Assembly (NCBI GenBank): GCA_004347965.1
Contig: QNVF01000001.1
Location: 43,724 to 107,723, forward strand
DNA from: Candidatus Nezhaarchaeota archaeon WYZ-LMO8
GTDB taxonomy: Archaea; Thermoproteota; Methanomethylicia; Nezhaarchaeales; WYZ-LMO8
Length of the DNA stretch: 64,000 nt
Reading direction: 5' to 3'
Shown: positions 1 to 64,000 of the stretch, in pieces
Numbering within the stretch: position 1 is the first letter of the stretch
Layout of the letters: each line of letters opens with the position of its first letter
The notes under the pieces: model-generated
Told to the model about the DNA's origin: nothing
The model's input: only the letters and a program-made list of their open reading frames with translations
Databases searched by the model: none
Position numbers and translations under genes: made by a program

Positions 1-111
1 AGTTACATCATGGATTAAAACTTTTTCTGGAAAATTAAGATTTTTTCTAATTTCTTCAACAAAATTGTAATGACTAACAAACCATTTATCTGTTTTCCAC
101 GGCTCGTTCAA
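1..111 (-). CDS. 5' part of a hypothetical protein; the gene continues beyond the window start
   Basis: Open frame on the minus strand running to the window edge (LNEPWKTDKWFVSHYNFVEEIRKNLNFPEKVLIHDVT...). Candidate TTG start at 111 with a GGGGGA Shine-Dalgarno-like motif 6 nt upstream. No family recognised. Confidence 0.3.
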   Translation of the reverse strand, partial: MNEPWKTDKWFVSHYNFVEEIRKNLNFPEKVLIHDVT

Positions 112-410
112 AGTTAATCCCCCAGATCTTCCGCAATATTTTCCAACAAACTACATGTGTGAAATATATAAATTTTTGTGAATATTCTCTCAAAACTAAG
201 ACCTTTAGTAGAGTTAAAATTTGGGATAAAACGCCCTGAAAGACATTTCAATTGACTCTAACTATATGGTAAATAAAGTTCTATTAGCGAATTTTGGCAT
301 AAAAGTTGGAAGGTGTGAGCAAGACCATTTTCTCAACGTCTTAGGAGACGGTGGCTTTTTAAGCTGATTAAAATTTATTTAGATGCCTAAAAGATATTAC
401 ATGGTTATGC

Positions 411-947
411 ATGGACGAAGGAAAGAATGACTTAATAAATGGAGCGCGAATGCGTATGCAGAAAATAAAGTTGACTATTAATGGAAAGCTTTACGAATTG
501 ATATTGGGTTATGAGGTTCAACCTTGGCATACTTTGGCTTTTACGTTAAGAGAAAAGTTGGGGTTGACTGGCACTAAAATAGGATGTGATAGAGGGGAAT
601 GTGGAGCATGCACGGTCCTCATGGATGGAAGACCGATTTTGAGCTGCCTAACTTTAACTGTTGAGTGTGATGGAAAGAACATTGAAACTATTGAAGGTCT
701 TCTCAACTCTAAAACCGGAAAGCTCCACCCAATCCAAGAGGCTTTCATTGAAAGTGGGGCTTTTCAATGTGGTTTCTGTACTCCAGGGATGATCATGTCG
801 GCAAAAGCCCTTCTTCAACGAAACCCAAATCCAACGCTAGAAGAGATCAGAGAAGCTATGTCAGGCAATCTCTGTAGGTGTACTGGTTACATACCCATAT
901 TTAACGCGATAATGAAAGCTGCAGAAAAAATGAGGGGTATGACATGA
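411..947 (+). CDS. Molybdenum-hydroxylase small subunit, [2Fe-2S] (CoxS/XdhC-type ferredoxin subunit)
   Basis: Two 2Fe-2S cysteine motifs, CDRGECGACTV and QCGFCTPGM...CRCTGY, typical of the small subunit of the xanthine dehydrogenase / CO dehydrogenase family. First gene of the S-L-M operon. Confidence 0.9.
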   Translation: MDEGKNDLINGARMRMQKIKLTINGKLYELILGYEVQPWHTLAFTLREKLGLTGTKIGCDRGECGACTVLMDGRPILSCLTLTVECDGKNIETIEGLLNSKTGKLHPIQEAFIESGAFQCGFCTPGMIMSAKALLQRNPNPTLEEIREAMSGNLCRCTGYIPIFNAIMKAAEKMRGMT

Positions 948-3340
948 GCTTTAAGATTATAAAGAGCGAGAAGGCAGAACAGAAATACAAGGAATGGAAA
1001 GTTTTAGGTAAGCCAATACCCTGTGTGAATAGCTACCTTAAAGTTACTGGTAAAGCAGCATTTACTGATGATATAATCCGGCCAAACATGCTTTACGGCA
1101 AAATCCTTCGTAGCCCGTTCGCACATGCAAAGATAGTGAAAATAGATGCAAGCGAGGCTGAAGCCCTACCAGGTGTATCTAGCGTGATAACTTATAAAGA
1201 TGTGGAGACAATGGGGGTTTCTCAAAAACCACCAGCCTACATTCTAACTGACAGAGTATTTTATGTTGGTGATGTTGTAGCAGCAGTAGCAGCAGAGGAT
1301 GAAGCTATAGCTGAAGAGGCTTTAGACCTTATTAAAGTAGAATATGAGCCCCTTCCATTTTGGCTTACCCCCGAGGAGGCATCATCCGCTCAACCAATGC
1401 ACCCCGAAGTCACTAAAGACAATATCGTTGTTGGTATGTGGCCTCCTTACTACAGGAGTGTAGGCGATATAAAGGAGGGATTTAAGGGGTCTGATATAAT
1501 AGTTGATGTGGAGTTTAGGAAGCCTAATATAAAGCATATGTTTTTGGAGAATTTTACGGCTGTAGCTGAGTGGAGAGGCGATGAACTACATGTTTGGTCC
1601 CATCCGCAAGTCGGTGCTGTGTCTTTTGCAATGATGCTTGCGTCAATTTTCAATGTACCGACAAATAAAGTCCATGTTTACCAATGCTTCATAGGTGGTG
1701 GCTTTGGAGGCAAGATGGGGGACGCTCCATTAAGGGTAGCGGCTCTGGCTGCAATGTTAGCCAAGAAATCTGGCAGACCTGTAAAAATTAGAACTAATAT
1801 TCGTGAACATTTTGTTGAAGGTGCTGTACTGGATCCAGGGATATCTACTTTCAAGTATAAAATAGGGGCCGATAAATTGGGTAATCTTAAGGCCATTGAT
1901 GCTACAGTATGGGCTGGTCAGGGCGAAAGGTCAATTAACCTTGGGATTGTATACTGCGGCGATACTATTTTCAACACTTATCGTATACCTAACAGATCTT
2001 TCAAGGCTTATCCATACTACACTAATACACCTATGTCGCAAGCTCTTCGCGCTTATGGCTCTCAGGCAGGTGTACCGCCTTTAGAAGAAGCTGTAAACGA
2101 AATTGCGGAAAAATTAGGTATGGATCCTGTAGACTTCATAATTAAGAATGGATTAAGGGATGGCGATATAGTTACCCAATACCTTCATAATGATTTTCAG
2201 CTTGCAGGGGGCAGCCTTCCTGAACTGGTGCAGAAAGCCGCGGAGATATTTAATTGGAAAGAGAAATGGAAAGGATGGAGTGTACCTACAGAAATTTCTG
2301 GTTCTAAGAGAAGGGGTATTGGGCTTGCTGTGGCAACGCACACGGCATGGGGGGTTCCTCAACCAGATAGGGTAAAGGATACGGTGATTATTAAAGTAAA
2401 CGTGAATGATGGCACGGTTGAGTGGGTGACTGATGGCAGAGATATTGGATCAGGATTCGATACGGTTGTAAGCCAAGTTATTGCGGAAGTATTAGGAATC
2501 GACATTAAAGACATTATACACGCACCACCACAATCAGTTGGTCAACCAATTGGAGGTTGGACATTTGCAAGCAAGGCCCTTCAATCAACAGTTTTCGCAG
2601 CATATAATGCGGCTAATAACTTAAAGCGAAATATAATTACGGCAGCAGCTTCTATCCTAAACGTTGATCCCAATAGGCTAGTATTAGATTTAAAGGGTAC
2701 TCGCATATATGTTGCAGGCGATCCAACACGCTATGTTAAGCTTTCAAAAATTGGAGAGATATATGGTGGCATATTGATAGGAATAGGTTCATGTCCCTCT
2801 CACTATGAGGGGCCGGAATCCTATATGGACCCAGTGACTGGCAGAAGACTTGGCATGAAAGGTATGTTCTGCTCATTTGCTGAGGTCGAAGTGGATATTG
2901 AAACCGGAAAAATAGATGTTATTAAGTTAATGGTCGCAACTCAGCCTGGCATGATATTAAATCCATTAATGGTTTATGGCCAACTTATTGGTTCAGCGGT
3001 GCATGGTATGGGTTGTATGTTGTGGGAAGGAATAATATATGACGAGAAGACGGGTACGCCATTAAATGCAAGCTTTATTGAGTATCCTATCCCAACAGCC
3101 CTTGATGTTACTGAAGATCAGTTTGTTTGCGTCACAATAGTTGACCCAGATGATGCAAAACTTACACCTTATAGAGCCAAAGGTATTGCGGAAGGAATAT
3201 TTGCCGCAATGTGGCACTCAATCCACATGGCTGTTTATAATGCAATTGGTAGAAAAATAAGGGAATTTCCGCTACGACCTGAGAAGATATTGAGGGCTTT
3301 AGGAAAGGCTCCGTTCCCCCAGACGAAGGGGGTTGTGTGA
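944..3340 (+). CDS. Molybdenum-hydroxylase large (molybdopterin-binding) subunit, aldehyde oxidase / xanthine dehydrogenase family
   Basis: 798 aa with the GGGFGGK motif and Ald_Xan_dh_C-like architecture. Start overlaps the small-subunit stop (ATGA). No VAYRCSFR CODH form-I active-site loop, so the substrate is unknown. Confidence 0.9.
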   Translation: MSFKIIKSEKAEQKYKEWKVLGKPIPCVNSYLKVTGKAAFTDDIIRPNMLYGKILRSPFAHAKIVKIDASEAEALPGVSSVITYKDVETMGVSQKPPAYILTDRVFYVGDVVAAVAAEDEAIAEEALDLIKVEYEPLPFWLTPEEASSAQPMHPEVTKDNIVVGMWPPYYRSVGDIKEGFKGSDIIVDVEFRKPNIKHMFLENFTAVAEWRGDELHVWSHPQVGAVSFAMMLASIFNVPTNKVHVYQCFIGGGFGGKMGDAPLRVAALAAMLAKKSGRPVKIRTNIREHFVEGAVLDPGISTFKYKIGADKLGNLKAIDATVWAGQGERSINLGIVYCGDTIFNTYRIPNRSFKAYPYYTNTPMSQALRAYGSQAGVPPLEEAVNEIAEKLGMDPVDFIIKNGLRDGDIVTQYLHNDFQLAGGSLPELVQKAAEIFNWKEKWKGWSVPTEISGSKRRGIGLAVATHTAWGVPQPDRVKDTVIIKVNVNDGTVEWVTDGRDIGSGFDTVVSQVIAEVLGIDIKDIIHAPPQSVGQPIGGWTFASKALQSTVFAAYNAANNLKRNIITAAASILNVDPNRLVLDLKGTRIYVAGDPTRYVKLSKIGEIYGGILIGIGSCPSHYEGPESYMDPVTGRRLGMKGMFCSFAEVEVDIETGKIDVIKLMVATQPGMILNPLMVYGQLIGSAVHGMGCMLWEGIIYDEKTGTPLNASFIEYPIPTALDVTEDQFVCVTIVDPDDAKLTPYRAKGIAEGIFAAMWHSIHMAVYNAIGRKIREFPLRPEKILRALGKAPFPQTKGVV

Positions 3341-4335
3341 TGAAGAGGTTTGAGCACTTCAATGCAAAAACTATTGATGAGGCCATTCTGCTACTCGAAA
3401 AGTATGACGGGGAAGCAAAGGTTATTGCTGGTGGAACAGACTTGATCAGAGTCTTGAAAGATGATATCTTGCCTAAATATCCAAAGGCTATCATCAATTT
3501 GAAAACAATAGCGAACTTAGAATACATCAAAGAGGAGAACGGAGTTTTAAAGATCGGATCTCTCACAAGGTTGAGTGACGTAGCGTCTTCCTCTCTTATA
3601 AAGACTAAATATAATTTACTTTCTGAAGCATGTCGTTCTGTTGGAACGCCGCAGATTCGAAATATGGGAACTATCGGGGGGAACTTATGCCAAGACGTCC
3701 AATGCTGGTATTATAGGGCATCAAAATCGCTTGGAAAAGTTTTTCATTGTCTTCGAAAAGGCGGAAACGTCTGTTATGCAGTTTCAGGTGATAATCGCTT
3801 CCACTCCATCTTTGGGGGCAAAGGATGCGTAGCCGTATGCCCATCTGATGTCGCTATCGCTTTAACAGCTTTAGATGCATTAGTAAAAACTAAAGGCCCT
3901 TTAGGCGAGAGAGTTTTTCCAGTTAGTGAGCTCTATAAAGATGCTGCACTAAATCTTGGGAGAAGTGAAATAGTTACGGAGATTCAGGTTCCAGAACCTC
4001 CCCCAGAAGCTAGGCAAATATGGATCAAATTTAGACTACGTAATTCTCTCGATTTCGCTATAGTTAGTGTTGCGGTGATGTTAACGTTAGAGGAAGGTGT
4101 GTGTAAAGATGTAAGGATAGCGCTAGGTGGAGTGGCTCCAACACCTAAAAGGCTAAAGGAAGTAGAAGATTTTCTAAAAGGTAACTATATTAATAGTGAG
4201 ACGGCAGAGAAGGCTGGTAAAATGGCCGTAGCTAAAGCATTTCCCCTTTCTCATAACGCGTACAAGATTCCTATAACAGAAAGTCTGGTGAAAAGGGTTA
4301 TTTTGATGGCAAAAGATCATCGCACATTGACCTGA
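3337..4335 (+). CDS. Molybdenum-hydroxylase medium FAD-binding subunit (CoxM-like)
   Basis: FAD_binding_5 signatures (AGGTDL, GTIGGN). Start overlaps the large-subunit stop. Confidence 0.85.
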   Translation: MMKRFEHFNAKTIDEAILLLEKYDGEAKVIAGGTDLIRVLKDDILPKYPKAIINLKTIANLEYIKEENGVLKIGSLTRLSDVASSSLIKTKYNLLSEACRSVGTPQIRNMGTIGGNLCQDVQCWYYRASKSLGKVFHCLRKGGNVCYAVSGDNRFHSIFGGKGCVAVCPSDVAIALTALDALVKTKGPLGERVFPVSELYKDAALNLGRSEIVTEIQVPEPPPEARQIWIKFRLRNSLDFAIVSVAVMLTLEEGVCKDVRIALGGVAPTPKRLKEVEDFLKGNYINSETAEKAGKMAVAKAFPLSHNAYKIPITESLVKRVILMAKDHRTLT

Positions 4336-4364
4336 AACGCTAAAGGCTCTTTGGTGAAGAGAAC

Positions 4365-5168
4365 GTGGTGACAGATGTAGAGACTTTAGAGATACTATTA
4401 CGTCTTCTAAAGAGGGGGAAGAGAGTTGCTTTATCTACTATTATAGATAAAAAAGGCTCTGGGCCGAGAGAGCCTGGGGCAAAAATGATTGTATGTGAAG
4501 ATGGCCAGACTTTTGGGACGATTGGTGGGGGAAATCTTGAAAGAGCTATAATTAATGAATCGTTAAATGCCTTGAAGCTAGATAAGCCAATGAAGGTTGT
4601 TCTCTCATTATCTAATAGAGATATCGAGGAAGGTATAAAAACTGGGTTAATATGCGGAGGTGAATTGACAGTGTTTATCGATATATTCAGACCAAACCCA
4701 AAAATAATTCTTATAGGCGCTGGCCATGTATCTCAGGCTATCGCAAGAATAGCGGAGATTATTGGTTTTGAGATAATTGTATTGGACGATGATGCCCAGC
4801 TTGCTAATAAGGAACGTTTTCCAATGGCTAAGGAAATACTTGTAGGCGACTTTAGTGAGATATTGGATAATTTGAAAATTGGCCCCTACGATTTTGTTGT
4901 CATAGCGCATGGAGAACCTGGACATGATTATTTGGCATTGGAGAGGGTTCTCAGAAAGAAGCCAGTATATGTGGGTTTGCTTGGAAGTAAAACAAAAGCA
5001 TTAAGACTCATAGAAAGGCTCAGAGAGACAGGGCTAGAGGAGAAAGATCTAAAGCCATTGCACGCTCCAGTAGGATTAGATATTGGGGCTCAAACGCCTG
5101 AAGAAATAGCAATAAGCATTCTCGCCGAAATAATACTCAAGAGAAGGAAGGACCTACCACATCAGTAA
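4365..5168 (+). CDS. XdhC/CoxI family molybdenum-cofactor insertion/accessory protein
   Basis: XdhC_CoxI N-domain plus Rossmann-like C-domain (IILIGAGHVSQAIARIA). Position immediately after the S-L-M genes. Confidence 0.8.
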   Translation: MVTDVETLEILLRLLKRGKRVALSTIIDKKGSGPREPGAKMIVCEDGQTFGTIGGGNLERAIINESLNALKLDKPMKVVLSLSNRDIEEGIKTGLICGGELTVFIDIFRPNPKIILIGAGHVSQAIARIAEIIGFEIIVLDDDAQLANKERFPMAKEILVGDFSEILDNLKIGPYDFVVIAHGEPGHDYLALERVLRKKPVYVGLLGSKTKALRLIERLRETGLEEKDLKPLHAPVGLDIGAQTPEEIAISILAEIILKRRKDLPHQ

Positions 5169-5176
5169 TTTCAAAT

Positions 5177-5809
5177 TTGAAGGCGAAAACTTTGATTTCT
5201 CTTATTGTGTTAGCTGCAGGTTCATCAATAAGATTTGGTAGAAATAAATTGTTGGAGAAAATAGGTGGAATCTCCATAATTGAAAGGGTAGTTAAGAGCG
5301 CTGTCTCTTCAAAAGCTGATGAAGTTGTAGTCGTACTTGGATATGAGTCAGAAAAAATTAGAGCGGTTCTTAAGAATTTTAATTGTAAGTTTGTGTTTAA
5401 TGAGAACTTTAGAGAAGGGCAAAGCTCCTCTGTTAAGGCTGGAGTTAGATCTGTTATGGGATACGCTGACGCGGTGATGATACTTCCAGGGGATTTGGCA
5501 TTGATTACACCAGCATCTATTAACAAAGTTATTGAAGAATATGAGAAAAGCGGAGCCCCGGTAGTAGTTGCAAGTTATAGAGGATTTTTAGGACACCCAA
5601 TACTCTTCGATAAATCACTTTTTAATGAAATAATGAAAATAAGTGAGGAGAAGGAGGGCTTAAAGGCTATTGTAAACCAATATAGGGATTTAATAAAGAA
5701 AGCGGAAGTAAACTCAGATGAGGTCTTAATTGATATTGATTATGAAGAGGATATTTTAAAAATTCTCCATCGTTTTCAATCATTTAATAAAGGCTTAATT
5801 GAAAATTAA
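5177..5809 (+). CDS. MobA/MocA-like molybdenum cofactor nucleotidyltransferase (probable CTP:molybdopterin cytidylyltransferase)
   Basis: N-terminal LAAGSSIRFG-NKLL motif of the MobA-like NTP transferases. Apparent TTG start. Co-located with the Mo-hydroxylase genes. Confidence 0.7.
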   Translation: MKAKTLISLIVLAAGSSIRFGRNKLLEKIGGISIIERVVKSAVSSKADEVVVVLGYESEKIRAVLKNFNCKFVFNENFREGQSSSVKAGVRSVMGYADAVMILPGDLALITPASINKVIEEYEKSGAPVVVASYRGFLGHPILFDKSLFNEIMKISEEKEGLKAIVNQYRDLIKKAEVNSDEVLIDIDYEEDILKILHRFQSFNKGLIEN

Positions 5810-5961
5810 AATCGATGATTTTTAGCAGTACAACTTGGCATGTAGCATTAGTTAAGGGCGGATAATATACTAATCCATTGCTTAAATAAAACTTGCCTAA
5901 TTTTTTGAGATAAATTTTTAAAATTAACTATAAATATGTTCCTTCCTAAGGAGGGTCGTGC

Positions 5962-7203
5962 TTGGAAGATGGTGATTTATTCGGCTTAATTCAGGCGAAG
6001 GTTTGGAGAAGCAAGTTTTCACCTTCACCTGAGCTTCCGGAGGAAGAATATCAAAGAAAGCCCTTCATATTTGATATTGAAACACATGTGTGGGATGGAA
6101 GACATAGATCGAGGGTCCCGCTACTGGATGATTTTCTAAAAGGCGTCGAGTTAAGGGTTGCATGGTACCGAATGGAGAAGGAATGTGACCTCACGCACAT
6201 AACTTTAGACCGATATATGCGTGAGTTATACGTGGAAAGTGAGTGCGACATGGCTTTTGTTTGCTCACTTCAGTCCTTTGGAGTAAGAAAGCCGGAGATA
6301 GAACGCTATATAGCTGAACCTGAAGATGTAGCAGCAGCTCAGAAAGCGTACCCCCATAGAAATATTGCTGCAGGATTGATCGCTCCTGTAATTGCGGGAG
6401 ATGAAGGAATAGAGTATATCGAATACCAAGTGAGGAGACTTGGTATAAGAGTCTGGTCAGAGACTTATAACTATGTACGGAGACCCAATGCGCCTCGCGG
6501 GCAACGTGTGGTGAATTGGCGTTATGACGATGAAAAACGCGTATATCCTATCCTAGAAAAGCTTGTTGAACTAAATGCCCCCATTCTTTGTCTCTCGGGC
6601 CCCCGTCCTGGTGATGGAAGATGTGACTGGAGCGACGTTGATATTGCCGCTAAAAACTTTCCAGAGTTAACCTTCATAATTTACCACTTTGGAGGGATAT
6701 ATTACAAGTCCGCTGCGCATGCCGCTGCCAGCAATAAGAATGTTTTTATAGGATGGAATGTGAAACATGATCCACTTCGGAGCGTGCCAGAGCGATACAT
6801 AGAACGCTTTGGCGAAATCTTCGCGATTACTGGTCCAGAAAAGATTGTATGGGGCACAGATTGGCCAGCAACTGGGTATATGCAATTTCAGATAGAGATG
6901 TGTAAGGCTTTTCAATTTCCAAAAGAGATAAGGTTGAAGTATGCATTGCCAGAACTTACTGAGAAAGATAAGAGAAGAATGTTTGGCTTAAACATGGCTG
7001 AGATTCTCAAGAAACACGGCTTTATAGAGAGCCTTGAGGAGCATCTTAAGAAGATAAGGGAAGACGAATTTAGTCGAGAAGCCGCCAGAATCTTACCCAC
7101 GCTTAAGGCGAAATACAAGAAATTACTTATGGATTTGCATCCATGGTGGAGAGATCAGGAACACTGGTTAATTTGGAAATATGAAGAGAGCCCCTTTCAA
7201 TAA
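5962..7203 (+). CDS. Amidohydrolase-2 family (TIM-barrel metal-dependent hydrolase/decarboxylase) protein
   Basis: FDIETHVWD metal-binding motif near the N-terminus and WGTDWP near the C-terminus. The N-terminal ~30 aa and the start codon are uncertain. Confidence 0.65.
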   Translation: MEDGDLFGLIQAKVWRSKFSPSPELPEEEYQRKPFIFDIETHVWDGRHRSRVPLLDDFLKGVELRVAWYRMEKECDLTHITLDRYMRELYVESECDMAFVCSLQSFGVRKPEIERYIAEPEDVAAAQKAYPHRNIAAGLIAPVIAGDEGIEYIEYQVRRLGIRVWSETYNYVRRPNAPRGQRVVNWRYDDEKRVYPILEKLVELNAPILCLSGPRPGDGRCDWSDVDIAAKNFPELTFIIYHFGGIYYKSAAHAAASNKNVFIGWNVKHDPLRSVPERYIERFGEIFAITGPEKIVWGTDWPATGYMQFQIEMCKAFQFPKEIRLKYALPELTEKDKRRMFGLNMAEILKKHGFIESLEEHLKKIREDEFSREAARILPTLKAKYKKLLMDLHPWWRDQEHWLIWKYEESPFQ

Positions 7204-7352
7204 GATAAGTCAATTTTACTTTGATCTGCAATAAGGAGGAGCAATAGGCTCCCTTTAATTTATCTCCAACTATGCCGAAAGAATTAAATATGTTACATAT
7301 ATTGCTTATGAGTATACGTATAATGGTTATCCCTCAAAAAGAGGGTTGGTCC

Positions 7353-8396
7353 ATGATAATTGATATAGATATGCATTGGCTTCCAGAGAATCTGTTTTCT
7401 GATAAAAAATTGTTAAGGCAGCTGCTAGAGATTGTTCCACGGGCTTACGGTGAGTATGCCTCAGTTACCACGATACCTGGAACCGATAAAATGCAAATAA
7501 TTATAGAGAAGCCAAAGGGATATGTAAACCTAAATTACACCGAACTTGATGTAAGTCCTAGCAAGAGATTGGAGGATATGAAAGAAGCTGGCGTTGATAA
7601 AGCAATTCTTAGGATAACCTGCTGGCAAGAATGGTTAACGTTAGACTTATGTAAAAAGTTTAATGATCTTTTAGCAGCCTACATAAATGAGCACGCTGAT
7701 AAATTTCTAGGTCTTGCCGTTGTGCCTCCATGGGGGAATGAAGAATCCCTTGAGGAAATGGATAGGTGCATTAAGGATCTTGGGTTTTCAGGAATACAAT
7801 GTGTTGCCCGTTATGGAACGCTTTACTTAGATGAAGAAGAGTTTAGACCGTTCTTCAAAAAGGTTAATCAGCTTGGCGTGCCACTAGTTGTTCATCATAC
7901 CCCGCTACCGGTGGAATACAATAGCATTTATAAGTACACTAATCTCCGTCGGCAATATGGAAGATGTATGGTTCAAATGATATCCTTAAGCAGGATTCTT
8001 TTCAGCGGATTGCTTGATGATTTTCCTAACCTGGTATTGATTTTCACAATGTTGGGAGGAGGCTTCTTTGCCTATACTAAAATGCTTGCAGGGGAAAGAT
8101 CAAAAACATGGGAGGAAATTGAGCGTTTCGACCCAGCAGCTGAGAAAGTCAGAAAATATTTGGATAAGAACATTTACTTTGAGCTTACCGCACCAACTAT
8201 CTGGTCAAAACATCAACTAGAGTGTGCTGTGAAAGAATTGGGTGCAGATCATATCTTATTCGGAAGCGGTTATCCTGTTAGACGAGAATGGCTGCTTAAA
8301 GGCGTGGAGTATATTAGAAGTCTAGACGTAAGTGAAAAAGAGAAAGAACAAATTTTAGGTGAGAATGCCATCTCTCTTTTTAAAATAAAGGTTTAA
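7353..8396 (+). CDS. Amidohydrolase-2 family protein
   Basis: MIIDIDMHW motif at the N-terminus and HILFGSGYP near the C-terminus. ATG at 7353 preceded by GAGGGT 7 nt upstream. The ORF track's longer start at 7272 is probably upstream read-through. Confidence 0.65.
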   Translation: MIIDIDMHWLPENLFSDKKLLRQLLEIVPRAYGEYASVTTIPGTDKMQIIIEKPKGYVNLNYTELDVSPSKRLEDMKEAGVDKAILRITCWQEWLTLDLCKKFNDLLAAYINEHADKFLGLAVVPPWGNEESLEEMDRCIKDLGFSGIQCVARYGTLYLDEEEFRPFFKKVNQLGVPLVVHHTPLPVEYNSIYKYTNLRRQYGRCMVQMISLSRILFSGLLDDFPNLVLIFTMLGGGFFAYTKMLAGERSKTWEEIERFDPAAEKVRKYLDKNIYFELTAPTIWSKHQLECAVKELGADHILFGSGYPVRREWLLKGVEYIRSLDVSEKEKEQILGENAISLFKIKV

Positions 8397-8516
8397 TCCC
8401 CCTATCTTTTATGCTGATAACATGAAGCGATGCTTATGTTAATTAGTGCTTGGAAGTTTTGCGAAAAATTTTTAGTAGTTGTAATGTAATTATAAAAAGC
8501 ATCAATTGGGGGGGTT

Positions 8517-9269
8517 ATGACGAATAACCTCATCTTAAAGACGGAGGGTTTAAGTAAATCCTTTGGTGGGATTAAAGCGTTAGATAACGTTTCTGTAGAC
8601 GTCAATAAGGGCGAAGTTATTGGCATTATTGGACCTAATGGTTCAGGAAAAACAACGCTTTTTAGGCTCATAATGGGCATTTATAGGCCGGACTCCGGAA
8701 AGATTATTTTTGAAGGAGAAAATTTGACTGGTCTACCCTCCTATCGTGTATGTCAGAAAGGAATTGCACTTGCACATCAGATTCCAAAGCCCTTTTCAAG
8801 GCTAACAGTAATGGAGAACCTTTTAGTGGCAGCTCTTTCTGGTGGAAGAATGACTAGAAAAAGTGCAGAAGAATATTGTCAAACAGTGTTAAAACTTACC
8901 GGGTTATATAAAGTTAAAGATAAGCTTGCCGGAAGTTTATTGCCCCTTGAACTTAAAAGGCTTGAGATCGCTCGTGCACTTGCCTCAAAGCCTAAGCTTA
9001 TACTTCTTGATGAACCTGCAGCCGGGATGCGTGAAAAAGATGTAGATGAGCTACTAGAGATTATTAAGTTAATAAATTCCGAAGGTGTGACGGTTATGCT
9101 AGTTGAGCACAGAATGGAGGTTGTTGTTAAAGCTGTAGAGCGTTTAATTGCTTTAAACCGGGGAACCATTGTAGCGCAGGGTCCTGTAAAGGAAGTTATG
9201 AACTCCAAAATTGTTTCAGAGATTTATCTTGGCAGAAGGTTTCGTGAGTATGTCGGAGCTTCTACTTGA
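8517..9269 (+). CDS. livG: ABC transporter ATP-binding protein, LivG-like (branched-chain amino acid / hydrophobic substrate importer)
   Basis: Walker A GPNGSGKTT, signature and Walker B motifs. First of a G-F-H-M-K gene set. Confidence 0.85.
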   Translation: MTNNLILKTEGLSKSFGGIKALDNVSVDVNKGEVIGIIGPNGSGKTTLFRLIMGIYRPDSGKIIFEGENLTGLPSYRVCQKGIALAHQIPKPFSRLTVMENLLVAALSGGRMTRKSAEEYCQTVLKLTGLYKVKDKLAGSLLPLELKRLEIARALASKPKLILLDEPAAGMREKDVDELLEIIKLINSEGVTVMLVEHRMEVVVKAVERLIALNRGTIVAQGPVKEVMNSKIVSEIYLGRRFREYVGAST

Positions 9270-9966
9270 ATTAAAAGATATCAGCGTATCTTACGACGAA
9301 ATACAGGTTATATGGGATGCCAATTTAAATATTAAAAGAGGTGAATGTGTCTCTCTCATTGGTGTAAATGGTTCTGGAAAGACTACTCTTCTTAAGACAA
9401 TAGCAGGCGTTGTCCATCCATTCGAGGGTGAAATATGGTTTAAAGGAACCATTAGAATAGATAAACTTAGTGCACATCAAATAGCTGCTTTAGGAATAAT
9501 TTATGTTCCAGAGGGTCGTAGAATTTTTACTAAAATGACTGTAAAAGAAAATCTATTGGTTGGAAATCATCTTAAAAAAAGTAAAAGAAAAGAGATGTTA
9601 CAGAGAGTATACGAACTTTTTCCAGTTCTAAAAGAAAGGGAGAATCAGATGGCTGGCACGCTTAGCGGTGGTGAACAGCAGATGTTAGCTATTGCTAGAG
9701 GCTTAATGGCGGATCCAGAAATTTTGTTGCTAGATGAAATCTCATTGGGATTATCCCCCATAGTCGTAGAACAGCTTTACGAAAAGATAAAAGAAATAAA
9801 CGAACAAGGGGTCAGTATTTTGGTTGTGGATGAGATCCCCTTACGTTGTCTACAAGTTAGCCATAGGGGCTATATCATTAGGTCAGGGCGGATAGTTTTT
9901 GAAGGGGATAGTAGTGATTTATTAAATAACAAAGACCTTAGGAAAATATACCTTGGTACTGATTAA
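9250..9966 (+). CDS. livF: ABC transporter ATP-binding protein, LivF-like
   Basis: Walker A GVNGSGKTT, LSGGEQQ signature. ATG at 9250 with GAAGGT upstream. The ORF track start at 9211 is likely read-through. Confidence 0.8.
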   Translation: MSELLLELKDISVSYDEIQVIWDANLNIKRGECVSLIGVNGSGKTTLLKTIAGVVHPFEGEIWFKGTIRIDKLSAHQIAALGIIYVPEGRRIFTKMTVKENLLVGNHLKKSKRKEMLQRVYELFPVLKERENQMAGTLSGGEQQMLAIARGLMADPEILLLDEISLGLSPIVVEQLYEKIKEINEQGVSILVVDEIPLRCLQVSHRGYIIRSGRIVFEGDSSDLLNNKDLRKIYLGTD

Positions 9967-9981
9967 TTTGGAGAGGATGAT

Positions 9982-10851
9982 ATGGCTCCGCCTGAAGTAA
10001 TATTGATGGGCACGTTTACTGGCGCGATTTATGGGCTGATAGGTATCGGTTTATCACTAATCTTTACCGGCATACGAAATATGATCAATCTTGCACACGG
10101 ACACTTAGCTGTATTGGCAGCTTATTTAGCTTTAACTTTAAGCAGTAATTCTATGCTTGACCCTCTCATCTGTGCTTTGTTGGTTGTTCCTATAGTTTTT
10201 GCCTTAGGAGCTATCATACAGTATGGGGCTGTAAATAGGTTGATATATAGGTCGCCTACAATTCCGTTAATCCTCTTTGCAGGAATAGCTTCTATTATTG
10301 AGAATGTTGCGCTTTTAGTATGGCATCCTGATCCAAGAAGCCTAGCCCCTCTAGCACCTTACTCTCTCTTGACGGTATCTCTTCTTGGCGTACGATTGCC
10401 TTTGATTTACCTGGTTGGATTTTTAATAAGCCTTGGCAGTATGCTTATTCTTTATACGTTTCTTAAGCATACGGATATCGGGAGAGCTATAAGAGCAGCT
10501 TCAGAGGATCCCGAGTATGCTGAATGCTTAGGAGTAGATACCAAAAAAATTTATGCTTATACTTTTGGCATTGGTGGAGCTTTGGCAGCCATTGCAGGGA
10601 TTATGGTGGGCTTAATTTACCTTTTCGTTCCATCTGATGGCTGGCCTTATACAATCCTTTCATTTGGTGTCATAGTGCTTGGTGGTGTAGGTAGTATGAG
10701 AGGAGCGTTTGTTGGGGGTGTGATTTTAGGCATCTCTCAACAACTTTCTGCCTATTACCTAGGTGTTGCATACCAATATTTCGTCGGTTATATCTTAATA
10801 TTAGCTGTACTTGCTCTGAGACCTCAGGGAATATTTGGTATGAGGGTGTAG
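9982..10851 (+). CDS. livH: ABC transporter permease, LivH-like
   Basis: Multi-pass hydrophobic protein in operon context with the Liv-type ATPases. Confidence 0.8.
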   Translation: MAPPEVILMGTFTGAIYGLIGIGLSLIFTGIRNMINLAHGHLAVLAAYLALTLSSNSMLDPLICALLVVPIVFALGAIIQYGAVNRLIYRSPTIPLILFAGIASIIENVALLVWHPDPRSLAPLAPYSLLTVSLLGVRLPLIYLVGFLISLGSMLILYTFLKHTDIGRAIRAASEDPEYAECLGVDTKKIYAYTFGIGGALAAIAGIMVGLIYLFVPSDGWPYTILSFGVIVLGGVGSMRGAFVGGVILGISQQLSAYYLGVAYQYFVGYILILAVLALRPQGIFGMRV

Positions 10852-10855
10852 TGGT

Positions 10856-11785
10856 GTGGACAAGAAGAACAGATATATTATTGGAAGCTCCATAGTAGCG
10901 ATAGCCCTACTTACTTTAGCACCATATTTCATCCCACTTTATTGGATGGCTTTCCTGTTCTTCTGCTTTATATATTTAGTTCTTACTGAGATGTGGGTTT
11001 TGGTTGCAGGTTTTACTGGAATGGTATTGTTAGGTATCGGGGGGTTTGTTGGTATCGGAGCCTATTCCTTCGTTATTTTCTCTACTTGCCTAAATTGGCC
11101 TCTTTGGCCAAGTCTGATACTTTCAGGGATTATTGGGGTTATCATCGCGTTGGCTGTGAGCTCTACGATCTTTAGAATGAGGGGAGCGTATTTTGCAATG
11201 AGCACCTTGGTGATCGCAAATGCCCTTTTTGCATGGTTTTCAACATGGTCCTATACGGGAGGCGGAGCTGGAATAGTTGTTAACGTTAAGCTTCCAATTG
11301 CAATAGTTTACCATATTGCGCTTATATTAGCATTTGCCTCAATAATTATCGTAACTTTTGTTGTGAGAAGTAATCTTGGTTTAATGCTCAAAGCTATAGG
11401 AAGTGACGAAGATGCCGCTTTAACGGTAGGCGTAAATACTTATACTTGCAAGTTGTATTGTTTTCTTATCGCAAGCTTTATGATTAGTTTAGCTGGAGCC
11501 ATATATTTTCTCTATCCAGGATTCGTTACACCAGACGCAGCTTTTTCCCCCATATGGCTTATTAATACACTTACGGCGGCATCTGTTGGAGGCTGGACAA
11601 ATATTGGAGGAGCTATAATTGGGGTCATATTTATTATCACGTTACAACAATTTTTCTATGTAAATTATCCTGGCTTATCAATGTTGATCAATGGTATAAT
11701 AATAGTGGTCATCTTCTTGATATCTCCTAGGGGGTTATGGCCCGCAATTCGCAGTCTTATTGAAAAAAGATTAAAAAGGTTCTGA
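10856..11785 (+). CDS. livM: ABC transporter permease, LivM-like
   Basis: Multi-pass hydrophobic protein, paired with the preceding permease. Confidence 0.8.
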   Translation: MDKKNRYIIGSSIVAIALLTLAPYFIPLYWMAFLFFCFIYLVLTEMWVLVAGFTGMVLLGIGGFVGIGAYSFVIFSTCLNWPLWPSLILSGIIGVIIALAVSSTIFRMRGAYFAMSTLVIANALFAWFSTWSYTGGGAGIVVNVKLPIAIVYHIALILAFASIIIVTFVVRSNLGLMLKAIGSDEDAALTVGVNTYTCKLYCFLIASFMISLAGAIYFLYPGFVTPDAAFSPIWLINTLTAASVGGWTNIGGAIIGVIFIITLQQFFYVNYPGLSMLINGIIIVVIFLISPRGLWPAIRSLIEKRLKRF

Positions 11786-11863
11786 AAAGCTCTTTGAGAG
11801 TAAGGTCTGGCTAAAAGTTTTAGTAAGTTTTATAAAATAAGAGCATTTTAATACTAAAGCAAT

Positions 11864-13177
11864 ATGAAGGGTATAGCTAGAGGGAATGGTATGCCTTGTT
11901 GTAGGTCTGCGATAACCAAGGTTCAGGGTGCGGTCATCGCCATCATCGCCATCATTATTGTTGCAGCTTTGGTTTCAGGCATATATTACTATTATACGAG
12001 CATCCCGACACCAACGCCTCCTCCACCAGAGAAGATCAAAATTGGGATGATAGCCTCCCTCTCCGGCGGTCTAGCAACTGTTGGGCGTTTGCAGAAAATA
12101 ACAATAGAAGAGGCGGTCAAGATGATAAACAGCGAGGGAGGAGTATTCCTAAAACAGTATCAGGCTAAGGTACCAATAGAACTAATCATATACGACGACG
12201 AAAGTAACCCGGCAAGGGCAACAGAACTCGCCGGACGCCTAGCAGCCGAAGGAGTCGTCGCAGTAATCTGCTGCAGCTACGCTCACATAGTTACCCCAGC
12301 AGCAAAAGTCACAGAACGATACGGCATTCCCTTACTAAACGGAGGAACTCCAATAGAATTTGTTGCGGCGGCAGGTCCATGGAACTATACATGGAGCTAC
12401 GGCATGTCGTACAAAAAAATCATAGATGACTTCTTAGCCTTCTTAGAAGGCTATAAAAACAGAACAAACATGAAATTTGCCGTCATATTATCTGATGATA
12501 TTATTGGGCGGACACAGAAAACACTGCTTGTTCCTGAACTTGAAAAGAGAGGGTACTCAGCCTTTGTTCCGGATCTCTATCCACCAGGAACAACTGATTT
12601 TACTGCATTAATAACGAAAATGAAGGAGGAGAAGTGCGAAATACTTTGGATGCATGGTACTGCACCTACATTTGCTACCTTCTGGCGTCAATGTCTCGCA
12701 TTGGGATACAAGCCTAAGATAATTTATCAGTCTGGAGGTTTAGCGCGACTAGAAGAGGTACAAGCTTTAGGTGGGGATCTGGCATTGGGCGTAATAACAT
12801 TCTTATGCTGGCATTATGATTATCCATTTCCAATGAGCAAAACATTTAGAGAGATATGGACAAAATACCTAGTTGAGAAGAACATAGACCTCTCACCGGT
12901 AGCAGCCTACTACTTTACAGTCCCATTCATACTAAAGGATGCGCTCGAGAGAGCCGGTAGCCTAGACAGAGAAGCACTCAACAAAGCTATAGGAGAAACA
13001 AAAATGATTGGAGCACCAGGACCAGTATCATTTGACTCAGTAACCCACGTAGGGACAGGCTACATGTGCTTAGGACAATGGATGAAAACAGAATACGGCA
13101 CATGGATCCTCCAACCAATATGGTCAAAAGAAGTACCAGAAGTAAAAACAGTAGAACCAATATTCCCACTTCCATAA
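11864..13177 (+). CDS. Substrate-binding protein, type I periplasmic-binding fold (LivK-like), with an N-terminal TM anchor and Thr/Pro linker
   Basis: N-terminal hydrophobic helix, TPTPPPPEK linker, then a PBP1-like domain. Last gene of the ABC operon. Confidence 0.75.
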   Translation: MKGIARGNGMPCCRSAITKVQGAVIAIIAIIIVAALVSGIYYYYTSIPTPTPPPPEKIKIGMIASLSGGLATVGRLQKITIEEAVKMINSEGGVFLKQYQAKVPIELIIYDDESNPARATELAGRLAAEGVVAVICCSYAHIVTPAAKVTERYGIPLLNGGTPIEFVAAAGPWNYTWSYGMSYKKIIDDFLAFLEGYKNRTNMKFAVILSDDIIGRTQKTLLVPELEKRGYSAFVPDLYPPGTTDFTALITKMKEEKCEILWMHGTAPTFATFWRQCLALGYKPKIIYQSGGLARLEEVQALGGDLALGVITFLCWHYDYPFPMSKTFREIWTKYLVEKNIDLSPVAAYYFTVPFILKDALERAGSLDREALNKAIGETKMIGAPGPVSFDSVTHVGTGYMCLGQWMKTEYGTWILQPIWSKEVPEVKTVEPIFPLP

Positions 13178-13270
13178 ACACCCCCATTTTTACTTAACAA
13201 AGCTGCTCTAAAAAGAACAAGTTTATGTACATATCCGATGATTTTTTGCCTTCTATTAGAGGTTTAGGAT

Positions 13271-14134
13271 TTGAGAAAACGTAACCTGATTTTTCTATTT
13301 TGTATGGTCATTATGCTTAGCTCTACATGGCCGGCAATGAAGGTTGCATTAATGTTTGTTAGTCCTCTTATTTTCCTTATGCAAAGATGTCTTCTGGCCT
13401 CAATGGTACTTCTACCTCTCATAGCTTTTTTGAATAAAAAATTTCCAACTGATGGAAGAACATGGCTTCATCTTTTTATATACAGCATAATTATAGCCAT
13501 TGGCATGACCATGTCTACCATCGGTTTAGTGTATGAAACTACCGGGTTAAGCTCTCTTTTAACTTGTACCCACCCAATATTTGTTTTCTGTTTAGCTAAA
13601 CTCTTTCTTAAAGAAAGAGTTACCCCAAATAAAATTTTTGGGATGTTGCTAGGCCTTTTAGGTATAATCATACTTTATGCCGAAAGAATTTCGTTTGCTA
13701 CTAGATCTATCTCTCCAATTTTATTACTAACTTCAGGGGCTTTTCTTTGGGCGGTTTCCATGGTCTATTTTAAAAAGTTTTTAAAGAATATAGATCAATT
13801 ACTCGTGACATGCATTCAGTTCTTCTTTGTATTCATTATTATTTTTGCGGTAACATTAATGTTCAATGAATTAACTTTTCCAATTAATCCACCTATACTA
13901 TATATCCTCTCTCTCCTCTACACGTCAATTGTCGGAATGGCTTTAGCGATAGCTTTAATGCTGTCTATCTTAAAAGAAGAAGAGACAATAGTTGTGTCAG
14001 TTTCAAGCCTTATTGTCCCGGTACTTGCAACATTTTTCGGTTGGATCTTTCTACATGAAACTGTAAGTTTCTTCTCTTTCTTAAGTTTCATATTCATATT
14101 AGCTGGCATATACTTAGTTAATAAGGAACGATAA
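13271..14134 (+). CDS. EamA/DMT-superfamily transporter
   Basis: About 10 TM helices in two repeated halves, typical EamA topology. Confidence 0.7.
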   Translation: MRKRNLIFLFCMVIMLSSTWPAMKVALMFVSPLIFLMQRCLLASMVLLPLIAFLNKKFPTDGRTWLHLFIYSIIIAIGMTMSTIGLVYETTGLSSLLTCTHPIFVFCLAKLFLKERVTPNKIFGMLLGLLGIIILYAERISFATRSISPILLLTSGAFLWAVSMVYFKKFLKNIDQLLVTCIQFFFVFIIIFAVTLMFNELTFPINPPILYILSLLYTSIVGMALAIALMLSILKEEETIVVSVSSLIVPVLATFFGWIFLHETVSFFSFLSFIFILAGIYLVNKER

Positions 14135-14202
14135 CTTTTACAATCGCTCTTTATACTATTTAAAAATAAAATTATGGTTTAAAATAAAGATTCTTGTTGT
14201 AA

Positions 14203-15153
14203 TTATAGTCCTATTGTCTTCTCATATCTTAATCTAACTTCTTCAGAGGGCAGGAACTTCTTCTCATATTCTTGTATCTTGTCATATCCTGTGAAGTCAA
14301 ATAGTTTTTTCAGGCCAAATAGTGGGTGGTTTTTATACTTATTCTCAAAATCAATCTGTGCCTGTGTTCCTCTCTTCTTAAGATCTTGCAAATAATCCCA
14401 AACAGCGATTACCGCTGGCTCTAATGACGATCCTGGGAATACAACAATAGCTATTCCTAACTCTTGGCATTCCTCAAGTGATAACCTGGGATGAAGCCCG
14501 CTTGGATGGTACAGCATTGGCGCTCCAACCTCTTTAACGGCCCTCTCTATTTCTTCTTTACCTTTCTCTATGCCTAAGCCGTCAGCAAAGACTACATCAG
14601 CTCCCGCTTCGGCGTAAGCTTTCATTCTTTTTATGGCCTCATTTAATCCTCCACCCACAGCATTTCTCGCATCAGTCCGGGCAATTAAAACAAAATTAGG
14701 ATCTTCATCCTCTATCACTTTTTTAGCAGCCTTAATTTTTCCTATCATCTCCTCCATTGGTATTACCATTTTTCCCTTCAACATTCCACATCTCTTGGGC
14801 ATTACCTGGTCCTCTATATGGATTGCTGCCACTCCAGCCTTTATGTAATCTCTTACTGTGCGCATCACATTAATTGCATTGCCATATCCATTATCAGCAT
14901 CAGCGATTACTGGAACACTCACAACATCCACTATGTACTTTGCATTTTGTATCATCTCTGTTGCGGTTATTAGATTAACATCACACCACCCTATTCTTTC
15001 CATCGATGTACAGCCTCCAGAAATATAAATTGCTTCAAAGCCTACAGCCTCAGCGATCCTTGCAAAAAGTGGGTTATGAGCGCCCGCAGCCACTATCATC
15101 TTCTCGCGATAATTATCCAACATCTTCCTAAATTTTGCTGTCATACTTGTCAT
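14203..15153 (-). CDS. Isocitrate lyase / PEP mutase family enzyme (methylisocitrate lyase / carboxyvinyl-carboxyphosphonate phosphorylmutase-like)
   Basis: ICL/PEPM family signature around IHIEDQVMPKRCGMLKGK. About 300 aa TIM-barrel length. Confidence 0.8.
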   Translation of the reverse strand: MTSMTAKFRKMLDNYREKMIVAAGAHNPLFARIAEAVGFEAIYISGGCTSMERIGWCDVNLITATEMIQNAKYIVDVVSVPVIADADNGYGNAINVMRTVRDYIKAGVAAIHIEDQVMPKRCGMLKGKMVIPMEEMIGKIKAAKKVIEDEDPNFVLIARTDARNAVGGGLNEAIKRMKAYAEAGADVVFADGLGIEKGKEEIERAVKEVGAPMLYHPSGLHPRLSLEECQELGIAIVVFPGSSLEPAVIAVWDYLQDLKKRGTQAQIDFENKYKNHPLFGLKKLFDFTGYDKIQEYEKKFLPSEEVRLRYEKTIGL

Positions 15154-15403
15154 TTTATTGCCCTCCTTCTCTTATGTAAAACTGTAATTACATTAGCTGA
15201 GCCCTTCATAAAGTTTTTGTTAGAACTTTGGGACCAATGATAAGCGACTATTGAACTATATTTAAGTGGGATAAATATTATTAAGCAGAACACGGGATCC
15301 TCAGTAGCATAGTTGCTAACAAAAAATGTTGCTAAAACAAAAGCTTACGTACAAAGATTTATATAAGACTATAAGTGACTTCAATTAAGTTTGAGGTGGG
15401 GGT

Positions 15404-15838
15404 ATGAGTCTATTTGCGCGAAGAGAAGAAATTCCAGAAAAAATGAGGGGGCACGTAATTGTTACTGGAGAAACATTGATGATGCAGATTGTGACCATAG
15501 TGCCAGAACCAGGCAAAGAAGAGGTTCCACCTCATCGACATAACGAAGAGCAGCTAGGATACATATTAGAGGGAGAATGCGAGCTTGAAGTGGAAACAAA
15601 TCATCCTCCCACAGCCAATTGGGGCTCTTGCCCAGACAAGTTTGCGGGACAACCTTCTGAAAAGCGTATACTCAAAGCGGGAGACTTCTTTAGAATACCT
15701 GCGGGGGCTCTTCATAGGCTAAAAATACTTGGGAACAAGCCTGTGTCTTGGATAGCCGCATACCATCCCGTTAGACCTGACTATCTGCCTAATGCAATCA
15801 AGCTTGAATCTAAACATAGACCACTGCCATTTAAATAA
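15404..15838 (+). CDS. Cupin-domain protein
   Basis: Small beta-barrel cupin motifs (PPHRHNEEQLGYILEG ... GALHRL). Confidence 0.5.
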   Translation: MSLFARREEIPEKMRGHVIVTGETLMMQIVTIVPEPGKEEVPPHRHNEEQLGYILEGECELEVETNHPPTANWGSCPDKFAGQPSEKRILKAGDFFRIPAGALHRLKILGNKPVSWIAAYHPVRPDYLPNAIKLESKHRPLPFK

Positions 15839-15967
15839 CTAAGTAATTGTATGTCACTTTTGGAAAATGCTTCTCTTTTTATTTCCCTTTTTCTAACAAC
15901 TTCATACCACAACTTTTATATTTAATCTATCTTTTGAAGGTGAAAGAAACTAACGAGGGGGGCTTAA

Positions 15968-17692
15968 ATGGTTAAGGTTTTAGAAACTGATGTTTTAGTG
16001 ATAGGAAGTGGTGCAGCGGGTCTTTGGTCAGCTATTAAAGTATTTGATTCTGGAATTGACGTGATGATAATAACAAAGGGAATGCTATCCCGAAGCGGGT
16101 GTTCACGTCTCTCTGGCTTTCATTGGGGACCCTACAACCCAGAAAATATCTCTTTAGCCGATATAGATCATTTAGGTACTCATATCAGATTATTTAACAG
16201 CAAGATACTGCGCTCCATACTTGAATATAGTCCAGTGGTTGTTAGAGAATTAGAGCGGCTTGGAATATACTGGAGACGAAGGTCTGATGGCAAAATTGCT
16301 GAACATAAGCCAGACATACCTTATCCACTAGCATGGAAAGCCGGTGAAACTGGTCAAAGAGTTATGGACATTTTATATAGTGAAACTTTACGCAGAGGAA
16401 TTAACTTCATAGAAGATACTATGGCAACTTCATTATTGCTGTCTAATGGTCGATGTGTAGGCGCTACAGCTCTAAATTATATGAGAGGCGAATTTTTCGT
16501 GATAAAGGCAAAAGCCACGATCCTTGCAACCGGGCATCCAGGGGTATATCGCTATAGCACCCAGTCAAGAGAGAATACCGGAGACGGCATCGCTATGGCC
16601 TATAGATGCGGTGCCGAAATTGTTAACATGGAATTCCAGCACTGGCATCATAGTGACACGCAATATCCCGAGTCTGCTAGGCGACTTGTACATAACGTAC
16701 CCTCATGGTCAGAATGCTTCTTTGGGAAGGAATTCTTGGCGAAATTTAAGGGTATCCCAGAGGGTACTGAAGTTTGCACTATTGTGGATAAGGAAGGAAG
16801 AGATGTTATGAAAGAATTGAAAAAACTTGCGGCAACTGTCGACACATTTCATTCTCCGAGTGTTCAACAAATAATAGCTCTACTCTATGGGAAGAGAGGA
16901 GGACTATTTATGCGCTACAACCAGGCAATATTAAAGACCGGCGTACTTGCCGACTCGTTTTATAATTATAGGCCACTCACCAACTTTTATCATCTAGAAA
17001 AGGAATTAGTGCCCCTTGGAACAACTGCACACACCCATGCTGGAGGGGTTAGGATAAACGAGAGATGTGAAACCACTATACCAGGTCTCTATGCCGTTGG
17101 TGGTGTAGCTGGTATTTATCCAACGGTTCTCACCTGTCTATGGGGTGGAGCTACGGCTGCTAAGTATGCTGCGGAAATAGTTAGAAAAACACCATCACCC
17201 GAATTAGATTGGAGTCAAGTGGAGGCTGAAAAAGAAAGAGTTGAATCCTTTTTAAGGTTAAAGCCGAGCGACGGCTTCACCCCACTTCAAATACAGAGGA
17301 AAATAAGAGATTTGATGTGGGATAAAATGTGGATAATAAAGACCGTTTCTGAAATGAAGGAGGCTCTTGTGGAGCTATCGAGAATTGAAAAGGAGCTTGT
17401 TCCAAAGATGGGCTTAGAGACTACTGTAAAGTCTGGCAACTTTGGTTGGGCGCATGCCTTAGAAGTAATTAATATGATCACCGTTTGCAGGCTCATGATA
17501 TGGGCGAGCCTTACACGCAAGGAGACACGCCCCCCTCATATAGTTAAGGACTACCCCAGACAAGACGATGAAAATTGGCTAAAGATCGTAGTCTTGAAAT
17601 ATAAACCCGATAGACCTGATGAGCCGGAGATAAAAATTGAGCCTCTTTCTGATCCTGCCTATTTATATTTAAGCAGTAGAGGGGGACATTAG
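15968..17692 (+). CDS. FAD-dependent flavoprotein of the succinate dehydrogenase/fumarate reductase (SdhA/FrdA/TfrA) family
   Basis: N-terminal dinucleotide fold VLVIGSGAAGLWSA, HTHAGGVRIN (the H-x-H-MGG equivalent) and GLYAVGGVAG. No obvious covalent-FAD histidine motif. Confidence 0.75.
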   Translation: MVKVLETDVLVIGSGAAGLWSAIKVFDSGIDVMIITKGMLSRSGCSRLSGFHWGPYNPENISLADIDHLGTHIRLFNSKILRSILEYSPVVVRELERLGIYWRRRSDGKIAEHKPDIPYPLAWKAGETGQRVMDILYSETLRRGINFIEDTMATSLLLSNGRCVGATALNYMRGEFFVIKAKATILATGHPGVYRYSTQSRENTGDGIAMAYRCGAEIVNMEFQHWHHSDTQYPESARRLVHNVPSWSECFFGKEFLAKFKGIPEGTEVCTIVDKEGRDVMKELKKLAATVDTFHSPSVQQIIALLYGKRGGLFMRYNQAILKTGVLADSFYNYRPLTNFYHLEKELVPLGTTAHTHAGGVRINERCETTIPGLYAVGGVAGIYPTVLTCLWGGATAAKYAAEIVRKTPSPELDWSQVEAEKERVESFLRLKPSDGFTPLQIQRKIRDLMWDKMWIIKTVSEMKEALVELSRIEKELVPKMGLETTVKSGNFGWAHALEVINMITVCRLMIWASLTRKETRPPHIVKDYPRQDDENWLKIVVLKYKPDRPDEPEIKIEPLSDPAYLYLSSRGGH

Positions 17693-17693
17693 T

Positions 17694-19235
17694 ATGAATA
17701 GTGGCTCCACGGTCAGAGTCAGGGTTTTCAGATACCATAAGGGTATGGACAAGCCTAGATATGAAACCTATGAAGTCCCGCGCCTTCCAAAAATGACTGT
17801 TTTAGATGCATTAGAGTACATAACGGAGGTTCTCGGAGTTGATTTAGCTTATCGGAGTAGCTGTGGAATAATGCGGTGCGGGCAGTGCGGTGTTTTAGTT
17901 AACGGTAAGGCTGTCCTAGCATGCCAACATAAGATAGAAACTGATGAGATAACAGTTGATCCATTGCCAAACTTCCCTATAATAAGGGATCTTGTTGTGG
18001 ACTTCAGTCAAGCTCGAAACGATCTTCAAAGGATACTCCATTTTGTTAGAGGAAAAGCTGCAGAATTTCCGGAGCCCATTGATGATGAGAAGATGAAGAA
18101 GGTACGAGATTTCTCTCAGTGCATTGAATGTAGACTCTGTATGAGCGTTTGTCCAATAATCACAGGATATAAAGAGTGGCTTGGACCTACCTTTTTCGTA
18201 TGGGTTTCAAGATTTAACATGGATGTACGTGATGCCGCCAAAAATATGCGCCTAGAAAAAATAAGGGACGAACTTTGGTACTGTGCTGCATGTGGTTCAT
18301 GTGAGATTATTTGTCCGTGGGAAGTACCTGTCTGGGAGGGAATTAACGAGTTACGTAGTGAAGTTGTAGAGAGCGGCTTTATACCTAGGACGCTTAGGGT
18401 GGCTCTAACAAACGTAATTAACTATAAGAATCCATGGGGTCTTCGTGGAAAAAGAGATCAATGGGCTCAGGGTATGAAAATAAAGAGGCTGCCCGGTGAG
18501 AAGGCTGATGTACTCTTTTTTGTGGGATGTACAGCTTCATATGAAACAAGAGTTCAAAATGTCGCTCGAGCTGGAGTTATGGTTCTTGAGAAGGCTAATG
18601 TTGATTTTGGTATTCTCGGGGACTATGAATCCTGCTGTGGTGAACCGTTTCTGAGAATTGGTGAAAAGGGTCTTTTTGAATTGCTGGCTAATGAGAACAT
18701 AGAGAACTTCAAAAGATGTGAGGTAAAGACAATCGTTACAATATGCCCGCATGCATACGACGTATTTACAAAGGAGTATCCCAAACTTGGCATTTCATTC
18801 ACAGCTTTGCATCACACGCAATTTCTCTCTGATTTAATAGATAGAGGTAAACTGAGGATTGCTAGGAGGTTAGATAAAGTAGTTACATATCATGATCCAT
18901 GCTTTCTCGGAAAACGTAACAAGATCTTCGAAGCACCTAGAAAGATCCTAGAGAGTATTCCAGGGATAAAACTTGAGGAAATGCCCAGAAATAAAGAAAA
19001 CAGTTTTTGCTGTGGTGGAGGTGGTGGCAGAATGTGGTTTGAGGAAAGCTCGTTAAAGGTGAAGGAGAGTCCATGCGTTATCCGCGCTAAGGAGGCTGCT
19101 GAGCTTAAACCAGATATAATAGTGACTGCCTGTCCATTCTGCCTAACAAACCTTGAGTACGGCGTCAAAGTGATTGAAAGGGAAAACGAAATCCAAGTAA
19201 TGGACATAATGGAGCTACTGACTAATGTGATTTAA
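17694..19235 (+). CDS. Fused iron-sulfur (SdhB-like 2Fe-2S + 2x[4Fe-4S]) and CCG-domain (HdrD/SdhE-like) subunit, TfrB-like
   Basis: SdhB-like N-terminal 2Fe-2S region (CGIMRCGQCGVLVNG), ferredoxin motifs CIECRLCMSVCP / CAACGSCEIICP, and two CCG motifs (ESCCGEP, SFCCGGGGG). Start 2 nt after the flavoprotein stop. Confidence 0.75.
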   Translation: MNSGSTVRVRVFRYHKGMDKPRYETYEVPRLPKMTVLDALEYITEVLGVDLAYRSSCGIMRCGQCGVLVNGKAVLACQHKIETDEITVDPLPNFPIIRDLVVDFSQARNDLQRILHFVRGKAAEFPEPIDDEKMKKVRDFSQCIECRLCMSVCPIITGYKEWLGPTFFVWVSRFNMDVRDAAKNMRLEKIRDELWYCAACGSCEIICPWEVPVWEGINELRSEVVESGFIPRTLRVALTNVINYKNPWGLRGKRDQWAQGMKIKRLPGEKADVLFFVGCTASYETRVQNVARAGVMVLEKANVDFGILGDYESCCGEPFLRIGEKGLFELLANENIENFKRCEVKTIVTICPHAYDVFTKEYPKLGISFTALHHTQFLSDLIDRGKLRIARRLDKVVTYHDPCFLGKRNKIFEAPRKILESIPGIKLEEMPRNKENSFCCGGGGGRMWFEESSLKVKESPCVIRAKEAAELKPDIIVTACPFCLTNLEYGVKVIERENEIQVMDIMELLTNVI

Positions 19236-19328
19236 ATTAAAGCAATTAAGAAATTTTTCTTATTTTATCACTTATTTTTCAAAAGTTTTATATAGACTTA
19301 GAAAATTAGATTCTCGAGATGATGGAGC

Positions 19329-20657
19329 ATGGTTTTTCATAAAGCAAGTGATATAATCATCGTGGGTGCTGGAACTGCTGGGCTTTCGGCAGCCGTTAGA
19401 GCTAAAGAAGTGGATCCAAATGTTCAGGTAGTTGTTTTAGAGGCAATGCCAACATATGCTAGCAGCCTTCTTATGAAGCCATATTTTGCCCTAGGTTTCC
19501 CAGATGAAGAGTGGTATCGTGAAGGCGTGAAAGCAGGTGGAGACCCTGAATTATGGAAGGTTTATACAGAACGCGGCCGCTGGCTTTATGAGTGGTTAAA
19601 AGAAAAAGGTATTCGACCAATAGATGACGAGAAATGGGAAACGTTGCGGAGAAAACATGAAGTTCCTGGAAGACAGATCATCGAAGTTTTTGATAAGATT
19701 GCTAGAGAAAAAAATGTGGAGATATTATTTAATCACAGGGCAACCAAGCTAATTACGCAACCTGAAACTAGAAGAGTTATAGGCGTTAGAGTCCAAACGA
19801 GGATAGGAGAAGTTAGATTTAAAGCTAAGAGAGCAGTGATCTTGGCAACCGGAGGGTTTGGGCGTAATGAGGAGCTGATAAAGGAGTTTGGCCCATGGTG
19901 GATTGGATGTATTCCGATTGTGCCTCCAGGGCACCAGGGAGACGGGTTAAAGATGGCTTTAGATATTGGAGCGGCAACTAAGTATATAGCTGGGGCGGTC
20001 GTGCCCTCACGAACTGTTTGCGTAGATAACAAGCAGATAACACATATGGATACAGCAGGATCCATTGCGGTTGATCCCCGCGGAAAAAGATTCGTCGATG
20101 AATCAGATCCATTCTATGGTACCATGACCAAAAAATGTTTAGAGATGATTCCAGAAAAATACTTCTACATAGTTTTTGATGAGAAGATAAGGCTAGATGC
20201 AAAGCTAGAATACGAAAAGCCAGTAATTTATAAGGGAAATACTATTGAGGAGCTCGCGATGAATGCGGGAATAGATCCGAAGGGACTTAGAGAGACTATA
20301 GAGAAGTACAATCATGATTTAGAAACTGTAGGATATGACACGGTATTTGGGAGAAAGTGTATATGGCAAGGAGCTGACCCAAGACCCCCGCCAAAGATAG
20401 ATACTCCTCCATTCTATGCTATTAAGGTCACAGGATCTTTTACTTCATTTAAGGCAGGGATCCGAATTAACAGTAAAGCTCAAGTGTTAACTTGGTTCAA
20501 TGAAGTCATACCTGGACTATATGCTGCAGGTGAGGTAACAGGTGGTCTCTTCTATAAGGGGTATTATCATCCAAATCCGTCTATGGTAACAAGTGCTATG
20601 ATATTTGGATGCATCGCCGCTGAAAATGCTGTAAAAGAGTCACCCATTGACTGTTAA
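19329..20657 (+). CDS. FAD_binding_2 family flavoprotein (soluble fumarate reductase / KstD / TcuA-like dehydrogenase)
   Basis: IIIVGAGTAGLSAAVRA dinucleotide fold, ATGGFGRN, and C-terminal PGLYAAGEVTGG motif. Confidence 0.7.
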   Translation: MVFHKASDIIIVGAGTAGLSAAVRAKEVDPNVQVVVLEAMPTYASSLLMKPYFALGFPDEEWYREGVKAGGDPELWKVYTERGRWLYEWLKEKGIRPIDDEKWETLRRKHEVPGRQIIEVFDKIAREKNVEILFNHRATKLITQPETRRVIGVRVQTRIGEVRFKAKRAVILATGGFGRNEELIKEFGPWWIGCIPIVPPGHQGDGLKMALDIGAATKYIAGAVVPSRTVCVDNKQITHMDTAGSIAVDPRGKRFVDESDPFYGTMTKKCLEMIPEKYFYIVFDEKIRLDAKLEYEKPVIYKGNTIEELAMNAGIDPKGLRETIEKYNHDLETVGYDTVFGRKCIWQGADPRPPPKIDTPPFYAIKVTGSFTSFKAGIRINSKAQVLTWFNEVIPGLYAAGEVTGGLFYKGYYHPNPSMVTSAMIFGCIAAENAVKESPIDC

Positions 20658-20716
20658 TCCTAACATTCGCTAGCTAACTTTTATGGTTTTTAAAATTACA
20701 GCGGTTGGTGGTTAGG

Positions 20717-21604
20717 ATGATAATCGATTCCGAAACTCATCCCATAGGCATTAATAATAGAGGTGAGGTTATGAATTTCTGCGCAAAGCTTCTAATGTAC
20801 ATGGATCAACGTGGTGTGGACGCTGCTTGTGTTCTTCCAGCACCTGTAATGGGCTGCAATGTAGCGGGAAGAATAATTGAGCAAGCCACTAAAATAGCTC
20901 CTAAGAGATTAATCCCATGGTGCCGACTTTTTTACAGAGAGCCAGTTTTACCGAACCCTTGGACCTTATCTCCATCTCTGGAAGAAGAGAAGGAAAGAGC
21001 TCTAGAGGAACTAGAGGAAATGTTGAAAAGTGGAGTATTTAAGGGTGTAGGCGAACTTGATTTTACTGAAACTGGTTGCGAGGACCCACGTGACTCAGTA
21101 AAAATGTTTTATCCATTTATGGACATAGTAGCTAAGTTCAAGGTTCCTGTTCACTTTCACACGGGTTTTGGGAAAGGACCTTGGATGTACTATGATCCTA
21201 TGCTGTTTGACACTATAGCTGATAGATATCCTGAAATACCACTAATTATAGGTCACAGTGGAGGAATGTTGCCTCACTTTGGAGAGGTTTGCTTTGCATT
21301 AGCAGTGAGATATGATAATGTCTTTCTTCAGGTTGCAAACATTGACCTCATAATGTGTGAGTCCGGAAGAAGGCTCTTCAAAAAATTCATTAGAAAGGCC
21401 CTAAAGACCTTCAGAGTAGGCGCTGAAAAGCTGATTTTTGGATCTGATATTAGACCAAGCGAGTTAGTGGGAGATACACCAGAAGCGCGTAGGCGTGAAG
21501 GGGTAGCCAGCATGACAATCGAAGTCTTAAAAGAGGTTAAGATGAGTGAGCAAGAACTCTTACTTATTCTAGGCGACAACCTTAAGAAACTTCTGAAAAT
21601 ATGA
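20717..21604 (+). CDS. Amidohydrolase-2 family protein
   Basis: MIIDSETHP N-terminus and IIGHSGG motif. ATG at 20717 with GGTGGTTAGG upstream. Confidence 0.6.
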   Translation: MIIDSETHPIGINNRGEVMNFCAKLLMYMDQRGVDAACVLPAPVMGCNVAGRIIEQATKIAPKRLIPWCRLFYREPVLPNPWTLSPSLEEEKERALEELEEMLKSGVFKGVGELDFTETGCEDPRDSVKMFYPFMDIVAKFKVPVHFHTGFGKGPWMYYDPMLFDTIADRYPEIPLIIGHSGGMLPHFGEVCFALAVRYDNVFLQVANIDLIMCESGRRLFKKFIRKALKTFRVGAEKLIFGSDIRPSELVGDTPEARRREGVASMTIEVLKEVKMSEQELLLILGDNLKKLLKI

Positions 21605-22009
21605 TCTCACTTAAGCATATGCTTTAAAGCACTTACTTCTTTTGATCATTTTGATTTTAAAATAACCAAAGCCTATGTTTGAAAATATAGCATTATACTA
21701 GTCTACTAGTTATACTCCTTAGAGCTTGATGAGATCATAGTAATACCAGGACTATGCTAGTAATATCTTATAATCGGTTATTTTGTGAAGGAGGTTAAAA
21801 GTTAAAAATCATGAGCCGATTCTATTTAGATCTCTATTTTGAACTAAATGCCAGCTTTAAGGGTCACTGATAGGGCTTTTAAGCTTTAAATACTGTTATA
21901 ATTTGATAAACTTTTACAAAGTGAAGAGCTTCTGCAGGGCAATGGATGACGCATGCAGGAAGTAAACCTCTTTCCATTCTATGTATATATTGCGCACAAA
22001 GTATGCTCT

Positions 22010-22236
22010 CTTAGCGATGTCTTCTCATGGTTAAATGCTATTGCTGCAAAGGGGCATTTTTAATATAAGCTTTGCAACCGATGCATAGTTCCGGGTTTAT
22101 GTACGATCCCATTATCACGTTTTATTACAGCATTTGTTGGACATACTTTAGCGTAGGATGGATTACCACAACGCTTACACATAACGGGGATATAATTAAT
22201 GGTTAGTCGCTCACTGATATTGTAAGGTCTCTTCTC
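22010..22236 (-). pseudogene. Remnant of a 4Fe-4S ferredoxin-type iron-sulfur subunit of a molybdopterin oxidoreductase (DmsB/PsrB/FdhB-like), disrupted by a frameshift and stops
   Basis: Minus-strand translation gives ...IEVIEKRPYNISERLTINYIPVMCKRCGNPSYAKVCPTNAVIKRDNGIVHKPGT, then (+1 frame) LCIGCKAYIKNAPLQQ*. This follows the C-x2-C-x7-CP / GIV-x-C-IGC pattern of beta subunits. Stops flank it and no ORF of 60 aa or more survives in the 1.2-kb region. Confidence 0.45.
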
Positions 22237-22625
22237 AATAACCTCAATTCATTTAGGGCCAACCAGTTTTCTAATAATCATCTTCAATCCATGCTTAGTC
22301 CACTCCCTACGAGCTACCTGTTAATCTAGGCGATAGCGCACTTAATACCATGCCTAGTTGCATTAGCCGGATCAAAAGTAGCGTGCCGGAGGATCTTGCA
22401 TAGGTAGTTTGCGTGCTTCAGAACTCTCGCTGAAGATAGACTTAAACTCTCAAGGTGATTGATGAAGCCGAGTAGGAGCTGCTGTGAGACAGCTCTCTAA
22501 GCTTAATTCTAGGCTCTCTCAAGACTCTCAGCACATTATGGATATCCGCTTTTCACATTAAACCCTATACCTGAGACTTAAAAGGAAGAGACTATGTGTA
22601 GTACCCCCAGGACTAGGGGTACTGA

Positions 22626-22744
22626 TGCCGGGGGCGGGATTTTCGGGGTTTAACCCATTCGAACCCGCGATAACCGGACTCCATCTCTGGCCTCCCCTTT
22701 AGAGATTATGAGTCCGGCGCCCTAGGCCCCTAGGCGACCCCGGC
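22626..22744 (-). tRNA. tRNA(CAU), elongator Met or Ile2, with two introns: 27 nt at 38/39 (22679-22705) and 18 nt in the T-loop at 59/60 (22640-22657)
   Basis: Minus-strand RNA reads GCCGGGG-UC-GCCU-AGGGGCCUA-GGGC-G-CCGGA-CUCAUAA-[27-nt insert]-UCCGG-UUAUC-GCGGG-UUCGAA-[18-nt insert]-U-CCCGC-CCCCGGC-A. Acceptor, D, anticodon and T stems pair once the inserts are removed. The T-loop insert forms a canonical BHB (UUCG:CGAA 4-bp helix flanked by AAU bulges, inner GGGU:ACCC). No CCA encoded. Confidence 0.75.
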
Positions 22745-22791
22745 ACCTATTTTGCTTAGTCTTCTCAACCCCTTTAAAGTTTATCTAGCAA

Positions 22792-23496
22792 TCAACTATT
22801 AGTTAAGACCTCTAAGCCATCGGGTCTCCCAACGTAGACCACGTCAGCAATACCACAGAACAAGCCCACCTCAACTACACCAGGTATCCTTTTTATCTTT
22901 GATTCAAGCTCATGTGGATCATCTAGTGGCTTGAAGTGCACATCGATTATGAAGTTACCGTTGTCCGTTATGAGTGGCCCGTCCTTAAATCTTCCAGCTT
23001 CTCTAAGTTCAGGTTCTCCTCCAAGCTCCCTAAGCTTCTTCATTACGTAGTTGTAGGCGAAGGGTAGAACCTCGATTGGCACTGGCTTTGTTGAACAAAG
23101 TTTGTCGACGACCTTATCGTAACTAACTATGTAAACTCTTCTCAAAGCCATGTAGGCAACGACTTTTTCTCTAGCTAGAGCAGCTCCTCTTCCTTTAATC
23201 ATGTTAAGTTTTCGATCAACCTCATCGGCTCCATCAACTACTAGATCCACCTTATCCACAGTCTCTATCGGTAGGACTTCGAAGCCATACTTTAGAGCCA
23301 TCTGAATTGAGTGATACGACGTAGGGACTACCTTGATTCTCAAACCCTTTTTGATTTCGCTACTTAAAAGCTCTGCAAAGCGCTCCACGGTGGAGCCAGT
23401 CCCAAGTCCCAATACCATTTCATTTAACACTTCAGCCAAAGCGGCTCTAGCTGCTATTTCCTTACATTCCTCAATACTCAATTTTTTAACACCCAA
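22792..23496 (-). CDS. rpiA: Ribose-5-phosphate isomerase A
   Basis: GLGTGST phosphate-binding motif, DGADEVD, and typical ~230 aa length. Confidence 0.85.
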   Translation of the reverse strand: MGVKKLSIEECKEIAARAALAEVLNEMVLGLGTGSTVERFAELLSSEIKKGLRIKVVPTSYHSIQMALKYGFEVLPIETVDKVDLVVDGADEVDRKLNMIKGRGAALAREKVVAYMALRRVYIVSYDKVVDKLCSTKPVPIEVLPFAYNYVMKKLRELGGEPELREAGRFKDGPLITDNGNFIIDVHFKPLDDPHELESKIKRIPGVVEVGLFCGIADVVYVGRPDGLEVLTNS

Positions 23497-23590
23497 CCTT
23501 CTAGTAATCGATTAATGCCCTCATAGCCTTAAATCGTTAATGGTGTAGCATCCTCAATAAGCTATTTTTTCTATTGATAGTGTATAAAAA

Positions 23591-25024
23591 GTGAGGTTTA
23601 TGAGCTTAACGTCACTAGATCCATTATTTAATCCGAGAACAATCGCTCTAATAGGAGCCTCAGAAGATAAACTGAAGTCTGGAGGAATGTTCTTAGAGAG
23701 CTTTATTCGATGTGGTTTAAAAAGCAAGCTCTTTCTGGTTAATCCGAAGGGCGGTGAGATACGAGGCTTAAAGGTTTACAAGAGCGTACTCGAGATACCT
23801 GAAGAAATAGACTTAGCGATATCAGCCGTACCTTCTCACGTTACATTGAGAGTTGTTGAAGACTGCTCTAAGAAGAGGGTTAAGTTCGTTATAGTTCACG
23901 CTGCTGGATTTAGAGAAGTAGGCGAAGAAGGTAGGCGCGTAGAGGAAGAGATCGTTAGGACAGCACGTAAGCAGGGTACACGCGTTGTGGGTCCAAACTG
24001 TATGGGCATTTATCGGCCAGCTCTAGGGCTAAACACGATACTACCTTACGTTAAAGATTTAACCGAGGAGAGTGGAGATGTCGCGGTCATCTCTCAAAGT
24101 GGATGGGTTTGCGAGTACATAATATTCGTAGGCTATCAACTAGGGTTGCGTTTCAGCAAAGTGCTAAGCATTGGAAATCAATCCGACTTGACATTCGTTG
24201 AGATCCTCGATTACCTAGCTTCAGACTCAGAGACTAAGATAATCTCCGCGTACATCGAGAGTACGAAGGATGGAAGGAGCTTCATGAAGGCGGCGAGAGA
24301 GGTTACTAGGAGCAAGCCAGTAATCATCTGGAAACCAGGTAAAACAGAGACTGCGATGAGAGCTATTCTATCTCATACCGGGTCGTTAGCTGGAAGCTAC
24401 GCGATTTACGAAGCTGCATTCAAGCAGTGTGGAGTAATTCCTGCTTGCGGAGTTGAAGAGCTGCTTGACTTCACAGTAGCCTTCAAATCTCGCTACCTGC
24501 CTGAAGGAAATAGAGTCGGAATAATAGTTGGAGCTGGAGGAGCTGGCGTCGCAGCTTCAGATGCCTGTGAGTCTCTAGGCCTAAAAGTTGAGAAGTTACC
24601 AGAGGGGGTTACATCAGAAATAAGAGACTTGCTTAGAGGGCTGGTCCCACCATCTTCTGGCTTATCTAATCCTATTGATCTAGTTTGGCCCCCTCTAGGA
24701 CAAGCCTCCACAATTCACACGCAGATAATTGAAATAACATCAAAGTTCGTCGATGCCTACATAATAATGGATTACGAACCCTTCGCTGTGATATCACGAG
24801 AGGTATTTGGAGATCAATACCGCAAAGCCATACTCAAGACCATGGAGAAAGTTAGGAAGCCAATAATATTCATCCCGCCACATCCAACAAGGGACTTAGA
24901 TGTTAGCTCTTGGATTAAGAGTGGATTACCAGTGTACCCAACACCGGAAAGAGCTGCAAAGGCCCTCTCAGTTCTACTTCAATATTCTAAACACATCAAA
25001 TCTCAAACATCAAAGTCTCAATAA
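23591..25024 (+). CDS. ADP-forming acyl-CoA synthetase (acetate--CoA ligase [ADP-forming]) alpha-subunit-like protein
   Basis: N-terminal CoA-binding domain (IALIGASEDKLKSGG) followed by a succinyl-CoA-synthetase-like flavodoxin domain. No beta subunit adjacent. Confidence 0.75.
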   Translation: MRFMSLTSLDPLFNPRTIALIGASEDKLKSGGMFLESFIRCGLKSKLFLVNPKGGEIRGLKVYKSVLEIPEEIDLAISAVPSHVTLRVVEDCSKKRVKFVIVHAAGFREVGEEGRRVEEEIVRTARKQGTRVVGPNCMGIYRPALGLNTILPYVKDLTEESGDVAVISQSGWVCEYIIFVGYQLGLRFSKVLSIGNQSDLTFVEILDYLASDSETKIISAYIESTKDGRSFMKAAREVTRSKPVIIWKPGKTETAMRAILSHTGSLAGSYAIYEAAFKQCGVIPACGVEELLDFTVAFKSRYLPEGNRVGIIVGAGGAGVAASDACESLGLKVEKLPEGVTSEIRDLLRGLVPPSSGLSNPIDLVWPPLGQASTIHTQIIEITSKFVDAYIIMDYEPFAVISREVFGDQYRKAILKTMEKVRKPIIFIPPHPTRDLDVSSWIKSGLPVYPTPERAAKALSVLLQYSKHIKSQTSKSQ

Positions 25025-25323
25025 GCAGTTGACCCCAATAGCTCCTCACATCAATTGATAGCTCACATTACGTAATCGAGGATCTGAGAGAAAATAGCAT
25101 GCTTAGAGCCAAAAGCACACTTTTACGTATGGATTCGCCCTCTTCTTCAATAAGGCATTTCTTCGTTGTGTTGTAGGGCAATAAGCCATCTTGACCCACG
25201 ATAGAGATAATTGACGGATGATAATTAAAAGATTAAGGAACGCTAAAGGATTACTAGGGGCTGATTAACGCTTTTTAAGATCGCAAATTCATGAACGTTA
25301 TCTACCGTTTCCACCTTAAATGA

Positions 25324-26775
25324 CTATAGTATCGGTGTTATCTTAATTTCTGATCCCTCCTCATCCGTGTGTAGTTCGATGTTTAGTAGCGGCGTTCTTG
25401 GCTTTATTCCTTGTAGGATTATTGCACCGCATATCTCTCTAACGACTAGGTATATGTCGGCTAAGGCCCTCAGGTGCTCTGCTATGGCGCACCCAGGTCT
25501 GACGAGGTTAAGCCTTACATCACCGAAGTTCCTTGTCTTCGCTAGGTCCTCGCCAATAACTTTTAGCAGCTCATCCTTGCCGTATATGTATTCTAGTGTG
25601 TCGAAGCCGACGATTGAGAAGACTGGCTTATCTCTCTGTCGTCTGAGCTCTGAGATTGCATTCCAGAAACATATCATGTCCTCCCTTATGGACCTACCTT
25701 CAAACAGTACTACGTATGGCTCAACAAGCTCTACAGCAGTGGCCTTAAAATCAACAATCTTGAGGTTGTGCTTTAAAGCGTCTTCATAGACGTATGGCTC
25801 TAGAGACCTCCAAACGGTTAAGGCGCTTAAACCTTGAGGTGGGAGGATTATGACTTGTCCTCCCTGGTTCAGAACATTTGAAACGGTCACTCGAAAGAGA
25901 CGCTCCGGTGTTAGCGATACATTCCTCTCAAACTCCAGTAGATTGTAGCACCCTCTCCTAAACACTGTGCCGATCATAGCGTCTAGGTCTCGGATACCTG
26001 AAGAATAATGCTCTTTGTTGTGTGGAACGAGCTTAAATCTCTTCGTTGGCTCTGGAAGCCCACCCATGATTAGCGGCCTGAAAACCTTGAAGCCACCCTT
26101 TAATGTGAAAGCCAATCGTGGCTGCCGTACCTCCGTTCCACGAGCCTTAAGTATGTTCAGGCATCTTAGGAGTGCCCCATCAACCTCAGTCTTAGAGAGG
26201 TGAATTATGTGGTCTGATAGGAATTCTGTTGGCTCATAGGTTTCCTCAGCCTTCATCTTCTCAATTATTATTACTGTTGTGCAGCCCATCTCCCTAACAA
26301 TTTTGCTCAAGACGGTATGAACGAGTATGCGAGCGTCATACGATTTCTCTATAACCTGCAATATGGCTGAGAAAGAGTCTATAACGAGTATGTCTGCTCC
26401 CATATCAGCAATTTCACTCAGAATTTGCTCAATAATAGCTGGGATGCCTATCTCCTTAAGTGTAATCATTTCTAGAAATCTAAACTTTCCAGCGCGTTCA
26501 AGTTTCTCGAAATTCAAGCCTAAACCACGCATATTCTCAATAAAGTTCTTTCGTCCCTCAACGAAACTGACATACAAGCCTTTCAAACCAAGCTTCTCAA
26601 TATTATTGTAAACCCAGTTTGCTGCAAAAATGGTCTTACCAGAACCTGGAGGACCAGTAACTGCTACTAGGCTGCCAGCTGGAAAGCCACCACCAACAAC
26701 CTCATCTAAGACGCTTGCCCCCGTGGGAACCTTATTAATATTGTCCTTCACCGCGCCTACCCCTATACATCTCAA
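25324..26775 (-). CDS. KaiC-like RecA-superfamily ATPase with a tandem, C-terminally degenerate second domain
   Basis: Walker A GPPGSGKTIFA and Walker B ILVIDS in the N-terminal half. The second half is KaiC-like but has a degenerate P-loop. Confidence 0.75.
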   Translation of the reverse strand: MRCIGVGAVKDNINKVPTGASVLDEVVGGGFPAGSLVAVTGPPGSGKTIFAANWVYNNIEKLGLKGLYVSFVEGRKNFIENMRGLGLNFEKLERAGKFRFLEMITLKEIGIPAIIEQILSEIADMGADILVIDSFSAILQVIEKSYDARILVHTVLSKIVREMGCTTVIIIEKMKAEETYEPTEFLSDHIIHLSKTEVDGALLRCLNILKARGTEVRQPRLAFTLKGGFKVFRPLIMGGLPEPTKRFKLVPHNKEHYSSGIRDLDAMIGTVFRRGCYNLLEFERNVSLTPERLFRVTVSNVLNQGGQVIILPPQGLSALTVWRSLEPYVYEDALKHNLKIVDFKATAVELVEPYVVLFEGRSIREDMICFWNAISELRRQRDKPVFSIVGFDTLEYIYGKDELLKVIGEDLAKTRNFGDVRLNLVRPGCAIAEHLRALADIYLVVREICGAIILQGIKPRTPLLNIELHTDEEGSEIKITPIL

Positions 26776-27118
26776 CTATTTTCGTTATTAATGAACGTAG
26801 CTCTTCAATTGAGTGCTGATCGTCGGCACACATAAGCTCGAGGAAGCGTTCGGGGCTTATGTTTAATCCGAGCTCGCTATTTATTCTCGACACCAAAAGT
26901 TTAATTAGAATTTTAGCACCAACACCAAAGACCTTCTCTAGCTCGCGATAAAAGGATTTAGGGTCATCCCAAAGCACCTCAAACGAGTCTCGACCCAAAC
27001 TCCTATGCATATAGAACAAGGTGGCTTCACAAGCAGAGTCGCCAAGCAAAGAATAGAGTATCAGCTTACAGACCTCGCGAAAAGCCTTGGTTGCAGCAGA
27101 ATGATCTGGCATTGACAT
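26735..27118 (-). CDS. Hypothetical protein, overlaps the KaiC-like start by 41 nt (probable co-transcribed partner)
   Basis: 127-aa ORF with no recognised domain. 41-nt overlap with the downstream KaiC-like gene. Putative TATA element 30-40 nt upstream. Confidence 0.45.
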   Translation of the reverse strand: MSMPDHSAATKAFREVCKLILYSLLGDSACEATLFYMHRSLGRDSFEVLWDDPKSFYRELEKVFGVGAKILIKLLVSRINSELGLNISPERFLELMCADDQHSIEELRSLITKIVEMYRGRRGEGQY

Positions 27119-27149
27119 GATACTCTAACAAAAGATATGTAGTCCTAGC

Positions 27150-27162
27150 ATATATATAGTCA
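27150..27162 (-). promoter_or_regulatory. Putative archaeal TATA box (TATATATA) for the 26735-27118 / KaiC-like operon, consistent with a leaderless transcript
   Basis: TATATATAG on the coding (minus) strand about 32-44 nt upstream of the ATG at 27118. Confidence 0.3.
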
Positions 27163-27419
27163 ACTAAAAATTATTGTCCTGTAGTTCACAACTCAAATCG
27201 AATGAGGTGCGTCTTTGGGGTTGTTCTATCTAACTAATAGTACCTAAAATAAAAAACGCTTGAATATGCAATACCATTATTCATTTAATAACTTAGTGGA
27301 GAATCCTCGTTTTGTCATCTAGCCTATACTCGAAAGTGTCAAAGTGATGTCATGATGAAGTCACGTATGTCGATCTAGACTTAAAATAGGAGGTATAAGA
27401 AGCTTGAACTCGAAGAGAC

Positions 27420-27509
27420 TGGAGCCCCGGGCGGGATTTGAACCCGCGACCCCTGCCTATTTGTCCAGAATACCAAGGCAGTGCTCTAACCAGACTGAGC
27501 TACCGGGGC
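27420..27509 (-). tRNA. tRNA-Thr(GGU) with a 12-nt anticodon-loop intron; CCA encoded
   Basis: GCCCCGG-UA-GCUC-AGUCUGGUUA-GAGC-A-CUGCC-UUGGUA-[UUCUGGACAAAU]-A-GGCAG-GGGUC-GCGGG-UUCAAAU-CCCGC-CCGGGGC-U-CCA. Confidence 0.9.
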
Positions 27510-27682
27510 TTGGCTGACTTAAGCATAAAAGTCTAAACAAGTTTAAACTTTTCTCGAACAGATATTAGCTTAGACCTTGATGGTTAACTACTTAACCACG
27601 AGTTTCTTTTCATGTCGACGAGCTTCACAGATGGAGTTACCGTCTCACAAAAGCCTTCTTTTTAGTCCATTTGTCTTCGAGT

Positions 27683-28147
27683 CTACTTCAACCTCTTCAA
27701 CTCTCTTATTAACCTCTTTAACCTATGAGACTGGTACAGTCCAATTACTACAAAAATTGATGTGAAGATTAAGCCTAGAGGCAATAACATTAAAGCTTGT
27801 GGGTACATCGCGATAAGAATGAGTAGAAACACTAAGTAAGCAATGGCACCCAAAAATCCTCTAGCAATGATTCTATTGCCAATCTTAGCGTAGTGTTTAA
27901 AGATGAAGTTTACGGCCTCAGCAATTAGTCTAGGTACGTAATACTTGTCGCCTTGTTTGTCCACTACGCCAAGTCTCCTTAGCTCTGTGAGACATCTATT
28001 TATTACAGCCTTATTGGAGAAGCCACTAAAGTATCTAATTTCCTCGATCGTGTACCCGCTAATCCTCTTGTTCAAGTAGAAGAAGAGTCTCAGCGCTTCT
28101 CCTCTAAGCTCTCTCCTTATCTTGACTAGGTCCAAGCCCTCCTTCAT
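27683..28147 (-). CDS. Winged-helix (wHTH) DNA-binding domain protein with a C-terminal transmembrane helix
   Basis: Central wHTH-like region (YTIEEIRYFSGFSNKAVINRCLTELRRLGVVDKQGDKYY) and a C-terminal hydrophobic helix. Confidence 0.45.
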   Translation of the reverse strand: MKEGLDLVKIRRELRGEALRLFFYLNKRISGYTIEEIRYFSGFSNKAVINRCLTELRRLGVVDKQGDKYYVPRLIAEAVNFIFKHYAKIGNRIIARGFLGAIAYLVFLLILIAMYPQALMLLPLGLIFTSIFVVIGLYQSHRLKRLIRELKRLK

Positions 28148-28215
28148 GACAAGCCCTCAAGCGCAGTAGACATATATCCTACAATTAACGCTTAGATGTC
28201 GAGAAGGGATTAAAG

Positions 28216-29094
28216 TTGTCTTTCATACCGGCACCAGATGATTTCGTCGAGCTTGCCATTAAAGTAAGAGATTTATTGAAAGAGGAAAGGATGAAGGTGG
28301 ACGTTGGAAAATACGAATCTCATGGTTCTCTAGCTAAAATAAAGAGCGAAGTAAATAGGCTAATCATAGTTGGCGACATACATGGTGATTACGAGAGCTT
28401 AATCACCATACTTTCAAGCATAGACTTAAGCCAAGCTATCTTGGTTTTTCTCGGAGACTACATCGATAGAGGTGACCAATCACCTCACGTGGTCTACGAG
28501 GTCCTTAACGTTAAACTTAGAAATCCATCATCGGTAATCCTATTAATGGGCAATCATGAAGGTCCTCCTGAACTACCAGTGTATCCACACGACTTTCCAA
28601 TGCACCTTAGTCTCCTCTACGGATCCTCATGGAAGAGAGTTTACCACCCAATCATGGATTGTCTCAGTCAATTTTATGCGTGCTCTCTTCTTGAGTACTC
28701 AATCTTCATGGTTCACGGAGGAGTTCCTACTCGCACAGTAACATTAGACTCACTAGCCAACGCGCACCAAGACATAGAGCTCTTAGAGGAGCTTTTATGG
28801 AATGACCCCATGCCATTTAAGGGCATAAAGGCATCACCAAGAGGGGCAGGAAACCTCTTTGGTCCTGACGTGACTGAGAGGTTTTTGAAGTCATTGAACG
28901 TCAAGGTGGTGATCAGGTCCCACGAACCCTGTGAAGAAGGCTACGAGGTACACCATAACGGTAAATTAATGACAATATTCTCTAGAAAGGGTCCTCCTTA
29001 CTTTAATACTCTTGCAGCCTACTTGGATATAAGAGACCCTAAGAACATCACTAGCACACATCAATTAGCTAAAGAGTACGTGAGAACGTTTTAG
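28216..29094 (+). CDS. PPP-family serine/threonine protein phosphatase (calcineurin-like metallophosphoesterase)
   Basis: GDIHGD, GDYIDRG, GNHE and HGG motifs of PP1/PP2A-type phosphatases. Confidence 0.8.
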   Translation: MSFIPAPDDFVELAIKVRDLLKEERMKVDVGKYESHGSLAKIKSEVNRLIIVGDIHGDYESLITILSSIDLSQAILVFLGDYIDRGDQSPHVVYEVLNVKLRNPSSVILLMGNHEGPPELPVYPHDFPMHLSLLYGSSWKRVYHPIMDCLSQFYACSLLEYSIFMVHGGVPTRTVTLDSLANAHQDIELLEELLWNDPMPFKGIKASPRGAGNLFGPDVTERFLKSLNVKVVIRSHEPCEEGYEVHHNGKLMTIFSRKGPPYFNTLAAYLDIRDPKNITSTHQLAKEYVRTF

Positions 29095-29131
29095 CCATGA
29101 TCCCATAATATTATGCACATGAAGTTGAATC

Positions 29132-29863
29132 TTAGAGAGTGACTTTAGTGAATCTAAAGAAGCCCCTGAAGTTGCTTTCTATGATAGCTTTCAACTCCTG
29201 AAGTTTAAGACCCCTAACATTAGCTAAGACTTCAAGAACCTTGGGTATGAGCTTTGGAGTCAAGTTGAGACCCCTATACTCATAGGGAGCGTCGCTCTCA
29301 ATCAACACGCGCCTTAAGTCTACCTCCATTGCCACTACCATGTGTTTTTTCTGAACCTTCAGGGCAGGGTTTATCGATATGAAGTACCCCTTACCTGTCA
29401 ACTCCTCTAGTAGATCAATTGGTCCCGTGTACCAGTGGAGCATTGCTCTCTCCACATCTCTCTTTACAAGCTCCTCGTAGACCTCACGCCAGGCACCTGC
29501 TGCATGTAAATTCATTGGAACGTCGTGCTCCACTGCAATCCTTACAAACTCCTTAAAGAACTTCAGCTGCCTATCAAAGGTTTGAGGTACAAACTTCCTA
29601 TCAAGACCTACCTCTCCTAGAGCGCATAGATTAGTTGTGGACACTAGCTTCTCCACCTCGTTAATGCAGCTCATTGCAATCTTATCAACGATCCAAGGGT
29701 GTACTCCGATGCATGGCACTATGTTATCCAGTTTTTCTGCGATCCTCAAAGTCTTCTTGGAGGTTTCTAGGTCATCTGATACTGCTGCTATCACGTAATC
29801 CTTAAACTCCCCAATCTCTCTCTCACTAAACTCATGAAGATGACAATGAGCATCAAAGTACAT
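29132..29863 (-). CDS. tatD: TatD-family metal-dependent hydrolase/DNase
   Basis: MYFDAHCHLHEF N-terminus and TIM-barrel TatD motifs. Confidence 0.85.
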   Translation of the reverse strand: MYFDAHCHLHEFSEREIGEFKDYVIAAVSDDLETSKKTLRIAEKLDNIVPCIGVHPWIVDKIAMSCINEVEKLVSTTNLCALGEVGLDRKFVPQTFDRQLKFFKEFVRIAVEHDVPMNLHAAGAWREVYEELVKRDVERAMLHWYTGPIDLLEELTGKGYFISINPALKVQKKHMVVAMEVDLRRVLIESDAPYEYRGLNLTPKLIPKVLEVLANVRGLKLQELKAIIESNFRGFFRFTKVTL

Positions 29864-30020
29864 GAGTACGAACCTCTATATGCACTATGAGAGTATAGCT
29901 TGGACCTCTTTATTATTCCCAGGTCTACAACCAACTACACTATGTTCCCCTGAACGAAATAAACTTTTTAAAGCTTTGGTCTAAGTTTTCAAGATTGAGA
30001 CTTTGATAGGGTGACCCTCT

Positions 30021-30119
30021 ATGTCACATGTATGCGATATATGTGGTAAAAAGTTTGGAAGCAAGAGAGGTTTATCCGTCCACAGAGCTAGGTCTCATAA
30101 GGCTGGAAGTAGGCCTTAA
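30021..30119 (+). CDS. Small (32 aa) C2H2 zinc-finger protein
   Basis: MSHVCDICGKKFGSKRGLSVHRARSHKAGSRP has a canonical C-x2-C-x12-H-x4-H spacing. AGGGTGA Shine-Dalgarno-like motif 7 nt upstream. Below the 60-aa cutoff of the ORF track. Confidence 0.5.
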   Translation: MSHVCDICGKKFGSKRGLSVHRARSHKAGSRP

Positions 30120-30150
30120 GGACCCGATTGCTTACATGAGGTGAAACAGT

Positions 30151-30279
30151 ATGAGGTGCTACATATGCAAGTACTATAGCATGGGGAGGTGTAAATTAGG
30201 GCTAGAGATGAGACCTAACTGTGCTTTCTACAAGCCTAGTAAGATGAAGGCTATAGCCGTAAAGATGAAGAGTCAATAG
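30151..30279 (+). CDS. Small (42 aa) Cys-rich protein (C-x2-C ... C ... C), possible zinc-binding
   Basis: MRCYICKYYSMGRCKLGLEMRPNCAFYKPSKMKAIAVKMKSQ. GAGGTGA Shine-Dalgarno motif 8 nt upstream. Lies 31 nt downstream of the C2H2 ORF on the same strand. Confidence 0.35.
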   Translation: MRCYICKYYSMGRCKLGLEMRPNCAFYKPSKMKAIAVKMKSQ

Positions 30280-30491
30280 ATTTCATCAAACTTCTCTCCT
30301 TAATATTCCGTTACCAATAGAAACTCAGTTTTAGAGCTAATGCATTAATATTAAGAAGGGAAGTAATTGAAAGCCGTATAGGATGAGCGTTACCAAGCTC
30401 GATTTCTCGATGTCCTTTAACGCTAAACCTTAGTAACTCTGCCTAGAGAAGGTGGGATAAGTATTGACTAATTGCAGCATGACTTTGTAGG

Positions 30492-31763
30492 TCAAGCATC
30501 ATTAAGCTTCTCAACGTCCTTCTTTTGCAAGTATTCACGCACCTTCTCTGCTACCTTCATGGCTAAAGACATTATCAAAAGTAATGGCGGCTTACCTAAT
30601 GGAGGTGGTATTAGGCTGGCATCAGCCACGAACACTCCATCACAACCATTTATGGTCAAGTCTCGAGAAACTACATAACCTATTGCTGCTGTTCCGCCTG
30701 GATGAGCCCCCCTCACGTGGGTTGCAACGATTTCTTCATCTTTAACACCCAACTCTAAAAGCAGTTTCTTAGCTTCTCCAATACCATTCTCCAAGATCTT
30801 TAAGTCCTTCTTGGTCATGCGGGTTTCTATGATACCGTTAGGCCATACGATTCCCTTACCCTCATCAGCAACCTTGATCATTATGGAAGCTATTCCTCTG
30901 TCCTTATGGTCTACACCTTTTGCTGCTAGCTGAAACTGTAAGAGACCTGAATAATGAGGTGAAAGCATGAAGTCATCGTAATCAATGTAAGCGGCCATCT
31001 GAATACCGTAGGCAGCAGAAGGTCCATTATAGGGACCGCCTAACGTAATAAAAGGATCTACAAATAGATTTCTCCCTATTTTCTCATCATCATGAATTTG
31101 AGTTAAAAGCTTAGGAGTTTCAAGAGCGCCAGCAGCCAAGACCAAAGCCTTGCACTTAGCTCTAATCTTGCTTCCATCCATGACCCCCTCGATAATGACC
31201 CCATCGTGCTGACGATGAAGCCTTTTCACTACGAACCTGCTCAACAATACTAATCCTCGTTGCAAGCACATTCTAATGAGGTTTAGAGCTGTATACTTGG
31301 CATTTTTAGGACAACCATAAGCACACTTACCGCAACCAATACACTGGCTGAAGTCAATAGACTTGGGCATAATTTCTACTCTCAACGAACTTTCCTTGGC
31401 AACCTCTATGAACCTCTTAGCGAACGGTGGAAGTTTGTCCTGTGGAACCTTAGTTACTCGCATAAGTTTACAAACCTCATCCACCTCATTCTCCAAACCT
31501 ATGCCAAGTGCTCTGATCCTCTCAATAATCGCATTGGTTATAAGCATGTTTCCGAGAGAAACGAGCGTTGTTCCTCCTACGCACATACATCTTAGCACTT
31601 CAATTGATGATAGTGCTGGGTGAAAACTTTCTCTAGCTCTCTCTGACCCTACATCTCCACCAGCATCAACTAGTACTACTTTAAACCCTTGATTAACAAG
31701 ATTATATGATACAACGCTACCTCCAGCACCACTACCTACAACAATTACATCAGCACTTATCAT
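30492..31763 (-). CDS. FAD-dependent oxidoreductase with an internal Cys cluster (GMC-like C-terminal region)
   Basis: N-terminal VIVVGSGAGGSVVS Rossmann motif and an internal CIGCGKCAYGCP ferredoxin-like motif. The C-terminal region is GMC-oxidoreductase-like. Confidence 0.6.
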   Translation of the reverse strand: MISADVIVVGSGAGGSVVSYNLVNQGFKVVLVDAGGDVGSERARESFHPALSSIEVLRCMCVGGTTLVSLGNMLITNAIIERIRALGIGLENEVDEVCKLMRVTKVPQDKLPPFAKRFIEVAKESSLRVEIMPKSIDFSQCIGCGKCAYGCPKNAKYTALNLIRMCLQRGLVLLSRFVVKRLHRQHDGVIIEGVMDGSKIRAKCKALVLAAGALETPKLLTQIHDDEKIGRNLFVDPFITLGGPYNGPSAAYGIQMAAYIDYDDFMLSPHYSGLLQFQLAAKGVDHKDRGIASIMIKVADEGKGIVWPNGIIETRMTKKDLKILENGIGEAKKLLLELGVKDEEIVATHVRGAHPGGTAAIGYVVSRDLTINGCDGVFVADASLIPPPLGKPPLLLIMSLAMKVAEKVREYLQKKDVEKLNDA

Positions 31764-31887
31764 GGTGTGTTACCCATTGCACTCAATTCTAACGTCACAA
31801 ATCAATAATCAGCCTGCATATTTACTCTTAAATTTTAGCCATAGAATTCATTTAATGAATGACGTCTTTCATAAGCTCATGTAATGT

Positions 31888-31923
31888 ATTTATGAATGAG
31901 ACTTAAGGGTCTCATTCATAAAT
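31888..31923. promoter_or_regulatory. Perfect 15-bp inverted repeat with a 6-bp spacer (ATTTATGAATGAGAC-TTAAGG-GTCTCATTCATAAAT): candidate operator
   Basis: Exact reverse-complement arms read directly from the sequence. Lies ~125 bp upstream of the FAD oxidoreductase start (minus strand) and ~65 bp downstream of tRNA-Ser. Confidence 0.4.
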
Positions 31924-31987
31924 ATATTACACTCCGAGATATTATTCACTATACTTAGGAAGGAAAATGGGTGAAGTACGATATCCT

Positions 31988-32091
31988 TGGCGCCGGGAGC
32001 GGGATTCGAACCCGCGCGGCCCAGAGGGCCACAGGCTTAGTGGGGTATACATCCTCTCCAGGCCTGCCCCCTACCACTAGGGTATCCCGGC
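31988..32091 (-). tRNA. tRNA-Ser(GGA) with a long variable arm and an ~18-nt intron in the anticodon-loop region; CCA encoded
   Basis: GCCGGGA-UA-CCCU-AGUGGUA-GGGG-G-CAGGC-CUGGAGA-[~18 nt]-GCCUG-U-GGCCCUCUGGGCC-GC-GCGGG-UUCGAAU-CCCGC-UCCCGGC-G-CCA. The exact splice junction (37/38 to 39/40) is ambiguous by eye. Confidence 0.8.
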
Positions 32092-32123
32092 TCCGAGTAT
32101 ATTGATGGAGGAGCCCCCTTTAA

Positions 32124-33129
32124 TTACCCTTTCCCCACAAACTTAGAGCTCTTCCAATGTCTCGGGTAGGTCCCTGGCTTCATGATGACTCTAACAGGTT
32201 TTGCTACTATGCCTTGTGATGCCTCGACCATGTCATGTGCCCTCATTAATGCTCTAGCTATAGCAACGAGCTCACCCTTTAACGTCATTATCGCAACAAG
32301 CCCGCCTTTCATAACGTCATCTGTAAGGTGAAGCACACCTGGTGCTGCCAAAGGCGCTCCATGACATATAGAGTCTACAGCTGAATCTCTTATGTATATC
32401 TTAGGCAAGTTCCTTACAGCATACTCTACCGGCAATATAACTTTCCTTAAGAGTTTCTCATCTCCATACTCCCTCAATGCAATTACAGCTTCATGGAGCT
32501 CATGCATCGTAACCAAGTTCTCATCCTCAGTGAAGGGTCCAGTATGTATTCTTCGAAGCTCAGCCATATGAGCTCCAACTCCCAAGACCTCACCTATATC
32601 GTGACACAACTTCCGAATATAGGTCCCAGCTTCGCAGTGAATGACCATCAACACAAGCCTACCAATAATTTCTTGGACCTCTATGGAAAAAATTCTCCTA
32701 ACCCTTAATCTCCTCTCAACTGAGGCCTTAAGTGGGGGTTTCTGATATATGTCTCCCACAAATTCTCGACAAACCTCCCTTATCTTGTCCTCTGGGACAG
32801 CTTCGTGGAGTGCCATTACGCAGACGTAAGTCTTATCAGAGTGAATTATGTGCTGGAGAACATTCCGTGCCCTACCCAAAGCTATGGGTAAGACCCCTGT
32901 AACTTTAGGGTCTCCCCGCCCTTCAATTGAGCTCTAGGGTGCCACCATGACCAGCTTTTTCAACACCAAGAAGCTTTTTAACCCACGACGTTACCTCATG
33001 GCTTGTGGGGCCGGGAGGCTTGTCCAAGTTTATCACACCTAAGTCTATGTGCTGTTCTATGGGTCTCTGATCTGGAGGGCATCCGTAACTATAATCTGTC
33101 GTGTCTTCAGCCTTTATTAGTATGCCCAA
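32124..33129 (-). CDS. cbf5: tRNA/rRNA pseudouridine synthase Cbf5 (H/ACA RNP catalytic subunit), interrupted by a 22-nt BHB-type mRNA intron (32912-32933)
   Basis: N-terminal part ...KAGHGGTLE-stop and, in another frame, DPKVTGVLPIALGRARN...YVCVMALH...PUA domain. Removing 22 nt restores GHGGTLDPKVTG, including the catalytic Asp of the TruB motif. The intron folds as AGA bulge / CCCU:GGGG 4-bp helix / AGA bulge with an inner GCUC:GGGC stem. Confidence 0.85.
32912..32933 (-). other. Bulge-helix-bulge pre-mRNA intron within cbf5
   Basis: mRNA sense: CCCU-AG|A-GCUC-AAUUGAA-GGGC-GGGG-AG|A-CCCUAAAG. Cleavage 2 nt into each 3-nt bulge gives the in-frame junction CUAG|ACCCU (codon GAC, Asp). Confidence 0.7.
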
Positions 33130-33164
33130 AATTCCCCACCAGAAAACAATTATTTAAGTGGGGT

Positions 33165-33458
33165 TTATGGAGCTATCGGAGCGACTTTCTCTTTCATGAA
33201 CTCTAGCTTACCAGCCTTCTCTAGAGCATCCTTTACTTCTTCGTCACTAGCCCCCCTACGAATATCTATCTTTTCAGGTGTCGGAATTAGGTGCTTGATG
33301 TTAGACCTCTTCCTCTTAACTCCCGTCACATCCTTTGGTCCGGTCACCAAAACGAAGTTCTCATCTATTATGTCTACTATAACGCACTTTCTTCCAGCAA
33401 GTCTACCAGAATTCTTTACACATATCCTACCTATCTCGATGGCTGGCATCTCTACCAC
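33165..33458 (-). CDS. rpl14e: Ribosomal protein L14e
   Basis: KOW-containing ~97 aa protein ([21 protein letters not shown]) in the conserved position between cmk and cbf5. Confidence 0.85.
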
Positions 33459-34002
33459 CTGTGGTTCGGTGTTCTATGAACTTTGAGATGAGGGTTTTTA
33501 ATGTTTCGGCTATAACCTCTTTGGTGAGCCTATTCGTATTAAACACTACGTCAAAGGTTGAAAGATCGTCTAGATCAAAGCCGTACACGATCTTTGCCCT
33601 AAGCTTATTACTCTCCTCCCTGAACCGTATTTCTTTAAGCGCTTCCTCATATGGTATGCCGTCCCTCGCAGCAACTCTCACTGCCCTAACTTCAAGCGGA
33701 GCAGTAAAGAAGATTTTGATGTCGGCTACGTCACGTAGAATCCAACCGGCAAGATGACCCTCAATTACAACGTTCCCCCTCTTCGCTTCTTCAAGAGCTT
33801 TAAAATCAACAACCTTATCTATTTCATAATCCCTCTCTGCGAGCTTATGAAGTTCTAGTAAGCTAACTCCTTTTTCACTAGCTATTTGCCTAAACAGCAT
33901 TCCAGAAGACACATACCTCAAATTAAATGAGTTAGCAACCTCTCGAGCAAAGGTAGTTTTACCAGCACCTGGTTTGCCACTTATAGCTATGATAAGCCCC
34001 AT
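33427..34002 (-). CDS. cmk: Cytidylate kinase (archaeal type)
   Basis: P-loop [11 protein letters not shown], ~190 aa, in conserved L34e-cmk-L14e order. Confidence 0.85.
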
Positions 34003-34073
34003 AACGATTACATCAATCTAAGATGCTTATAAATCTATTGAACTACAAACCTTAGCATTGTAATTGCTAACTC

Positions 34074-34349
34074 CTATCCCATTAAAGCCTCCTTAATTGC
34101 AGCTCTGATAAGCCCCATTTTTAGGCACTTTGGGCATACATAGCCCCCATAAGGCCTCTCAGGCCTCCTACTACTCTTAGCTAGTCTCCTTATCTTAGCT
34201 CTAGGTAGGGCTGGTGTTCCATGAAGTTCTTGGTGACACCATGCACACTTAGCTTTAGCTTTCTTGAACTTTACAGGCCTCCACACAAGCCTTCCGCTGG
34301 GAGTCCTCACGAGTTTATGGGCCTTCCCCCTCAGTCCAGGTCTTACCAT
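34074..34349 (-). CDS. rpl34e: Ribosomal protein L34e
   Basis: Basic 91-aa protein with a C-x2-C ... C-x2-C zinc ribbon (CAWCHQ ... CPKC). Conserved neighbourhood. Confidence 0.9.
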   Translation of the reverse strand: MVRPGLRGKAHKLVRTPSGRLVWRPVKFKKAKAKCAWCHQELHGTPALPRAKIRRLAKSSRRPERPYGGYVCPKCLKMGLIRAAIKEALMG

Positions 34350-34360
34350 AGCCCCTCCCC

Positions 34361-34855
34361 TTAGTCTGAGGATTGGAAATCAACATTTAGAACTCTTTGC
34401 AGTATAGGGGAAACTCCTAAATAAGTTATAAGGTACCAAGCCCAAAAGGGTATTGGTACTCCTATTAATGGTAAGTAGGCGACGGGGCCATGAAAGACCC
34501 CCATAAAGAGCCAGTATAGGAAGAGGAGTGGAATGAAGTACACGATCATAGGCTTCATAGTTTGAGCCATGTACATCGCTTGCAACTTATCCATGTACGG
34601 CTTCTTTCTCATCAGCTTCTCGATAGCCTTTAAATCCCTAGCTCTATGAGCTTCAAGCAGCTCATTTCTCCATCTTCTAAGCTCCTGAGCTTGTTGCCTA
34701 ATTATCTTCACGTCAAGCATGAGCCTTTGGGCTCCCGTGGCTATTAAACTAGCGGCAAGGGCGAGAATAAGCACAAATGCTGCACTAAGCGGAGGCACTA
34801 TGAAAAGCCCTAGAGCATCTCTAAGCCACTCCGTTAACCCTTCAAACCAGCTCAT
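34361..34855 (-). CDS. DUF106/EMC3-TMCO1-like membrane protein (Oxa1-superfamily insertase homolog)
   Basis: 3-TM protein with a coiled-coil cytosolic loop, in its conserved position next to secY. Confidence 0.7.
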   Translation of the reverse strand: MSWFEGLTEWLRDALGLFIVPPLSAAFVLILALAASLIATGAQRLMLDVKIIRQQAQELRRWRNELLEAHRARDLKAIEKLMRKKPYMDKLQAMYMAQTMKPMIVYFIPLLFLYWLFMGVFHGPVAYLPLIGVPIPFWAWYLITYLGVSPILQRVLNVDFQSSD

Positions 34856-34861
34856 TCATTA

Positions 34862-36223
34862 TCACCTCTCAACCCCTAAGAACTGCTTTAGTGCAGGATA
34901 CATCTCTAATGCCCTCTCCCTAGCCATTATCTGGTAGTACTGATATAAGATGCCAATTAATAGGAGGATCCCTATACCTCCACCGAGAACCCCAAAAATG
35001 TCACCTAGAGCAGCTATCATACCCACTATCACACCACTAACCCAAGTCAAAGTCTGAATGTATCTAGCCAAGTATCGCTCAATAACTGAAGGTGAGCTCC
35101 TAAATCCTGGTATCTGAAGTCCAGATTTCACGATATTCTCAGCTTGTGTTCTAGCAGACATGCCTGAAGCCTCGACCCAAGCAAGGGCCAAGAGCCCACT
35201 CATGGAGCATATTAGCAGTGTGTAAGCCAATGCGTGTAGGGGTCTTTGAACAGTATCTATAAAGCCCAGCGGCGCCGAAAAGGCGTGGCTCATGCCTATT
35301 ATGAATGGATTGTGGGTCAAGTTAGCGAGCAAATGAAAGTTTGCTCCTACAACACCAAAGAATATGACCGGGATGTTGGATACGTAAAGAAGCTTTAACG
35401 GAATTTTTGCCTTAAGCCCTCCATACTTCGAGTAAGCTATTGGGATCTCAACCCTCATGCTCTCTAAGTATATTATCGCAATCAACATTGCCACCATAGT
35501 TGCGAACCCTATAAGTGTTGGTAGTTGGGGGGCCTTAGGAGAACCCACAATAACACTCCATATATCTCCTCCGTTAATGGCGTATGATATTAAAGCTGGG
35601 AATACGCCTAGAGGTCCACCACCCTCCCTAACTGGTGCTGGACTGAAGCAGAACCAGAAGATGTGTTGAGCTACGCCAGCGGCAATGAATAAGCTTATGC
35701 CGCTACCTATACCCCATCCCTTGTCAATGAGTTCGTCTAGGAGCATGAGTATTAGAGTTGCAACAAATAGCTGAGCAAAGACCAATACTATTGTTAGCGT
35801 AGTTCCTACAAACCTATACGCTAAGGCAGCAGCTGCTGCCTCCACCATCGTTACGATCACTGTCAAAATCTTTTGAGAACTTGTGAATAAAGCTCGATCA
35901 CTAGGATTAGTTAAATCAAGCCTTATGATCCTGGTCCCAACCAGGATCTGCATGATCAATCCAGCAGTTACTATTGGACCTATACCAAGCTCAAGCAGCG
36001 TACCTCTTCTAGCAGCAAAAACTATATTGTATATTGTTAGCTCTTGAAAAGATTGACTTTCTCTAGGTATACCATAAAGGGGTACTTGCCCCATTACTAA
36101 GAAGATTGTGAGGACTATAGCAGTCCATACGATTCTCTCTCCAAATCCTACCTTCCTAATTGGCTTTTGAACTCTCGGAACGAAACTTGCAGCTTTCTCT
36201 ATTACGCTGCGAACATCAACCAT
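34862..36223 (-). CDS. secY: Preprotein translocase subunit SecY
   Basis: 453 aa, 10 TM, SecY signature regions. Follows uL15 as in the universal spc-cluster order. Confidence 0.9.
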   Translation of the reverse strand: MVDVRSVIEKAASFVPRVQKPIRKVGFGERIVWTAIVLTIFLVMGQVPLYGIPRESQSFQELTIYNIVFAARRGTLLELGIGPIVTAGLIMQILVGTRIIRLDLTNPSDRALFTSSQKILTVIVTMVEAAAAALAYRFVGTTLTIVLVFAQLFVATLILMLLDELIDKGWGIGSGISLFIAAGVAQHIFWFCFSPAPVREGGGPLGVFPALISYAINGGDIWSVIVGSPKAPQLPTLIGFATMVAMLIAIIYLESMRVEIPIAYSKYGGLKAKIPLKLLYVSNIPVIFFGVVGANFHLLANLTHNPFIIGMSHAFSAPLGFIDTVQRPLHALAYTLLICSMSGLLALAWVEASGMSARTQAENIVKSGLQIPGFRSSPSVIERYLARYIQTLTWVSGVIVGMIAALGDIFGVLGGGIGILLLIGILYQYYQIMARERALEMYPALKQFLGVER

Positions 36224-36229
36224 CTTCCT

Positions 36230-36688
36230 CTACCTTTTTTCAAGAGTCTCTACTACAACTTTACCTCCAGCTTCCTCGATCTTCCTCTTTGCTTTCTCAG
36301 TTATTATAGGTGCTATCACTTGGAGAGGCTTGGTAACCCTACCTTCGCCTAGGACTTTGTTGTAGCCTAGTTCTCGCACGTTAATTACGTAAACTCCACC
36401 ATCAATTCTCGCTAAGCCAGTCTCAACGAGCTTATCAGCCACTTCGCAAAGCTGACCAACATTTACGGCCCTAGAGATCTTAACTAGACACCTGGGCCTC
36501 GTAAAGCCTCTCTTACCAAAGTAGTCTGGAGCGTACTTGATTATGTAGGTCCACTTATGCTTATGTAATCCTGACCCTCTTCTACCTCCTTTACCACCAT
36601 GCTTCCTATGCTGCCCAGTTCTACCCCATCCACAAACTCTTGATCCCCTCATCTTCCTACTCTTCTTGCCTTTACGCTTCGTAATCAT
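36230..36688 (-). CDS. rpl15: Ribosomal protein uL15 (L15p/L27Ae)
   Basis: Gly/Arg-rich N-terminus (GRTGQHRKHGGKGGRRGSG), conserved position upstream of secY. Confidence 0.9.
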   Translation of the reverse strand: MITKRKGKKSRKMRGSRVCGWGRTGQHRKHGGKGGRRGSGLHKHKWTYIIKYAPDYFGKRGFTRPRCLVKISRAVNVGQLCEVADKLVETGLARIDGGVYVINVRELGYNKVLGEGRVTKPLQVIAPIITEKAKRKIEEAGGKVVVETLEKR

Positions 36689-36726
36689 TGTGGACCCAGC
36701 CTAGCGCTTGAGCTTAGGATAGCGCT

Positions 36727-37260
36727 CTACTCCACTGTTATACTTTTCCCCTTCTTCTCAACCTTCTCTAATACTACTTCGAGCACACCATTCCTATAGG
36801 TAGCCTTAGTCTTCTCCGGGTCAACTTTTGCAGGCAGCTCTACTTCTTTGTAGTACTTCCTCTGTGGAGTGTCAACAGATATTATCAATCTATTGTCATC
36901 GGTCAGCCTAACTTTAATGTCCTCTTTATCCACGCCGGGTATCTCAGCACACACCTTAATGAAGTCTTTCTCCTCAAATACATCAACTAGAGGCTCAAGT
37001 TCCTCCTTAACGACTGGGCCACGAGGTGAAGGCTTAACGTTACCAAACTCTCTAATAATTGGCTTACCATCGGGACCCATGGTTACACTAAAACCATAAA
37101 CATATGACTTTACGCCACCCTCTCTTGACAATCTCTCAAAGTCCTTCATAAAGTCCTCAAACATACGGTCAAGTTCCTCAAAGTCGCTAAAAAACGCATC
37201 CCAGAAGCTCTTACGTCTCCTCCTTCCAAACCATCCACTTTCAAACCAGTCTTCACTCAT
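36727..37260 (-). CDS. hsp20: Small heat-shock protein Hsp20 (alpha-crystallin domain)
   Basis: Alpha-crystallin domain (FEEKDFIKVCAEIPGVDKEDIKVRL...NGVLEV). ATG at 37260 is the likely start. The longer ORF-track start is N-terminal read-through. Confidence 0.85.
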   Translation of the reverse strand: MSEDWFESGWFGRRRRKSFWDAFFSDFEELDRMFEDFMKDFERLSREGGVKSYVYGFSVTMGPDGKPIIREFGNVKPSPRGPVVKEELEPLVDVFEEKDFIKVCAEIPGVDKEDIKVRLTDDNRLIISVDTPQRKYYKEVELPAKVDPEKTKATYRNGVLEVVLEKVEKKGKSITVE

Positions 37261-37368
37261 TTTTCGCAGCACCCGAGACAACACACAAAGCTGCAAAGAT
37301 AAAAACCTAGCTAAACAATCATCAAAGCAAAACTTAAACCACACCTAACCTAAACTTAAAGAGCAGGA

Positions 37369-37443
37369 GCGGCCGTCGTCTAGCCTGGACTAGGACACAG
37401 GCCTCCCGAGCCTGCGACCCGGGTTCAAATCCCGGCGGCCGCA
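37369..37443 (+). tRNA. tRNA-Gly(CCC), no intron, CCA not encoded
   Basis: GCGGCCG-UC-GUCU-AGCCUGGACUA-GGAC-A-CAGGC-CUCCCGA-GCCUG-CGACC-CGGGUUCAAAUCCCGG-CGGCCGC-A. Confidence 0.9.
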
Positions 37444-37933
37444 CTTTAACCTCTTAAAACAGTAATCTGTACTTTCTACTTCAAAGAACTGGAGATAGAC
37501 GTAAAGGACTATGTTTGTTTCTTCCACGAAAACTAACCAGCTCCTATTCTAAGCCTTTTCTTATTAAACATTGTTAGTACATCTTGGATCTTTTGTCTTA
37601 CTTGGATTCAACTCTTTCTCATGAAACGTCAACGTAATCACTCGTCTCACCAATTTACGTATCTCATTAAGGACAAATAGTGTATGGTAAATGCATCAAC
37701 TTCATGGCATTTTGTCGTACATAAACTGTGTCACATCACGATACGTTCCTCAACTGGATGATCTAAAAGCTGAGGGCCTTTAAATATTTTTATTAAGAAC
37801 AAATAATTCTTCACAAATTCTATGGCTACAAAGGTTGAGGGAGGGAAAAGGACTTCTAGGATAAAGCCGAGGTCTTGAGTTCTAAACACATAAAATTTAT
37901 TACACCTCTCAACCCCTTCTCGGGGGGCTAAGC

Positions 37934-38434
37934 TTGTCTTCGCGCCAAGTGATATGTTCTGGAAAGTGTATTCTCGGCTTGACTAAGTGTTTTAAAGACT
38001 TAATGTCTAAGCTAGCTTTAAGTAAAGAGGCAAAGATATCGTTCTTCGGCACACCATCCGTATGTTTACCTTTTGTAGAGCTATTGGCCTACGCTATAAG
38101 AGATTTAACTAATAATATGCTGTACATCCCTAACACATCCATCGATATGGCCGTCAAGCTTAGGTACATTGAAGGTTACGGTTTCCAAATAGGTGAAAGA
38201 GCTGACCCACGAAATTCTGATGTAGCAGTACTACTAGGAGGACTAGCAATGCCTAAATCAAAGATTACAGCCGAGGACGCTATGAGAGCTGCGACAGCAA
38301 TACTGAAGAAAGAGGGCACTATAATAGGGGTAGACTTCATGGGAATCTTTGATCAGAACGAATGGACCAACAAAATACCATTCAGCTACGTTCTAGATTG
38401 CTATTGCGAGTCAAAGGTCGAATCGTTGAAATAA
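37934..38434 (+). CDS. Hypothetical protein
   Basis: 166-aa ORF with no recognised motif. The N-terminal start is uncertain. Confidence 0.4.
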   Translation: MSSRQVICSGKCILGLTKCFKDLMSKLALSKEAKISFFGTPSVCLPFVELLAYAIRDLTNNMLYIPNTSIDMAVKLRYIEGYGFQIGERADPRNSDVAVLLGGLAMPKSKITAEDAMRAATAILKKEGTIIGVDFMGIFDQNEWTNKIPFSYVLDCYCESKVESLK

Positions 38435-38550
38435 ATGAAGCTCTTACATATCTCCTCTTCATACTTAAACTATGGTCTCTCTTAGAGTCTTAATCATTTT
38501 GTCTTCGAAATAAGAGTCTCAAAACTACTGAGAGGGTATTATAATTCAAA

Positions 38551-39135
38551 TTAAATCACCCCAATCATGGCTCTAATTCCGTTTACAACTAGCTCAACTG
38601 CTGTTGCAGTTATTAGGAGACCCATAACTCTCGATATTATGTCGATCGTACTCCTTCCCAAGACTCTCTCCATAAAGCTTGAAGCTCTAAGTACTAACCA
38701 ACTTAAAACTAGAGATGCTATACCAGCACAGACCGTCACTAGATAACCTTGCTCTTGCGTAAGTATCATGGTCATAGTTATGACTCCAGGTCCTGTAAGC
38801 ATAGGGGTTCCTATCAAAGTAAGAGCTGGAGGAGCTCTCTCATCCGCTTCTCTCTCTACAAGACGTAGACCTAATACGAGCCTTAAGCCCAGGATTCCAA
38901 GTATCAGTCCACCAGCAACTCTTAAAGAATTAAGAGTTATGCGAAAGGCCATGAGGAGTGAAGGGCCAAAGAATAGGAACACAAAAAGTACTACACCAGC
39001 TACAAGCACAGCTTGAGTTGCAGCACTCGCCTTCTTTTCCCCAGCAACCTTTAAAAATATTGGGATGCTGGCAAAAGGATTCATAATCACAAAAAGTGAT
39101 ACGAAAGCTCTAGCAACATCGTTCACATCGATCAA
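38551..39135 (-). CDS. MarC/UPF0056 family integral membrane protein
   Basis: About 195 aa, 6 predicted TM helices, and a Gly-rich AGGLILGILGL segment typical of the MarC family. Confidence 0.65.
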   Translation of the reverse strand: MIDVNDVARAFVSLFVIMNPFASIPIFLKVAGEKKASAATQAVLVAGVVLFVFLFFGPSLLMAFRITLNSLRVAGGLILGILGLRLVLGLRLVEREADERAPPALTLIGTPMLTGPGVITMTMILTQEQGYLVTVCAGIASLVLSWLVLRASSFMERVLGRSTIDIISRVMGLLITATAVELVVNGIRAMIGVI

Positions 39136-39423
39136 CTTAACTCACCCCACACTTACAATCATAGTTAAAGAGTACCTTGCCTAGGCTATGCACAGCACGC
39201 TATTTTAGTCTATGTATATTTAAAGTATTTTTCCTGAAAATATACATGCGTTGAAAGCATGTTAAAGACATGCTTTTTTAAGAGCTGAGCAACACAACTC
39301 TAATAGCAGGCAAGTTAAGCTACGAAGCGTACTTAGAATGGTTTGAGTCCAACAAATTGACGCAAGGTACTTCGAAATTGTAGTAGGATGACAAGGCTCA
39401 AAGGTTGAGCATGAAAGATCTAA

Positions 39424-39498
39424 TGCCCCCGCCGGGATTTGAACCCGGGCCGCAGGCTCGAGAGGCCTGCATACTTGACCGGGCTATACTACGGGGGC
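39424..39498 (-). tRNA. tRNA-Glu(CUC), no intron, CCA not encoded
   Basis: GCCCCCG-UA-GUAU-AGCCCGGUCAA-GUAU-G-CAGGC-CUCUCGA-GCCUG-CGGCC-CGGGUUCAAAUCCCGG-CGGGGGC-A. Confidence 0.9.
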
Positions 39499-39738
39499 TC
39501 TTTTTCCTATTTAGCCTAGACAGGTATAAAGGTAACCCATGTATTCTCTAATCAAATAAATTTAGATGACCTCTTCCTTCAGAGCACATCAACTTTTTCT
39601 TTCCTCATTTAAATTTCTCGAATATTAAGTTTTCCTCCTATGACCATTTACTCAAGGCACGTGACCTTTTACCAACAGTTTCACGTTTTAACACAAAATT
39701 TTAGAGTATTGCTATTAGCTATTATTGATAGAATTATT

Positions 39739-40065
39739 ATGAGCATACGAGAGAAGATGCTTACTATGGACTTTGAGGACGTGTGGTCCTTAATGTCAGC
39801 TCTCTTCGCTAAGCCCGTTGAGCTCTCTTCGCCAAGTGGTAGGTCTAAGTTTACTGTATGGATTGACGGCGACGCCATCTTCGTAAAGCTAGGATCTAGT
39901 GGTAGTGTGCGGGTCATAACGAAGAAGGTCTTAGAGAAGTGCTGGAAAATGGCTATTGACGTGGCCAGTAAGGGTGAGGATCCATTTCAACCAGCATGGT
40001 ACTATAAGACCACTAATGGCACATATATTGCTAGAATTCTAAGATACGTAGTCGAAGGAGTCTAG
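39739..40065 (+). CDS. Hypothetical protein
   Basis: 108-aa ORF from an internal ATG (MSIREKMLTMDFEDVW...). No recognised domain. Confidence 0.35.
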   Translation: MSIREKMLTMDFEDVWSLMSALFAKPVELSSPSGRSKFTVWIDGDAIFVKLGSSGSVRVITKKVLEKCWKMAIDVASKGEDPFQPAWYYKTTNGTYIARILRYVVEGV

Positions 40066-40090
40066 CATCCAATATCTTAGCTCTTAGAAG

Positions 40091-40852
40091 CTACCCCTCC
40101 CTCCACCTGGCTCTGAATATCAATAGGAGCACGAATAACGTCATGTAGCCTATCAGCGATGCTATTGACGTCATAATGGCTGAGGTCTCAAGTTCTATCA
40201 AGCCTGAGACTTGATGAAGGATCATGGCAGCAGCTCCCGTGGGGGCCAATGCACCAATCCACTGATATCCTTGTGGGAGAATGGTGGCTGGATAATACAC
40301 TGGTGGTAGTATTGCAAGCACAAGAGAGAGTATTGATGCGACTGGCCATACATGTCTTAGTCTATTAAACAGCGTTGATACAATAAAACCCATGAACGAT
40401 GACGAAGCCCAGACCATTATTAAACAGATAGCTAAGATCAGTGTAAAGGATGGAGTCATCATACTTAGAAGCCACGCCAACACCAGAAAGAGCATTAATC
40501 CTGGACTAGCGAAGACGAGCATGGACAGCGACAACCCGAGTATGTAGCTAATGGGTCTTAGAGGGGTTGCAATTAGGAGATCTTGATATTTAACGTAGAT
40601 CCTGTAGAACGCAGCGTCTCCGAGTATTGATATGCCGTTGCTCATAGCTATCATTATGATCCCTCCTATGATCGATATCTTCATCATGATAGGATTCCCG
40701 TAAATTGAGAAGAAGAATAATAGAGCTAGGGGCATCAATAGATAGGAGACAACCCACAGTGGAGCTCTTCTTAGAGATAGGACGCCGTCTATCCAAGATA
40801 TTGTGAGAATCGCAATAAGTTGTCTGCTAAACCCCTTCCTCAATCTTCTCAC
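40091..40852 (-). CDS. ABC-2 type transporter permease
   Basis: 6-TM hydrophobic protein overlapping the upstream ABC ATPase gene by 26 nt. Confidence 0.75.
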   Translation of the reverse strand: MRRLRKGFSRQLIAILTISWIDGVLSLRRAPLWVVSYLLMPLALLFFFSIYGNPIMMKISIIGGIIMIAMSNGISILGDAAFYRIYVKYQDLLIATPLRPISYILGLSLSMLVFASPGLMLFLVLAWLLSMMTPSFTLILAICLIMVWASSSFMGFIVSTLFNRLRHVWPVASILSLVLAILPPVYYPATILPQGYQWIGALAPTGAAAMILHQVSGLIELETSAIMTSIASLIGYMTLFVLLLIFRARWREG

Positions 40853-41723
40853 CAGTTAGCTTAATGAACAGATCCTCGAGACTAGTGGTCTTTACAGTAG
40901 CATCATAGCCTTTAGCTATGGCCATCTTGAGGATATCCTCCGTCTCATCTTCGCCAACATAGAAGATGGTCATCCCCTTAAGCTTTATGCGATCGTAGCC
41001 ATCGATTTCCAAATCACCATAGACTTCAACCCTAAACCTATGGTTGGTGGCCTTTCGAGCTTCCTCCAAAGATCCTGAGAACATGACTTTACCTTGATGA
41101 ACTATTATGACCTCATCGGCTAAGCTCTCAGCCTCATCCATGTAATGAGTTGTTAAGAGCATTGTTCCACTCATCTTCTTAGCTTCTCTCAATGCTCTCC
41201 AAACGCTTCTTCGAGCTAAGGGGTCAAGTCCTAAAGTTGGCTCATCGAGGAACAGAACCTCAGCTCCCGAAGCTAATACTGTTGCAACTAGCACTCTCCT
41301 CTTTAACCCTCCTGAAAGCTCACCAATAGTGGTCTTTATGTAAGGTTCGAGCTCCAAGAGGGCTAGGGCTTCACGAGCTCTCTTCTTAGCTTCACTTCTA
41401 CCGTAACCTCTAATGAGCAAATAGGAGTAAACGAATTCGAAGGGAGTTAAAATATCTAGAGGAGCTCCTTCTTGAGGAATCATAGCGATAAGCTCCCTCA
41501 CACTCCAAGGATCAGAGACCACATCAAACCCCAAGACTTCAACCGTACCCTTAGTCGGTAAGAGTTGCGTTGAAGCTATCCTTATCCAAGTGGTCTTACC
41601 AGCACCATTCCTGCCCAAAAGAGCGACAAGCCTGCCCCTCTCAACACTAAAAGACACCCCTCTAAGAGCTACCACTCCATTCCCATACCTCTTCCAAACA
41701 TCCCTCGAAGCTATGGCACTCAC
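40827..41723 (-). CDS. ABC transporter ATP-binding protein (ABC-2/DrrA-like exporter type)
   Basis: Walker A GRNGAGKTT, LSGGLKRR signature, Walker B VLFLDEPT, and a C-terminal extension typical of ABC-2 ATPases. Confidence 0.85.
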   Translation of the reverse strand: MSAIASRDVWKRYGNGVVALRGVSFSVERGRLVALLGRNGAGKTTWIRIASTQLLPTKGTVEVLGFDVVSDPWSVRELIAMIPQEGAPLDILTPFEFVYSYLLIRGYGRSEAKKRAREALALLELEPYIKTTIGELSGGLKRRVLVATVLASGAEVLFLDEPTLGLDPLARRSVWRALREAKKMSGTMLLTTHYMDEAESLADEVIIVHQGKVMFSGSLEEARKATNHRFRVEVYGDLEIDGYDRIKLKGMTIFYVGEDETEDILKMAIAKGYDATVKTTSLEDLFIKLTGEKIEEGV

Positions 41724-41783
41724 AACTACTACGTCTCCTCACAGCTTAAAAACAAAAATAAATATCAACTGCTGTACAAACAA

Positions 41784-41881
41784 CAAGAGAAAAGCGGGGG
41801 TGGCCGAGTCAGGTCAAAGGCGCAGGGCTTAGGACCCTGTGGCGTAGGCCTGCGTGGGTTCAAATCCCACCCCCCGCACCA
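41784..41881 (+). tRNA. tRNA-Leu(UAG) with a long variable arm; CCA encoded
   Basis: GCGGGGG-UG-GCCGAGUCAGGUCAAAGGC-G-CAGGG-CUUAGGA-CCCUG-UGGCGUAGGCCUGC-GUGGG-UUCAAAU-CCCAC-CCCCCGC-A-CCA. Confidence 0.9.
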
Positions 41882-42106
41882 ATACCCTAGTTCTGGTGCC
41901 TTCATTTTATGAGCAGTTTCACTATTTATATCTAGGCGTCTCAAATAACATTTTGTTATCTTTCTGATAATTAAAGGTTAGGAAAGAGTTTGAAAACCGC
42001 ATCTGTGGAATCAAAAATTTAATAGTGGTTGATGGCTAGGTCTTTTATGTGAAAGGTCTTATTCAGTTTTATTTGTAGGGTTAAGATGCACTCTCTTCAA
42101 TTTCTT

Positions 42107-42430
42107 CTAGTATTTTGAAATCTGCTCTTTGAGTCTTAGTAGATCTCTCTTTACGGTCTCCCAAACTAAGTTTAGGTTTACGCCAAAATACTGGTGGATT
42201 AATTTATCCCTATTCCAACATTCTCTTTTCATGGAACCTCTGAATATCTTAATTAGTTTCTCCGTTAATGTTCTTTGCTGCCTCTCCAAACATTTCGAGC
42301 TCTCTTAAGACCGCGTACTGCCTCTTAACGTTGGCAAGAAAATCCTCTATTGGAGCGTTTACCTTTTCCACTTTCAACAAATTCCTCCAAGCTTTTACAA
42401 AGAAGATTGAGGAGTGCTCATAGCAGGAAC
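42107..42430 (-). pseudogene. Frameshifted remnant of a HepT/DUF86 HEPN-domain toxin (HEPN-MNT toxin-antitoxin family)
   Basis: Minus strand: ...[30 protein letters not shown], then in another frame ...[39 protein letters not shown]. Together these match the DUF86 consensus (iGEAakn...RNrliHeYfgvdlelvWetv..dLp.L), including the R-x4-H-x-Y HEPN motif. The upstream region (42430-42700) that should encode the MNT partner is full of stops. Confidence 0.5.
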
Positions 42431-42698
42431 TTTAAACGCATAGTAACTATGATTATTAAGAATAGAAGAAAGATGTGAACTTAACACCATAAAGATAAGT
42501 TGATTGGTCGCATTTTCGTTTACAATTTTAAACAAGTTTGTATCTACAGCAAGTATTGAAGTGAAGAATCGAATTCCCTCTCACGTCTACTTCCTTCTCT
42601 TACGAAGCGCTACTAGTATAGGGTTCAATCTCTCAACGAGAATTTTTAAATTTCCTTAGAGAGAATTTTCGGCTGGAACAATAGAAGGCGAAACTTTT

Positions 42699-42893
42699 AT
42701 GTCCGAGATAAGTAGAAATAGGGGTTCGAGGAGAAGGCTTTGGCACTATGTGTCCGGTGGGGTCTTCCTGATAGGGCTTGCTGTACTCTTTTACGTTGGC
42801 TTCTGGCCTTGGCTACTCGCACTATTGGGTTTAATAGCAATAATTGAAGGTATCGGCGAATATTATTCCAGGGAAGTGGAGAAGAAAGATTAA
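42699..42893 (+). CDS. Small hypothetical membrane protein (64 aa, 2 TM)
   Basis: Only ORF in an otherwise decayed region. Hydrophobic core (VFLIGLAVLFYVGFWPWLLALLGLIAII). Confidence 0.25.
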   Translation: MSEISRNRGSRRRLWHYVSGGVFLIGLAVLFYVGFWPWLLALLGLIAIIEGIGEYYSREVEKKD

Positions 42894-43807
42894 TTCTTGG
42901 ATACTAGCGCTATGTTAGGCCTTAAGTAGCTATGGAATATTTGCTACCCCTCTATTATCTCATTAAAGTTTTCTTAATCACTTCCTTCTCGTCTATTGTT
43001 TCAACTTAGGTTCAGTACATTTGCTTCGATTTTTACAGCTTCTATAGTCCTGTTTGTTGTTTCAGCTTCCTCTAATAGACGCTCACTGTCCAAGTATACG
43101 ATCCATGCAAAGGAGAAGTTGTGTAGGGGCTAGCTATAGCTCCTTTAATTATGGTCAAAGTGTATGGCTATGGGGACTAAAAAGCGCTAAGAGGAGACTT
43201 TCGTTCCTCAACTGTGAGGGTTTCGAAGTATGCAAATCACATCTGCATATGAATGAGGAAGCATCTTTTCGACTTAAAAAGCCACTAAAAGAGATGTTGA
43301 GGAATTTATTGCTGGATAAACAGCCAGTCCTACAAGTCCTCGACGTAGGAGGATTTGAAGGTCGCTGCGAGGAAGCTTGTCTAAACACTAGATACAGCAG
43401 TTGTGGACTGTTTTGGATACATTAATGTTTAGGATGAGCCTCATAATCTGCAGATAAGCTTCCAGTGACACCTAACATTTATGAGAGACTGATCATAGCA
43501 TCGGTCATAATATGAGTAACTCAAAATCATCTTGTATTTAGTAACACTTTTAACAGGAAGATGACGAAAGAAAAGGGAACTTTAATTAGGTAATTAAGCG
43601 ACCAAGTTAGGTTAACTAAATCTTTTAAAATTTCAAGAGAAGCTATTTTGTTATAACACTACATTATTTTAAGCTAAAACGTTAATGGAGGACCCCCGTA
43701 TTAAAACTCAGCTTCTTCAAGGACTCATAAGATGTAATTCAAATCGCATATTGCATCGCGATTTAATTAAGCGTCAAAATTGTAAATAAAAGTAGGTCAA
43801 TTAAAGG

Positions 43808-44236
43808 TTAAAGCTCCTCTAAGAGTGATGTGAAGAAATCATGGTGCTCCTCTTCGTCCTTTAATATTCCTTCGAAAATAGTCGCTGTTGTTACATCGTT
43901 CTCTTTTCGAGCTTTCTCTATTATCTCCTTGTACAGCTTTATTGCATTCTCCTCGTCCTTTGCATCCTGTTCAATCATCTCTCTCAACGTTTTACCAACA
44001 ACTATCTCTTTAGGCTTAGTCGTGGGAGTACCGCCAAGATAGAAGATTCTCTCAGCAATAGCTTCTGCATGCTTCATCTCCTCTATAGCTATCTTCCTCA
44101 ACTCCCCTTGTACCGCGAAGCCCTTAACCCCCCTCCATTGAACATGCTGCCACATGTACTGAATTGATACTTGTATCTCTCGTGCAAGAGCATCATTTAA
44201 CAAGTCCAGCAGCTCTTTGGAAGCCATATTTCTCAA
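43808..44236 (-). CDS. Ferritin-like di-iron protein (bacterioferritin-like)
   Basis: Four-helix-bundle metal ligand pattern (E...EEMKHAE ... E...DEEEHHD) resembling the Bfr/rubrerythrin-type ferritin-like fold. Confidence 0.7.
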   Translation of the reverse strand: MRNMASKELLDLLNDALAREIQVSIQYMWQHVQWRGVKGFAVQGELRKIAIEEMKHAEAIAERIFYLGGTPTTKPKEIVVGKTLREMIEQDAKDEENAIKLYKEIIEKARKENDVTTATIFEGILKDEEEHHDFFTSLLEEL

Positions 44237-44470
44237 TACTATTTTTCAACCTTTACTTTTAAATATGTACCTCGCTTTTTAATTCAAACTTAAAAGCAAT
44301 CATCACGAAATGAATCTAGGTTTTTAATGCATCCTAAACTCAGTCTTGAAAAGTCATTGCTGCGATCATAGCGGGCACCATCAGCAGTTATGCATATTTT
44401 AGTTCAAGAAAGATTTAAATATAACTTAAATGAACAGTTTTCTACATTAACATTCAGGAGTGTACACAAT

Positions 44471-45850
44471 ATGAGAAAAGTTATTCTAAGTGAAGATGAT
44501 GTGCCGAGGCAATGGTACAACATCTTACCAGATCTTCCGAAACCCCTACCTCCACCAATAAATCCAGTAACAAGGGAGCCCGTAAAGCCAAAGGAATTGA
44601 TGGCGCTCTTCCCTAAGGAGTGCATTGTTCAGGAGCTTAGCCAAGAGAGGTGGATAAACATTCCAGAGGAAGTTCGTGAAACTTACATGCTTTGGAGACC
44701 AACACCTCTATACAGAGCTATCGGCTTAGAGAGGGCACTCAAGACCCCTGCAAAGATATACTATAAGTACGAGGGTCTTAGTCCACCCGGTAGCCATAAG
44801 CCCAACACTGCTGTGGCGCAAGCTTACTACGCAATGAAGGAGGGAATTAAGAGGTTAACGACTGAGACTGGCGCTGGACAATGGGGCTCAGCCCTCGCCT
44901 TTGGTTGTATGCTGTTTGGGCTTAAAGCAACAGTATACATGGTTAAAGTTAGTTACAACCAGAAGCCGTATAGACGCATCCTAATGGAGTTGTGGGGTGC
45001 TGACGTCCATCCAAGTCCAAGTACAAATACTGAGAGTGGAAGAAGGGCTCTTGAAGACGATCCAAATAACCCAGGTAGCCTAGGTATAGCTATTAGCGAA
45101 GCAATAGAGGACGCCTTAGCACACGAAGATGCTAAATACTCTCTTGGAAGCGTCTTAAACTTCGTACTGCTACATCAGACAGTTGTTGGGTTAGAAGCTA
45201 AAAAACAGATGGAGCTTATCGATGACTACCCAGACCTAATTATTGGATGTATTGGTGGTGGAAGCAGCTTCTCTGGGCTTTTCTGGCCATTCTATTACGA
45301 TAAAGTTTCAGGTAAAGCTCCAAAGGACATTAAGTTCATAGCTGTTGAGCCCACAGCGTGTCCAAGCATAACTAAGGGCTTCTACACATACGATCATGGT
45401 GATACAGCTCGATTAACACCAATGCTAAAGATGTATACCCTTGGACACATGTTTATCCCGCCACCAATACATGCAGGAGGCTTAAGGTACCATGGAAAAG
45501 CCCCAACATTATGCTTACTGAGTAAGGAAGGAATGGTTGATGTAGTAGCATACAATCAAGTCGAGGTTTTTCAAGCAGCCCACTTATTCGCTAAAACTGA
45601 AGGTTTCATACCAGCTCCCGAGCCTAGCCACGCAATAAAGGCTGTTATAGATGAAGCATTAAAGTGCAGAGAAACTGGAGAGGTGAAGACCATACTGTTC
45701 TTATTATGTGGACACGGTCACTTTGATATGCAAGCCTTTAGCGACTACTTAGCTGAAAAGTTACCACCTTACGAGTACCCCGAAGAAAAGATAGAAGAAG
45801 CTATGAAAAAACTAAAAGAGCTTTATCCATGGCTTGAAGTAGAGCACTAA
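44471..45850 (+). CDS. trpB2: Tryptophan synthase beta-chain paralog TrpB2 (PLP-dependent)
   Basis: About 460 aa from the ATG at 44471. TrpB2-type N-terminal extension ([15 protein letters not shown]), PTPLYRA motif, and a stand-alone position (no trpA nearby). Confidence 0.85.
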
Positions 45851-46026
45851 ACCTCAATAAATCAATTTAAACCTCTCACGTCCACTAGCTCTACATTTAA
45901 ATCGTGCAGCATTCCTCTACCTCTCAAGTCATCACTTATCAAGCTTCATTACCAGAGAAAGTGATAATAGAGCCTCCTTTGAAATACGATGTGGCAGAGG
46001 AATGTGTTCTAAGATGAGCTCAATGA

Positions 46027-47010
46027 GTGGTCGACCTTGAGGTAATAGACTTGCAAAATGTTGAGTTACTGGCCTTTGGCCCGATTCCTTCAAGGCGCTT
46101 AGGGAGAAGCTTGGGTGTAAACAATGTTCCATTGAAGATGTGCACTTACTCTTGCGTCTATTGTCAGTTGGGAAGGACTAGCTGCATGATTGTTGAAAGG
46201 ACTGTCTTCTATGAACCGAAGTACATCCTAATGCAAGTTGAGAAGAAAATTAAGGAGGCCAAATTAAGGGGCGAAAGAATAGACTACATAACTTTTGCAC
46301 CTAGTGGAGAACCCACTTTAGATGTTAATCTAGGTAAAGAGATATCACTCTTAAAATCTCAAGGATACCCCATAGCAGTCATAACGAATGCTTCTCTGCT
46401 ATGGCGAAGAGATGTAAGGGAAGATTTGTTGGACGCTGACTACATTTCATTCAAAGTGGACGCAGTCAGCCAAGATGTGTGGAGACACGTAAATAGACCT
46501 CATAGAGACTTGAAGCTGAGTGACATTTTAGATGGTATAAGGGAGTTTTCAAAAACTTTTAGGGGAACACTCGTTAGCGAGACCATGCTTATTGACTCCC
46601 TAAACTACGAAGGCGAATTATTAGGAATAGCGAACTTTCTCAGAAGCTTAAGTAAACTTGATAAAGCATACATCGCCATACCTACAAGACCTCCTGCTGA
46701 AAGATGGGTTAAGCCAGCTAAGGAGACGGTTATAAACAAAACACTTCAAACGTTCGCTGAAAATCTTGGAGGAAGCAAAGTAAAGTGCTTAACAAGTTAT
46801 GAGGAGGGCACATTCGCCTTTACCGGAGATATTGAGCATGATTTACTAAGTATAACAGCGGTTCATCCCATGCGGAGAGAAGCATTGGTAGAACTTTTAA
46901 AGAAGGCAAACGTTGATTGGAAGGTTGTGGAGAGACTTTTAAAGGAGGGCAAGCTCGTAGAACTTGTGTATGAAGGAATAAGGTACTACGTGAAGAAGTC
47001 TCGTAGCTAA
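46027..47010 (+). CDS. Radical SAM domain protein of unknown function
   Basis: CTYSCVYCQ (C-x3-C-x2-C) cluster motif preceded by GPIPSRRLGRSLGVN. Start codon uncertain. Confidence 0.65.
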   Translation: MVDLEVIDLQNVELLAFGPIPSRRLGRSLGVNNVPLKMCTYSCVYCQLGRTSCMIVERTVFYEPKYILMQVEKKIKEAKLRGERIDYITFAPSGEPTLDVNLGKEISLLKSQGYPIAVITNASLLWRRDVREDLLDADYISFKVDAVSQDVWRHVNRPHRDLKLSDILDGIREFSKTFRGTLVSETMLIDSLNYEGELLGIANFLRSLSKLDKAYIAIPTRPPAERWVKPAKETVINKTLQTFAENLGGSKVKCLTSYEEGTFAFTGDIEHDLLSITAVHPMRREALVELLKKANVDWKVVERLLKEGKLVELVYEGIRYYVKKSRS

Positions 47011-47627
47011 CATGATCAAGCTGACGAAGCGCGATGTGTTCTAAGTATATGTAACTTAGCTTCGCATAGACCATAAGCTTAGCTTCTTAATTCTTCCTGG
47101 AACTTGAGATGTAAACGATCCTCTATTTGCTGAGATCTACCATTAATCTTTTAATCTTTAGAGCATTTCGATGGGCTTTTCACATCGTATAGTTGTTGAA
47201 CTTCATGCATAAGCTCATGGTTTCAAGCCCTAACATTAATGCTGAAAGCATACATGTATTGCTTTGACTGATATTCAAAAAACTGTTTAAGACGATTAAA
47301 GCTCTTCTTAAAGCCTTCCTTAGTTATGAACGTCTACAGAAGTACCTCTAAGTTCTTTATGCGCTCACCCTTCGAAGTACTCTAAGACATGTCCATCACG
47401 ATAACGTTGAAGCTAGAAAGAGCAAGTAGAGAGGAAGTTTGACGTCGTAATTCAAGCATCAATAACTGCCACATGATTAACCATCATTAATGGCGATGAA
47501 TAATATCGTTGGCTTCTTACGTTTCACACTTTAATTTAAGTCACAAGATAAGTGTTCATGACAGCTTAATTAAGTGCTCTTAAACTTATAGACTCAAAAT
47601 TATTCACAATCTAATGAGAGTGATAGA

Positions 47628-48929
47628 ATGAACTTCCTAGACCTTGATGAATTGAGTGAAGAAGATAGGTTGCTTAGAGAGGAGGTTCATAGATTCGCCG
47701 CCGAGGTTATACGCCCTGCATCAATAGAGCTCGACAGGATGCCTGCTACGGAGAGGATCAAACCAGACTCACCCTTTTTCAAAGTTATGAAAGAGATGAA
47801 GAAGCTCGGCTTCCATAAGATCATGCTTCCTCCAGATAAGGGGGGAATAAAGATGACCCCACTGCAAAGGTACATAGTCCTTGAGGAAATTGCTTGGGGT
47901 AGTGTTGGCTTCGCAACTGCACTAGGAGTAGACATTATTCCATTTTCATGTGCAACCCTTTTCGGCGGTAAAGAAGTATACGAAGAGCTTGTAGTTCCCT
48001 GGCTTGAGAGAGATGACTGGTACGGTTGTTGGGGAGTTACTGAGCCTCAGCATGGGAGCGACTACCTCATATTCCTTAGAGAGGAGAAGGAGCTTGTTGA
48101 GAAGATGGGGGCTGGCAATGTCATCGCTGAAAAGGATGGTGGTAAATGGGTCATAAGAGGGCAGAAGTCTGGATGGGTCTCTTCAGCACCAATTGCAACT
48201 CACTGCGGCCTTCATGCTCAGGTCAAGGGTGGAAGAACGCTTGCTGATGGGCTTTTCGCGATAGTTCCTCTAGACCTAGAAGGGGTTGAGAAGGGAAAAC
48301 CTGTAGAAATGCTTGGGATGCGCGATAATCCCCAAGGAGAGCTATTCTTCAATGACGTTAGAATCCCGGAACACTATGTGATCGTAGCCCCCGGACCCTT
48401 CTACGCAATATTCTGCGATCAGCTATTATGTCTCACAAGCTGTGGAATGGGAGCGTTTGCTGTTGGACTTGCAAGAGCTTGCTTTGAACTTGCACTCGAC
48501 TATGCGAAACAAAGAGTACAAGGGGGGGCTTCTCTCGTGAAGCATAAGAACATAAAGCTCAAGCTTTATGAAATGTTCGAGAAGATTGAGACAGCACGCT
48601 ACTACGTTAGGAAAGTCATGGAGTACACGTGTAGGAGAATACTTGAGCTTAGAACGAATGATGCATCTCCGAGGCATGCTAGGGCTGCACAAATTTACGC
48701 AAAGAAAATAGCATTCGAGGTTGCGAACAACGCCTTACAGATATTCGGCGCTTATGGATTAAGCAAGGACTTCATAATTGAGAAGTTCTTTAGAGACTCT
48801 AGAGCAATGCTAATAGAGGATGGGACAGTTGAAGTCTTAAGTTTAGATGCAAGCGACGACGTTATCGAAAACTATAATAAGGATTATTACGATGTGAGCT
48901 TCTTGAAGAAGTTCTATGAGGTGGTTTGA
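47628..48929 (+). CDS. Acyl-CoA dehydrogenase family protein
   Basis: ACAD N-terminal, middle (GCWGVTEPQHGSD) and C-terminal domains. About 430 aa. Confidence 0.85.
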   Translation: MNFLDLDELSEEDRLLREEVHRFAAEVIRPASIELDRMPATERIKPDSPFFKVMKEMKKLGFHKIMLPPDKGGIKMTPLQRYIVLEEIAWGSVGFATALGVDIIPFSCATLFGGKEVYEELVVPWLERDDWYGCWGVTEPQHGSDYLIFLREEKELVEKMGAGNVIAEKDGGKWVIRGQKSGWVSSAPIATHCGLHAQVKGGRTLADGLFAIVPLDLEGVEKGKPVEMLGMRDNPQGELFFNDVRIPEHYVIVAPGPFYAIFCDQLLCLTSCGMGAFAVGLARACFELALDYAKQRVQGGASLVKHKNIKLKLYEMFEKIETARYYVRKVMEYTCRRILELRTNDASPRHARAAQIYAKKIAFEVANNALQIFGAYGLSKDFIIEKFFRDSRAMLIEDGTVEVLSLDASDDVIENYNKDYYDVSFLKKFYEVV

Positions 48930-49663
48930 TGATAAGAGGAATACCATTTGATTCTCCTCTTTACGAAATCGATGAAGAGAGAGGGATCGAATATGTGAAC
49001 TGCAGGGCCATCACTACCTTCTTCACCATTAAGAGTGACGTCAGAGACTTAATTCCAGAAGGCTTAAAACCCCTAAACAGTGGTGGGATATGGATTGCTC
49101 ACTATGGCTTCAGTACACTTGGAACTTACAACGAGTACATTACGGCCATTCAAGTCGAGGATGAGGTTGGAGACATTGGATACTACATCCCGTACATCTA
49201 CGTAACGAATGATGCTGCCCTTGCAGCTGGAAGAGAAGTTGTTGGAGCACCTAAGAAGCTTGCTAAAATAGAGTTAGATCAATATCTTGACTTAATTCAG
49301 GGAATACTTGAGAGACCACACGGTAAGAGATTAGCAACGCTCACTATGAAGCCGAGCTATAGAGCTAAGGAGCTAATAGATCAAATACTCCCAAAGCCCA
49401 CATACTTGTACTCTGTAAGGCATCTTCCACCGTTGAAGGGTAAGGGAGGTGCTACGCAGTTAATAAAGTGGTATGCAGAAATAGACTTTCACGTCGATTC
49501 AAGAGGGGAGAGGATAATTTTTGTAGGACCGGCTAATGTGACCTATGACTCGCCATCATTAAATGATCCAGTGCATAAGGTGGAGATAGACAAAATCATC
49601 TTCGCAGCCTACTTCGAGTTCGACATGAGGCTCGGGTTCGTTGACATAGTTAAGAGTCTTTAA
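48926..49663 (+). CDS. Acetoacetate decarboxylase-like (ADC family) protein
   Basis: ADC-like beta-cone pattern (YEIDEERGIEYVNCRAITTFF ... AHYGFSTLGTYNEY). Start overlaps the acyl-CoA dehydrogenase stop (ATGA). Confidence 0.55.
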   Translation: MMIRGIPFDSPLYEIDEERGIEYVNCRAITTFFTIKSDVRDLIPEGLKPLNSGGIWIAHYGFSTLGTYNEYITAIQVEDEVGDIGYYIPYIYVTNDAALAAGREVVGAPKKLAKIELDQYLDLIQGILERPHGKRLATLTMKPSYRAKELIDQILPKPTYLYSVRHLPPLKGKGGATQLIKWYAEIDFHVDSRGERIIFVGPANVTYDSPSLNDPVHKVEIDKIIFAAYFEFDMRLGFVDIVKSL

Positions 49664-50171
49664 GCAACCATTAAAGGGCATTAACCGATGGATAAGCCTC
49701 ATCACTTCATCGATCGCTTAACTCGTATACAGAGTATGAGGGCATGACTGGGTAGGCAGTGCTGGCGTCTACTAATGTATTTATAGGCTTTGTCTAAAGC
49801 TTCGCTTAAACTCCTAGCAACTCAAACACCATTTTCTCCGGAACTCTAGGGTTTGAGAAAGCAACGAGCAACGTTTATGATCACCAGGCTTTGCTCCGAA
49901 GTTGGTCTTATAGCGTGTCAGAGGAAGAATGAATGAGCTCTATGATGAGCATAACCATACCTGTACTTCTTGACATATCCCTTACTTTTTGTGAACTTTC
50001 TCTCGTTCTCTCTAAAAGCCTGTAGAAAGCGAATTTTAGCGTAAAAGGATTAACAGATAACCTTTGGGCAAGCATATAGAGTAAGAACATAATCTCTCAG
50101 GATATTCAAAATTCTCTCTAAATTAATGTATGGTCGTTTAGGAAGATTTATATTTACAAAGAACATAACTA

Positions 50172-50549
50172 TTGCTGAATATCAGCGTTGAAGGTAATTG
50201 CATGAGGGCATCTGCGAAATCCAAGAAGATAAGTTATGGCTTAAGCGCGCTTTTCGTCATCATTACTTCTCTAGGCGTAGCTGCAATAGTTTATGGTGAA
50301 GGTCTCCTAGTATTCAACCCATTGAACCTAGTAGCATTTGTCATAGGCCCCTTTGGAGTCTACACCATCATCTACGCTTTAATATCACGAAGAGACCGTC
50401 TCTATTACCTTAGCTGGGGGTTGATAATGTCTATTACGGGTCTGTCCTTCGCCCTCTACGAGCTTGTGAACGTAATAGTACTGGTTGGCTTGCTTCTCAT
50501 CCTTCTTTCATCCTTAGGTTTACTTGAATATTGGAGGAGGAAGGAATGA
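50172..50549 (+). CDS. Small integral membrane protein (4 TM)
   Basis: 125-aa hydrophobic ORF. Its stop abuts the ATG of the next gene. Confidence 0.5.
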   Translation: MLNISVEGNCMRASAKSKKISYGLSALFVIITSLGVAAIVYGEGLLVFNPLNLVAFVIGPFGVYTIIYALISRRDRLYYLSWGLIMSITGLSFALYELVNVIVLVGLLLILLSSLGLLEYWRRKE

Positions 50550-51092
50550 ATGAACGAGAGGAGGAAACAGATACCAGAAAAGGTTCGTGAAGAGTTAGGG
50601 TTGTTGGAGAGAATAATTAGTTACGTCCCCGGTTACCGAGGATACAAGGAGAAAGAGCTGCGTAGAGAAAGTGATAGGCTTGTTAGGAGCGAGATTGCCA
50701 ACAAGCTTAGGGCGGCTAAAGACGCTATGAGGAGGAGCCTAGCTAACCCAATTATAATGCAGAAAATTTCTAGTGAAGACGCTTGGAGGATTAATACTCT
50801 CATGTCTCGCCTTGATAGGGTGATACAGCGTATAGATAGAGCCGCTGCTGGATACGCTGGCATGTTCGATGCAGTCAAGGTTAGGGAGAATATGCTCGAC
50901 AAGGTCATTCAACACGACTTGAGCTTGATAGAAAATGCTGAGGCAGTTAAGGCAAGCGTCGAATCCTTAGTTAAGGTGGAGCCTGGAAAAGAAGAGTGGA
51001 AGAGGCTCATGGACGATTTGATGCTTAAGATCGATGAACTGGATTCGCTAATTGATAGAAGGATTGAAATTCTTAGGGGGTTAGTTGACTAA
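50550..51092 (+). CDS. Coiled-coil protein of unknown function (possible PspA/ESCRT-III-like helical protein)
   Basis: 180 aa, almost entirely heptad-like helical and charged. Translationally coupled to the flanking genes (TGA-ATG on both sides). Confidence 0.45.
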   Translation: MNERRKQIPEKVREELGLLERIISYVPGYRGYKEKELRRESDRLVRSEIANKLRAAKDAMRRSLANPIIMQKISSEDAWRINTLMSRLDRVIQRIDRAAAGYAGMFDAVKVRENMLDKVIQHDLSLIENAEAVKASVESLVKVEPGKEEWKRLMDDLMLKIDELDSLIDRRIEILRGLVD

Positions 51093-52136
51093 ATGCCTAA
51101 AGTTATTGAATGGGTTGGTGCAAGGGAAGGCGACATAGTCTGGAGATACCCTAATGAGGAGATTGCTTGGGGAGATAACTTAATAGTTCACGAGTATGAG
51201 GCAGCCGTCTTCCTCAGGGACGGTAAAGCATACGACGTCTTTAGGGCTGGAAGGCACGTCCTGACAACAGCAAACTTACCGTTGCTCACAAAAATTTTGT
51301 CTCTTATAGCAGGATTTGACAAAGTTCCTTTCCGAGCAACGGTGATATTCGTTTCACTGAAGCAGTTCCAAGGGAGGTTCGGGGCTCAAGGCCAGACTAA
51401 AGAGCTTGCTCCTCTGAAGTTTTATGGTAGCTTCTGGTTTAGAATTGAGGATCCTAACCTCTTCGTGAACGAGGTAGTTGGCGGGCAGGAAATATATACT
51501 ACAAGTAGTCTCCAAGACTTTCTTAGAGGATACTTCAATGAGAGATTAATCGACGTATTGAGCCAGTACTCGTTAGCCGAGGTTTATGGGAAGCTTGACG
51601 AAACTAGCTTCTTGGCTAAAAACGTCCTATACGACGCCTTTAAGAGGATAGGACTAGAGCTAATCGATGTGAAGTTTGAAGGAATTGATACGACACCTGA
51701 GTGGAGAGACAGAATATTCTTCCTGAGAACAGGAGTTTCAGCAAACGAGGTTTTAAGGATGCAGACAGTTCAAAAGGCTGCTGAAAGCTTATCGAAGAGC
51801 CCTGGTGCAGCTGTGGGTGCAGGTGTAGTGATGATACCGCCATTATTCCAACCGCCACCAGCCCCAGCTACACAAGCACAACGATTTACATTATGTCCAA
51901 AATGTGGCTTCCAAAACCTGTCGACAGCAAGGTTCTGCAGCAATTGTGGTACATCTCTACAGGCAGCCACGACTACTCTAACATGCCTGAAATGCGGAAT
52001 GGCAAACCCAGCAGGAGCAAAATTCTGCATAAATTGCGGTTCACCAATACAACCATCAGTTAAATGCCCCAAGTGTGGAAGCGAAGTTCAGCTAGGAGCA
52101 AAGTTCTGCTCAAACTGTGGGGAAAAACTAACTTAA
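51093..52136 (+). CDS. SPFH/Band-7-like (Band_7_1/YdjI-type) domain protein fused to three C-terminal zinc ribbons
   Basis: N-terminal about 250 aa with an SPFH-like pattern (AAVFLRDGKAYDVFRAGRHVLTTANLP...). The C-terminus carries 3 C-x2-C-x10-11-C-x2-C repeats (CPKCGFQNLSTARFCSNCG, CLKCGMANPAGAKFCINCG, CPKCGSEVQLGAKFCSNCG). Confidence 0.6.
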   Translation: MPKVIEWVGAREGDIVWRYPNEEIAWGDNLIVHEYEAAVFLRDGKAYDVFRAGRHVLTTANLPLLTKILSLIAGFDKVPFRATVIFVSLKQFQGRFGAQGQTKELAPLKFYGSFWFRIEDPNLFVNEVVGGQEIYTTSSLQDFLRGYFNERLIDVLSQYSLAEVYGKLDETSFLAKNVLYDAFKRIGLELIDVKFEGIDTTPEWRDRIFFLRTGVSANEVLRMQTVQKAAESLSKSPGAAVGAGVVMIPPLFQPPPAPATQAQRFTLCPKCGFQNLSTARFCSNCGTSLQAATTTLTCLKCGMANPAGAKFCINCGSPIQPSVKCPKCGSEVQLGAKFCSNCGEKLT

Positions 52137-52232
52137 TATATCTAAAACATGATAACGAAGCTAACCCAGAGAATAACATGAGTGCTAGCACGATCTCACA
52201 TATTTCATCTTACAAAGTTTAGGGAAGACAGC

Positions 52233-52901
52233 CTAAATTGTTCTTCTAGCACCGCAATGAGGACATATGGTCTCTGTTTGTGGAAATAGTGTTCCACAGT
52301 ATTTGCATGGAACCATAACTACTTCACGGATAACCTCCCTCTCCTTTACAACTGGAGTGGTTACTGGCTGGGCAACTTGTATCTCAAGTGTCGGACTCAC
52401 AGCATCTGGCCTACCTTTAATTGCCACGACACCCTTAATCGTCCACGTAACCCTTCTATCTAATCCCTTCGAGGTTGGCTTCATGGTTACTGGAATTGGA
52501 ATACTGAAGGGAAAAGTGCTTGAAAAACCTTGTGAAATATGTATAGGCCCACTAAGACTTGGGTTCGCGGAGTATAGTGTGGTAGATTCCCAAACCTCCC
52601 TGAAAACCTCCCTCTTTAGGGCATGGTCATAGAACCGCTTTTGAACCTTAGCGGACTCAACACAACGTATCTCGCATCTAACGTCTTCTGCGTCAAAGTC
52701 TTCATAAGAAATTACAGTGAGCTCTCCTTTAATATCATCACCGAGATAAAAAACACTTCCACTAAGATTTAACTTTAAACTGACTTTTGGAGGTGTAACC
52801 TTCTCAGCCAGCTTCTTCAGAAACGACAATATCGATCCTCCAACATCCTCTACTGTAAAGAATTTAAACTTAAAATATTTTACGACTCGAAAAAGAGTCA
52901 A
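52233..52901 (-). CDS. Arrestin-like/Spo0M-like beta-sandwich protein with a C-terminal zinc ribbon
   Basis: N-terminal SLKLNLSGSVFYLGDDIKGELTVISYEDFDAEDVRCEIRCVE pattern resembles Spo0M/arrestin-N domains. C-terminal CKYCGTLFPQTETICPHCG ribbon. Confidence 0.45.
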   Translation of the reverse strand: MTLFRVVKYFKFKFFTVEDVGGSILSFLKKLAEKVTPPKVSLKLNLSGSVFYLGDDIKGELTVISYEDFDAEDVRCEIRCVESAKVQKRFYDHALKREVFREVWESTTLYSANPSLSGPIHISQGFSSTFPFSIPIPVTMKPTSKGLDRRVTWTIKGVVAIKGRPDAVSPTLEIQVAQPVTTPVVKEREVIREVVMVPCKYCGTLFPQTETICPHCGARRTI

Positions 52902-53017
52902 TAAACATCTCTCTTCTTAGATGCTTAATCTTCTGAGTAAACATAACGTTAACTTCATCTAAAACCATCTCTAAACTAAGTTATGGAATTTTCCCGCATA
53001 ACTTCATATGAAGGCAA

Positions 53018-53752
53018 TCATCTTGACGGTGGAGGTGAAGGTGATGGAGGTGATGGCGGAGGAGACCTTAACGATATGTAGAAGTATGTTGCTGAAGCCG
53101 TGAAGACGGCGTTCAGCAACCAGCTCACCAATGTCCCTACGTATGGTCCGACTATTGGAATCAATGAAAAACCATAGGAGAACGCCATGCCTATAACTAT
53201 CACGAGGACTATGAAGACTATGACTTCACTTAAATTTTTTGACACGAAAGTGAAGGCTCTCTTTATGCTTTCAATAACGTCGACGGTCTCAATTATGGCT
53301 ATAACAACTATGAATATAGCTATTGGAAGCAGTATCACCGTTATGCTTAGTAAAGCTGCAACTATAGCTGTAACAATTAATGTGCTAATTCTACTAACCA
53401 CGAAGTTTAAGCTCTTGCTAAGACTTATTGACTGGTTATTTAAGACGTCGTTAACCATATCTATAAGCATGCAGGCAGCTATGAAGCCCAAAATTGCAGC
53501 GATAAATGAGCCGAACATGAGTATAAGCGTATTCGGTTCTTCGATAAAGTAGTATCTTATGGGGAACAATTGAGCAAGCATGGAGAAAACCCATTGAACA
53601 ACGACTGGGGCAATGAAAGGAACTAGCAGTATCGGTCTCTTAATCGAAATATTTAAACCCTTAGAAATGGATTCTAATGATTTTGGCATGCTTCTTCTGT
53701 GATCTCCTAGCTTTATTAATTTTTTGCCATTTAAAAATAGGGCTTGGATCAA
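53018..53752 (-). CDS. Integral membrane protein with a Pro/Ser-rich C-terminal tail
   Basis: About 6 TM helices. The tail PPPSPPSPSPPPSR is encoded by GGTGRNG-type short repeats. Confidence 0.5.
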   Translation of the reverse strand: MIQALFLNGKKLIKLGDHRRSMPKSLESISKGLNISIKRPILLVPFIAPVVVQWVFSMLAQLFPIRYYFIEEPNTLILMFGSFIAAILGFIAACMLIDMVNDVLNNQSISLSKSLNFVVSRISTLIVTAIVAALLSITVILLPIAIFIVVIAIIETVDVIESIKRAFTFVSKNLSEVIVFIVLVIVIGMAFSYGFSLIPIVGPYVGTLVSWLLNAVFTASATYFYISLRSPPPSPPSPSPPPSR

Positions 53753-53930
53753 TCACATGTCCAAAAGCTCAAGGCTAATGTGTAGCTTGGTGATGAGAGT
53801 GAAAGATTGTAGGGTCTAATTAGATTATTGTGAGAAGTCGTCATAAAAGGAGCTCTTAATTTTGTGAAAAGCTTGAAGCTTGAGAAGAGGATTTTATGTA
53901 GTGATCGTAGCTAAGCCTTACTTCACGAAT

Positions 53931-54218
53931 TCACGAAGCTGATCCTCCCAGCATTAGCACTAAAGAGATCAATATTACAAGCATGACTAGAGCAGCTGTC
54001 ATTAATCCGCCATAATTCCTCCTCTTAGCCTCCTCCATAGCTATGAAGACGACGCTCGCGAGAGGTGTAAGCGCCAATACAAGCGTCGCGAAGAGCGCCG
54101 CTAAGTCCTTCAATAACCTATTCTCGAGGAGACTTAGCACGAAGCTTAAGGCGAAAGCAATTAAGCTGATCGCTAACCCTATGGTGAATAATTTCTTTAA
54201 TGCATTGTAAACCATCAA
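53931..54218 (-). CDS. Small membrane protein (3 TM)
   Basis: 95-aa hydrophobic ORF upstream of the TauE/SafE gene. No recognised family. Confidence 0.35.
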   Translation of the reverse strand: MMVYNALKKLFTIGLAISLIAFALSFVLSLLENRLLKDLAALFATLVLALTPLASVVFIAMEEAKRRNYGGLMTAALVMLVILISLVLMLGGSAS

Positions 54219-54229
54219 GCCAAATCCTC

Positions 54230-55114
54230 CTAGCCACTAAGGATTATTTGAACCCCCTTGCTCAGGGCTGTGTAGGCCAAGTAGATCAATAAGATGGCGA
54301 AGGCGAATAACAGCCTTGAGCTCCTAACCCTACCCATGATCCTTGAGCCTAGAGTGGAGCCGATCATCGTCCCTACAACCATTAACGGTAGGATCTCAAA
54401 GTTCAGTAGCCCAAAGGAGAGGTAAGCCATCACGCCTATCGAGCTTGTAAGCCCAATCATGAATGCGCTAGTGGCCATTGAGACCTTTATTGGTACCTTC
54501 ATGATCCTATTCATTATGGGAACCTTAATGGCACCTCCGCCAATACCAACAACACTTGACAAAGTGCCAGCTAATAGTACTGTAGCTAACCCCCAGTAGC
54601 TATTGGTTACTTGATACTCTATGGTTCTATGAAGGTTAAAGTCGTAGTAGTTAGAGGAGAGCTTTAAGGCTTTAGCTAAAAAGTCTTCATTACTCTGAGA
54701 TTTGCTCATGCTTACCATGTCATCCTCTGCTTGCACATTTTTCAGTTGAACTACGGCTATAGCTATCAATGTCAAGCCCAAGACTATGTGTAGCACACCT
54801 TGTGATGCAATAATCGCCAAGAAGGCCCCTAAAATAGCTCCTATAGTCGCGTTTGTCTCTAAGAATAGTGCTAAACGTAGGTTTACAAGCTTTTGTGCTA
54901 TGTAGCTTCGACTACTAGCAATACTAGTAGCTACGACGCACACAAGACTTGCTGCAACAGCTTCTTTAATTGGTATCCCTATGATTGTGGATAAAATAGG
55001 GACTATTATCGCTCCTCCACCAATACCAAACATAGCTCCTAAAAAGCCCGCAGAGAAAGTCGTTAAGAAGAGTGCTAAAGGTAATAAAGCTAAGATTAGA
55101 ATCACCTCACACAT
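54230..55114 (-). CDS. TauE/SafE (DUF81) family sulfite/anion exporter
   Basis: Two internal repeats, each with a GIGGGAIxVPIL motif. About 8 TM. Confidence 0.8.
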   Translation of the reverse strand: MCEVILILALLPLALFLTTFSAGFLGAMFGIGGGAIIVPILSTIIGIPIKEAVAASLVCVVATSIASSRSYIAQKLVNLRLALFLETNATIGAILGAFLAIIASQGVLHIVLGLTLIAIAVVQLKNVQAEDDMVSMSKSQSNEDFLAKALKLSSNYYDFNLHRTIEYQVTNSYWGLATVLLAGTLSSVVGIGGGAIKVPIMNRIMKVPIKVSMATSAFMIGLTSSIGVMAYLSFGLLNFEILPLMVVGTMIGSTLGSRIMGRVRSSRLLFAFAILLIYLAYTALSKGVQIILSG

Positions 55115-55298
55115 TAGTTGGAGGAGCTTAGCTCCTACCGATTAAGATTAAGCTTAAATTTTAAGTTTATGGCAAGCTCGACATAATTTTTTAAGCATCG
55201 CTGAGCAGCACAAAATACTTCACTGACAATCAGCGTTCAACTCAAAGTGTTAGGAAGTAAAGTTTAAACCTTAGATACTCAGACTAAGCAAGACGGTA

Positions 55299-56528
55299 AT
55301 GGTGGAGGTAAGTCTATCTAAGTGCCCTAAGAAGTACTTCGTGGGTACTCATCGAGCTCTTGAACCGGAAGATACCCTGAGGCTCATAGAGCCGAAGATC
55401 AAGACTATAGGTGTAACTCGAATCTCCGACATAACTGGATTGGATAGAGTAGGAATTCCGATATACTCGTGTGTAAGGCCGAGAGCGGCTGAAGGAGCTG
55501 TCTCTGTGTATTCAGGTAAGGGTATCACGGATACGTTAGCGAAGATCTCTGCGATTATGGAGGCAATTGAAAGGTACTCAGCTGAAGTGAGCCCTCAGGA
55601 CGAAAGTGTGATGGTAAAGGGATCGTACAGAGAACTGTCATCGAAATACTCTGTTTTAGACCCTACAACCCTAATACTCCCAAACTTATCGTCATACGAT
55701 AGATCCTCGATACTGAGGTGGATTAGGGGGCATGACCTAGTTCAAAGAGAAGATGTTTTAGTGCCAGTTAGCGCAGTCTTTCATCCTTATAGCCCTAAAG
55801 ATGATCTACACTTATTTAGAACCAGCACAAACGGTCTTGCATCGGGCAATACTATTGAAGAGGCAGTGCTTCACGGATTGATGGAGGTAATAGAGAGAGA
55901 TGCGTGGAGCATAGCTGAGCTGTCTAGAAATGGTGGCAAGATAATTGAGACCCCGATGAAGTACAAGCTGGTTCGAGAGTTAATGGAGAAGTTTGAGAAA
56001 GCATCAATCGAAGTATACCTACGAGATATAACGTCAGATATAGGGATACCGACCATTGCTGCTGTCTCAGATGATACTCTATTAAGGGATCCAGCCCTCC
56101 TAACAATAGGGTTCGGCACCCACTTAGACCCAGAGATAGCAGCTATAAGAGCACTACTTGAAGTTGCTCAAAGCAGGCTTGTTCAAATTCAAGGAGCAAG
56201 AGAGGATACTCATAGAGCTAGCCTAATGAGAATGATGGGTTACGATAGAATAAAGCGTATCAATAAACATTGGTTCTCCAAGTCTGATGAGATCGTGAAG
56301 TTGAGTGAATTACCCTACTTAGCTAAGGACGACATACTCGATGAAATATTGTTCGTTATAGATGTCTTGAGGAGAAGGGGCTTTGATAGGGTTGTAGTGG
56401 TTAATTTAACAAGACCTGAGGTTTCAATTCCGACGGTTAAGGTTGTGGTTCCAGGACTTGAAGTCTATGCTATAGATCAAGATAGGGTAGGTCCGAGGGG
56501 TAGAGCATGCTTGAGAAGCAGAAGATAG
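55299..56528 (+). CDS. ycaO: YcaO-domain protein (ATP-dependent peptide backbone-modifying enzyme; TfuA-associated type)
   Basis: YcaO ATP-binding region pattern and ~400 aa length. Immediately followed by tfuA with a 22-nt overlap. Confidence 0.8.
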   Translation: MVEVSLSKCPKKYFVGTHRALEPEDTLRLIEPKIKTIGVTRISDITGLDRVGIPIYSCVRPRAAEGAVSVYSGKGITDTLAKISAIMEAIERYSAEVSPQDESVMVKGSYRELSSKYSVLDPTTLILPNLSSYDRSSILRWIRGHDLVQREDVLVPVSAVFHPYSPKDDLHLFRTSTNGLASGNTIEEAVLHGLMEVIERDAWSIAELSRNGGKIIETPMKYKLVRELMEKFEKASIEVYLRDITSDIGIPTIAAVSDDTLLRDPALLTIGFGTHLDPEIAAIRALLEVAQSRLVQIQGAREDTHRASLMRMMGYDRIKRINKHWFSKSDEIVKLSELPYLAKDDILDEILFVIDVLRRRGFDRVVVVNLTRPEVSIPTVKVVVPGLEVYAIDQDRVGPRGRACLRSRR

Positions 56529-57190
56529 TGGTTTTTACGGGGCCTAGCTTAAGACATAAAGAAGCACGCATTATATTTGAGCATGCAATCTACATGCCTC
56601 CAATAAAGCGTGGAGATGCAACAAAAGCTTTTGAGAGCGGGGCCAAGATCATAGGCGTAATAGACGGAGTCTTTTTTCAAGACGTTGCCGTCTCACCCAA
56701 AGAACTGCTAAACCTCCTTGATAGGGGAGCGATAATAGTTGGAGGTGGAAGCATTGGAGCTCTTAGAGCCGCTGAATTAGACGAGTTTGGCATGATAGGT
56801 GTGGGTGAGGTATACCGTATGTACAAAAGGGGGGAAGTATTCTCTGATGACGAGGTCGCGTTAATATTTGACCCATACACCTTTGAGCCTCTATCGGAGC
56901 CATTGATCAACATACGCTACAACGTGAAGAGACTTGCAAATGATGGCCTCATAGATTACGTGATAGCAGAGAAGCTAATTCAAATAGCTAAAAGCCTCCA
57001 TTACTCTGAAAGAAGTTACGAGAAGGTTTTAGCAGAAGCTCTGAGACAAGGTATTTTGAGCCTCATGGAACATGATCGCCTAGTTCGCCTAATCCTAGAG
57101 CGAAGAATCGACTTAAAGAGACTTGACGCTATAGAAGTGCTAAAGAAAATAGCAGAACTAGCGTATGTTCACATAAAATCTCCACCTTAA
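56507..57190 (+). CDS. tfuA: TfuA-like protein
   Basis: N-terminal VVFTGPSL motif typical of TfuA. About 225 aa. Overlaps the ycaO stop. Confidence 0.75.
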   Translation: MLEKQKIVVFTGPSLRHKEARIIFEHAIYMPPIKRGDATKAFESGAKIIGVIDGVFFQDVAVSPKELLNLLDRGAIIVGGGSIGALRAAELDEFGMIGVGEVYRMYKRGEVFSDDEVALIFDPYTFEPLSEPLINIRYNVKRLANDGLIDYVIAEKLIQIAKSLHYSERSYEKVLAEALRQGILSLMEHDRLVRLILERRIDLKRLDAIEVLKKIAELAYVHIKSPP

Positions 57191-57309
57191 CGTGCATCTT
57201 CCCGATAACGTTAATGAACAAGACGCATTAATTCACGTCTTGCAGCACCTTATCGTAACCTTAAATTTTAGGTGTCTACGTATCCTCTTTGCACCTACAG
57301 GTTCTTTAA

Positions 57310-57642
57310 GTGAAGCTCATGAGTCTTAATGAAACTGTTAGGGAGAGGATTATCAAGGTCTTAAGAGATAGCTTAGAGCCACTAACTGTAGAAGATATAG
57401 TTGCAATACTAGGCTTAACTGATCTCAAACCAAGAGATATGTATGAACACTTAAAACACATAGCCAAGAGCGTGCGAGCTAAAGGGCATGAGGTCTTAGT
57501 GATGATTCCACCGTCATGTCGATCATGCGGCTTTACGTTCACTAACCTCGATAAGCCTAAGAAGCCGAGCAAATGCCCTAAGTGCAAGAGTGAGAGAATA
57601 GCTCCTCCAGCATTCAAGATAATTTCAAGAGATCAAGTTTAA
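57310..57642 (+). CDS. Winged-helix DNA-binding protein with a C-terminal C4 zinc ribbon (putative transcriptional regulator)
   Basis: N-terminal wHTH-like segment (LTVEDIVAILGLTDLKPRDMYEHLKHIAKS) and C-terminal CRSCG ... CPKC ribbon. Confidence 0.55.
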   Translation: MKLMSLNETVRERIIKVLRDSLEPLTVEDIVAILGLTDLKPRDMYEHLKHIAKSVRAKGHEVLVMIPPSCRSCGFTFTNLDKPKKPSKCPKCKSERIAPPAFKIISRDQV

Positions 57643-58284
57643 TAGCTCTAGGAGCTCTATTAGATTCTTTACATGAGGGTAAGTCGTGGTGCCATCCCTC
57701 CTCACTAAAACAGCATTCATTCCTACTCTAACCGGATTCTCATAATCCCTTTCGTAATCATCCCCTACATGGAGCACCTTCTTCGAATGAACCCCCAATC
57801 TTTCCACAACAAATCTATAGAACTCCGGAGTCTTGCTTGTGAGACCTAGATCAGATACGCAAGAGAAGATAGCTTTGAACCCTTGAAAGCCTACGACTTC
57901 TAAAGCGACATCTATAAATTCTCTGCTTAAGTTACTTGAAATCACTAGATCGTACTTGGTTGATAATCTCCTTAAAGCTTCCCTGACATCGTTATAAACC
58001 TCAACTTCGCTTCGAATTAGCTTAAGTGCTTCACTAACCTCAATCTTCAAATCAAAGAGCTTAAACCAGTAGCTCGGGATGTACCACCTTATGTCGTTTC
58101 TACTAATTCTGTCATAGCTTAAGTAGACAATTCTCTTAGCCTCGTCAACACTTATGTCATGTCTCTCTGCAAAGAGCTTCGGTATAAGCTCAAGCCAAAA
58201 AGAGTCTACAAACTTTTCACTAACAAGAGTTCCTGTAACGTCAAGCGAAATGACTTTGATGTCTTTAACTCTCAGCATTACCAT
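57625..58284 (-). CDS. HAD-superfamily hydrolase
   Basis: Motif I DVTGTL near the N-terminus and HVGDDYERD motif IV. About 220 aa. Confidence 0.7.
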   Translation of the reverse strand: MVMLRVKDIKVISLDVTGTLVSEKFVDSFWLELIPKLFAERHDISVDEAKRIVYLSYDRISRNDIRWYIPSYWFKLFDLKIEVSEALKLIRSEVEVYNDVREALRRLSTKYDLVISSNLSREFIDVALEVVGFQGFKAIFSCVSDLGLTSKTPEFYRFVVERLGVHSKKVLHVGDDYERDYENPVRVGMNAVLVRRDGTTTYPHVKNLIELLELLNLIS

Positions 58285-58534
58285 AGAAGTATAGCGTAAG
58301 AGAAAAAGGCGTTTTCCTAACTAGCGCTCTCAAAAAAGCGAAAGGTGAAAGTATGATAGCTTAAATTAAACATTCATTCAATAAATACCAATATCTATTG
58401 AACATTCATTCTTAAAGAGTAATTTTTAACCTGAAATTAGTTTAAAGAGATTGAGAGAATTCTCTCCAAATGTTTGGATCGACAAAGCTTATAAGACCAT
58501 TCTCTACGAGAGTAAGAGTGTTTGGTGAAAGATC

Positions 58535-60010
58535 ATGCCATATCGGAGGAAGCCTGATGGCTCCTTTGAGCCTATCACGAGAAGTCTTTCTGAGATCTTA
58601 GAGTCATTAGATAAGGATGAAGTGAGCTTCTTAACTTTTCAGTTTACAGGCTTAAACGGTAGGTTTCATCAAGTCACGGTACCAAGGAGGGTTCTAGAAA
58701 AGGAGAAGATAAACGAAGGAGCGGCTTATTTTGACGGCTCTTCGATAAAAGGCTTTGCTGAAGTTCAAGATTCAGACATGGTGTTAAAGCCTGATCTCAA
58801 CACTTACGCCGTAATACCATGGTCCAACAAGGGATCAAGAGTCGCTCGCTTCATATGTGACGTTTACTGGGGCTTTGGCCGTGGGAGACTCGAGAAAGAC
58901 CCAAGGCACATTGCTCAAAAAGCTGAAAAGTACTTGATGGAGGAAGGCTTCAAAGCCTCATATTGGGGCCCTGAAGTAGAGTTCTTTGTTTTTGAGAAAG
59001 CAGGATGGGATGTACTTGACACTTACAAGGGCCAGTCCTACTACATTGTATCTAGAGAAGCCTCTTGGAATGCTGAAGCGCAAGCTGGTTATCCGATAAG
59101 GTTCAAGGAGGGCTACTTTTCAATTCCACCACAAGACACTCTGATAGACTTCAGGTGCGAGGTTGTAAGGATACTTGAGGAGAACTTTGGGATTTTAGTG
59201 GAGGCCCACCACCACGAAGTTGCAACGGCGGGACAGTGCGAAATAATCATGTATAGAGATACCTTAACCAACATGGCTGACAACGTCATGACCTACAAGT
59301 TTGTGGTGAAGAATGTAGCTAAATCGATGAACCTCGTGGCAACCTTCATGCCAAAGCCTATATTCGGTGATAACGCATCGGGAATGCATGTGCATGTAAG
59401 TCTTTGGGGAAACGATAAGAATGCATTCTACGATCCTAACGACAGCTACGCTGAGCTTAGTCAAATAGGCAGGTACTTCATTGGGGGGCTGATGGAGCAT
59501 GCAAGATCACTGGCAGCAATCACCAATCCAACAACGAACTCCTATAAGAGGCTTGTACCAGGCTATGAGGCTCCGGTGTACATAGCTTGGAGTAGGTCCA
59601 ATAGATCGGCATGCATAAGAGTTCCTGTTTATCATAGGGGAAGTGCTAAGGCCATTGCTGGTAAGAGAGTAGAATACAGACCTCCAGATCCATCAGCAAA
59701 CCCGTATCTATGTTTTGCAGCCATATTGGCTGCAGGCTTGGATGGAATAAAGAAGAAGATAGATCCAGGAGACCCAATAGATGAGAACATATATCAGTTG
59801 ACTCCTGAAAGGAGGAGGGCGTTGGGGATAAAGGAGCTACCAGGCAGCCTTAAAGAAGCCGTTGAGGAATTACAGTCGGATAGGGACTTTTTAAAACCGA
59901 TTTTCACTGATGAGACTATCGACAAGTATATTGAGATAATAATGAAGGGTTACGTTGAAGTGGCAATAAGACCACACCCCTACGAGTTCTTCCTGTACTT
60001 TGATGTCTAG
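58535..60010 (+). CDS. glnA: Glutamine synthetase (type I family)
   Basis: KPIFGDNASGMHVHVS, NPTTNSYKRLVPGYEAP and SRSNRSACIRVP catalytic-domain signatures. Confidence 0.9.
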   Translation: MPYRRKPDGSFEPITRSLSEILESLDKDEVSFLTFQFTGLNGRFHQVTVPRRVLEKEKINEGAAYFDGSSIKGFAEVQDSDMVLKPDLNTYAVIPWSNKGSRVARFICDVYWGFGRGRLEKDPRHIAQKAEKYLMEEGFKASYWGPEVEFFVFEKAGWDVLDTYKGQSYYIVSREASWNAEAQAGYPIRFKEGYFSIPPQDTLIDFRCEVVRILEENFGILVEAHHHEVATAGQCEIIMYRDTLTNMADNVMTYKFVVKNVAKSMNLVATFMPKPIFGDNASGMHVHVSLWGNDKNAFYDPNDSYAELSQIGRYFIGGLMEHARSLAAITNPTTNSYKRLVPGYEAPVYIAWSRSNRSACIRVPVYHRGSAKAIAGKRVEYRPPDPSANPYLCFAAILAAGLDGIKKKIDPGDPIDENIYQLTPERRRALGIKELPGSLKEAVEELQSDRDFLKPIFTDETIDKYIEIIMKGYVEVAIRPHPYEFFLYFDV

Positions 60011-60020
60011 TGCACCTTAA

Positions 60021-60470
60021 TTAAGTCTTAACTCTGCTAAGTACTACTTTCACCATCTTTCTTCCATTACAATTCACGCTCTCTTTCTCAACCTTTAGAA
60101 CCTTGTACTTCGTCCCATCCTTTACGTATGGACTCTGACATGTGCTCCAAAACTTGCAGCTTGTTTTCTCACAAGCCTTTCGCTTGAATGTTATTATGGC
60201 GTCTTCAATAGCTACTTTCGCGTCGAGCACGGCTTCAACCTCAGCTTCTACTACCCTAGCTACTACAACCCAACCTTCTCTTAGGGGGCATTTGTGTTTC
60301 TTTCTTAATACTTCGACAACCTTGTACATCGTGTTCTGTTCTAACTTCATTACGCAAGCTTCTCTCAGCTTACATTGGCTACAAACATCCGCACCTCCTT
60401 TGAACACAAACTTAAATCCAGGTTTTGCCTGCAGTTCGCCAATGAGGGTTGTTATGAGCTCTTGGTTCAT
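60021..60470 (-). CDS. Cys-rich hypothetical protein (UPF0179-like)
   Basis: 149 aa with several C-x2-C/C-x-C motifs. Family assignment is from memory only. Confidence 0.4.
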   Translation of the reverse strand: MNQELITTLIGELQAKPGFKFVFKGGADVCSQCKLREACVMKLEQNTMYKVVEVLRKKHKCPLREGWVVVARVVEAEVEAVLDAKVAIEDAIITFKRKACEKTSCKFWSTCQSPYVKDGTKYKVLKVEKESVNCNGRKMVKVVLSRVKT

Positions 60471-60494
60471 CCAATCGCCTCTTGGCTCTGCATT

Positions 60495-61595
60495 TTAGAG
60501 ACAATCAATCACCCCTGTAATCCTAGCAACGCTCTCAGCTGCTTCCCACGTTAAGCCAGTATCACCTAGAATCGTATACCTATCCCTGATTTTATGAGCT
60601 TCAACTAATGCTCTCACTACATATTCGTCTTCTATGCCGAGCTCCTTAGCTGTGGTCGGAGCCCCTATGATCTTAAGTGCCTTTCTGATCTTCCTCCAAT
60701 TTATCCCGTGAAGGTAGGCCATCATTATCGTTCCAATACCGCATTGTTCACCATGAAGGGCAGGTCTTGGAGCTATCATGTCCAAAGCATGCGAAAACAT
60801 GTGTTCTGAACCTGAGCAAGGTCTTGAAGAGCCCGCTATACACATAGCAACTCCACATGATACCAAAGCTTCGATAACTGTTCTCACCCCCTCCTCCTTA
60901 TGAGCTCCTATGAGCCTAGCGCACTTCATGACAAGCCTTGCAGACATCTCAGCAAGCGATGCTGCATACTCACCGTAATACTCATTCTTCAGCTTATGCG
61001 CAAGTCTCCAATCTCTGACAGCAGTGAGCTTAGCTAATACGTCTCCACATCCACTAGCCAAAAGCTTATGCGGAGCGCTCATTATTACGTTTACGTCAGC
61101 TATGATTGCTACTGGTGGTCTTGCTTTAATCGAGTATGGAGATCCAAGGCTCTTTAGAGATACCATCGGTGAAGCTATGCCATCGTGAGAAGCAGCTGTT
61201 GGAACGCTTATGAATGGGGCATTCAGCTTAAAAGCAACGTACTTGCCTAGATCTATGGTTGTACCACCGCCAATTGAAATCACTAAGTCAGGCCTCCTTT
61301 TAAGCATCTCTCTAAGCATCTCCTCCTCTGCGTTGTAATCAACGACATCGTAGTTGCAAGCTGTAAGAGAGTTTAGCACATTTTTTGCTGCGAGATTGCG
61401 TCCAGTTTTTCCGAGTAGGACATAAGCTTTCCCTGAAAGGCCAAGGGACTTGGCTATATCTCCAACATTGTTTATAACGTTCTTACCGATCAGAATCTTC
61501 TTTGGAAGCTCTATGTCATGAGGATCGAGCAAGATCGATACCCCACTCGCTCTCCGTAAAACTTTTAAATATGCATACTTTTCTCTTGTTCGCAC
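60495..61595 (-). CDS. egsA: sn-glycerol-1-phosphate dehydrogenase [NAD(P)+] (archaeal membrane-lipid backbone synthesis)
   Basis: Fe-ADH/DHQ-synthase-like fold with the G1PDH-characteristic N-terminus (IELPKKILIGKNVINNVGDIA ...) and GGG-x-DL and H-x-SHAL-like motifs. The first ~25 aa may be read-through. Confidence 0.8.
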   Translation of the reverse strand: MRTREKYAYLKVLRRASGVSILLDPHDIELPKKILIGKNVINNVGDIAKSLGLSGKAYVLLGKTGRNLAAKNVLNSLTACNYDVVDYNAEEEMLREMLKRRPDLVISIGGGTTIDLGKYVAFKLNAPFISVPTAASHDGIASPMVSLKSLGSPYSIKARPPVAIIADVNVIMSAPHKLLASGCGDVLAKLTAVRDWRLAHKLKNEYYGEYAASLAEMSARLVMKCARLIGAHKEEGVRTVIEALVSCGVAMCIAGSSRPCSGSEHMFSHALDMIAPRPALHGEQCGIGTIMMAYLHGINWRKIRKALKIIGAPTTAKELGIEDEYVVRALVEAHKIRDRYTILGDTGLTWEAAESVARITGVIDCL

Positions 61596-61657
61596 ACAGT
61601 CTTTTAGCTACTCAATCATCTCTTCGTAAGGGCCGCTTGTTTGTGGTGTGTTATCAA

Positions 61658-62299
61658 ATGGTGATGATGAAAGATATGGGAAAGCCAGTATTCAAGGGGA
61701 CCACGACTATTGGAATTAGATGCGTTGATGGAATAGTACTGACAACGGATAGACGGGTTACCGCAGGATTTTACGTAGCTAACAAGAGGGGTAGGAAGAT
61801 ACTCCAAATAGACGACAATGTATATGCAACGATAGCTGGTGTTGTAGCTGATGCGCAAATGTTAATTGATAGCATTAGAGCACAAGTCAAGTATCTAAAA
61901 GTCGCTACAAAACAACCGCCATCGGTCAAGGCCATAGCAAGCTTATTATCCAACCTTCTCTTCTCTTCAAGGTTCTTTCCATACATAGTTCAAGTAATAG
62001 TTGCAGGGATAGACCGAGAGGGCCCTAGAATGTTTAATATCGACTTCTTCGGGACACTAACTGAGGAGAAGTACATAGCAACAGGCTCAGGCTCTCCTTT
62101 AGCCTTAGCCATACTCGAAACTAGGTATAAGGATGATCTTACAGTTAAGGATGCCATCCCAATAGCTATTGATGCCGTCAAAGCAGCTATGAAGTGGGAT
62201 CCAGGTTCTGGAGAAGGGTTTGACATAGTAGTCATAACTAAGGAGGGTGTTGAAGAGATTCCTCAAGAGAGGTATGAGAAGGCATTGTACAAGCCATAA
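61658..62299 (+). CDS. psmB: Proteasome subunit beta (with propeptide; active-site Thr after KG|TTT)
   Basis: MVMMKDMGKPVFKG-TTTIGI... Ntn-hydrolase fold. ATG at 61658. The ORF-track extension to 61502 overlaps egsA on the opposite strand and is not credible. Confidence 0.9.
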   Translation: MVMMKDMGKPVFKGTTTIGIRCVDGIVLTTDRRVTAGFYVANKRGRKILQIDDNVYATIAGVVADAQMLIDSIRAQVKYLKVATKQPPSVKAIASLLSNLLFSSRFFPYIVQVIVAGIDREGPRMFNIDFFGTLTEEKYIATGSGSPLALAILETRYKDDLTVKDAIPIAIDAVKAAMKWDPGSGEGFDIVVITKEGVEEIPQERYEKALYKP

Positions 62300-62336
62300 C
62301 TCTATGCACCCTAAATGTTAATGGAAGGTAAGAGGC

Positions 62337-64000
62337 TTGGCGCAACAAAACTACTTAACGACTTTGAGGGAAGGGATACTGAAGAGCATACCAGCAGAGG
62401 CAGGTGTAACTAAGATAGAGTTTGAAGGACCTGAGATAGCAGTGTACGTTAAAAATCCATCAGTCCTCTTATCTAGTGGAGATATAGTTAAAGCCGTAGC
62501 GAAAACTTTGAGGAAAAGAATTGTTCTAAGACCTGACCCAGAGGTTAGAAAGGACAAAGAAGAAGCTAAGAAGTTGGTCTACGAGCTTGTTCCACCTGAG
62601 GCTGGCATATCTAACGTATACTTCGACAACGTCATGGGGGAAATGATAATAGAGGCTAAGAAGCCAGGGCTTGTTATAGGGAAAAACAGCTCTCTCCTTA
62701 AACAGCTTCTAGTCTCTACCTTGTGGAGACCGGTAGCCCTCAGGACCTCGCCCTTAAAATCTAGGTTTATCGAATCTGTCTCAGCCCTCTTCTACAAGAA
62801 TAGTAGCTATAGACTTAGGATGCTAAAGGAAGTTGGAAGAAGGATCCATAGACCCCTGCTTTACAAGGTCGATAACATAAGGATAACATCTCTGGGAGGG
62901 TTTAAAGAGGTTGGGCGCTCAGCCGTATTGGTAGATGTGGGTGAGGACAAGATACTGCTTGATTGCGGGGCTAAACCTGGTGTTAGGGATTACATGAATG
63001 AGTTCCCAGCATTTTGGATCGACGAATTCGACGTGGACTCGCTAAGTGCTGTCGTAATAACGCATGCTCACCTAGATCACTGTGGAGCTCTACCATTACT
63101 CTTCAAGTACGGTTACCGTGGACCAGTTTACTGCAGTGAACCAACTAAAATGCTCATGGCATTAATATTGAAGGACTATCTAGACGTAGCTGAGAAGGAA
63201 GGAAGAACACCAATATACGGTATAAGAGAGGTTAAGATGGCCCTCCTACACACTATATCCTTAAATCACGGGGAGGTCACTGACATAGCTCCAGGAGTGA
63301 AATTAACGCTGCACAATTCTGGTCACATACTCGGCTCATCCATGGTCCACTTACACATAGGTGAAGGCCTGCACAACATAGTGTACACGAGTGACTTCAA
63401 GTATGGTAGAACAAGACTACTGGAACCGGCAACGTATGTGTTTCCTAGGCTTGAAACACTAATAATGGAGTCGACTTACGGTGGACCAAACGATGTGATG
63501 CCGTCAAGGGAGGAAACTGAAGCAAAGCTCATAGAGATCGTGAACAGGACTCTTGAACGGGGAGGTAAGGTGCTAATCCCAGTACTAGCTGTAGGTCGAG
63601 CTCAAGAGATAATGTTGGTACTAGCCAACGCTGTTGAAAAGAAGCTCATACCCTCAATTCCAATATACATAGAAGGTATGATTCAAGAGTCGACAGCAAT
63701 ACATACAGCTTACCCAGAGAGCTTGGCTAAAGAGATTAGAGATAAGATATTCTACGAAGATGTGAATCCCTTCTTAGCTGAGAACTTTGTTACCTTATCT
63801 AGAGGGCACGAGCGTCTCGACATAGTTGAGGGCGAGCCCTGCATTATACTGGCAACATCAGGTATGCTGAATGCAGGGCCAGCATTAGAGTACTTTAAGC
63901 TAATGTCGGAGGACGAGAGGAACTCCTTAATCTTCGTTTCATACCAAGTTGAAGGAACTCTCGGTAGGATAGTCCAAGAGGGGGCTAAGGAGGTAATTGT
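62337..64000 (+). CDS. aCPSF1 / FttA beta-CASP ribonuclease with N-terminal KH domains (3' end beyond the window)
   Basis: Open frame to the window edge: KH-like region (TKIEFEGPEIAVYVKNP...KLVYELVPPE...), then metallo-beta-lactamase motif ITHAHLDHCGALP and a beta-CASP region. No in-frame ATG after the upstream stop at 62319-21, so a TTG start at 62337 is proposed. Absent from the ORF track because no stop falls inside the window. Confidence 0.85.
   Translation, partial: MAQQNYLTTLREGILKSIPAEAGVTKIEFEGPEIAVYVKNPSVLLSSGDIVKAVAKTLRKRIVLRPDPEVRKDKEEAKKLVYELVPPEAGISNVYFDNVMGEMIIEAKKPGLVIGKNSSLLKQLLVSTLWRPVALRTSPLKSRFIESVSALFYKNSSYRLRMLKEVGRRIHRPLLYKVDNIRITSLGGFKEVGRSAVLVDVGEDKILLDCGAKPGVRDYMNEFPAFWIDEFDVDSLSAVVITHAHLDHCGALPLLFKYGYRGPVYCSEPTKMLMALILKDYLDVAEKEGRTPIYGIREVKMALLHTISLNHGEVTDIAPGVKLTLHNSGHILGSSMVHLHIGEGLHNIVYTSDFKYGRTRLLEPATYVFPRLETLIMESTYGGPNDVMPSREETEAKLIEIVNRTLERGGKVLIPVLAVGRAQEIMLVLANAVEKKLIPSIPIYIEGMIQESTAIHTAYPESLAKEIRDKIFYEDVNPFLAENFVTLSRGHERLDIVEGEPCIILATSGMLNAGPALEYFKLMSEDERNSLIFVSYQVEGTLGRIVQEGAKEVI

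Follow-up and report, generated by a model that had tools for sequence, protein, structure and literature searches.

A conserved gene cluster of a Nezhaarchaeota archaeon combining a molybdenum enzyme, amidohydrolases, flavoproteins and C-C bond enzymes

About 20 genes lie side by side in a hot-spring archaeon of the Nezhaarchaeota, encoding an importer, a molybdenum (Mo) enzyme, amidohydrolases, flavoproteins and C-C bond enzymes. Do they form one pathway, and for what type of compound? The cluster is real, conserved and undescribed, and is composed of known families with several atypical members. In the reading preferred here, to which we assign a probability of roughly one half, it would be a functionally linked cluster for the uptake and anaerobic conversion of a carboxylated cyclic or (hetero)aromatic compound. 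The original prediction held that no substrate could be named from sequence, with which we agree. All of the genes it listed were recovered with Pfam and NCBIfam, at the positions it gave, in the window (the whole 64,000-nucleotide stretch analyzed); it missed, however, the gene for a 513-aa SdhB::CCG protein beside the first flavoprotein. Features below are on the plus strand unless stated otherwise.

Extent of the cluster and its conservation in relatives

The region from 411 to 21604 had been called an island. A cluster is indeed present, but it extends past the left window edge, and a foreign origin is not demonstrable, because no mobility genes were seen and the G+C content of the cluster is 0.405, compared with 0.429 in the remaining window. 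The left edge cuts an HMGL-like gene of the isopropylmalate/citramalate/homocitrate-synthase family (1..111, minus strand; LEU1_arch 392 bits vs. a cutoff of 485), of which 37 codons, from a TTG start at 111, lie in the window, while the whole protein has 405 aa in the source contig. This gene is oriented divergently to that of the small Mo-enzyme subunit (CoxS), and it adjoins cluster genes in two related loci (L005 and L009) as well. The cluster totals ~23 kb. A TATA-like element of its own precedes most cluster genes; neither a regulator nor a common operator was found for the cluster, a palindrome candidate having failed. YcaO-TfuA is also present in the window, away from the cluster.

Its occurrence is restricted to one small clade, whose members are hot-spring archaea with the label Nezhaarchaeales or 'Bathyarchaeia'. 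The same gene set recurs in relatives (77-83% identity) in three further orders or orientations. In L005 (~77%), the PEPM-family lyase, a cupin-flavoprotein-FeS::CCG unit, a reversed CoxM-CoxS::L unit with a CoxS::CoxL fusion, HMGL with the amidohydrolases AH1 and AH2, and XdhC lie within 12.6 kb. In L028 (~80%), the block of AH1, AH2, the Liv genes and the solute-binding protein is inverted and abuts EamA, PEPM and cupin-flavoprotein-FeS-Fcc-AH3, and in L006, L007 and L012 (~83%) the window order is kept with an inserted AFOR-ThiS-amidohydrolase group. A locus at 56% identity (L009) retains HMGL, the flavoprotein, FeS::CCG, the cupin and a PEPM-family gene. The flanks of the cluster change from locus to locus. 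Because related genomes hold the same set in shuffled order, the linked genes are probably a single pathway. The view that this is no random mix is thus upheld, the genes being co-conserved despite inversions, reshuffling and differing flanks, and the proposed neighborhood comparison found rearrangement with retained membership instead of chance juxtaposition.

It could nevertheless be argued that independent units (the Mo enzyme plus XdhC and MocA, an importer for amino acids, the lyase gene and the operon of the flavoproteins) share no pathway and have stayed together through recent ancestry alone. The strongly syntenic loci all come from one narrow clade at 77% identity or more, so that common descent could account for some of the linkage, and, as noted, most genes carry separate TATA-like elements. 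Contexts were retrieved for three farther PEPM homologues (78, 61, and 55% identity), and all three lie among unrelated genes, an observation that also speaks against a ring pathway; likewise, at 43 and 57% identity the flavoprotein/FeS pair has different neighbors. This explanation is nonetheless improbable, given four gene orders or orientations with constant membership and changed flanks, the fusion and compaction in L005, and the partial recurrence of the core in L009. Furthermore, distant bacterial relatives of the first flavoprotein (30-33%) neighbor SdhB, a CCG protein, EamA, a Liv-type ABC system and IclR, repeating the Liv, EamA and CCG association; CoxMSL is near one of them.

Molybdenum enzyme, transporters and amidohydrolases

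The Mo enzyme is of the XDH/CODH family and has three subunits: a CoxS-type small [2Fe-2S] subunit (411..947; Fer2_2, 1e-35), which meets no NCBIfam equivalog cutoff; a CoxL-type large molybdopterin subunit (944..3340; Ald_Xan_dh_C, MoCoBD_1 and MoCoBD_2); and a CoxM-type FAD subunit (3337..4335; FAD_binding_5 and CO_deh_flav_C). The top solved relative of the large subunit is the alpha subunit of 4-hydroxybenzoyl-CoA reductase (4-HBCR; 1rm6_A, 300 bits), with PaoC at 207 and 4zoh at 139 bits, and the catalytic glutamate is retained (Glu750 within AKGIAEG). Judged by these scores, the large subunit is nearest to 4-HBCR and far from glyceraldehyde oxidoreductase. The NCBIfam glyceraldehyde dehydrogenase models all score below cutoff (alpha, 264 vs. 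790; others, 215 vs. 290 and 189 vs. 350), which places the enzyme outside the group that the original prediction had named as the one to check against; the three 4-HBCR equivalogs are missed widely too (421 vs. 995; 165 vs. 405; 184 vs. 258). CoxM has an inserted loop of ~40 aa with four cysteines (C123, C138, C146, and C164), which aligns with the Cys-rich loops of 5y6q_B, PaoB (5g5g_B) and HcrB (1rm6_B) and is not found in CODH/NDH medium subunits. The extra loop points to a ferredoxin-type partner with which electrons are exchanged.

As had been predicted, maturation genes accompany the enzyme: an XdhC-family Moco insertion/sulfuration chaperone (4365..5168; XdhC_CoxI and XdhC_C) and a MocA-like molybdenum cofactor cytidylyltransferase (5177..5809; NTP_transf_3; TIGR03310 155 bits vs. 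a cutoff of 186), the latter implying an MCD cofactor. Anaerobic dehydroxylation by XDH-family enzymes is known, both of a CoA ester and of a free phenol (PMC11760930). In the proposed pathway, the Mo enzyme, with MCD supplied via MocA and Mo sulfurated via XdhC, would add or remove a ring hydroxyl.

The substrate would be taken up by LivG, LivF, LivH and LivM-type ABC ATPases and permeases (8517..11785) together with a membrane-anchored Peripla_BP_6 solute-binding protein (11864..13177; Pfam 2e-48), whose sequence reads as an N-terminal hydrophobic helix followed by a Thr/Pro linker. The closest solved structures are Leu/Ile/Val binders (~1e-15), while the aromatic-acid binders 4ey3 and 4evs match more weakly. 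An EamA-family transporter (13271..14134; Pfam/NCBIfam), which adjoins the PEPM gene in L003, L007, L012 and L028 as well, could export the product.

The three amidohydrolase-2 proteins had been described as paralogues; they do share the Pfam family, but are only 18-25% identical in pairs, over partial lengths. Each keeps the N-terminal D/E-x-H motif. AH1 (5962..7203; Pfam 1e-21) is a near-orphan, with only three clusters at E ≤ 1e-10 among 5.8e9 proteins and only two representatives at E ≤ 1e-30 among 1.84e9, and it has Ser212 at the β5 position where 93% of homologues have histidine. AH2 (7272..8396) falls in the LigW/γ-resorcylate/ACMSD decarboxylase branch (PDB 4qs5, 2dvt, and 4inf, ~2e-22; LigW2, γ-RSD and ACMSD at 1e-22 to 1e-17). 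Its real start is probably at 7353, giving 347 aa, because the AH2 proteins of relatives have this length. Met260 and Gly333 occupy its canonical β6 His and β8 Asp positions. Since a nearly invariant catalytic residue is absent from each of AH1 and AH2, one of the two may be catalytically inactive. AH3 (20705..21604; Pfam 1e-16) has the complete canonical metal/catalytic residues, and its PDB matches are weak (LigY, E 0.03). The amidohydrolases could carry out decarboxylation, hydration or hydrolytic ring opening, with AH1, always beside AH2, as a putative lineage-specific partner.

Flavoproteins, cupin and C-C bond enzymes

The first flavoprotein (15968..17692; FAD_binding_2) has the SdhA/FrdA fold and belongs to a distinct clade (TfrA 212 bits vs. 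a cutoff of 718). Its AF2 model (pLDDT 90.7) matches complex-II flavoproteins at TM 0.8. It lacks the covalent-FAD histidine, has WHHSD in place of HPT, is missing both the RGEG and the HGANRLG arginines, and groups apart with bacterial proteins that have the same W-H-x-S-D motif. The subfamily was found in only 2 of 185,579 species genomes; therefore, a housekeeping role does not fit. The adjoining 513-aa protein (17694..19235) fuses an SdhB-like 2Fe-2S/4Fe-4S part to an HdrB-like part (Fer2_3, Fer4_8 and 2x CCG), the architecture of TfrB (NF004898, 338 bits vs. a cutoff of 385). The second, soluble flavoprotein (19329..20657; FAD_binding_2, Pfam/NCBIfam) is of the flavocytochrome-c/TcuA/KstD branch without a haem domain. 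Compared with 1qo8, all four fumarate-site residues are changed (His365 to Ser, Arg402 to Asp, His504 to Ser/Thr, and Arg545 to His). The fumarate/succinate-binding His/Arg set is thus missing in both proteins, so that on residue evidence neither is a fumarate reductase, and the label "dicarboxylate-dehydrogenase-like" is not supported. The Fcc branch takes in cyclic-ketone desaturases and ene-reductases (KstD, ChcC1/C2 and VprA in the NCBIfam list). Both flavoproteins could act on a C=C bond, by reduction or desaturation, either in the ring or in the chain after its opening, and the SdhB::CCG subunit would connect the SdhA-fold enzyme to thiol/disulfide or to another low-potential couple.

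A role in central metabolism, through a glyceraldehyde oxidoreductase, a thiol:fumarate reductase (TfrAB) providing anabolic succinate in an Mcr-bearing archaeon, a methylisocitrate lyase and a branched-chain amino-acid importer, is very improbable and is largely refuted by scores. The TfrB-type architecture and near-cutoff TfrB score agree with it, as do YcaO-TfuA elsewhere in the window and the source genome, Ca. Nezhaarchaeota WYZ-LMO8, which we take to be Mcr-bearing. However, the glyceraldehyde dehydrogenase and TfrA models are far from cutoff, the fumarate-site residues are missing, the flavoprotein subfamily is rare as counted above, and the lyase falls below the PrpB cutoff with an altered catalytic loop.

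This PEPM/ICL-family C-C lyase (14203..15153, minus strand) has 2,3-dimethylmalate lyase (3fa3, 6e-48) as its top PDB match and scores 241 bits on the PrpB model (cutoff 354). Its loop is a KRCGM variant confined to the lineage at ≥78% identity, whereas the other 116 homologues carry K(R/K)CGH, with canonical KRCGH at ≤69% identity. A small monocupin (15404..15838; Cupin_2, 2e-15), in which a complete His/His/Glu...His metal motif can be read, lies immediately 5' of the flavoprotein gene in the window, L005, L007, L008, L012 and L028, and nearby in L009. In the ring pathway, the cupin could isomerize or otherwise process an intermediate, and the KRCGM lyase and isopropylmalate-synthase-like enzyme would break or make C-C bonds and connect the product to pyruvate, 2-oxoacid and acetyl-CoA pools.

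Alternatively, the conserved core (HMGL, PEPM, SdhA-fold flavoprotein with SdhB::CCG, and cupin) could handle branched aliphatic di- or tricarboxylic acids by citramalate/methylcitrate/methylisocitrate-type chemistry, a reading we hold to be doubtful. The synthase would join acetyl-CoA to a 2-oxoacid, a methylisocitrate/dimethylmalate-type lyase would split the isomerized product, the flavoproteins would interconvert saturated and unsaturated acids, and the Mo enzyme would be an aldehyde oxidoreductase supplying acids. In L009, HMGL and the flavoprotein/FeS pair are grouped with a PrpD-family protein and a PEPM gene resembling PrpB, a set that resembles such aliphatic chemistry more than a ring pathway. 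A PrpD_C fragment lies close to a Baldrarchaeia PEPM homologue, the top PEPM matches are dimethylmalate and methylisocitrate lyases, and the CoxM loop most resembles those of the aldehyde oxidoreductases 5y6q_B and PaoB. On the other hand, this chemistry leaves three amidohydrolase-2 enzymes, one of the aromatic-decarboxylase branch, without a role; dicarboxylate-binding Arg/His residues are missing from both flavoproteins, the window's cluster has no aconitase- or PrpD-type dehydratase, and the lyase loop is KRCGM, not KRCGH. A CoA ligase and a ring-reducing benzoyl-CoA-type enzyme are absent from the cluster, which, like the missing regulator and shared operator, counts against a ring pathway.

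Comparison with known systems

Nicotinate fermentation in Eubacterium barkeri is anaerobic, begins with Mo hydroxylation and ends with a PEPM/ICL-family lyase. The original analogy to this pathway is only loose and extends no further than the Mo enzyme and the lyase, the top solved relative of which is dimethylmalate lyase. The cluster has no 6-hydroxynicotinate reductase type, enamidase (Amidohydro_1/3), 2-(hydroxymethyl)glutarate dehydrogenase/dehydratase, B12-dependent 2-methyleneglutarate mutase, methylitaconate isomerase or dimethylmaleate hydratase.

With TfrAB of methanogens and type-E succinate dehydrogenases, the cluster shares an SdhA-fold flavoprotein and an SdhB-type subunit with two CCG motifs, the latter close to the TfrB cutoff, whereas the A subunit (212 vs. 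718) lacks HPT, the proton-donor arginine and the HGANR arginine and forms a separate clade. AH1-AH3 belong to the same Pfam family as the COG2159 enzymes (LigW, γ-resorcylate decarboxylase, ACMSD, LigJ and LigY), but AH1 has almost no relatives and no β5 His, AH2 lacks the β6 His and β8 Asp, and AH3 has no meaningful solved relative.

In picolinate degradation, the Mo dehydrogenase PicA is paired with the amidohydrolase_2 decarboxylase PicC (10.1101/457895, 10.1101/530550), and the picolinate and lumazine pathways both combine an XDH-family Mo dehydrogenase, an amidohydrolase-type enzyme and a non-oxidative decarboxylase on an N-heteroaromatic acid (10.1101/457895, 10.1101/530550, PMC12391406). 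In these proteobacterial systems, the pairing of Mo enzyme and amidohydrolase is similar at the level of enzyme types. In contrast to the cluster, they are aerobic, use oxygenases (PicB and PicD), and have no SdhA-fold flavoprotein with SdhB::CCG, PEPM lyase or IPMS-like synthase.

4-HBCR (HcrCAB/HbaBCD; 1RM6) and the urolithin C dehydroxylase UcdCFO are likewise three-subunit enzymes of the XDH family. The cluster differs from the former in that the Cys spacing fits PaoB/5y6q_B and not HcrB, of whose four positions only three align, and in that aryl-CoA ligase and benzoyl-CoA reductase are absent and the NCBIfam 4-HBCR cutoffs are missed widely. It resembles both in its anaerobic setting and in the MCD cofactor implied by MocA, and 4-HBCR also in having HcrA as the top solved relative of the large subunit (300 bits) and a Cys-rich loop of the FAD subunit at the site of the HcrB [4Fe-4S] loop. 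The hba cluster of R. palustris presumably includes a Liv-type ABC importer, too.

Gene content and edges of the cluster

Pfam and NCBIfam searches recovered every gene that the original prediction had listed, each at its position. The small, large and FAD subunits of a molybdenum enzyme (CoxS, CoxL and CoxM) are followed by XdhC and a MocA-like cytidylyltransferase, two Amidohydro_2 proteins (AH1, 5962-7203; AH2, 7272-8396) and LivG, LivF, LivH and LivM (8517-11785). Next come a Peripla_BP_6 binding protein with an N-terminal membrane anchor (11864-13177), an EamA transporter (13271-14134), a PEPM/ICL-family gene on the strand opposite to its neighbours (14203-15153, minus strand) and a cupin (15404-15838). 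The remaining listed genes encode a flavoprotein with FAD_binding_2 and Succ_DH_flav_C domains (15968-17692), a second, soluble FAD_binding_2 flavoprotein (19329-20657) and a third Amidohydro_2 protein (AH3, 20705-21604). The Liv/HAAT-type importer is complete, with two ATPases, two BPD_transp_2 permeases and one Peripla_BP_6 binding protein; no LivJ/K equivalog score was reached in NCBIfam. No protein of the cluster attains an equivalog cutoff in NCBIfam, so orthology gives none of them a name.

One gene had been missed: 17694-19235 encodes a 513-aa SdhB-type 2Fe-2S/4Fe-4S protein fused to two CCG (HdrB-like) domains (FeS::CCG). The window edge also cuts the cluster, since positions 1-111 (minus strand) hold the first 37 residues (TTG start) of a 405-aa HMGL-like protein of the isopropylmalate/citramalate/homocitrate-synthase family. 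Its gene is divergent from CoxS and recurs in two homologous loci, L005 and L009. The three amidohydrolases had been described as paralogous; they are only 18-25% identical over partial lengths, and are thus family members rather than recent paralogues. The listed AH2 ORF (374 aa) probably includes 27 codons upstream of the true start, as relatives and other MAG annotations have 347 aa from MIIDIDMHW (window 7353). Of the phrase "catabolic island", the gene cluster stands, but a foreign island is not demonstrable, because no mobility genes were seen in the cluster and its G+C content is 0.405 vs. 0.429 in the remainder of the window. The first 10,947 bases of the window are identical to contig JAWCJF010000002.1 (GCA_038853625.1), and exact matches to window proteins occur in MAGs labelled Candidatus Nezhaarchaeales / Nezhaarchaeota WYZ-LMO8 and 'Bathyarchaeia'.

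Several features were observed in the surrounding DNA. A short ferredoxin-like (Fer4_11-type) remnant (21994-22224, minus strand) lies in an otherwise ORF-poor 1.2 kb after AH3, and a frameshifted DMSO-reductase-family alpha gene occupies its position in the related locus L007. A probable tRNA-Met(CAU) at about 22626-22744 (minus strand) carries two introns, which follow the anticodon and interrupt the T-loop, respectively; it was missed by ARAGORN and Rfam, and ARAGORN calls tRNA-Met once both inserts are removed in silico. A separate small cluster (47628-49663, plus strand) consists of an acyl-CoA dehydrogenase and an acetoacetate-decarboxylase-family protein, with a radical SAM gene ahead of them. 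A YcaO-TfuA gene pair is found at 55299-57190 (plus strand). YcaO-TfuA is linked to thioglycine formation in McrA, and the pair fits the host affiliation, as WYZ-LMO8 is presumably an Mcr-bearing MAG.

Conservation in relatives

Neighborhoods were fetched for homologues of three proteins, the lyase, AH1 and the first flavoprotein. At 77-83% identity, relatives carry the same genes in three further arrangements. Loci L006, L012 and L007 keep the order of the window, but an AFOR-ThiS-amidohydrolase insertion separates the binding protein from EamA, and a DMSO-reductase-family gene follows AH3. In L028, the block from AH1 and AH2 through LivGFHM to the binding protein is inverted and directly adjoins EamA, the lyase and the cupin-flavoprotein-FeS::CCG-second flavoprotein-AH3 series. 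L005 holds, within 12.6 kb, the lyase, cupin-flavoprotein-FeS::CCG, a reversed block of CoxM and a CoxS::CoxL fusion, HMGL-AH1-AH2, and XdhC. The L005 fusion (5287-8220, minus strand) is a single 977-aa protein that joins the small [2Fe-2S] and large Mo subunits. The flanking genes are not the same among these arrangements. At 56% identity, L009 keeps the HMGL-like synthase, flavoprotein, FeS::CCG and cupin together with a different PEPM-family gene (35% identical) and a PrpD-family gene. Because the same genes are reshuffled among relatives, the flanks change and the core is partly kept at 56%, we conclude that selection keeps the cluster genes together as a functional unit within a narrow archaeal clade, and that the core of flavoprotein, FeS::CCG, cupin, synthase and lyase extends somewhat beyond it. 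The original prediction had argued against a random gene mix, and chance juxtaposition is indeed unlikely given this reshuffling.

The lyase alone is a poor anchor for such comparisons, because the contexts of its homologues at 78, 61 and 55% identity (L003, L001/2 and L004) are not shared with the cluster, except for EamA and a hydantoinase in L003. In the Jordarchaeaceae locus L026 (57%), the flavoprotein/FeS::CCG pair lies immediately downstream of a DMSOR-type Mo/W gene and the gene for its Fe-S subunit, and at 43% identity the neighbors of such pairs are unrelated to the cluster. Distant bacterial flavoprotein relatives (30-33%) occur with SdhB, a separate CCG protein, EamA, a Liv-type importer and IclR regulators; one has CoxMSL about 4 kb away, beyond two transposases. 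Profile scans for the flavoprotein subfamily returned 2 loci only among 185,579 species and, in metagenomes, 9 loci, mostly bacterial relatives at about 30% identity. A tblastn search of plasmids with a member of the bacterial clade gave only two haloarchaeal megaplasmid matches (30% identity), in a context unlike the cluster. On one, from Natribaculum luteum (L029), the 30%-identical SdhA-like/SdhB pair and IclR lie beside an argininosuccinate-lyase-like (ArgH-like) gene, a TauE/SafE exporter, UxaA-family hydrolase subunits and a TRAP transporter.

In loci L023-L025 (1-7300), the DNA upstream of the HMGL-like gene encodes an Fe/Mn superoxide dismutase, an HdrA-like protein that carries an MvhD/FlpD domain, a Fer4+CCG protein, EtfAB and a metallo-beta-lactamase/ODP-type protein, possibly an electron-bifurcating module; such a module was not seen beside the cluster in relatives. 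One protein at least 90% identical to AH2 (P0013) comes from a 5.9-kb contig deposited as 'candidate division WOR-3 bacterium'; either the contig was misbinned or the gene was transferred very recently. A shared operator, TGTAATTA(CA), was considered and rejected: it occurs only in three intergenic regions of the cluster, but its total does not rise above chance (4 vs. 3.0 expected), and the palindrome is not kept in relatives. The remaining k-mers common to these regions are generic TATA/BRE-like elements.

Enzymes of the cluster

All Pfam cutoffs for the molybdenum enzyme are passed: the small subunit has two [2Fe-2S] domains; the large subunit has a/b-hammerhead, MoCoBD_1 and MoCoBD_2 domains; and CoxM has FAD_binding_5 and CO_deh_flav_C. 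The catalytic glutamate is kept, as CoxL Glu750 (AKGIAEG) aligns with the SEG Glu of 1rm6_A; its role in large subunits of the XDH/CODH family is given in PMC11760930. The dedicated XdhC (also present in L005) and MocA imply a sulfurated MCD cofactor. The closest solved relative of CoxL is the alpha subunit of 4-hydroxybenzoyl-CoA reductase (4-HBCR; 1rm6_A, 300 bits), followed by PaoC (207 bits), the nicotinate, quinoline and CO dehydrogenases (about 160) and the Sulfolobus glyceraldehyde oxidoreductase 4zoh_A (139). The NCBIfam ranking is in line with this, and every cutoff is missed, including those of the 4-HBCR equivalogs (alpha, 421 vs. 994.55; beta, 164.8 vs. 404.55; gamma, 184.3 vs. 257.8). 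No aryl-CoA ligase or benzoyl-CoA pathway gene lies within 1-21604. The sole nearby candidate for CoA activation is an ADP-forming acyl-CoA synthetase alpha (23591-25024, plus strand), 2 kb past AH3, which is not beside the cluster in L007.

The original prediction had named a grouping with glyceraldehyde oxidoreductases as an outcome that would count against it, and no such grouping was found: the Sulfolobales-type models score 263.7 vs. 790, 188.7 vs. 350 and 215.2 vs. 290. Aerobic CO dehydrogenase of form I was likewise rejected (TIGR02416, 180 vs. 991); the active-site loop reads LRAYGSQAG, where the form I consensus is AYRCSFR. CoxM contains an insert of about 40 residues with four Cys, which aligns to the Cys-rich loops of the Methylobacillus aldehyde oxidase 5y6q_B, E. 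coli PaoB and HcrB, and which is absent from the aligned CODH, NDH and glyceraldehyde enzymes. Its Cys spacing is of the PaoB/5y6q_B type, that of oxidative aldehyde enzymes, and only 3 of the 4 HcrB Cys positions align. The loops of PaoB and 5y6q_B presumably bind [4Fe-4S], as the HcrB loop does (PMC11760930). Judged by bit scores, Cys loop and active-site loop, glyceraldehyde oxidoreductase and CODH are both excluded as identities of the predicted enzyme, which could hydroxylate, oxidize an aldehyde, or reductively dehydroxylate its substrate in the manner of 4-HBCR and the recently described UcdCFO (PMC11760930).

The structural model of the first flavoprotein (pLDDT 90.7) has a complex-II-type fold, with TM values of 0.76-0.83 overall, about 0.8 to SdhA/FrdA and 0.76-0.78 to APS/PAPS reductases; the search identifies the complex-II/AprA fold only and does not discriminate function. 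This SdhA-fold protein lacks the covalent-FAD histidine (RSGCS at the site). From the fumarate/succinate-site set (HPT His, RGEG Arg, H-x-x-x-G-G His and HGANRLG Arg), only the third residue is kept (His355): WHHSD replaces the HPT motif, no Arg aligns to the proton donor of RGEG, and the HGANRLG segment with the second substrate arginine is absent. These traits are common to the archaeal relatives and a bacterial clade at 30-35% identity. In the same alignment, four SdhA/NadB-like sequences (P0244, P0252, P0256 and P0264) retain the canonical motifs, and TfrA-annotated sequences retain HGANRLG or a variant. The second flavoprotein belongs to the flavocytochrome-c/TcuA/KstD branch and has no haem domain; relative to Shewanella Ifc3 (1qo8), the catalytic residues His365, Arg402, His504 and Arg545 (Shewanella numbering) are all substituted. 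The description of both as fumarate-reductase-like dicarboxylate dehydrogenases is thus not borne out, with the site largely missing in the first and all four residues replaced in the second. On their residues, both would be better seen as C=C reductases or desaturases.

The FeS::CCG protein resembles TfrB in having SdhB-type clusters and two CCG motifs (Fer2_3, Fer4_8, CCG x2), which read SCCGEPF and FCCGGGGG. Thiol:fumarate reductase was nevertheless rejected, since both NCBIfam equivalogs are missed (TfrA, 212.1 vs. 718; TfrB, 338.4 vs. 385) and the site residues of the A subunit are missing. We propose that the SdhA-fold protein is coupled through this subunit to a thiol/disulfide or other electron pool.

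Amidohydro_2 (PF04909) scores are 78.3, 96.1 and 61.6 bits for AH1, AH2 and AH3 (cutoff 26.4). AH2 falls in the branch of the LigW, gamma-resorcylate and ACMSD decarboxylases (about 2e-22), and AH3 has no meaningful solved relative. AH1 is a near-orphan, with three 90%-identity clusters only among 5.8 billion proteins (E<=1e-10) and two 50%-identity representatives only among 1.84 billion (E<=1e-30). An alignment with 70 homologues covered the N-terminal D/E-x-H, beta5 His, beta6 His and beta8 Asp, whose metal and catalytic roles follow 10.1101/457895. AH1 has Ser212 at the beta5 position (His in 93% of homologues), AH2 has Met260 at the beta6 position (His in 97%) and Gly333 at the beta8 Asp, and AH3 retains the full set. 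Because AH1 adjoins AH2 in every locus, the two possibly form a heteromer. The lyase has the PEP_mutase fold and the catalytic Cys; its loop is KRCGM, where 116 of 122 homologues have K(R/K)CGH, and Met in place of this His occurs only in the lineage at >=78% identity. Its PrpB model score is 241 (cutoff 354). A reading of the cluster as central metabolism is unlikely, as the glyceraldehyde, TfrA and PrpB models all fall below cutoff. The cupin has a complete His/His/Glu...His motif, and its single-sequence AlphaFold model (pLDDT 39.8) is unusable.

Proposed pathway and known systems

The simplest interpretation is a pathway that takes up a carboxylated ring compound and converts it. The substrate would be imported, undergo Mo-dependent hydroxylation or dehydroxylation, and then be decarboxylated, hydrated or hydrolytically ring-opened by the amidohydrolase-2 set; two flavin-dependent C=C reductions would follow, and the lyase and IPMS-like synthase would cleave or condense C-C bonds. 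The main rival is an aliphatic module of the methylcitrate/citramalate type, which the co-occurrence of HMGL, PrpD and PEPM in L009 favors, but the flavoproteins lack dicarboxylate sites and the cluster carries three amidohydrolases. A role in coenzyme M/B biosynthesis, suggested by the IPMS/AksA-like synthase and the CCG domain, was set aside, as the importer, Mo enzyme and decarboxylase-type proteins would not fit it.

The ring-compound reading can be sharpened, at a probability of only about 0.15, to an anaerobic route for an aromatic or N-heteroaromatic carboxylate in thermophilic archaea. The ring would be changed by the 4-HBCR-related Mo enzyme and decarboxylated or opened by the lineage-specific AH1/AH2 pair; ring or enoate reduction would fall to the new SdhA-fold clade, wired through the TfrB-like CCG subunit to a thiol/heterodisulfide (CoM/CoB-type) or ferredoxin pool. 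If true, such a route would tie methanogen-type redox cofactors to organic-acid catabolism in a lineage that we take to be Mcr-bearing. The literature treats Nezhaarchaeota and their uncultured hot-spring relatives chiefly as hydrogenotrophic methanogens. A conserved catabolic cluster with its own transporter would mean that these archaea use a specific organic acid as well. The cluster further flags three enzyme groups without a characterized member: AH1, the KRCGM lyase, and the SdhA-fold clade, which would not bind fumarate in the usual way and recurs in soil bacteria beside Liv-type importers. Each is accessible through heterologous expression despite the uncultured host.

A description of the cluster was not found in the searched literature on Nezhaarchaeota or Bathyarchaeota with Tfr, 4-HBCR or Cox. 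Parts of the proposed logic are found in known systems. Nicotinate fermentation, which the original prediction had taken as its analogy, ends in a PEPM-family lyase. However, the enamidase, 6-hydroxynicotinate reductase, B12-dependent 2-methyleneglutarate mutase, methylitaconate isomerase and dimethylmaleate hydratase that make up the E. barkeri-type pathway are absent among the 20 genes, as are its dehydratases, and the analogy is a loose one. Other parts are found in picolinate degradation, with the PicA Mo dehydrogenase and the PicC amidohydrolase_2 decarboxylase (10.1101/457895, 10.1101/530550), in lumazine degradation (PMC12391406), and in anaerobic dehydroxylation by 4-HBCR and UcdCFO (PMC11760930). 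None of these systems matches the cluster in composition. All of its families are known; the novelty lies in their combination, in its confinement to a small group of thermophiles without cultured members, and in several proteins that are atypical of their families.

Follow-up and report, generated by a model that had tools for sequence, protein, structure and literature searches.

A thiol:fumarate reductase-shaped enzyme with a replaced fumarate site, predicted from a conserved archaeal catabolic gene cluster

Results

The gene pair and its neighbours

The window, a stretch of 64,000 nucleotides from Candidatus Nezhaarchaeota archaeon WYZ-LMO8, carries two adjacent genes, here called A and B, within a run of catabolic and transport genes:

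411..5809, + strand: xanthine-oxidase-family molybdenum hydroxylase (2Fe-2S, MoCo and FAD subunits), with XdhC and a MobA/MocA-like cofactor gene
5962..8396, + strand: two Amidohydrolase_2 proteins of 413 and 374 aa
8517..14134, + strand: LivGFHMK-type ABC importer (five genes) and EamA-family transporter
14203..15153, - strand: C-C lyase of the PEP mutase/isocitrate lyase superfamily, divergent, 88-89% conserved in four loci
15404..15838, + strand: small metal-binding cupin of 144 aa with HxH...E...H motifs, directly 5' of A in four of four loci
15968..17692, + strand: A, complex-II-fold FAD flavoprotein of 574 aa (Pfam, NCBIfam, residue alignments, AF2/Foldseek, dN/dS)
17694..19235, + strand: B, SdhB-type Fe-S module with an EtfD/HdrD-like double CCG module, 513 aa (Pfam, NCBIfam, alignments, Foldseek)
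19329..20657, + strand: second FRD-superfamily flavoprotein of 442 aa, flavocytochrome c3/TcuA-like, without an electron-transfer domain
20705..21604, + strand: Amidohydrolase_2 protein of 299 aa, the final gene of the unit

B begins one nucleotide past the stop codon of A, and its Shine-Dalgarno-like sequence, GAGGGGGA, is located within the 3' end of A. The pair is predicted to form a soluble flavoprotein plus iron-sulfur enzyme with the build of the methanogen thiol:fumarate reductase. Indeed, the TfrAB-like two-subunit architecture given in the preliminary description is borne out by the Pfam domains and by the end-to-end collinearity of B with the TfrB model. The hydrophobicity scan of A, B, their neighbours and the small ORFs likewise agrees with the earlier statement that no anchor gene is adjacent. 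We ran the search for transmembrane helices that had been proposed and found none: scanned in windows of 19 residues, neither A and B nor the soluble genes on either side are hydrophobic enough for one, and the small hydrophobic ORFs nearby all overlap real genes in another frame. No ORFs for SdhCD, or for a separate SdhE and SdhF, occur between positions 13 kb and 23 kb, and no CoM/CoB or Hdr genes were seen within the 64 kb. Anchor subunits and a placement within canonical SdhAB had been named as observations that would speak against the first description; instead, the anchor is absent and A is non-canonical. The label 'crenarchaeon', on the other hand, is not strictly correct, a 100% identical protein being annotated as 'Candidatus Bathyarchaeia archaeon'. 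Fused SdhB-CCG proteins are not rare: the matches listed comprise more than 100 clusters at 90% identity, many of which come from MAGs of Bathyarchaeia, Asgard archaea and Nezhaarchaeota; NCBI already gives some of them the name TfrB.

Flavoprotein A

A matches the Pfam families FAD_binding_2 (E 1.5e-38, 133.5 bits) and Succ_DH_flav_C (E 3.2e-21, 76.1 bits), both above the gathering score. Its AF2 model (pLDDT 87, pTM 0.91) aligns in Foldseek with complex II flavoproteins at TM 0.77-0.82, with an identity of about 20%. Judged by these profiles and the predicted model, A is an SdhA/FrdA-fold flavoprotein of the FRD superfamily. It nevertheless stays more than 350 bits below the cutoffs of all SdhA, FrdA and TfrA models: 212.1 bits against 718 on the NCBIfam TfrA model, where the match consists of two stretches and skips the capping domain, 204 against 826 on NF004724, and 200 against 567 on TIGR01812. 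Used alone as a query, the capping segment recovered only 2 strong clusters among 1.84 billion representatives.

Which residues distinguish A? We mapped them with FrdA as reference, and compared TfrA through its NCBIfam model. In FrdA, fumarate is bound and protonated by H232, T244, R287, H355 and R390, with R287 as proton donor (PMC5773532). A lacks the equivalents of T244, E245 and R287, and the loop bearing R390 is deleted rather than substituted, so that only the H232 and H355 equivalents are kept (H227 and H355 in the annotation of A). The covalent-FAD histidine is also absent, as the preliminary description had suspected, since A reads R-S-G-C-S (G44/C45) where SdhA/FrdA read R-S-H-T; depending on the alignment, the conserved C45 falls beside the histidine column or on it. 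To our knowledge, FAD linkage through a cysteine at the histidyl-ligand position has no precedent in the complex-II-type flavoprotein family. The loss of H44, T244, E245, R287 and R390, together with the retention of H232 and H355, is common to the archaeal family and to a bacterial tier at about 33% identity, and the A family has a motif of its own, W-H-x-S-D...E-S-A-R-R-L-V-H. We know of no characterised member of this 'Cys, no-Arg' class. Compared with orthologues at 80-83% identity, where dS is near saturation, A has a dN/dS of 0.05-0.07; purifying selection acts on it.

The fumarate/succinate-type substrate put forward earlier is not supported, in view of the loss of T244, R287 and the R390 loop and of the failure on the SdhA/FrdA/TfrA models. 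Because the residues needed to bind and reduce fumarate are missing, the enzyme has probably been repurposed for a step in a catabolic pathway. The alignment of the capping domain is uncertain, and a functionally equivalent arginine could therefore rebuild a dicarboxylate site, R238, R239 and R310 being conserved in the family. Non-fumarate substrates and non-covalent FAD have a precedent on the complex-II flavoprotein fold in L-aspartate oxidase and in the alpha subunit of APS/PAPS reductase, and among PDB sequences the alpha subunit of a methanogen PAPS reductase ranks second as a match to A. However, these proteins are only about 20-23% identical to A, and their Fe-S partner, where they have one, is small and ferredoxin-like rather than an SdhB-CCG fusion.

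Iron-sulfur subunit B

B consists of an SdhB-type module, with a [2Fe-2S] domain and two four-Cys ferredoxin motifs (CxxCxxCxxxCP), fused to two CCG domains (Fer2_3, E 1e-26; 4Fe-4S dicluster, E 5.7e-11; two CCG stretches, E 1.2e-31). On TIGR00384 (dhsB) it scores 186 bits against a cutoff of 88, and all 12 cysteines of a three-cluster Fe-S subunit are present (C57/62/65/77, C143/146/149/153 and C197/200/203/207). Residues 6-513 align with positions 3-488 of the 488 in the NCBIfam TfrB model, with a score of 338.4 bits against a cutoff of 385; the B protein of a related locus with a divergent A, L003, reaches 525.7. The CCG half contributes C279/314/315/351 and C403/439/440/480/483. All these cysteines are invariant across relatives except C351, the canonical group discussed below having its cysteine three residues later (S-P-H-C). 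The first CCG motif ends in C351-P-H353-A354 in B, in C-A-G-C in methanogen TfrB (P0358, P0352) and in C-P-H-C in EtfD. AF2 models B with low confidence (pLDDT 65).

TfrAB has been described as a soluble fumarate-reductase module joined to a thiol-dehydrogenase module with two CCG domains (PMC2754724). With the Methanothermobacter enzyme, A/B shares the two soluble subunits, the SdhA/FrdA fold and the SdhB-2xCCG fusion, collinear end to end; it differs in missing both the TfrA and the TfrB cutoffs, in the lack of fumarate-site residues in A, and in its setting, as A/B lies in a catabolic cluster whereas tfrB is found by itself in both of the methanogen contigs examined. Type E SQR (Sulfolobus/Acidianus SdhABEF) also has a four-Cys second motif in place of a three-Cys one, and a CCG protein in place of transmembrane anchors (PMC2754724), but in the window SdhB and the CCG module form one protein, an SdhF-like gene is missing, and A is non-canonical and without the covalent-FAD histidine.

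For the CCG half, the comparison group is EtfD with the related HdrD-like modules of TcuB, GlpC, LutA and GlcF. Mycobacterial EtfD (PDB 9OJN), an electron-wire module, is the best solved relative of residues 192-511 (210 bits to 9ojn_A), at 38.7% identity as against 30-33% for methanogen TfrB, and Foldseek gives E 4e-22 for EtfD as against about 1e-8 for HdrB. Both proteins place a 4Fe-4S dicluster before two CCG domains. The ligands C403/439/440/480/483 of the second cluster align with EtfD C637/672/673/709/712, and H353 with H583, the histidine that completes this cluster. In EtfD the histidine of C-P-H-C renders the cluster non-catalytic, and the same histidine is found in B. Unlike EtfD, with its transmembrane heme-b domain, B has neither a transmembrane domain nor heme, and its N-terminal half is SdhB. 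It also has Cys315 where EtfD has Thr539, and lacks an equivalent of Cys584 (A354), so that its first CCG cluster need not be the linear [3Fe-4S] cluster of EtfD.

The proposal of a thiol electron donor is weakened by these comparisons. Thiol chemistry is not assured, because the CCG half resembles EtfD more closely than methanogen TfrB and reads C-P-H-A for C-A-G-C; what stands is that both CCG motifs keep the Cys-Cys pair, as in Hdr and TfrB, and such chemistry could therefore still take place.

Conserved synteny and canonical counterparts

The divergent lyase followed by cupin, A and B forms a core found in four Bathyarchaeia loci (the window, L013, L014 and L015). Genes for amidohydrolase-2 proteins, an ABC importer and another FRD-like flavoprotein surround it, in many cases together with a molybdenum hydroxylase. 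The catabolic-island setting noted previously is supported, with importer, amidohydrolases, cupin, lyase and hydroxylase surrounding A/B. The solved relatives of the lyase are, best first, 2,3-dimethylmalate lyase, carboxyvinyl-carboxyphosphonate phosphorylmutase and methylisocitrate lyase. The 374-aa amidohydrolase resembles the aromatic-acid decarboxylases LigW, gamma-resorcylate decarboxylase and ACMSD. The second flavoprotein, which scores 163 bits on the TcuA model and lacks the Fcc3 residues H365, R402, H504 and R545, lies 3' of B in three of the four loci; it is not downstream of B in L014, in L003 or in the bacterial loci.

A molybdenum hydroxylase accompanies the pair across lineages, in the window and L014 (Bathyarchaeia) and in L006/L007, L017 and L018 (Armatimonadota), and bacterial relatives of A also adjoin such hydroxylases. 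It is absent from L013 (within its contig), L015 and L003, and the link is thus not obligatory. Other redox enzymes occupy the same place elsewhere, namely AFOR in L015 and a DMSO-reductase-family pair in Jordarchaeaceae (L001). An MmgE/PrpD-family gene adjoins the related pair in L004. The FAD subunit of the window's hydroxylase has a Cys-rich insertion.

For comparison we used two canonical pairs, from a Bathyarchaeia MAG (L008) and a Nitrososphaeria-labelled MAG (L009). They have the gene order of the window, B proteins 41-51% identical to that of the window, and the P-H of the first CCG motif. Unlike A, their flavoproteins keep H44, H232, T244, E245, R287, H355 and R390, and they pass the models that A fails (892 bits on NF004724 and 808 on TIGR01812 for L008, 804 on TIGR01812 for L009). 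Their neighbours are propionyl-CoA carboxylase-type or ETF/acyl-CoA dehydrogenase genes, not the cupin, lyase and amidohydrolase set. The window's B is 51% identical to the B partner of a canonical A and only 36% to that of L003, and the histories of A and B are incongruent. The comparison reveals at least two classes of Tfr-shaped enzyme in uncultured archaea, one with a canonical fumarate site and one, represented by the window, with a replaced site in a conserved catabolic cluster.

Discussion

We lean towards the view that A/B is a soluble heterodimeric FAD/Fe-S oxidoreductase, working within a conserved catabolic gene set, whose flavoprotein has been re-tooled for a substrate that is neither fumarate nor succinate. 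Domain architecture, cofactor ligands, loss of fumarate-site residues, purifying selection and synteny are established directly; the substrate class, the direction and the partner we infer. On the best reading, A/B would oxidise or reduce C-C/C=C bonds of a non-fumarate substrate in the catabolism of an acid or a heterocycle. The wiring would follow the TfrAB/complex II order, from FAD through [2Fe-2S] and two [4Fe-4S] clusters to those of the double CCG module. The chemistry would most likely be of the FRD type, with hydride and a proton added to, or removed from, a C=C bond conjugated to a carboxylate or a ring carbonyl in a hydroxylated (hetero)aromatic or branched-acid intermediate. This step would prime the intermediate to be decarboxylated or hydrolytically ring-opened, and finally to be cleaved by the lyase. 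If A/B works as a reductase, it would re-consume electrons freed by the co-encoded hydroxylase. The EtfD-like CCG module of B would be the port for electrons, which would more probably pass to or from a protein partner, a flavoprotein or ferredoxin, than to or from CoM/CoB-type thiols.

Could the partner be encoded next door? B might act as a wire between two flavoenzymes, the Fcc3/TcuA-like flavoprotein docking on the CCG end, much as ETF binds EtfD and TcuA hands electrons to TcuB, and A on the SdhB end, the oxidation of one pathway intermediate thus directly powering the reduction of another with no free carriers. The second flavoprotein itself lacks an electron-transfer domain, matches the TcuA model and follows B in most loci of the core. 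TcuB is described as the FADH2:quinone oxidoreductase of TcuA (PMC10468695), and the CCG clusters of EtfD are the proposed entry points for flavoprotein electrons (PMC13083937). The CCG half of B is EtfD-like down to the cluster-completing histidine, and the related canonical pair L009 adjoins ETF and acyl-CoA dehydrogenase genes. However, the argument is one by analogy throughout, and neither L014 nor L003 nor the bacterial loci have the second flavoprotein 3' of B; we regard this arrangement as unlikely, if the most serious of the alternatives. A bolder form of it is slightly less probable again: a self-contained three-protein redox shuttle in which the five Fe-S clusters of B link the two differently specialised FRD-family flavoenzymes, the oxidation of one (hetero)aromatic or branched-acid intermediate directly paying for the reduction of another, and in which the FAD of A may be held by the conserved cysteine.

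The lyase raises a different prospect, namely that A/B is a divergent succinate or alkyl-succinate dehydrogenase, oxidising through alternative binding residues the dicarboxylate released by this methylisocitrate/dimethylmalate-type enzyme. The lyase is divergently adjacent in four of four loci; its solved relatives yield succinate, propionate or acids of that kind, and its family is often succinate-releasing, which would fit a true succinate dehydrogenase. The MmgE/PrpD-family gene beside the L004 pair, the retained H232 and H355 equivalents, and other conserved basic residues of the hinge and cap (R238, R239, K309, R310) point the same way. On the other hand, the carboxylate-clamping and proton-shuttle arginines are both lost, the R390 loop is physically deleted, and the capping domain has no detectable relatives beyond a tiny clade. 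We therefore give this reading little credence.

A genuine thiol:fumarate reductase, with A reducing fumarate to succinate and the CCG module oxidising a low-molecular-weight thiol pair, is more improbable still. TfrA (212 bits) and TfrB (338 bits, with collinearity from end to end) are indeed the best NCBIfam matches, both CCG motifs have their Cys-Cys pair, the membrane anchor is absent, and TfrAB is described as just two such soluble modules (PMC2754724). But A falls 500 bits under the TfrA cutoff and B under that of TfrB, T244, E245, R287 and R390 are gone, the first CCG motif is C-P-H-A and not the methanogen C-A-G-C, the CCG half is nearer to EtfD than to TfrB, and the 64 kb hold no CoM/CoB or Hdr genes. 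Finally, the lost catalytic residues, and the R-K-E-T-R-P-P-H of the window's A where every relative reads R-K-E-S-R-G-x-H, might be taken for signs of a decaying, non-functional paralogue of canonical TfrAB/SdhAB, but this is scarcely credible given intact ORFs under a dN/dS of 0.05-0.07, fully conserved Fe-S ligands, a confidently predicted fold, and a single residue pattern and synteny conserved, the former from Bathyarchaeia to bacteria.

The re-tooled oxidoreductase that we favour bears on how such genomes are read. Bathyarchaeia are reported degraders of recalcitrant organic matter. Annotation pipelines label proteins of this kind 'FAD-binding protein', 'succinate dehydrogenase iron-sulfur subunit' or 'heterodisulfide reductase-related', and metabolic reconstructions of Bathyarchaeia could therefore count them as fumarate reductase or TCA-cycle steps. 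If the replaced-site class does act on hydroxylated heterocycles or aromatic-acid intermediates, it would represent a new anaerobic ring- or enoate-processing enzyme. The EtfD-like CCG signature, for its part, calls for caution before thiol dependence is assumed for every SdhB-CCG fusion, and CCG modules may be general docking wires for flavoproteins.

Architecture of the A/B gene pair

The preliminary description proposed a two-subunit enzyme made of an SdhA-like flavoprotein (A) and a fused SdhB-CCG Fe-S subunit (B). Its coordinates coincide exactly with two open reading frames, the expected domains were found in both, and the genes from 411 to 21604 indeed form one block around them, as the proposed catabolic island implied.

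Genes of the 411-21604 block
15968-17692, +, A: 574 aa; FAD_binding_2 and C-terminal domain of fumarate reductase flavoproteins
17694-19235, +, B: 513 aa; SdhB-type 2Fe-2S domain, 4Fe-4S dicluster domain, two CCG domains
19329-20657, +, after B: second flavoprotein, flavocytochrome-c3/TcuA-like
In the block, directly before A and B: metal-binding cupin
In the block, after the second flavoprotein: third amidohydrolase-2
In the block: Mo hydroxylase of the xanthine-oxidase family (S, L and M subunits, XdhC, MocA-like gene)
In the block: two amidohydrolase-2 proteins, one like LigW/gamma-resorcylate/ACMSD decarboxylases
In the block: LivGFHMK-type importer and EamA transporter
In the block, divergently transcribed: PEP-mutase/ICL-family lyase, best solved relative 2,3-dimethylmalate lyase

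The cofactor ligands of the pair are intact. B carries a CxxxxCxxC...C set, two CxxCxxCxxxCP motifs and two CCG motifs, and its cysteines are kept in relatives; C351 is the sole variable one, because canonical relatives carry that Cys three residues later. The NCBIfam TfrB model covers B end to end (338 bits, cutoff 385). The start codon of B lies 1 base past the stop of A, with a GAGGGGGA motif within the 3′ end of A; 5′ of A we noticed, by eye, a TATA-like TTTATATTTAA ~40 nt upstream, together with a GAGGGGGG motif. As had been claimed, there is no sign of a membrane anchor: no TM-like segment was detected in A, B or any flanking soluble gene, and each of the short hydrophobic ORFs in the vicinity overlaps a real gene in a different frame. 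The domains, Cys motifs, gene spacing and lack of TM segments thus confirm the earlier observation. On the other hand, the host is strictly speaking no crenarchaeon, since a 100% identical protein carries the label Candidatus Bathyarchaeia, and the fusion is no oddity, such proteins being common in uncultured archaea and some of them already named TfrB.

The active site of flavoprotein A

Fumarate binding by E. coli FrdA relies on H232, H355 and R390 from the flavin domain together with T244 and R287 from the capping domain; R287 donates the proton, and H44 is the ligand of FAD (PMC5773532). The alignment of A and its relatives included the SdhA and FrdA of E. coli as well as L008A and L009A, two canonical flavoproteins from a Bathyarchaeia and a Nitrososphaeria-labelled MAG, each paired with a fused B subunit. 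All seven residues are retained in the four canonical sequences.

Active-site residues (FrdA numbering; A; canonical sequences)
H44; G44; H
H232; H227, retained; H
T244 / E245; both lost; T / E
R287; T290; R
H355; H355, retained; H
R390; loop of nine residues deleted; R

The residue pattern of A is common to all its close relatives and to a bacterial tier (~33% identity). G44 in the H44 column bears out the suspected lack of the covalent-FAD histidine; a conserved Cys, C45, coincides with this column in the larger of two alignments and lies beside it in the other. The best NCBIfam match of A is TfrA, at 212 bits for a cutoff of 718, and the SdhA/FrdA subfamily cutoffs are exceeded by L008A (892 vs 826) and L009A (804 vs 567). 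The substrate site has been replaced: with T244, E245 and R287 lost, the R390 loop deleted and subfamily scores far below the cutoffs, the proposal of a fumarate- or succinate-type substrate is not supported, and A, judged by its sequence, is not a fumarate/succinate enzyme. A hinge motif specific to its subfamily, W-H-x-S-D...E-S-A-R-R-L-V-H, is conserved. Residues 517-524 of A (window 17516-17539) read R-K-E-T-R-P-P-H; the motif is R-K-E-S-R-G-x-H in all other aligned sequences, among them E. coli SdhA/FrdA and orthologues of 83% identity.

Against its orthologues A shows a dN/dS of 0.05-0.07, with dS near saturation, and its AF2 model (pLDDT 87, pTM 0.91) superimposes on complex II flavoproteins with TM 0.77-0.82 at an identity of only ~20%. 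Because of this low dN/dS and this confident complex II fold, we consider that A is not decaying. The capping segment alone (aa 225-352) retrieved 2 strong clusters among 1.84 billion representatives, so the substrate lid is nearly unique to a small clade, with members from Bathyarchaeia, Jordarchaeaceae and MSBL1. Of the best 115 relatives, ~36 show the 'Cys, no R287, no R390' pattern. A close-family alignment run against the GTDB species genomes and against JGI metagenomes gave two loci in each, all from Bathyarchaeia and none new, and a plasmid search for a characterised bacterial homologue returned only haloarchaeal megaplasmid genes annotated 'FAD-binding protein'. On a Haloarcula sp. GH36 plasmid (L021:8893-11413), such a haloarchaeal flavoprotein is paired with an SdhB-like protein among catabolic neighbours (UxaA-family hydrolases, an Ldh-family oxidoreductase, an argininosuccinate-lyase-like gene, TAXI-TRAP and IclR); it retains the equivalents of E245, R287, H355 and R390 and has a Cys at the FAD-linking His position. 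This His to Cys replacement appears to recur across this part of the FRD superfamily.

Subunit B and its electron partner

B has a conventional SdhB half and a CCG half that is EtfD-like rather than TfrB-like. The best solved relative of residues 192-511 is the M. smegmatis EtfD (9OJN; 210 bits, 38.7% identity), and methanogen TfrB proteins (Methanobacterium, Methanomicrobiales MAGs) are only 30-33% identical over this region. Foldseek with the AF2 model of B placed EtfD (E 4e-22) ahead of HdrB (~1e-8); this model is of low confidence overall (pLDDT 65), its Fe-S half being too uncertain, and supports only the ranking of the CCG half, where pLDDT reaches 80-90. The CCG domains of EtfD hold a linear [3Fe-4S] and a noncubane [4Fe-4S] cluster, which together wire electrons from ETF, a flavoprotein, towards menaquinone; His583 completes the coordination of the noncubane cluster, 'making it non-catalytic' (PMC13083937). 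EtfD C581-P-H583-C584 corresponds in B to C351-P-H353-A354, which shares the P-H but has Ala for the final Cys, whereas methanogen TfrB has C-A-G-C there; the EtfD Thr539 position is Cys315 in B. With an EtfD-like P-H, A354 and a retained Cys315, the CCG module of B is therefore a hybrid. Thiol chemistry could still take place at such a module, but a thiol donor cannot safely be deduced from the CCG domains of B as had been done, given the EtfD-like signature. In view of this signature, of the TcuA/TcuB precedent for a protein electron partner (PMC10468695) and of the neighbouring domain-poor flavoprotein, we favour a protein over a CoM/CoB-like thiol as the partner at the CCG end.

Compared with the B subunits that partner canonical flavoproteins, B shows 51% identity to that of L009 and 41% to that of L008. 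Its identity to the B of L003, which goes with a divergent flavoprotein, is only 36%; A and B thus have incongruent histories, A being the novel part. L003:292-3505 (also L004, L016 and L019) belongs to another Bathyarchaeia lineage, and its 'no-Arg' flavoprotein is 43% identical to A; its B subunit lies above the NCBI TfrB equivalog cutoff (526 vs 385) and has the motif C-P-G-C. Divergent flavoproteins thus combine with both B classes. At L009:4244-9566, the canonical flavoprotein and fused SdhB-CCG genes stand divergently beside ETF alpha/beta and several acyl-CoA dehydrogenase genes, and this B has the same EtfD-like P-H signature; neighbourhood and EtfD similarity hint there at electron flow from ETF to fumarate instead of a thiol-dependent route.

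Gene neighbourhood and synteny

Membership in the catabolic cluster is conserved. Each of the four Bathyarchaeia loci (the window, L013, L014 and L015) contains the 'lyase, cupin-A-B' core, and in three of them the second flavoprotein comes after B. A Mo hydroxylase of the same family adjoins the pair in the window and in L014; a tungsten-type AFOR occurs in L015, and a DMSO-reductase-family pair in the Jordarchaeaceae locus. In bacterial 'no-Arg' members the SdhB-like protein is separate, with or without a separate CCG protein, and IclR regulators, XO-family Mo hydroxylases and hydantoinase/amidohydrolase genes lie nearby in three different contexts; one further bacterial locus had none of these links.

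The second flavoprotein lacks the residues H365, R402, H504 and R545 of the Shewanella Fcc3 fumarate reductase, as well as any cytochrome or FMN domain, so both flavoproteins of the cluster are non-canonical. Solved-structure searches with the cupin, the SBP and the first amidohydrolase gave no match defining a substrate. The rest of the 64-kb window is housekeeping, and no ETF, Hdr or quinone-biosynthesis genes were found in it.

The FAD subunit of the Mo hydroxylase (3337-4335, +) has a Cys-rich insertion at ~aa 118-170 with six Cys (...NLCQDVQCWYY...FHCLRKGGNVCYAV...GKGCVAVCPSD); only the 4-hydroxybenzoyl-CoA reductase beta model matches it unbroken, others being split at ~residues 120-157. 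The beta subunit of that reductase holds an extra [4Fe-4S] cluster in a Cys-rich loop of comparable kind, and by analogy the insertion would suggest a ferredoxin-coupled or reductive enzyme. In the 1.2 kb gap past the cluster (~21950-22200, -) lies a frameshifted and stop-interrupted 4Fe-4S ferredoxin-like remnant, ...CKRCGNPSYAKVCPTNAVIKRDNGIVH.. / ..NPELCIGCKA.. / ..CPFAAIAFN, which may derive from a Fer4_11-type beta subunit such as the intact one that precedes the pair of L001 (Jordarchaeaceae). Elsewhere in the window, a TfuA-like gene comes after a YcaO gene and overlaps it slightly (55299-57190, +), a pairing associated with peptide backbone thioamidation. An acyl-CoA dehydrogenase gene shares a 4-nt overlap with an acetoacetate-decarboxylase-family gene (47628-49663, +), which is unusual. 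A GMC-oxidoreductase-like protein of 423 aa (30492-31763, -) matches a 4Fe-4S binding motif over a short stretch (aa 136-155) of its N-terminal domain.

Discussion

A/B has the wiring of complex II and Tfr. The overall architecture is that of TfrAB (PMC2754724), which suggests that electrons probably pass along a chain like that of Tfr or complex II. However, A falls outside both systems at the flavoprotein, and B also departs from TfrAB in one CCG signature; tfrB was not beside tfrA in either of the two methanogen contigs examined. The same flavoprotein fold has already been repurposed in L-aspartate oxidase and APS/PAPS reductase. Our limited literature search found no described repurposed flavoprotein coupled to an SdhB-CCG fusion.

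We lean towards A/B being a non-fumarate oxidoreductase of the 411-21604 catabolic cluster. The reaction would be of the FRD type, with a hydride and a proton transferred at a C=C/C-C bond, presumably beside the carboxylate or ring carbonyl of some pathway intermediate. Anaerobic pathways for heterocycles and phenols typically proceed by hydroxylation with water (2 e- out), ring reduction (2 e- in), hydrolytic opening and chain cleavage by a lyase, a sequence known from nicotinate fermentation. The block, with its hydroxylase, FRD-like reductase, amidohydrolases and dimethylmalate-type lyase, fits this logic, and a more specific role as ring or enoate reductase can be proposed only tentatively. 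The literature search yielded no sequence-level information on 6-hydroxynicotinate reductase, which to our knowledge is not FRD-like. The four-component 6-hydroxypicolinate monooxygenase PicB, suspected of being Sdh-like, is according to its paper a Rieske oxygenase.

Among other readings, B as a wire joining two flavoproteins is unlikely, though the best placed. The lyase and the PrpD-family neighbour in L004 suggest a divergent succinate or alkyl-succinate dehydrogenase acting on the lyase product, but its binding site would have to be rebuilt, and we regard it as improbable. A true thiol:fumarate reductase, lacking the fumarate-site residues and scoring below the NCBIfam thresholds, is more improbable still, and purifying selection and conserved ligands leave hardly any room for pseudogenes.

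The non-fumarate reading corrects a likely mis-annotation of A/B as a fumarate reductase, and draws attention to an enzyme class, so far uncharacterised, whose archaeal and bacterial members are linked to Mo-hydroxylase pathways.

Follow-up and report, generated by a model that had tools for sequence, protein, structure and literature searches.

A tRNA(CAU) gene with two probable bulge-helix-bulge introns, in the anticodon loop and in the T-loop, in a Nezhaarchaeota-type archaeon

Introduction

A GC-rich block of 119 nt stands out in a genome of about 42% GC at 22626-22744, minus strand, of the window, by which we mean the whole 64-kb stretch of DNA that was analysed. Archaeal ribosomal proteins, SecY and Cbf5 encoded in the window place it in the archaeal domain. 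The locus raises the question of which RNA the block encodes, and whether this RNA acquires its mature form only after the removal of introns that hide it from common annotation tools. According to the original prediction, the minus strand holds a complete non-initiator tRNA with anticodon CAU, interrupted by an 18-nt insert in the T-loop and by a 27-nt insert after position 38. The gene reading proposed here is based on sequence anatomy, folds, the conservation pattern and a covariance-model score. With a probability of roughly 90%, we consider that the block represents a functional single-copy archaeal tRNA(CAU) gene, most likely that of elongator tRNA-Met, carrying two protein-spliced introns of the bulge-helix-bulge (BHB) type. 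The gene is well conserved but belongs to a known kind, of which it is an ordinary member.

Results

Read on the minus strand, the 119-nt pre-tRNA block is parsed as GCCGGGGTCGCCTAGGGGCCTAGGGCGCCGGACTCATAA / TCTCTAAAGGGGAGGCCAGAGATGGAG / TCCGGTTATCGCGGGTTCGAA / TGGGTTAAACCCCGAAAA / TCCCGCCCCCGGCA, which correspond to exon 1, intron 1, exon 2, intron 2 and exon 3, all of them on this strand. Exon 1 (22706..22744) comprises tRNA positions 1-38, with the 5' strand of the acceptor stem, the D arm, the 5' strand of the anticodon stem and the loop CUCAUAA, in which the anticodon CAU occupies 22708-22710. It is followed by intron 1 (22679..22705; 27 nt, UCUCUAAAGGGGAGGCCAGAGAUGGAG), located at positions 38/39 and with a relaxed 3' site, and by exon 2 (22658..22678), which covers positions 39-59 and contains the 3' strand of the anticodon stem, the variable loop UUAUC, the 5' strand of the T stem and the T-loop nucleotides UUCGAA. 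Intron 2 (22640..22657; 18 nt, UGGGUUAAACCCCGAAAA) lies at positions 59/60 within a strict hBHBh' motif, and exon 3 (22626..22639) provides positions 60-73, namely U60, the 3' strands of the T and acceptor stems and the discriminator A73. CCA is not encoded, the sequence directly after A73 being TCA.

Excision of the 27 nt after A38 and of the 18 nt at 59/60 leaves a 74-nt product with anticodon CAU, which ARAGORN folds into a perfect tRNA(cat) cloverleaf with all stems paired, G1:C72 and A73, in agreement with what had been predicted for this block. The spliced stems measure 7 bp (acceptor), 4 bp (D), 5 bp with a 7-nt loop (anticodon) and 5 bp with a 7-nt loop (T). By direct reading, the nucleotides involved in tertiary contacts are all present in the spliced sequence (U8, A14, G18G19, G15:C48 and U33), as are the further conserved A37, A38, U54-U55-C56, A58 and G53:C61.

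The unspliced gene gave no ARAGORN call, either with or without the intron option, and no match to the Rfam tRNA model (RF00005) at the gathering threshold or at E<=10, and the same two tools find five other tRNAs in the window. This silence on the raw region shows blindness of the tools and not absence of the gene. The idea that standard scanners would miss the locus was thus right for ARAGORN and for the Rfam model and too broad for tRNAscan-SE 2.0, whose archaeal mode seeks multiple non-canonical introns by default (PMC8450103). The fold of the spliced product under a covariance model had been set beforehand as a refutation test for the tRNA. Here L088, an orthologue that lacks the T-loop intron and whose exons are identical to those of the window, reached 52.9 bits (E = 4e-9) under the Rfam tRNA model, for which the threshold is 29, its anticodon intron being treated as an insertion, and L083, which also lacks the T-loop intron, reached 54.0 bits. 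The minimum free energy (MFE) fold of the 119-mer has -61.2 kcal/mol (z = -3.3). Apart from one chance-level snoRNA match of 14 bits, no other Rfam family was found on the region at E<=10. A scan of the window for GC-rich islands that could represent hidden RNAs returned, apart from the known tRNAs, only two stretches that lie within long ORFs (12199-12278 and 54050-54102).

Regarding the flanks, direct reading reveals the motif CTTTAAAG on the minus strand at 22772..22779, which corresponds to -35 to -28 relative to the first tRNA nucleotide; an A-rich stretch, AGATAAA, precedes it. The motif AAGCTTTAAAGG is present at equal upstream distance in every orthologue of the clade, and the CTTTAAAG element is likely the TATA box. 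Directly upstream of the tRNA lies the gene for RpiA, both in the window and in many of the loci and lineages recovered. On the 3' side, a 10-bp trailer hairpin (AGUACCCCUA GUCC UGGGGGUACU; 22600..22623, minus strand, -16 kcal/mol) starts 2 nt after A73; it is unique within the window and is missing from the orthologues. It is followed by a pyrimidine-rich tract (CUCUUCCUUUUAAG; 22577..22590, minus strand) with a T4 run at 22580-22583, also read directly, which constitutes a candidate archaeal terminator. A scan of the region of the bacterial type, which is not applicable to archaea, gave no terminator or promoter. The non-coding stretch adjoining the tRNA gene also contains a decayed gene remnant.

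Six independent assemblies, two NCBI MAGs and a metagenome of Jinze hot-spring sediment among them, contain the 250-nt region around the gene without any difference. When 185,579 species genomes were scanned for an anticodon arm with an insert, 96 loci were recovered, all of them archaeal, to which a metagenome scan for exon 1 added 14 more. Fifteen distinct sequences share the exons of the window. Among them, only 2 of the 74 exon columns are variable (99.6% pairwise identity), compared with 18 of 29 columns in intron 1 (75.6%) and 13 of 21 in intron 2 (66%), and conservation switches exactly at the predicted junctions A38/i1, b2/U39, A59/t1 and t18/U60. Exon 1 is invariant in the 15 orthologues save for one G/A change in the D stem. 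Since the exons do not vary, neither the tRNA helices nor the central helices show double-sided compensatory changes within the close clade. The same tRNA carries three introns in some Bathyarchaeota (L012, L063), and extra introns are present in other loci too.

These data bear on whether the block could instead be part of some other structured RNA, or a tRNA pseudogene that has gained insertions and is decaying. The lack of calls by standard scanners and the decayed remnant in the adjoining stretch would be in line with such an origin, which has to be set against a strong purifying selection on exons relative to introns over 15 distinct sequences, inserts that retain BHB geometry, a promoter and an RpiA synteny that are conserved, and an Rfam search with nothing beyond the chance-level snoRNA match. 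We consider this explanation very improbable indeed, and the following sections deal with the two inserts as introns of a tRNA gene.

The insert in the T-loop is the more regular of the two. The MFE structure of the T arm is an exact strict BHB (GCGGG / UUCG / AAU / GGGU..ACCC / CGAA / AAU / CCCGC), composed of an outer helix GCGGG:CCCGC, a central helix of 4 bp in which U54-G57 pair with CGAA, two AAU bulges and an inner helix GGGU:ACCC, so the ideal motif originally described for the 18-nt insert at 59/60 is also the fold of lowest energy. The published rule for the splicing endonuclease places each cut after the second of the three bulge nucleotides (PMC4307357). In the T arm, this rule predicts cuts after A59 and before U60, which would restore a normal 7-nt loop UUCGAAU. 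In this sense, the geometry is that of the 37/38 arrangement moved to the other arm with a 5-bp stem and a 7-nt loop. The pattern of a T-loop intron is expected 0.02 times per window and was observed once, at this locus, and is therefore more than chance. The motif is kept in 13 distinct orthologues in which the sequence and the length of the loop vary. The four central-helix pairs are maintained in all 13, the partner of U54 being A in 11 and G in 2, which amounts to a change from U-A to U.G. The T-loop intron is absent from the Nezhaarchaeales/Nezhaarchaeota MAGs L083 and L088.

The anticodon-loop insert is less regular. The anticodon arm can form a central helix between U33-U36 and AUGG, a 5' bulge A37-A38-U and an inner helix CUCU:AGAG. 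The 3' site of the intron is not clean: only AG separates the central helix from U39, C32 is unpaired on the opposite side, and a 3-nt bulge requires the opening of the A31-U39 pair, the cut otherwise falling at the helix junction. As there is no clean 3-nt bulge at the 3' site, the motif of the anticodon arm is relaxed and not strict. The original description of a relaxed hBH motif at 38/39 was accurate as to the helices, the relaxed character and the position, and has to be corrected as to the label. The hBH type is the one without an inner helix (PMC3239211); here the central helix, the 5' bulge and the inner helix are intact and the imperfect part is the outer 3' site, so that HBh'-like is the more suitable term.

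The folding energies point to another register. The pairs C32-G, U33-A and C34-G with an AUA bulge appear both in the MFE fold of the window sequence and in the RNAalifold structure of the close clade, and for the window sequence the 38/39 BHB register costs about 5-6 kcal/mol relative to this preferred register at 37 C. We discarded the energy-preferred register as the splicing fold, since it has no two-bulge geometry and gives no usable product, and 10 of 23 related genes cannot form its C34 pair. A hairpin internal to intron 1 (CUCN...N'GAG) was also considered; its fourth pair shows several pair types but mismatches in 6 of 15 cases, and it competes with the inner helix.

Over all the loci, the inserts divide into two classes, one canonical (37/38) and one shifted. 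In the canonical class the 3' end of the intron reads UG(A/G)G plus 2 nt, followed by A38 and UCCGG, and no base other than A occupies position 38 where the register is clean. In the shifted class the 3' end reads (A/G)UG(A/G) plus 2 nt and is directly followed by UCCGG; the base preceding UCCGG can be G, A, U or C, and by this variability it behaves as intron. Besides the window gene and the Nezhaarchaeales clade, the shifted class includes three Culexmicrobium MAGs, one Methanomethylicota MAG and Korarchaeia-like MAGs. The dinucleotide that precedes U39 differs among genes (AG, AA, AU, AC or CC) and the exons remain constant; under the 38/39 reading, A38 is constant as well. In 23 distinct shifted-register genes, a set chosen in part for its fit to this register, which makes the comparison partly circular, the central helix is paired in 89 of 92 cells, with U33 facing G in 13 genes and A in 7, and the inner helix contains 13 compensatory cells (CG/GC, UA/CG, CG/AU/GC), a value reached by none of 500 shuffles. 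The comparison of these genes favours the predicted 38/39 register and splice in a supportive rather than decisive manner.

An intron spliced at 37/38 or at 36/37, with a mature loop CUCAUAG, is the alternative. The insert is formally removable in three frames, the canonical 37/38 is by far the commonest intron site (PMC8450103), energy folding does not favour the 38/39 register, and the experimental borders of tRNA-Met(CAU-1) from S. tokodaii differed from the prediction (PMC4307357). Nevertheless, a canonical reading of the window gene forms only 1 of the 4 central-helix pairs, it would leave G, A, U or C at position 38 in close relatives that show hardly any other exon variation, and the 36/37 frame would place a C at position 37 in L088. 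Moreover, in a CUCAUAG product G38 would stand opposite C32 and would close the anticodon loop. We therefore regard a 37/38 or 36/37 splice as quite improbable and keep the 38/39 position for the anticodon-loop intron.

Concerning the identity of the tRNA, the archaeal initiator tRNA-Met has A1:U72, and the lower end of its anticodon stem consists of three G:C pairs in a row. With G1:C72 and an anticodon stem CCGGA:UCCGG, the window gene differs from the initiator, as was originally proposed. The same gene with the same two introns could alternatively encode tRNA-Ile2, in which C34 would be converted to agmatidine by TiaS for reading AUA. The acceptor stem of Ile2 usually resembles that of tRNA-Ile(GAU). 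The gene belongs instead to a sequence family marked by an acceptor stem of the GCCGGGG type, a CCGGA-CUCAUAA-UCCGG anticodon arm and an intron that occupies the canonical site or adjoins it, which argues against Ile2. Nearly every genome matched, whether of Thermoproteota, Thermoplasmata or Micrarchaeota, has this family, as a rule in a single copy, and its features match those of the archaeal elongator tRNA-Met. On the side of Ile2, the CAU anticodon, G1:C72, A73, A37 and A38 are compatible with either identity, the 64-kb window contains no other CAU tRNA for comparison, and separating Met from Ile2 takes isotype-specific models (PMC8450103). Taken together, we consider that the tRNA is probably elongator Met and that Ile2 is an unlikely identity. 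ARAGORN on 31 of the loci found no Ile tRNA and no second CAU tRNA; a "Met" call at L038 was discarded as a misread intron-containing tRNA-Val(CAC).

The presence of multiple introns had also been taken as placing the organism in a Thermoproteales-type group, an assignment that the relatives of the locus do not sustain. Identical exons, RpiA synteny and 67-79% RpiA identity lead to Nezhaarchaeales/Nezhaarchaeota MAGs and to some further hot-spring MAGs. The RpiA of the window shares 78-79% identity with those of L037, L077, L083 and L085 and 67% with that of L088, compared with 35-59% in the Methanomethylicia, Bathyarchaeia and Methanodesulfokora loci. Among these, L077 and L083 are Candidatus Nezhaarchaeales and L088 is a Candidatus Nezhaarchaeota MAG, and the NCBI taxonomy treats Nezhaarchaeota as a separate phylum of the kingdom Thermoproteati. 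Since its closest relatives are Nezhaarchaeales/Nezhaarchaeota, the host is a Nezhaarchaeota-type hot-spring archaeon and not a member of Thermoproteales. Multi-intron tRNAs are also found in Thaumarchaeota, Korarchaeum and ARMAN (PMC8450103, PMC3239211).

Discussion

A processing pathway can be proposed for this gene, in which we infer every enzymatic step of splicing and processing from established knowledge. Transcription would start from a TATA-type promoter about 30 nt upstream, and the precursor would fold so that each pair of intron-exon junctions forms a bulge-helix-bulge. Each BHB structure occupies an arm of its own, and the two can form simultaneously. In the T arm, U54-G57 would pair with the intronic CGAA between two AAU bulges, flanked by the T stem and by GGG(U):(A)CCC. 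In the anticodon arm, U33-U36 would pair with the intronic AUGG, with the bulge A37-A38-U and the inner helix CUCU:AGAG. EndA would cut between the second and third bulge nucleotides, and the 3' cut of intron 1 would fall in a small internal loop after the AG that precedes U39. The three exons would then be joined by an RtcB-type ligase, the ends trimmed by RNase P and RNase Z, and CCA added post-transcriptionally, given that it is not encoded. This would yield a tRNA of 74 nt whose anticodon loop reads CUCAUAA. The relaxed 3' site would call for an endonuclease of broad specificity, of the (alpha-beta)2 or epsilon2 kind (PMC3239211), and EndA enzymes with broad specificity have been described (PMC4307357, PMC3239211). 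A Pfam scan of 30 ORFs from the window found neither EndA nor RtcB among them.

The canonical and shifted classes share their intron layout in the alignment, from which we infer that the 38/39 intron may be a derivative of an ancestral canonical 37/38 intron slid by one nucleotide, the first A of the intron having been recruited as A38. Going further, we tentatively suggest a joint reading whose chances are somewhat below even. On the one hand, the 38/39 intron may form a conserved class of its own in Nezhaarchaeota, Culexarchaeia-type MAGs (Culexmicrobium), some Methanomethylicota and Korarchaeia-like MAGs, with its 3' cut in a 1x2/2x3 internal loop that overlaps the A31-U39 pair. On the other hand, the T-loop intron may be a later gain in one subclade of Nezhaarchaeales. 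If the 38/39 class is true, the endonucleases of these organisms would accept a geometry of the 3' site that lies outside the strict and the HBh'/hBH forms.

The orthologues gathered here constitute a natural series for the study of intron sliding and gain, as they include genes with and without the T-loop intron, canonical and shifted introns and lineages with three introns. From a practical point of view, annotation of Nezhaarchaeota-type MAGs based on ARAGORN or Rfam would overlook this essential gene, wrongly report a missing CAU tRNA and so lower their apparent completeness. The finding also extends multi-intron tRNA genes, including a textbook BHB in the T-loop, to a hot-spring lineage that is partly methanogenic and has received little study. 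The literature that we searched contained no paper linking Nezhaarchaeota with tRNA introns. Multi-intron tRNAs and 59/60 introns are already described, and the current understanding of archaeal tRNA splicing is unchanged.

With respect to known systems, Thermoproteales and other Crenarchaeota carry up to three introns per tRNA gene, at non-canonical sites that include 20/21, 22/23, 25/26, 29/30, 30/31, 45/46, 53/54, 56/57, 59/60 and others, according to two reviews that cite Marck & Grosjean 2003 and Sugahara 2007/2008 for these sites (PMC4090602, PMC4033280). Up to three introns per tRNA gene are also reported in Thaumarchaeota (PMC4033280, PMC8450103). The window gene shares with the multi-intron tRNAs of Thermoproteales the presence of several short BHB introns, the combination of strict and relaxed motifs and the requirement for a broad-specificity endonuclease, and differs from them in that its host is not a member of Thermoproteales. 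The position 38/39 does not appear in the review's list of non-canonical intron positions; our comparison was with the review, and an earlier description in the primary surveys is possible.

For the T-loop intron, 59/60 is one of the usual non-canonical positions (PMC4090602), and introns at this position were cut in vitro in tRNA-Cys and tRNA-Pro of ARMAN-2 (PMC3239211). The Micrarchaeota-related tRNAs with a 59/60 intron also have a BHB built from T-loop nucleotides and the 3' end of the intron. They differ from the window gene in tRNA identity and lineage, and in that their second intron lies in the T arm, whereas here it lies in the anticodon loop.

For the anticodon-loop intron, pre-tRNA-Met(CAU-1) from S. 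tokodaii offers a parallel: its anticodon is also CAU, the BHB of its anticodon arm is likewise imperfect, the flanking helices play a part, and it is not safe to rely on prediction by itself (PMC4307357). The organism and the intron sequence are different, and the borders were established there with recombinant EndA, whereas here they come from comparison (PMC4307357). The closest counterparts are the canonical 37/38 tRNA(CAU) genes of Candidatus Methanodesulfokora (L032, L035), Methanomethylicus (L073, L086), Thermofilaceae (L028) and Thermoplasmata (L010). They have the same host tRNA, the RpiA neighbour in several lineages and a similar intron layout, with UCUC... at the 5' end, a central GAGG/GGGC and ...GAUGRG at the 3' end. 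In those genes the central helix involves C32-A35 and the 3' bulge ends with the exonic A38. In the window gene, by contrast, the arrangement is shifted one nucleotide towards the 3' side: the helix would involve U33-U36, the former first base of the intron would serve as A38, and the 3' cut would fall directly before U39.

Comparison of the tRNA(CAU) gene with related loci

The tRNA(CAU) gene of the window (22626-22744 on the minus strand, with introns at 38/39 in the anticodon loop and at 59/60 in the T-loop) is adjoined by the gene for ribose-5-phosphate isomerase A (22792-23496, minus strand). We found this isomerase gene adjoining tRNA(CAU) also in the related archaeal loci L012, L017, L022-L026, L032, L035, L037, L045 and L047, as well as in L054, L055, L077-L079, L083, L085, L088, L095 and L097. 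The pairing is common to Nezhaarchaeales, Methanomethylicia, Bathyarchaeia and Methanodesulfokora, and constitutes a protein-gene/tRNA-gene pair of unusually deep conservation.

In other lineages, the tRNA(CAU) gene has additional introns. In two Bathyarchaeota-type MAGs (L012 and L063) the gene carries three insertions, namely a D-arm insert, an anticodon-loop intron and a T-loop intron; L075 and L093 combine an anticodon-loop intron with a D-arm insert, and in L052 and L043 the anticodon loop has an extra insert on its 5' side. In L025 and L038, the T-loop reads UUCAAA and is interrupted at 59/60 by an intron of 14 nt ending in UGAA or UGGA. The A57:U pair of these two loci, as opposed to G57:C in the window, where U54-G57 pair with the intron CGAA, represents a compensatory exon-intron change in the central helix. 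Additionally, the sequence pattern describing the 59/60 arrangement matched a second time in L079 (1824-1865, minus strand) and L097 (1519-1560, plus strand), a few hundred bases away from the tRNA(CAU) gene; these matches are probably other Bathyarchaeia tRNA genes with 59/60 introns.

On the 3' side of the window gene, a hairpin of 10 bp with a GUCC tetraloop (22600-22623, minus strand; -16 kcal/mol) begins 2 nt 3' of the discriminator base and is followed, about 10 nt downstream, by a pyrimidine/T4 tract. It occurs once within the window and is missing in the 3' flanks of all tRNA(CAU) orthologues; a trailer structure, a terminator helper or a remnant are candidate roles. The discriminator base is followed by TCA (22623-22625, minus strand), and CCA is encoded at this place in 11 of the 14 other distinct orthologues and in the neighbouring tRNA-Thr and tRNA-Ser genes of the window. 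The tRNA gene is followed downstream by a gap of about 1.2 kb without genes (21605-22625). This gap includes what remains of a DmsB-like gene of the 4Fe-4S ferredoxin type (21879-22300, minus strand), frameshifted and interrupted by stops, with motifs such as CKRCGNPSYAKVCPTNAV, NPELCIGCKA and PACVIHCPAEAL spread over different frames. Judged by these cysteine motifs only, it looks like a decaying pseudogene.

Other genes of the window

A tRNA-Thr(GGU) gene with a canonical intron of 12 nt lies at 27423-27509 on the minus strand (Rfam, 61 bits). The overlapping 'tRNA-Leu(caa)' called by ARAGORN (27389-27475, minus strand) seems to be a mis-call, and the counterparts of tRNA-Thr(GGU) in related loci were labelled 'tRNA-???' or 'Tyr' by the same program. 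ARAGORN also missed a tRNA-Ser(GGA) gene that Rfam found with 52 bits (31991-32091, minus strand), which has a long variable arm, a canonical intron of 21 nt and a Cbf5 (TruB/PUA) gene immediately upstream. Of the window's six tRNA genes, three therefore contain introns.

Among the protein-coding ORFs, one of 222 aa (52233-52901, minus strand) has a weak Pfam match, with 29 bits (cut-off 24.9) and E = 1e-6, to the arrestin N-terminal domain, which is unusual for an archaeon. A TfuA-like protein (Pfam E = 6e-42) is encoded at 56507-57190 on the plus strand, overlapping the end of a 409-aa ORF (55299-56528, plus strand). Thioamide formation, for instance in methyl-coenzyme M reductase, is a known function of YcaO-TfuA pairs, and the TfuA-like protein would be in keeping with a lineage that has methanogenic Nezhaarchaeota as relatives.

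Follow-up and report, generated by a model that had tools for sequence, protein, structure and literature searches.

Results

Organisation of the cbf5 locus

The window, meaning the whole 64,000-nt stretch of DNA from Candidatus Nezhaarchaeota archaeon WYZ-LMO8 that was analysed, contains a gene cluster that is conserved among archaea, in the order secY, an EMC3/TMCO1-like gene, rpl34e, cmk, a gene for a KOW-domain ribosomal protein and cbf5, which forms the end of the cluster. The cbf5 gene is on the minus strand and its frame is broken between GHGGTL and DPKVTG. The upstream part, exon 1 (33129-32934), starts at TTG 33129-33127, the first canonical start, and encodes 65 amino acids, covering the DKCLD domain and the start of TruB_N, plus the G of an Asp codon. 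Its frame reaches KAGHGGTL at the end of exon 1 (...LGVEKAGHGGTL in the ORF starting at TTG 33129) and then runs through ELN into a TGA stop at 32925-32923. The downstream part, exon 2 (32911-32124), begins with the AC of the Asp codon, reads (G)DPKVTG and encodes the remaining protein, with the rest of TruB_N, TruB_C_2 and PUA, down to the TAA at 32126-32124.

When the 22 nt at 32912-32933 (minus strand, mRNA sense AGCUCAAUUGAAGGGCGGGGAG) were removed, a single ORF of 984 nt was obtained, encoding 327 amino acids with GHGGTLDPKVTG across the repaired motif. The junction, CUAG|ACCCU, is in phase 1 of the codon for the catalytic Asp and recreates GAC. As AGA is present at both borders, there are four deletion registers with an identical product; CUAG|ACCCU was chosen among them because of the cleavage rule for bulge-helix-bulge (BHB) motifs. 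The joined protein has the full Cbf5 domain architecture (DKCLD, TruB_N, TruB_C_2 and PUA) and aligned with the Pyrococcus Cbf5 structures 2aus and 3lwo without gaps over GHGGTLDPKV[TS]G, with an E value of ~1e-112. Asp66 of the query was aligned to position 82 of 2aus_C, which we take to be the catalytic Asp82 of P. abyssi Cbf5.

An initial annotation of this DNA had proposed that the Cbf5 frame breaks at the pseudouridine-synthase motif, that the downstream frame reads DPKVTG, and that excision of the same 22 nt rebuilds the GAC codon at CUAG|ACCCU, all of which agrees with the 327-aa ORF, the gapless structure alignment and the exon-2 frame described above. Its upstream reading, GHGGTLE-stop, had the break in the right place but the stop in the wrong one, as the frame actually reads GHGGTLELN-stop. 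It had also stated that unspliced mRNA can give only a truncated product, and by reading frame this would be a 68-aa N-terminal fragment.

Two further genes in the window were observed in passing: a YcaO cyclodehydratase gene at 55299-56525 (plus strand) and a DUF2124 gene at 37934-38431 (plus strand). A DUF2124 gene also adjoins cbf5 in some relatives (L119-L121).

Predicted fold of the insert and its flanks

In a 56-nt fold, the minimum free energy (MFE) and centroid structures were both CCCU(AGA)GCUC-loop-GGGCGGGG followed by an unpaired AGA, reproducing the CCCU:GGGG helix, the two 3-nt AGA bulges and the inner GCUC:GGGC stem that had been described initially. The 5' strand of the central helix H, CCCU (32936-32939), is in exon 1, within the Thr-Leu codons ACC CUA, and pairs with GGGG in the insert (32914-32917) through three C:G pairs and one U:G pair (C32939-U32936 with G32914-G32917). 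Between these strands lie the 5' bulge AGA (32933-32935), the 5' strand of the inner helix h', GCUC (32929-32932), a 7-nt loop, AAUUGAA (32922-32928), which holds most of the exon-1-frame stop UGA at 32925-32923, and the 3' strand of h', GGGC (32918-32921); the inner helix therefore has 4 bp, G32932-C32929 with C32918-G32921. The 3' bulge AGA (32911-32913) is unpaired in the fold. In known cbf5 introns, the cuts fall between the second and third residues of each bulge (PMC2738675), and this rule predicts cuts at G32934/A32933 and G32912/A32911, which are, as had been claimed, the borders needed for the in-frame junction.

RNAalifold, applied to an alignment of 15 sequences, found both helices independently and added a short outer helix, in which the GGN of the Gly codon is paired with the third base of the Asp codon and the CC of the Pro codon. 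In the window this possible outer helix consists of 2 bp, G32943:C32908 and G32942:C32909 (5' strand GG at 32942-32943, 3' strand CC at 32908-32909), and between these pairs and H lie a C.C mismatch and A32940, which is unpaired. In most relatives the helix is one pair longer, at 3 bp, and changes from G:C to A:U occur. The earlier statement that the outer helix is lacking can therefore be kept only in the sense that it is short and offset by the mismatch and A32940, since a short outer helix is predicted. The order of bulges and helices is the canonical geometry of archaeal splice sites, with each 3-nt bulge located 3' of its central-helix strand, a match that was checked by reasoning from the tRNA 37/38 case. 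The motif had been called an hBH form; however, HBh' is the name for a motif in which H-B-h' is complete and the outer helix weak (PMC5829648), and ours is best described as relaxed and HBh'-like.

The fold by itself is at chance level, because the number of relaxed motifs in the window equals that in shuffled sequences: 1,536 were counted on both strands, compared with 1,395-1,607 in the shuffles, when a motif was defined as a 4-bp H, two 3-nt bulges and a 4-bp h', with G.U allowed. Enrichment of the motif in the window was therefore dropped as evidence. Thermodynamic significance was dropped as well, as the energy of the 56-nt fold was ordinary (z = +0.53) and the MFE structure in a 102-nt context was a different one, not the BHB motif. 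For any one frame break, the chance that the motif lies in precisely the required register is ~4e-4, calculated as (6/16)^8, so that the weight of the fold lies solely in its coincidence with the frame break, and the decisive support is comparative. A window-wide screen for frame-joining BHB inserts recovered the cbf5 insert; most of the remaining hits amounted to trivial joins between neighbouring genes or to small ORFs in alternative frames.

Inserts at the same site in other genomes

The identical 22 nt are present in two independent MAG assemblies from NCBI, which match the window at 99.9-99.98% identity, and this rules out an assembly artefact. When the site was extracted from loci in genomes, metagenomes and assemblies, Nezhaarchaeales-like, Sulfolobales and Bathyarchaeia members proved to carry inserts of 11-32 nt in 16 distinct variants, all located at one and the same nucleotide, directly behind the G of the Asp codon. 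The window's clade accounts for 12 of them (21-23 nt), two Sulfolobales MAGs carry inserts of 31-32 nt, two Bathyarchaeia-labelled MAGs carry a 23-nt insert and a third carries one of 11 nt. A metagenome scan with a Cbf5 alignment gave 77 of 80 loci without an insert and two more that were unscorable, with only L035 yielding a variant, although the search pattern HGGTLDP[KM] spans the junction and is thus biased toward intron-less genes.

The ends AGCCC/AGCUC ... GGGCGGGGAN are common to the window's clade and the Sulfolobales MAGs; in the latter (L021 and L022) they read AGCCC...GGGCGGGGAU, which is near-identical to the ends in the window. The Nezhaarchaeales clade and L021 and L022 likewise have GCCC:GGGC as inner helix and GGGCGGGGA as 3' end in common. 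As the exon does not dictate the sequence of this inner helix, yet the sequence is shared, the likeness goes beyond what pairing with the exon would need and argues for a common origin of the inserts.

In the 15-sequence alignment, the proposed structure was paired in 99.2% of the 120 helix cells, compared with 43-61% when the partners were slid by 1-3 columns. Compensatory changes on both sides were found in 4 of the 8 pairs, across both helices; the inner helix was 100% paired in the 15 sequences, with compensatory changes in three of its four pairs. In the central helix, the Bathyarchaeia-labelled loci L025 and L026 have CUCU in the exon with GGAG in the intron, compared with CCCU and GGGG, and the exon side of this exchange is a synonymous change of the Thr codon.

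Further observations were made on individual columns and loci. Columns 7 and 48 of alignment A2 (32941 and 32910 in the window), which are the third bases of the Gly GGN and Asp GAY codons, tend to covary as an outer-helix pair, with seven G:C, three A:U and one G:U combinations and four mismatches, including the C.C of the window. If this covariation is real, synonymous sites in both exons would be constrained by the splice motif. In L023 (~3175-3200; Ca. Bathyarchaeia MAG JBHIEI010000039.1), the same cbf5 site has an 11-nt insert, AGAGGGGGGAG, which keeps CCCU:GGGG and both AGA bulges without an inner helix and is below the published minimum of 16 nt; it may represent either a minimal substrate of the bulge-helix-loop type or an intron in decay. 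L026 (Ca. Bathyarchaeia SMAG_U6295, a 1.05-Mb contig) has a 23-nt cbf5 intron with the compensated CUCU:GGAG central helix. The isolate name (SMAG) suggests a soil origin, and the cbf5 intron may therefore not be limited to hyperthermophiles.

All 12 variants of the window's clade (L001-L005, L035, L115, L117, L118 and L122 among the loci) have an exon-1-frame stop in the intron loop, which varies in kind (UGA, UAA or UAG) and in codon; that of the window is at 32923-32925. The stop is also present in the 21-nt variants, where read-through would otherwise insert seven residues at the active site. No stop occurs within the intron in the Sulfolobales variants or in the 23-nt ones of Bathyarchaeia. 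A stop kept in every intron of the window's clade may reflect selection against translation of unspliced mRNA.

Annotation of cbf5 in public databases

The public call of this gene (L034 3001-3804, P0001, MEM0216134.1) is a 267-aa product, MEGRGDPKVTG..., with an ATT start inside the insert (~32927 in the window, minus strand). On near-identical contigs, exon 1 is called separately as a 68-aa DKCLD ORF, with no join annotated, and other pipelines give Cbf5 products of 230-255 aa. In a collection of 5.8 billion proteins, all those 75-98% identical to the spliced product were truncated exon-2 calls of 230-267 aa, and full-length Cbf5 calls appeared only at ~62% identity or below. All database Cbf5 entries of the window's clade are thus without the N-terminal 65 residues.

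Phylogenetic position of the host

As the NCBI labels of the close relatives are inconsistent, the host was placed by SecY. The SecY of the window is 100% identical to a protein of a Ca. Nezhaarchaeales archaeon, 93% and 72-75% identical to those of Ca. Nezhaarchaeota, and at most 49% identical to any elsewhere, which places the host in Nezhaarchaeales, outside the published Desulfurococcales and Sulfolobales range of the cbf5 intron. By Cbf5, the nearest GTDB species representatives (77-84% identity) included two Nezhaarchaeales MAGs, and the identity to Sulfolobales MAGs was 56-57%. The labels within the tight clade L001-L005 were Ca. Bathyarchaeota, Nitrososphaerota, Thermoprotei, Ca. Methanomethylicota and Ca. 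Nezhaarchaeales, and P0001 and P0142, two proteins encoded in one near-identical genome region, have different phylum labels.

In a rough neighbour-joining (NJ) tree of Cbf5, the intron-bearing genes were not monophyletic and had intron-less ones between them. The Bathyarchaeial intron-bearing Cbf5 grouped with intron-less Bathyarchaeial Cbf5, not with Sulfolobales. The insert was absent from one Verstraetearchaeota-labelled Cbf5 and from the Bathyarchaeota chromosome L006.

Intron-bearing tRNA genes in the window

Of the five tRNA genes in the window, two contain introns. One of these, of class II, is at 31991-32091 (minus strand), 33 nt downstream of the cbf5 stop; its anticodon loop is interrupted by 18 nt and its variable arm has 13 nt. 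It scored 52 bits in Rfam and was missed by ARAGORN at default settings; ARAGORN -i gave Thr(GGU) with the intron at position 35, whereas the long variable arm and the canonical 37/38 reading give Ser(GGA), again with an AG|A 5' bulge. The other is a tRNA-Thr(GGU) gene at 27420-27509 (minus strand; Rfam 27423-27509), with a 12-nt intron and an encoded CCA, which default ARAGORN miscalled as tRNA-Leu(CAA) at 27389-27475.

Discussion

The 22 nt that interrupt cbf5 in this genome are, with a probability that we put at about 0.9, homologous to the cbf5 pre-mRNA intron already known from archaea, located at the codon of the catalytic Asp. This reading is supported by the restoration of the frame, the gapless alignment of the joined protein, the use of one site by 16 variants in three lineages and the compensatory changes in the helices. 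The phenomenon itself is documented; what is new here is the host lineage, the Bathyarchaeia-labelled carriers and the systematic mis-annotation of the gene.

To our knowledge, very few protein-coding introns are known in Archaea. The cbf5 pre-mRNA intron of Desulfurococcales and Sulfolobales was reportedly the subject of work by Watanabe in 2002 and Yoshinari in 2006. Yokobori et al. (2009) found it in almost all Desulfurococcales and Sulfolobales examined, with sizes of 16-44 bp, a BHB that is unconventional in most species and a position that disrupts the catalytic codon, and splicing was confirmed by cDNA or by in vitro cleavage with the splicing endonuclease (EndA) for several species (PMC2738675). 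It had been suggested initially that such introns are established for only a few Crenarchaeota, which understates this range, and that the one in the window is special for being very short, which does not hold, since 22 nt is within 16-44 and is the size in S. solfataricus, S. acidocaldarius, S. metallicus and Stygiolobus (PMC2738675). The relaxed motif and the position on the catalytic residue had also been pointed out; both are real, but they are traits of the whole family and do not make this intron distinctive (PMC2738675).

The insert in the window is therefore like the Desulfurococcales and Sulfolobales introns in gene, Asp codon, length, relaxed BHB and predicted cuts, and differs in its host, a Nezhaarchaeales MAG, and in that splicing is here predicted from sequence. 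Compared with the BHB introns of archaeal tRNAs (hBHBh' and HBh'/hBH), the motif geometry is the same and the endonuclease and ligase are presumably the same too; however, the cbf5 intron is in the coding region of an mRNA, has no tRNA body to aid recognition, and has an outer helix of only 2-3 bp, offset by an unpaired A. Haloferax volcanii HVO_1309 likewise has a BHB intron in its mRNA that is a substrate of the splicing endonuclease; that intron, however, belongs to the 5' UTR and interrupts no codon, its motif is canonical, and the host is a euryarchaeon whose enzyme is of the alpha2 type (PMC7714728).

In the proposed pathway, cbf5 would be transcribed with the insert, and the exon CCCU would pair with the intron GGGG as the central helix of a relaxed BHB, with GCUC:GGGC as its inner helix and an outer helix of at most two G:C pairs. 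EndA would then cut after G32934 and after G32912, between the second and third nucleotides of each AGA bulge. The RNA ligase of archaea is RtcB, and a ligase of this type would join the exons, giving the GAC of the catalytic Asp and the 327-aa Cbf5. Any mRNA left unspliced would be translated only into the 68-aa N-terminal fragment ending at UGA 32925-32923. Cleavage and ligation, the enzymes that would carry them out and a possible regulatory role are all inferred from the sequence, and our analysis adds nothing new on the mechanism of removal. The EndA of TACK archaea is normally of the broad-specificity (alpha-beta)2 type. As this type occurs widely across the group (PMC5829648), a fitting endonuclease in the host is plausible; Pfam scans of 20 ORFs of the window detected no EndA and no RtcB. 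The host probably uses BHB splicing, since introns are present in two of the five tRNA genes of the window.

Splicing has to be weighed against other explanations of the broken frame. The insert does break the frame and add a stop, and MAG assemblies do hold errors, so that a frameshifting mutation or an assembly error that makes cbf5 a pseudogene could be envisaged. This is extremely improbable given that two independent assemblies have the identical 22 nt, and that every close relative has an insert at the same site with conserved ends and compensatory changes. Both exons are also under purifying selection, with 77-84% protein identity compared with ~75% DNA identity, and Cbf5 is a core archaeal gene. 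Equally hard to sustain is translational recoding, in which ribosomes would bypass or frameshift over the 22 nt with no RNA splicing. The sequence CCCUA occurs before (32939-32935) and after the insert (32910-32906), superficially like take-off and landing sites; however, a hop between the CUA codons would delete Asp-Pro instead of restoring it, and the downstream CCCUA is not kept in relatives, which have ACCCG, ACCCC or AUCCG. The inserts of 11-32 nt, in frame and out of frame, share the BHB and not a recoding signal, and the homologous inserts of Sulfolobus and Aeropyrum are spliced at the RNA level (PMC2738675).

Another possibility, to which we give slightly more room and which is still very improbable, is that cbf5 is truly split, with the 68-aa N-terminal peptide and a C-terminal protein made separately and then assembling. 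Gene callers do give two ORFs, and the 267-aa product is what NCBI annotates. The exon-2 frame, however, is closed just upstream of the insert by UAG 32936-32934, and the next canonical start, TTG 32879, is downstream of the catalytic Asp; as there is no canonical start between this UAG and the Asp, the C-terminal fragment would lack the catalytic residue. The NCBI model can include it only by starting at an ATT inside the insert (MEGRGDPKV...), and the 21-nt in-frame variants have no start codon after their stop. Removal of the 22 nt as a pre-mRNA intron therefore remains the preferred explanation.

The origin of the intron is a separate question, as the host range describes a distribution and is not part of the definition of the mechanism. 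Yokobori et al. (2009) placed the origin in an ancestor shared by Desulfurococcales and Sulfolobales, in a study that predates the Nezhaarchaeales and Bathyarchaeia lineages (PMC2738675), and reviews of 2020 and 2023 still confine the cbf5 intron to a small crenarchaeal group. We found no report of a cbf5 intron outside Desulfurococcales and Sulfolobales, including Nezhaarchaeota, Verstraetearchaeota and Bathyarchaeota, in a literature coverage that was incomplete.

One tentative reading, to which we give rather less than an even chance, is that the intron is much older and wider than inferred, and was present in an early Thermoproteota/TACK ancestor, kept on the catalytic codon and lost repeatedly in individual lineages. 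It would account for the identical nucleotide and the homologous helices in Nezhaarchaeales, in Bathyarchaeia-labelled MAGs (including the one of putative soil origin) and in Sulfolobales. Alternatively, Nezhaarchaeales could have gained a BHB intron independently by convergent insertion at a hot spot, or could have received it with a laterally transferred cbf5, instead of inheriting it from the ancestor shared with Sulfolobales and Desulfurococcales; we consider this unlikely. The lack of monophyly of the intron-bearing genes in the NJ tree would fit such events, as would the Verstraetearchaeota-labelled Cbf5 and the Bathyarchaeota chromosome L006 that have no insert. However, independent gain would have to produce the same nucleotide and phase, and the same GCCC:GGGC inner helix in the Nezhaarchaeales clade and the Sulfolobales MAGs, and transfer is difficult to reconcile with a Bathyarchaeial intron-bearing Cbf5 that sits with its intron-less Bathyarchaeial counterparts, not with Sulfolobales. 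The NJ tree fits an ancient origin with losses at least as well as transfer, though it is too crude to decide between them.

For this clade, the intron is missed by automated pipelines, with the result that the catalytic N-terminal part of an essential enzyme is absent from databases. The wider distribution reopens the questions of when the cbf5 intron arose and why it has been kept on the catalytic codon. The older origin, if true, would imply selection for coupling the production of Cbf5 to the activity of the splicing endonuclease. The in-frame stop found in each intron of the window's clade fits selection against the translation of unspliced mRNA.
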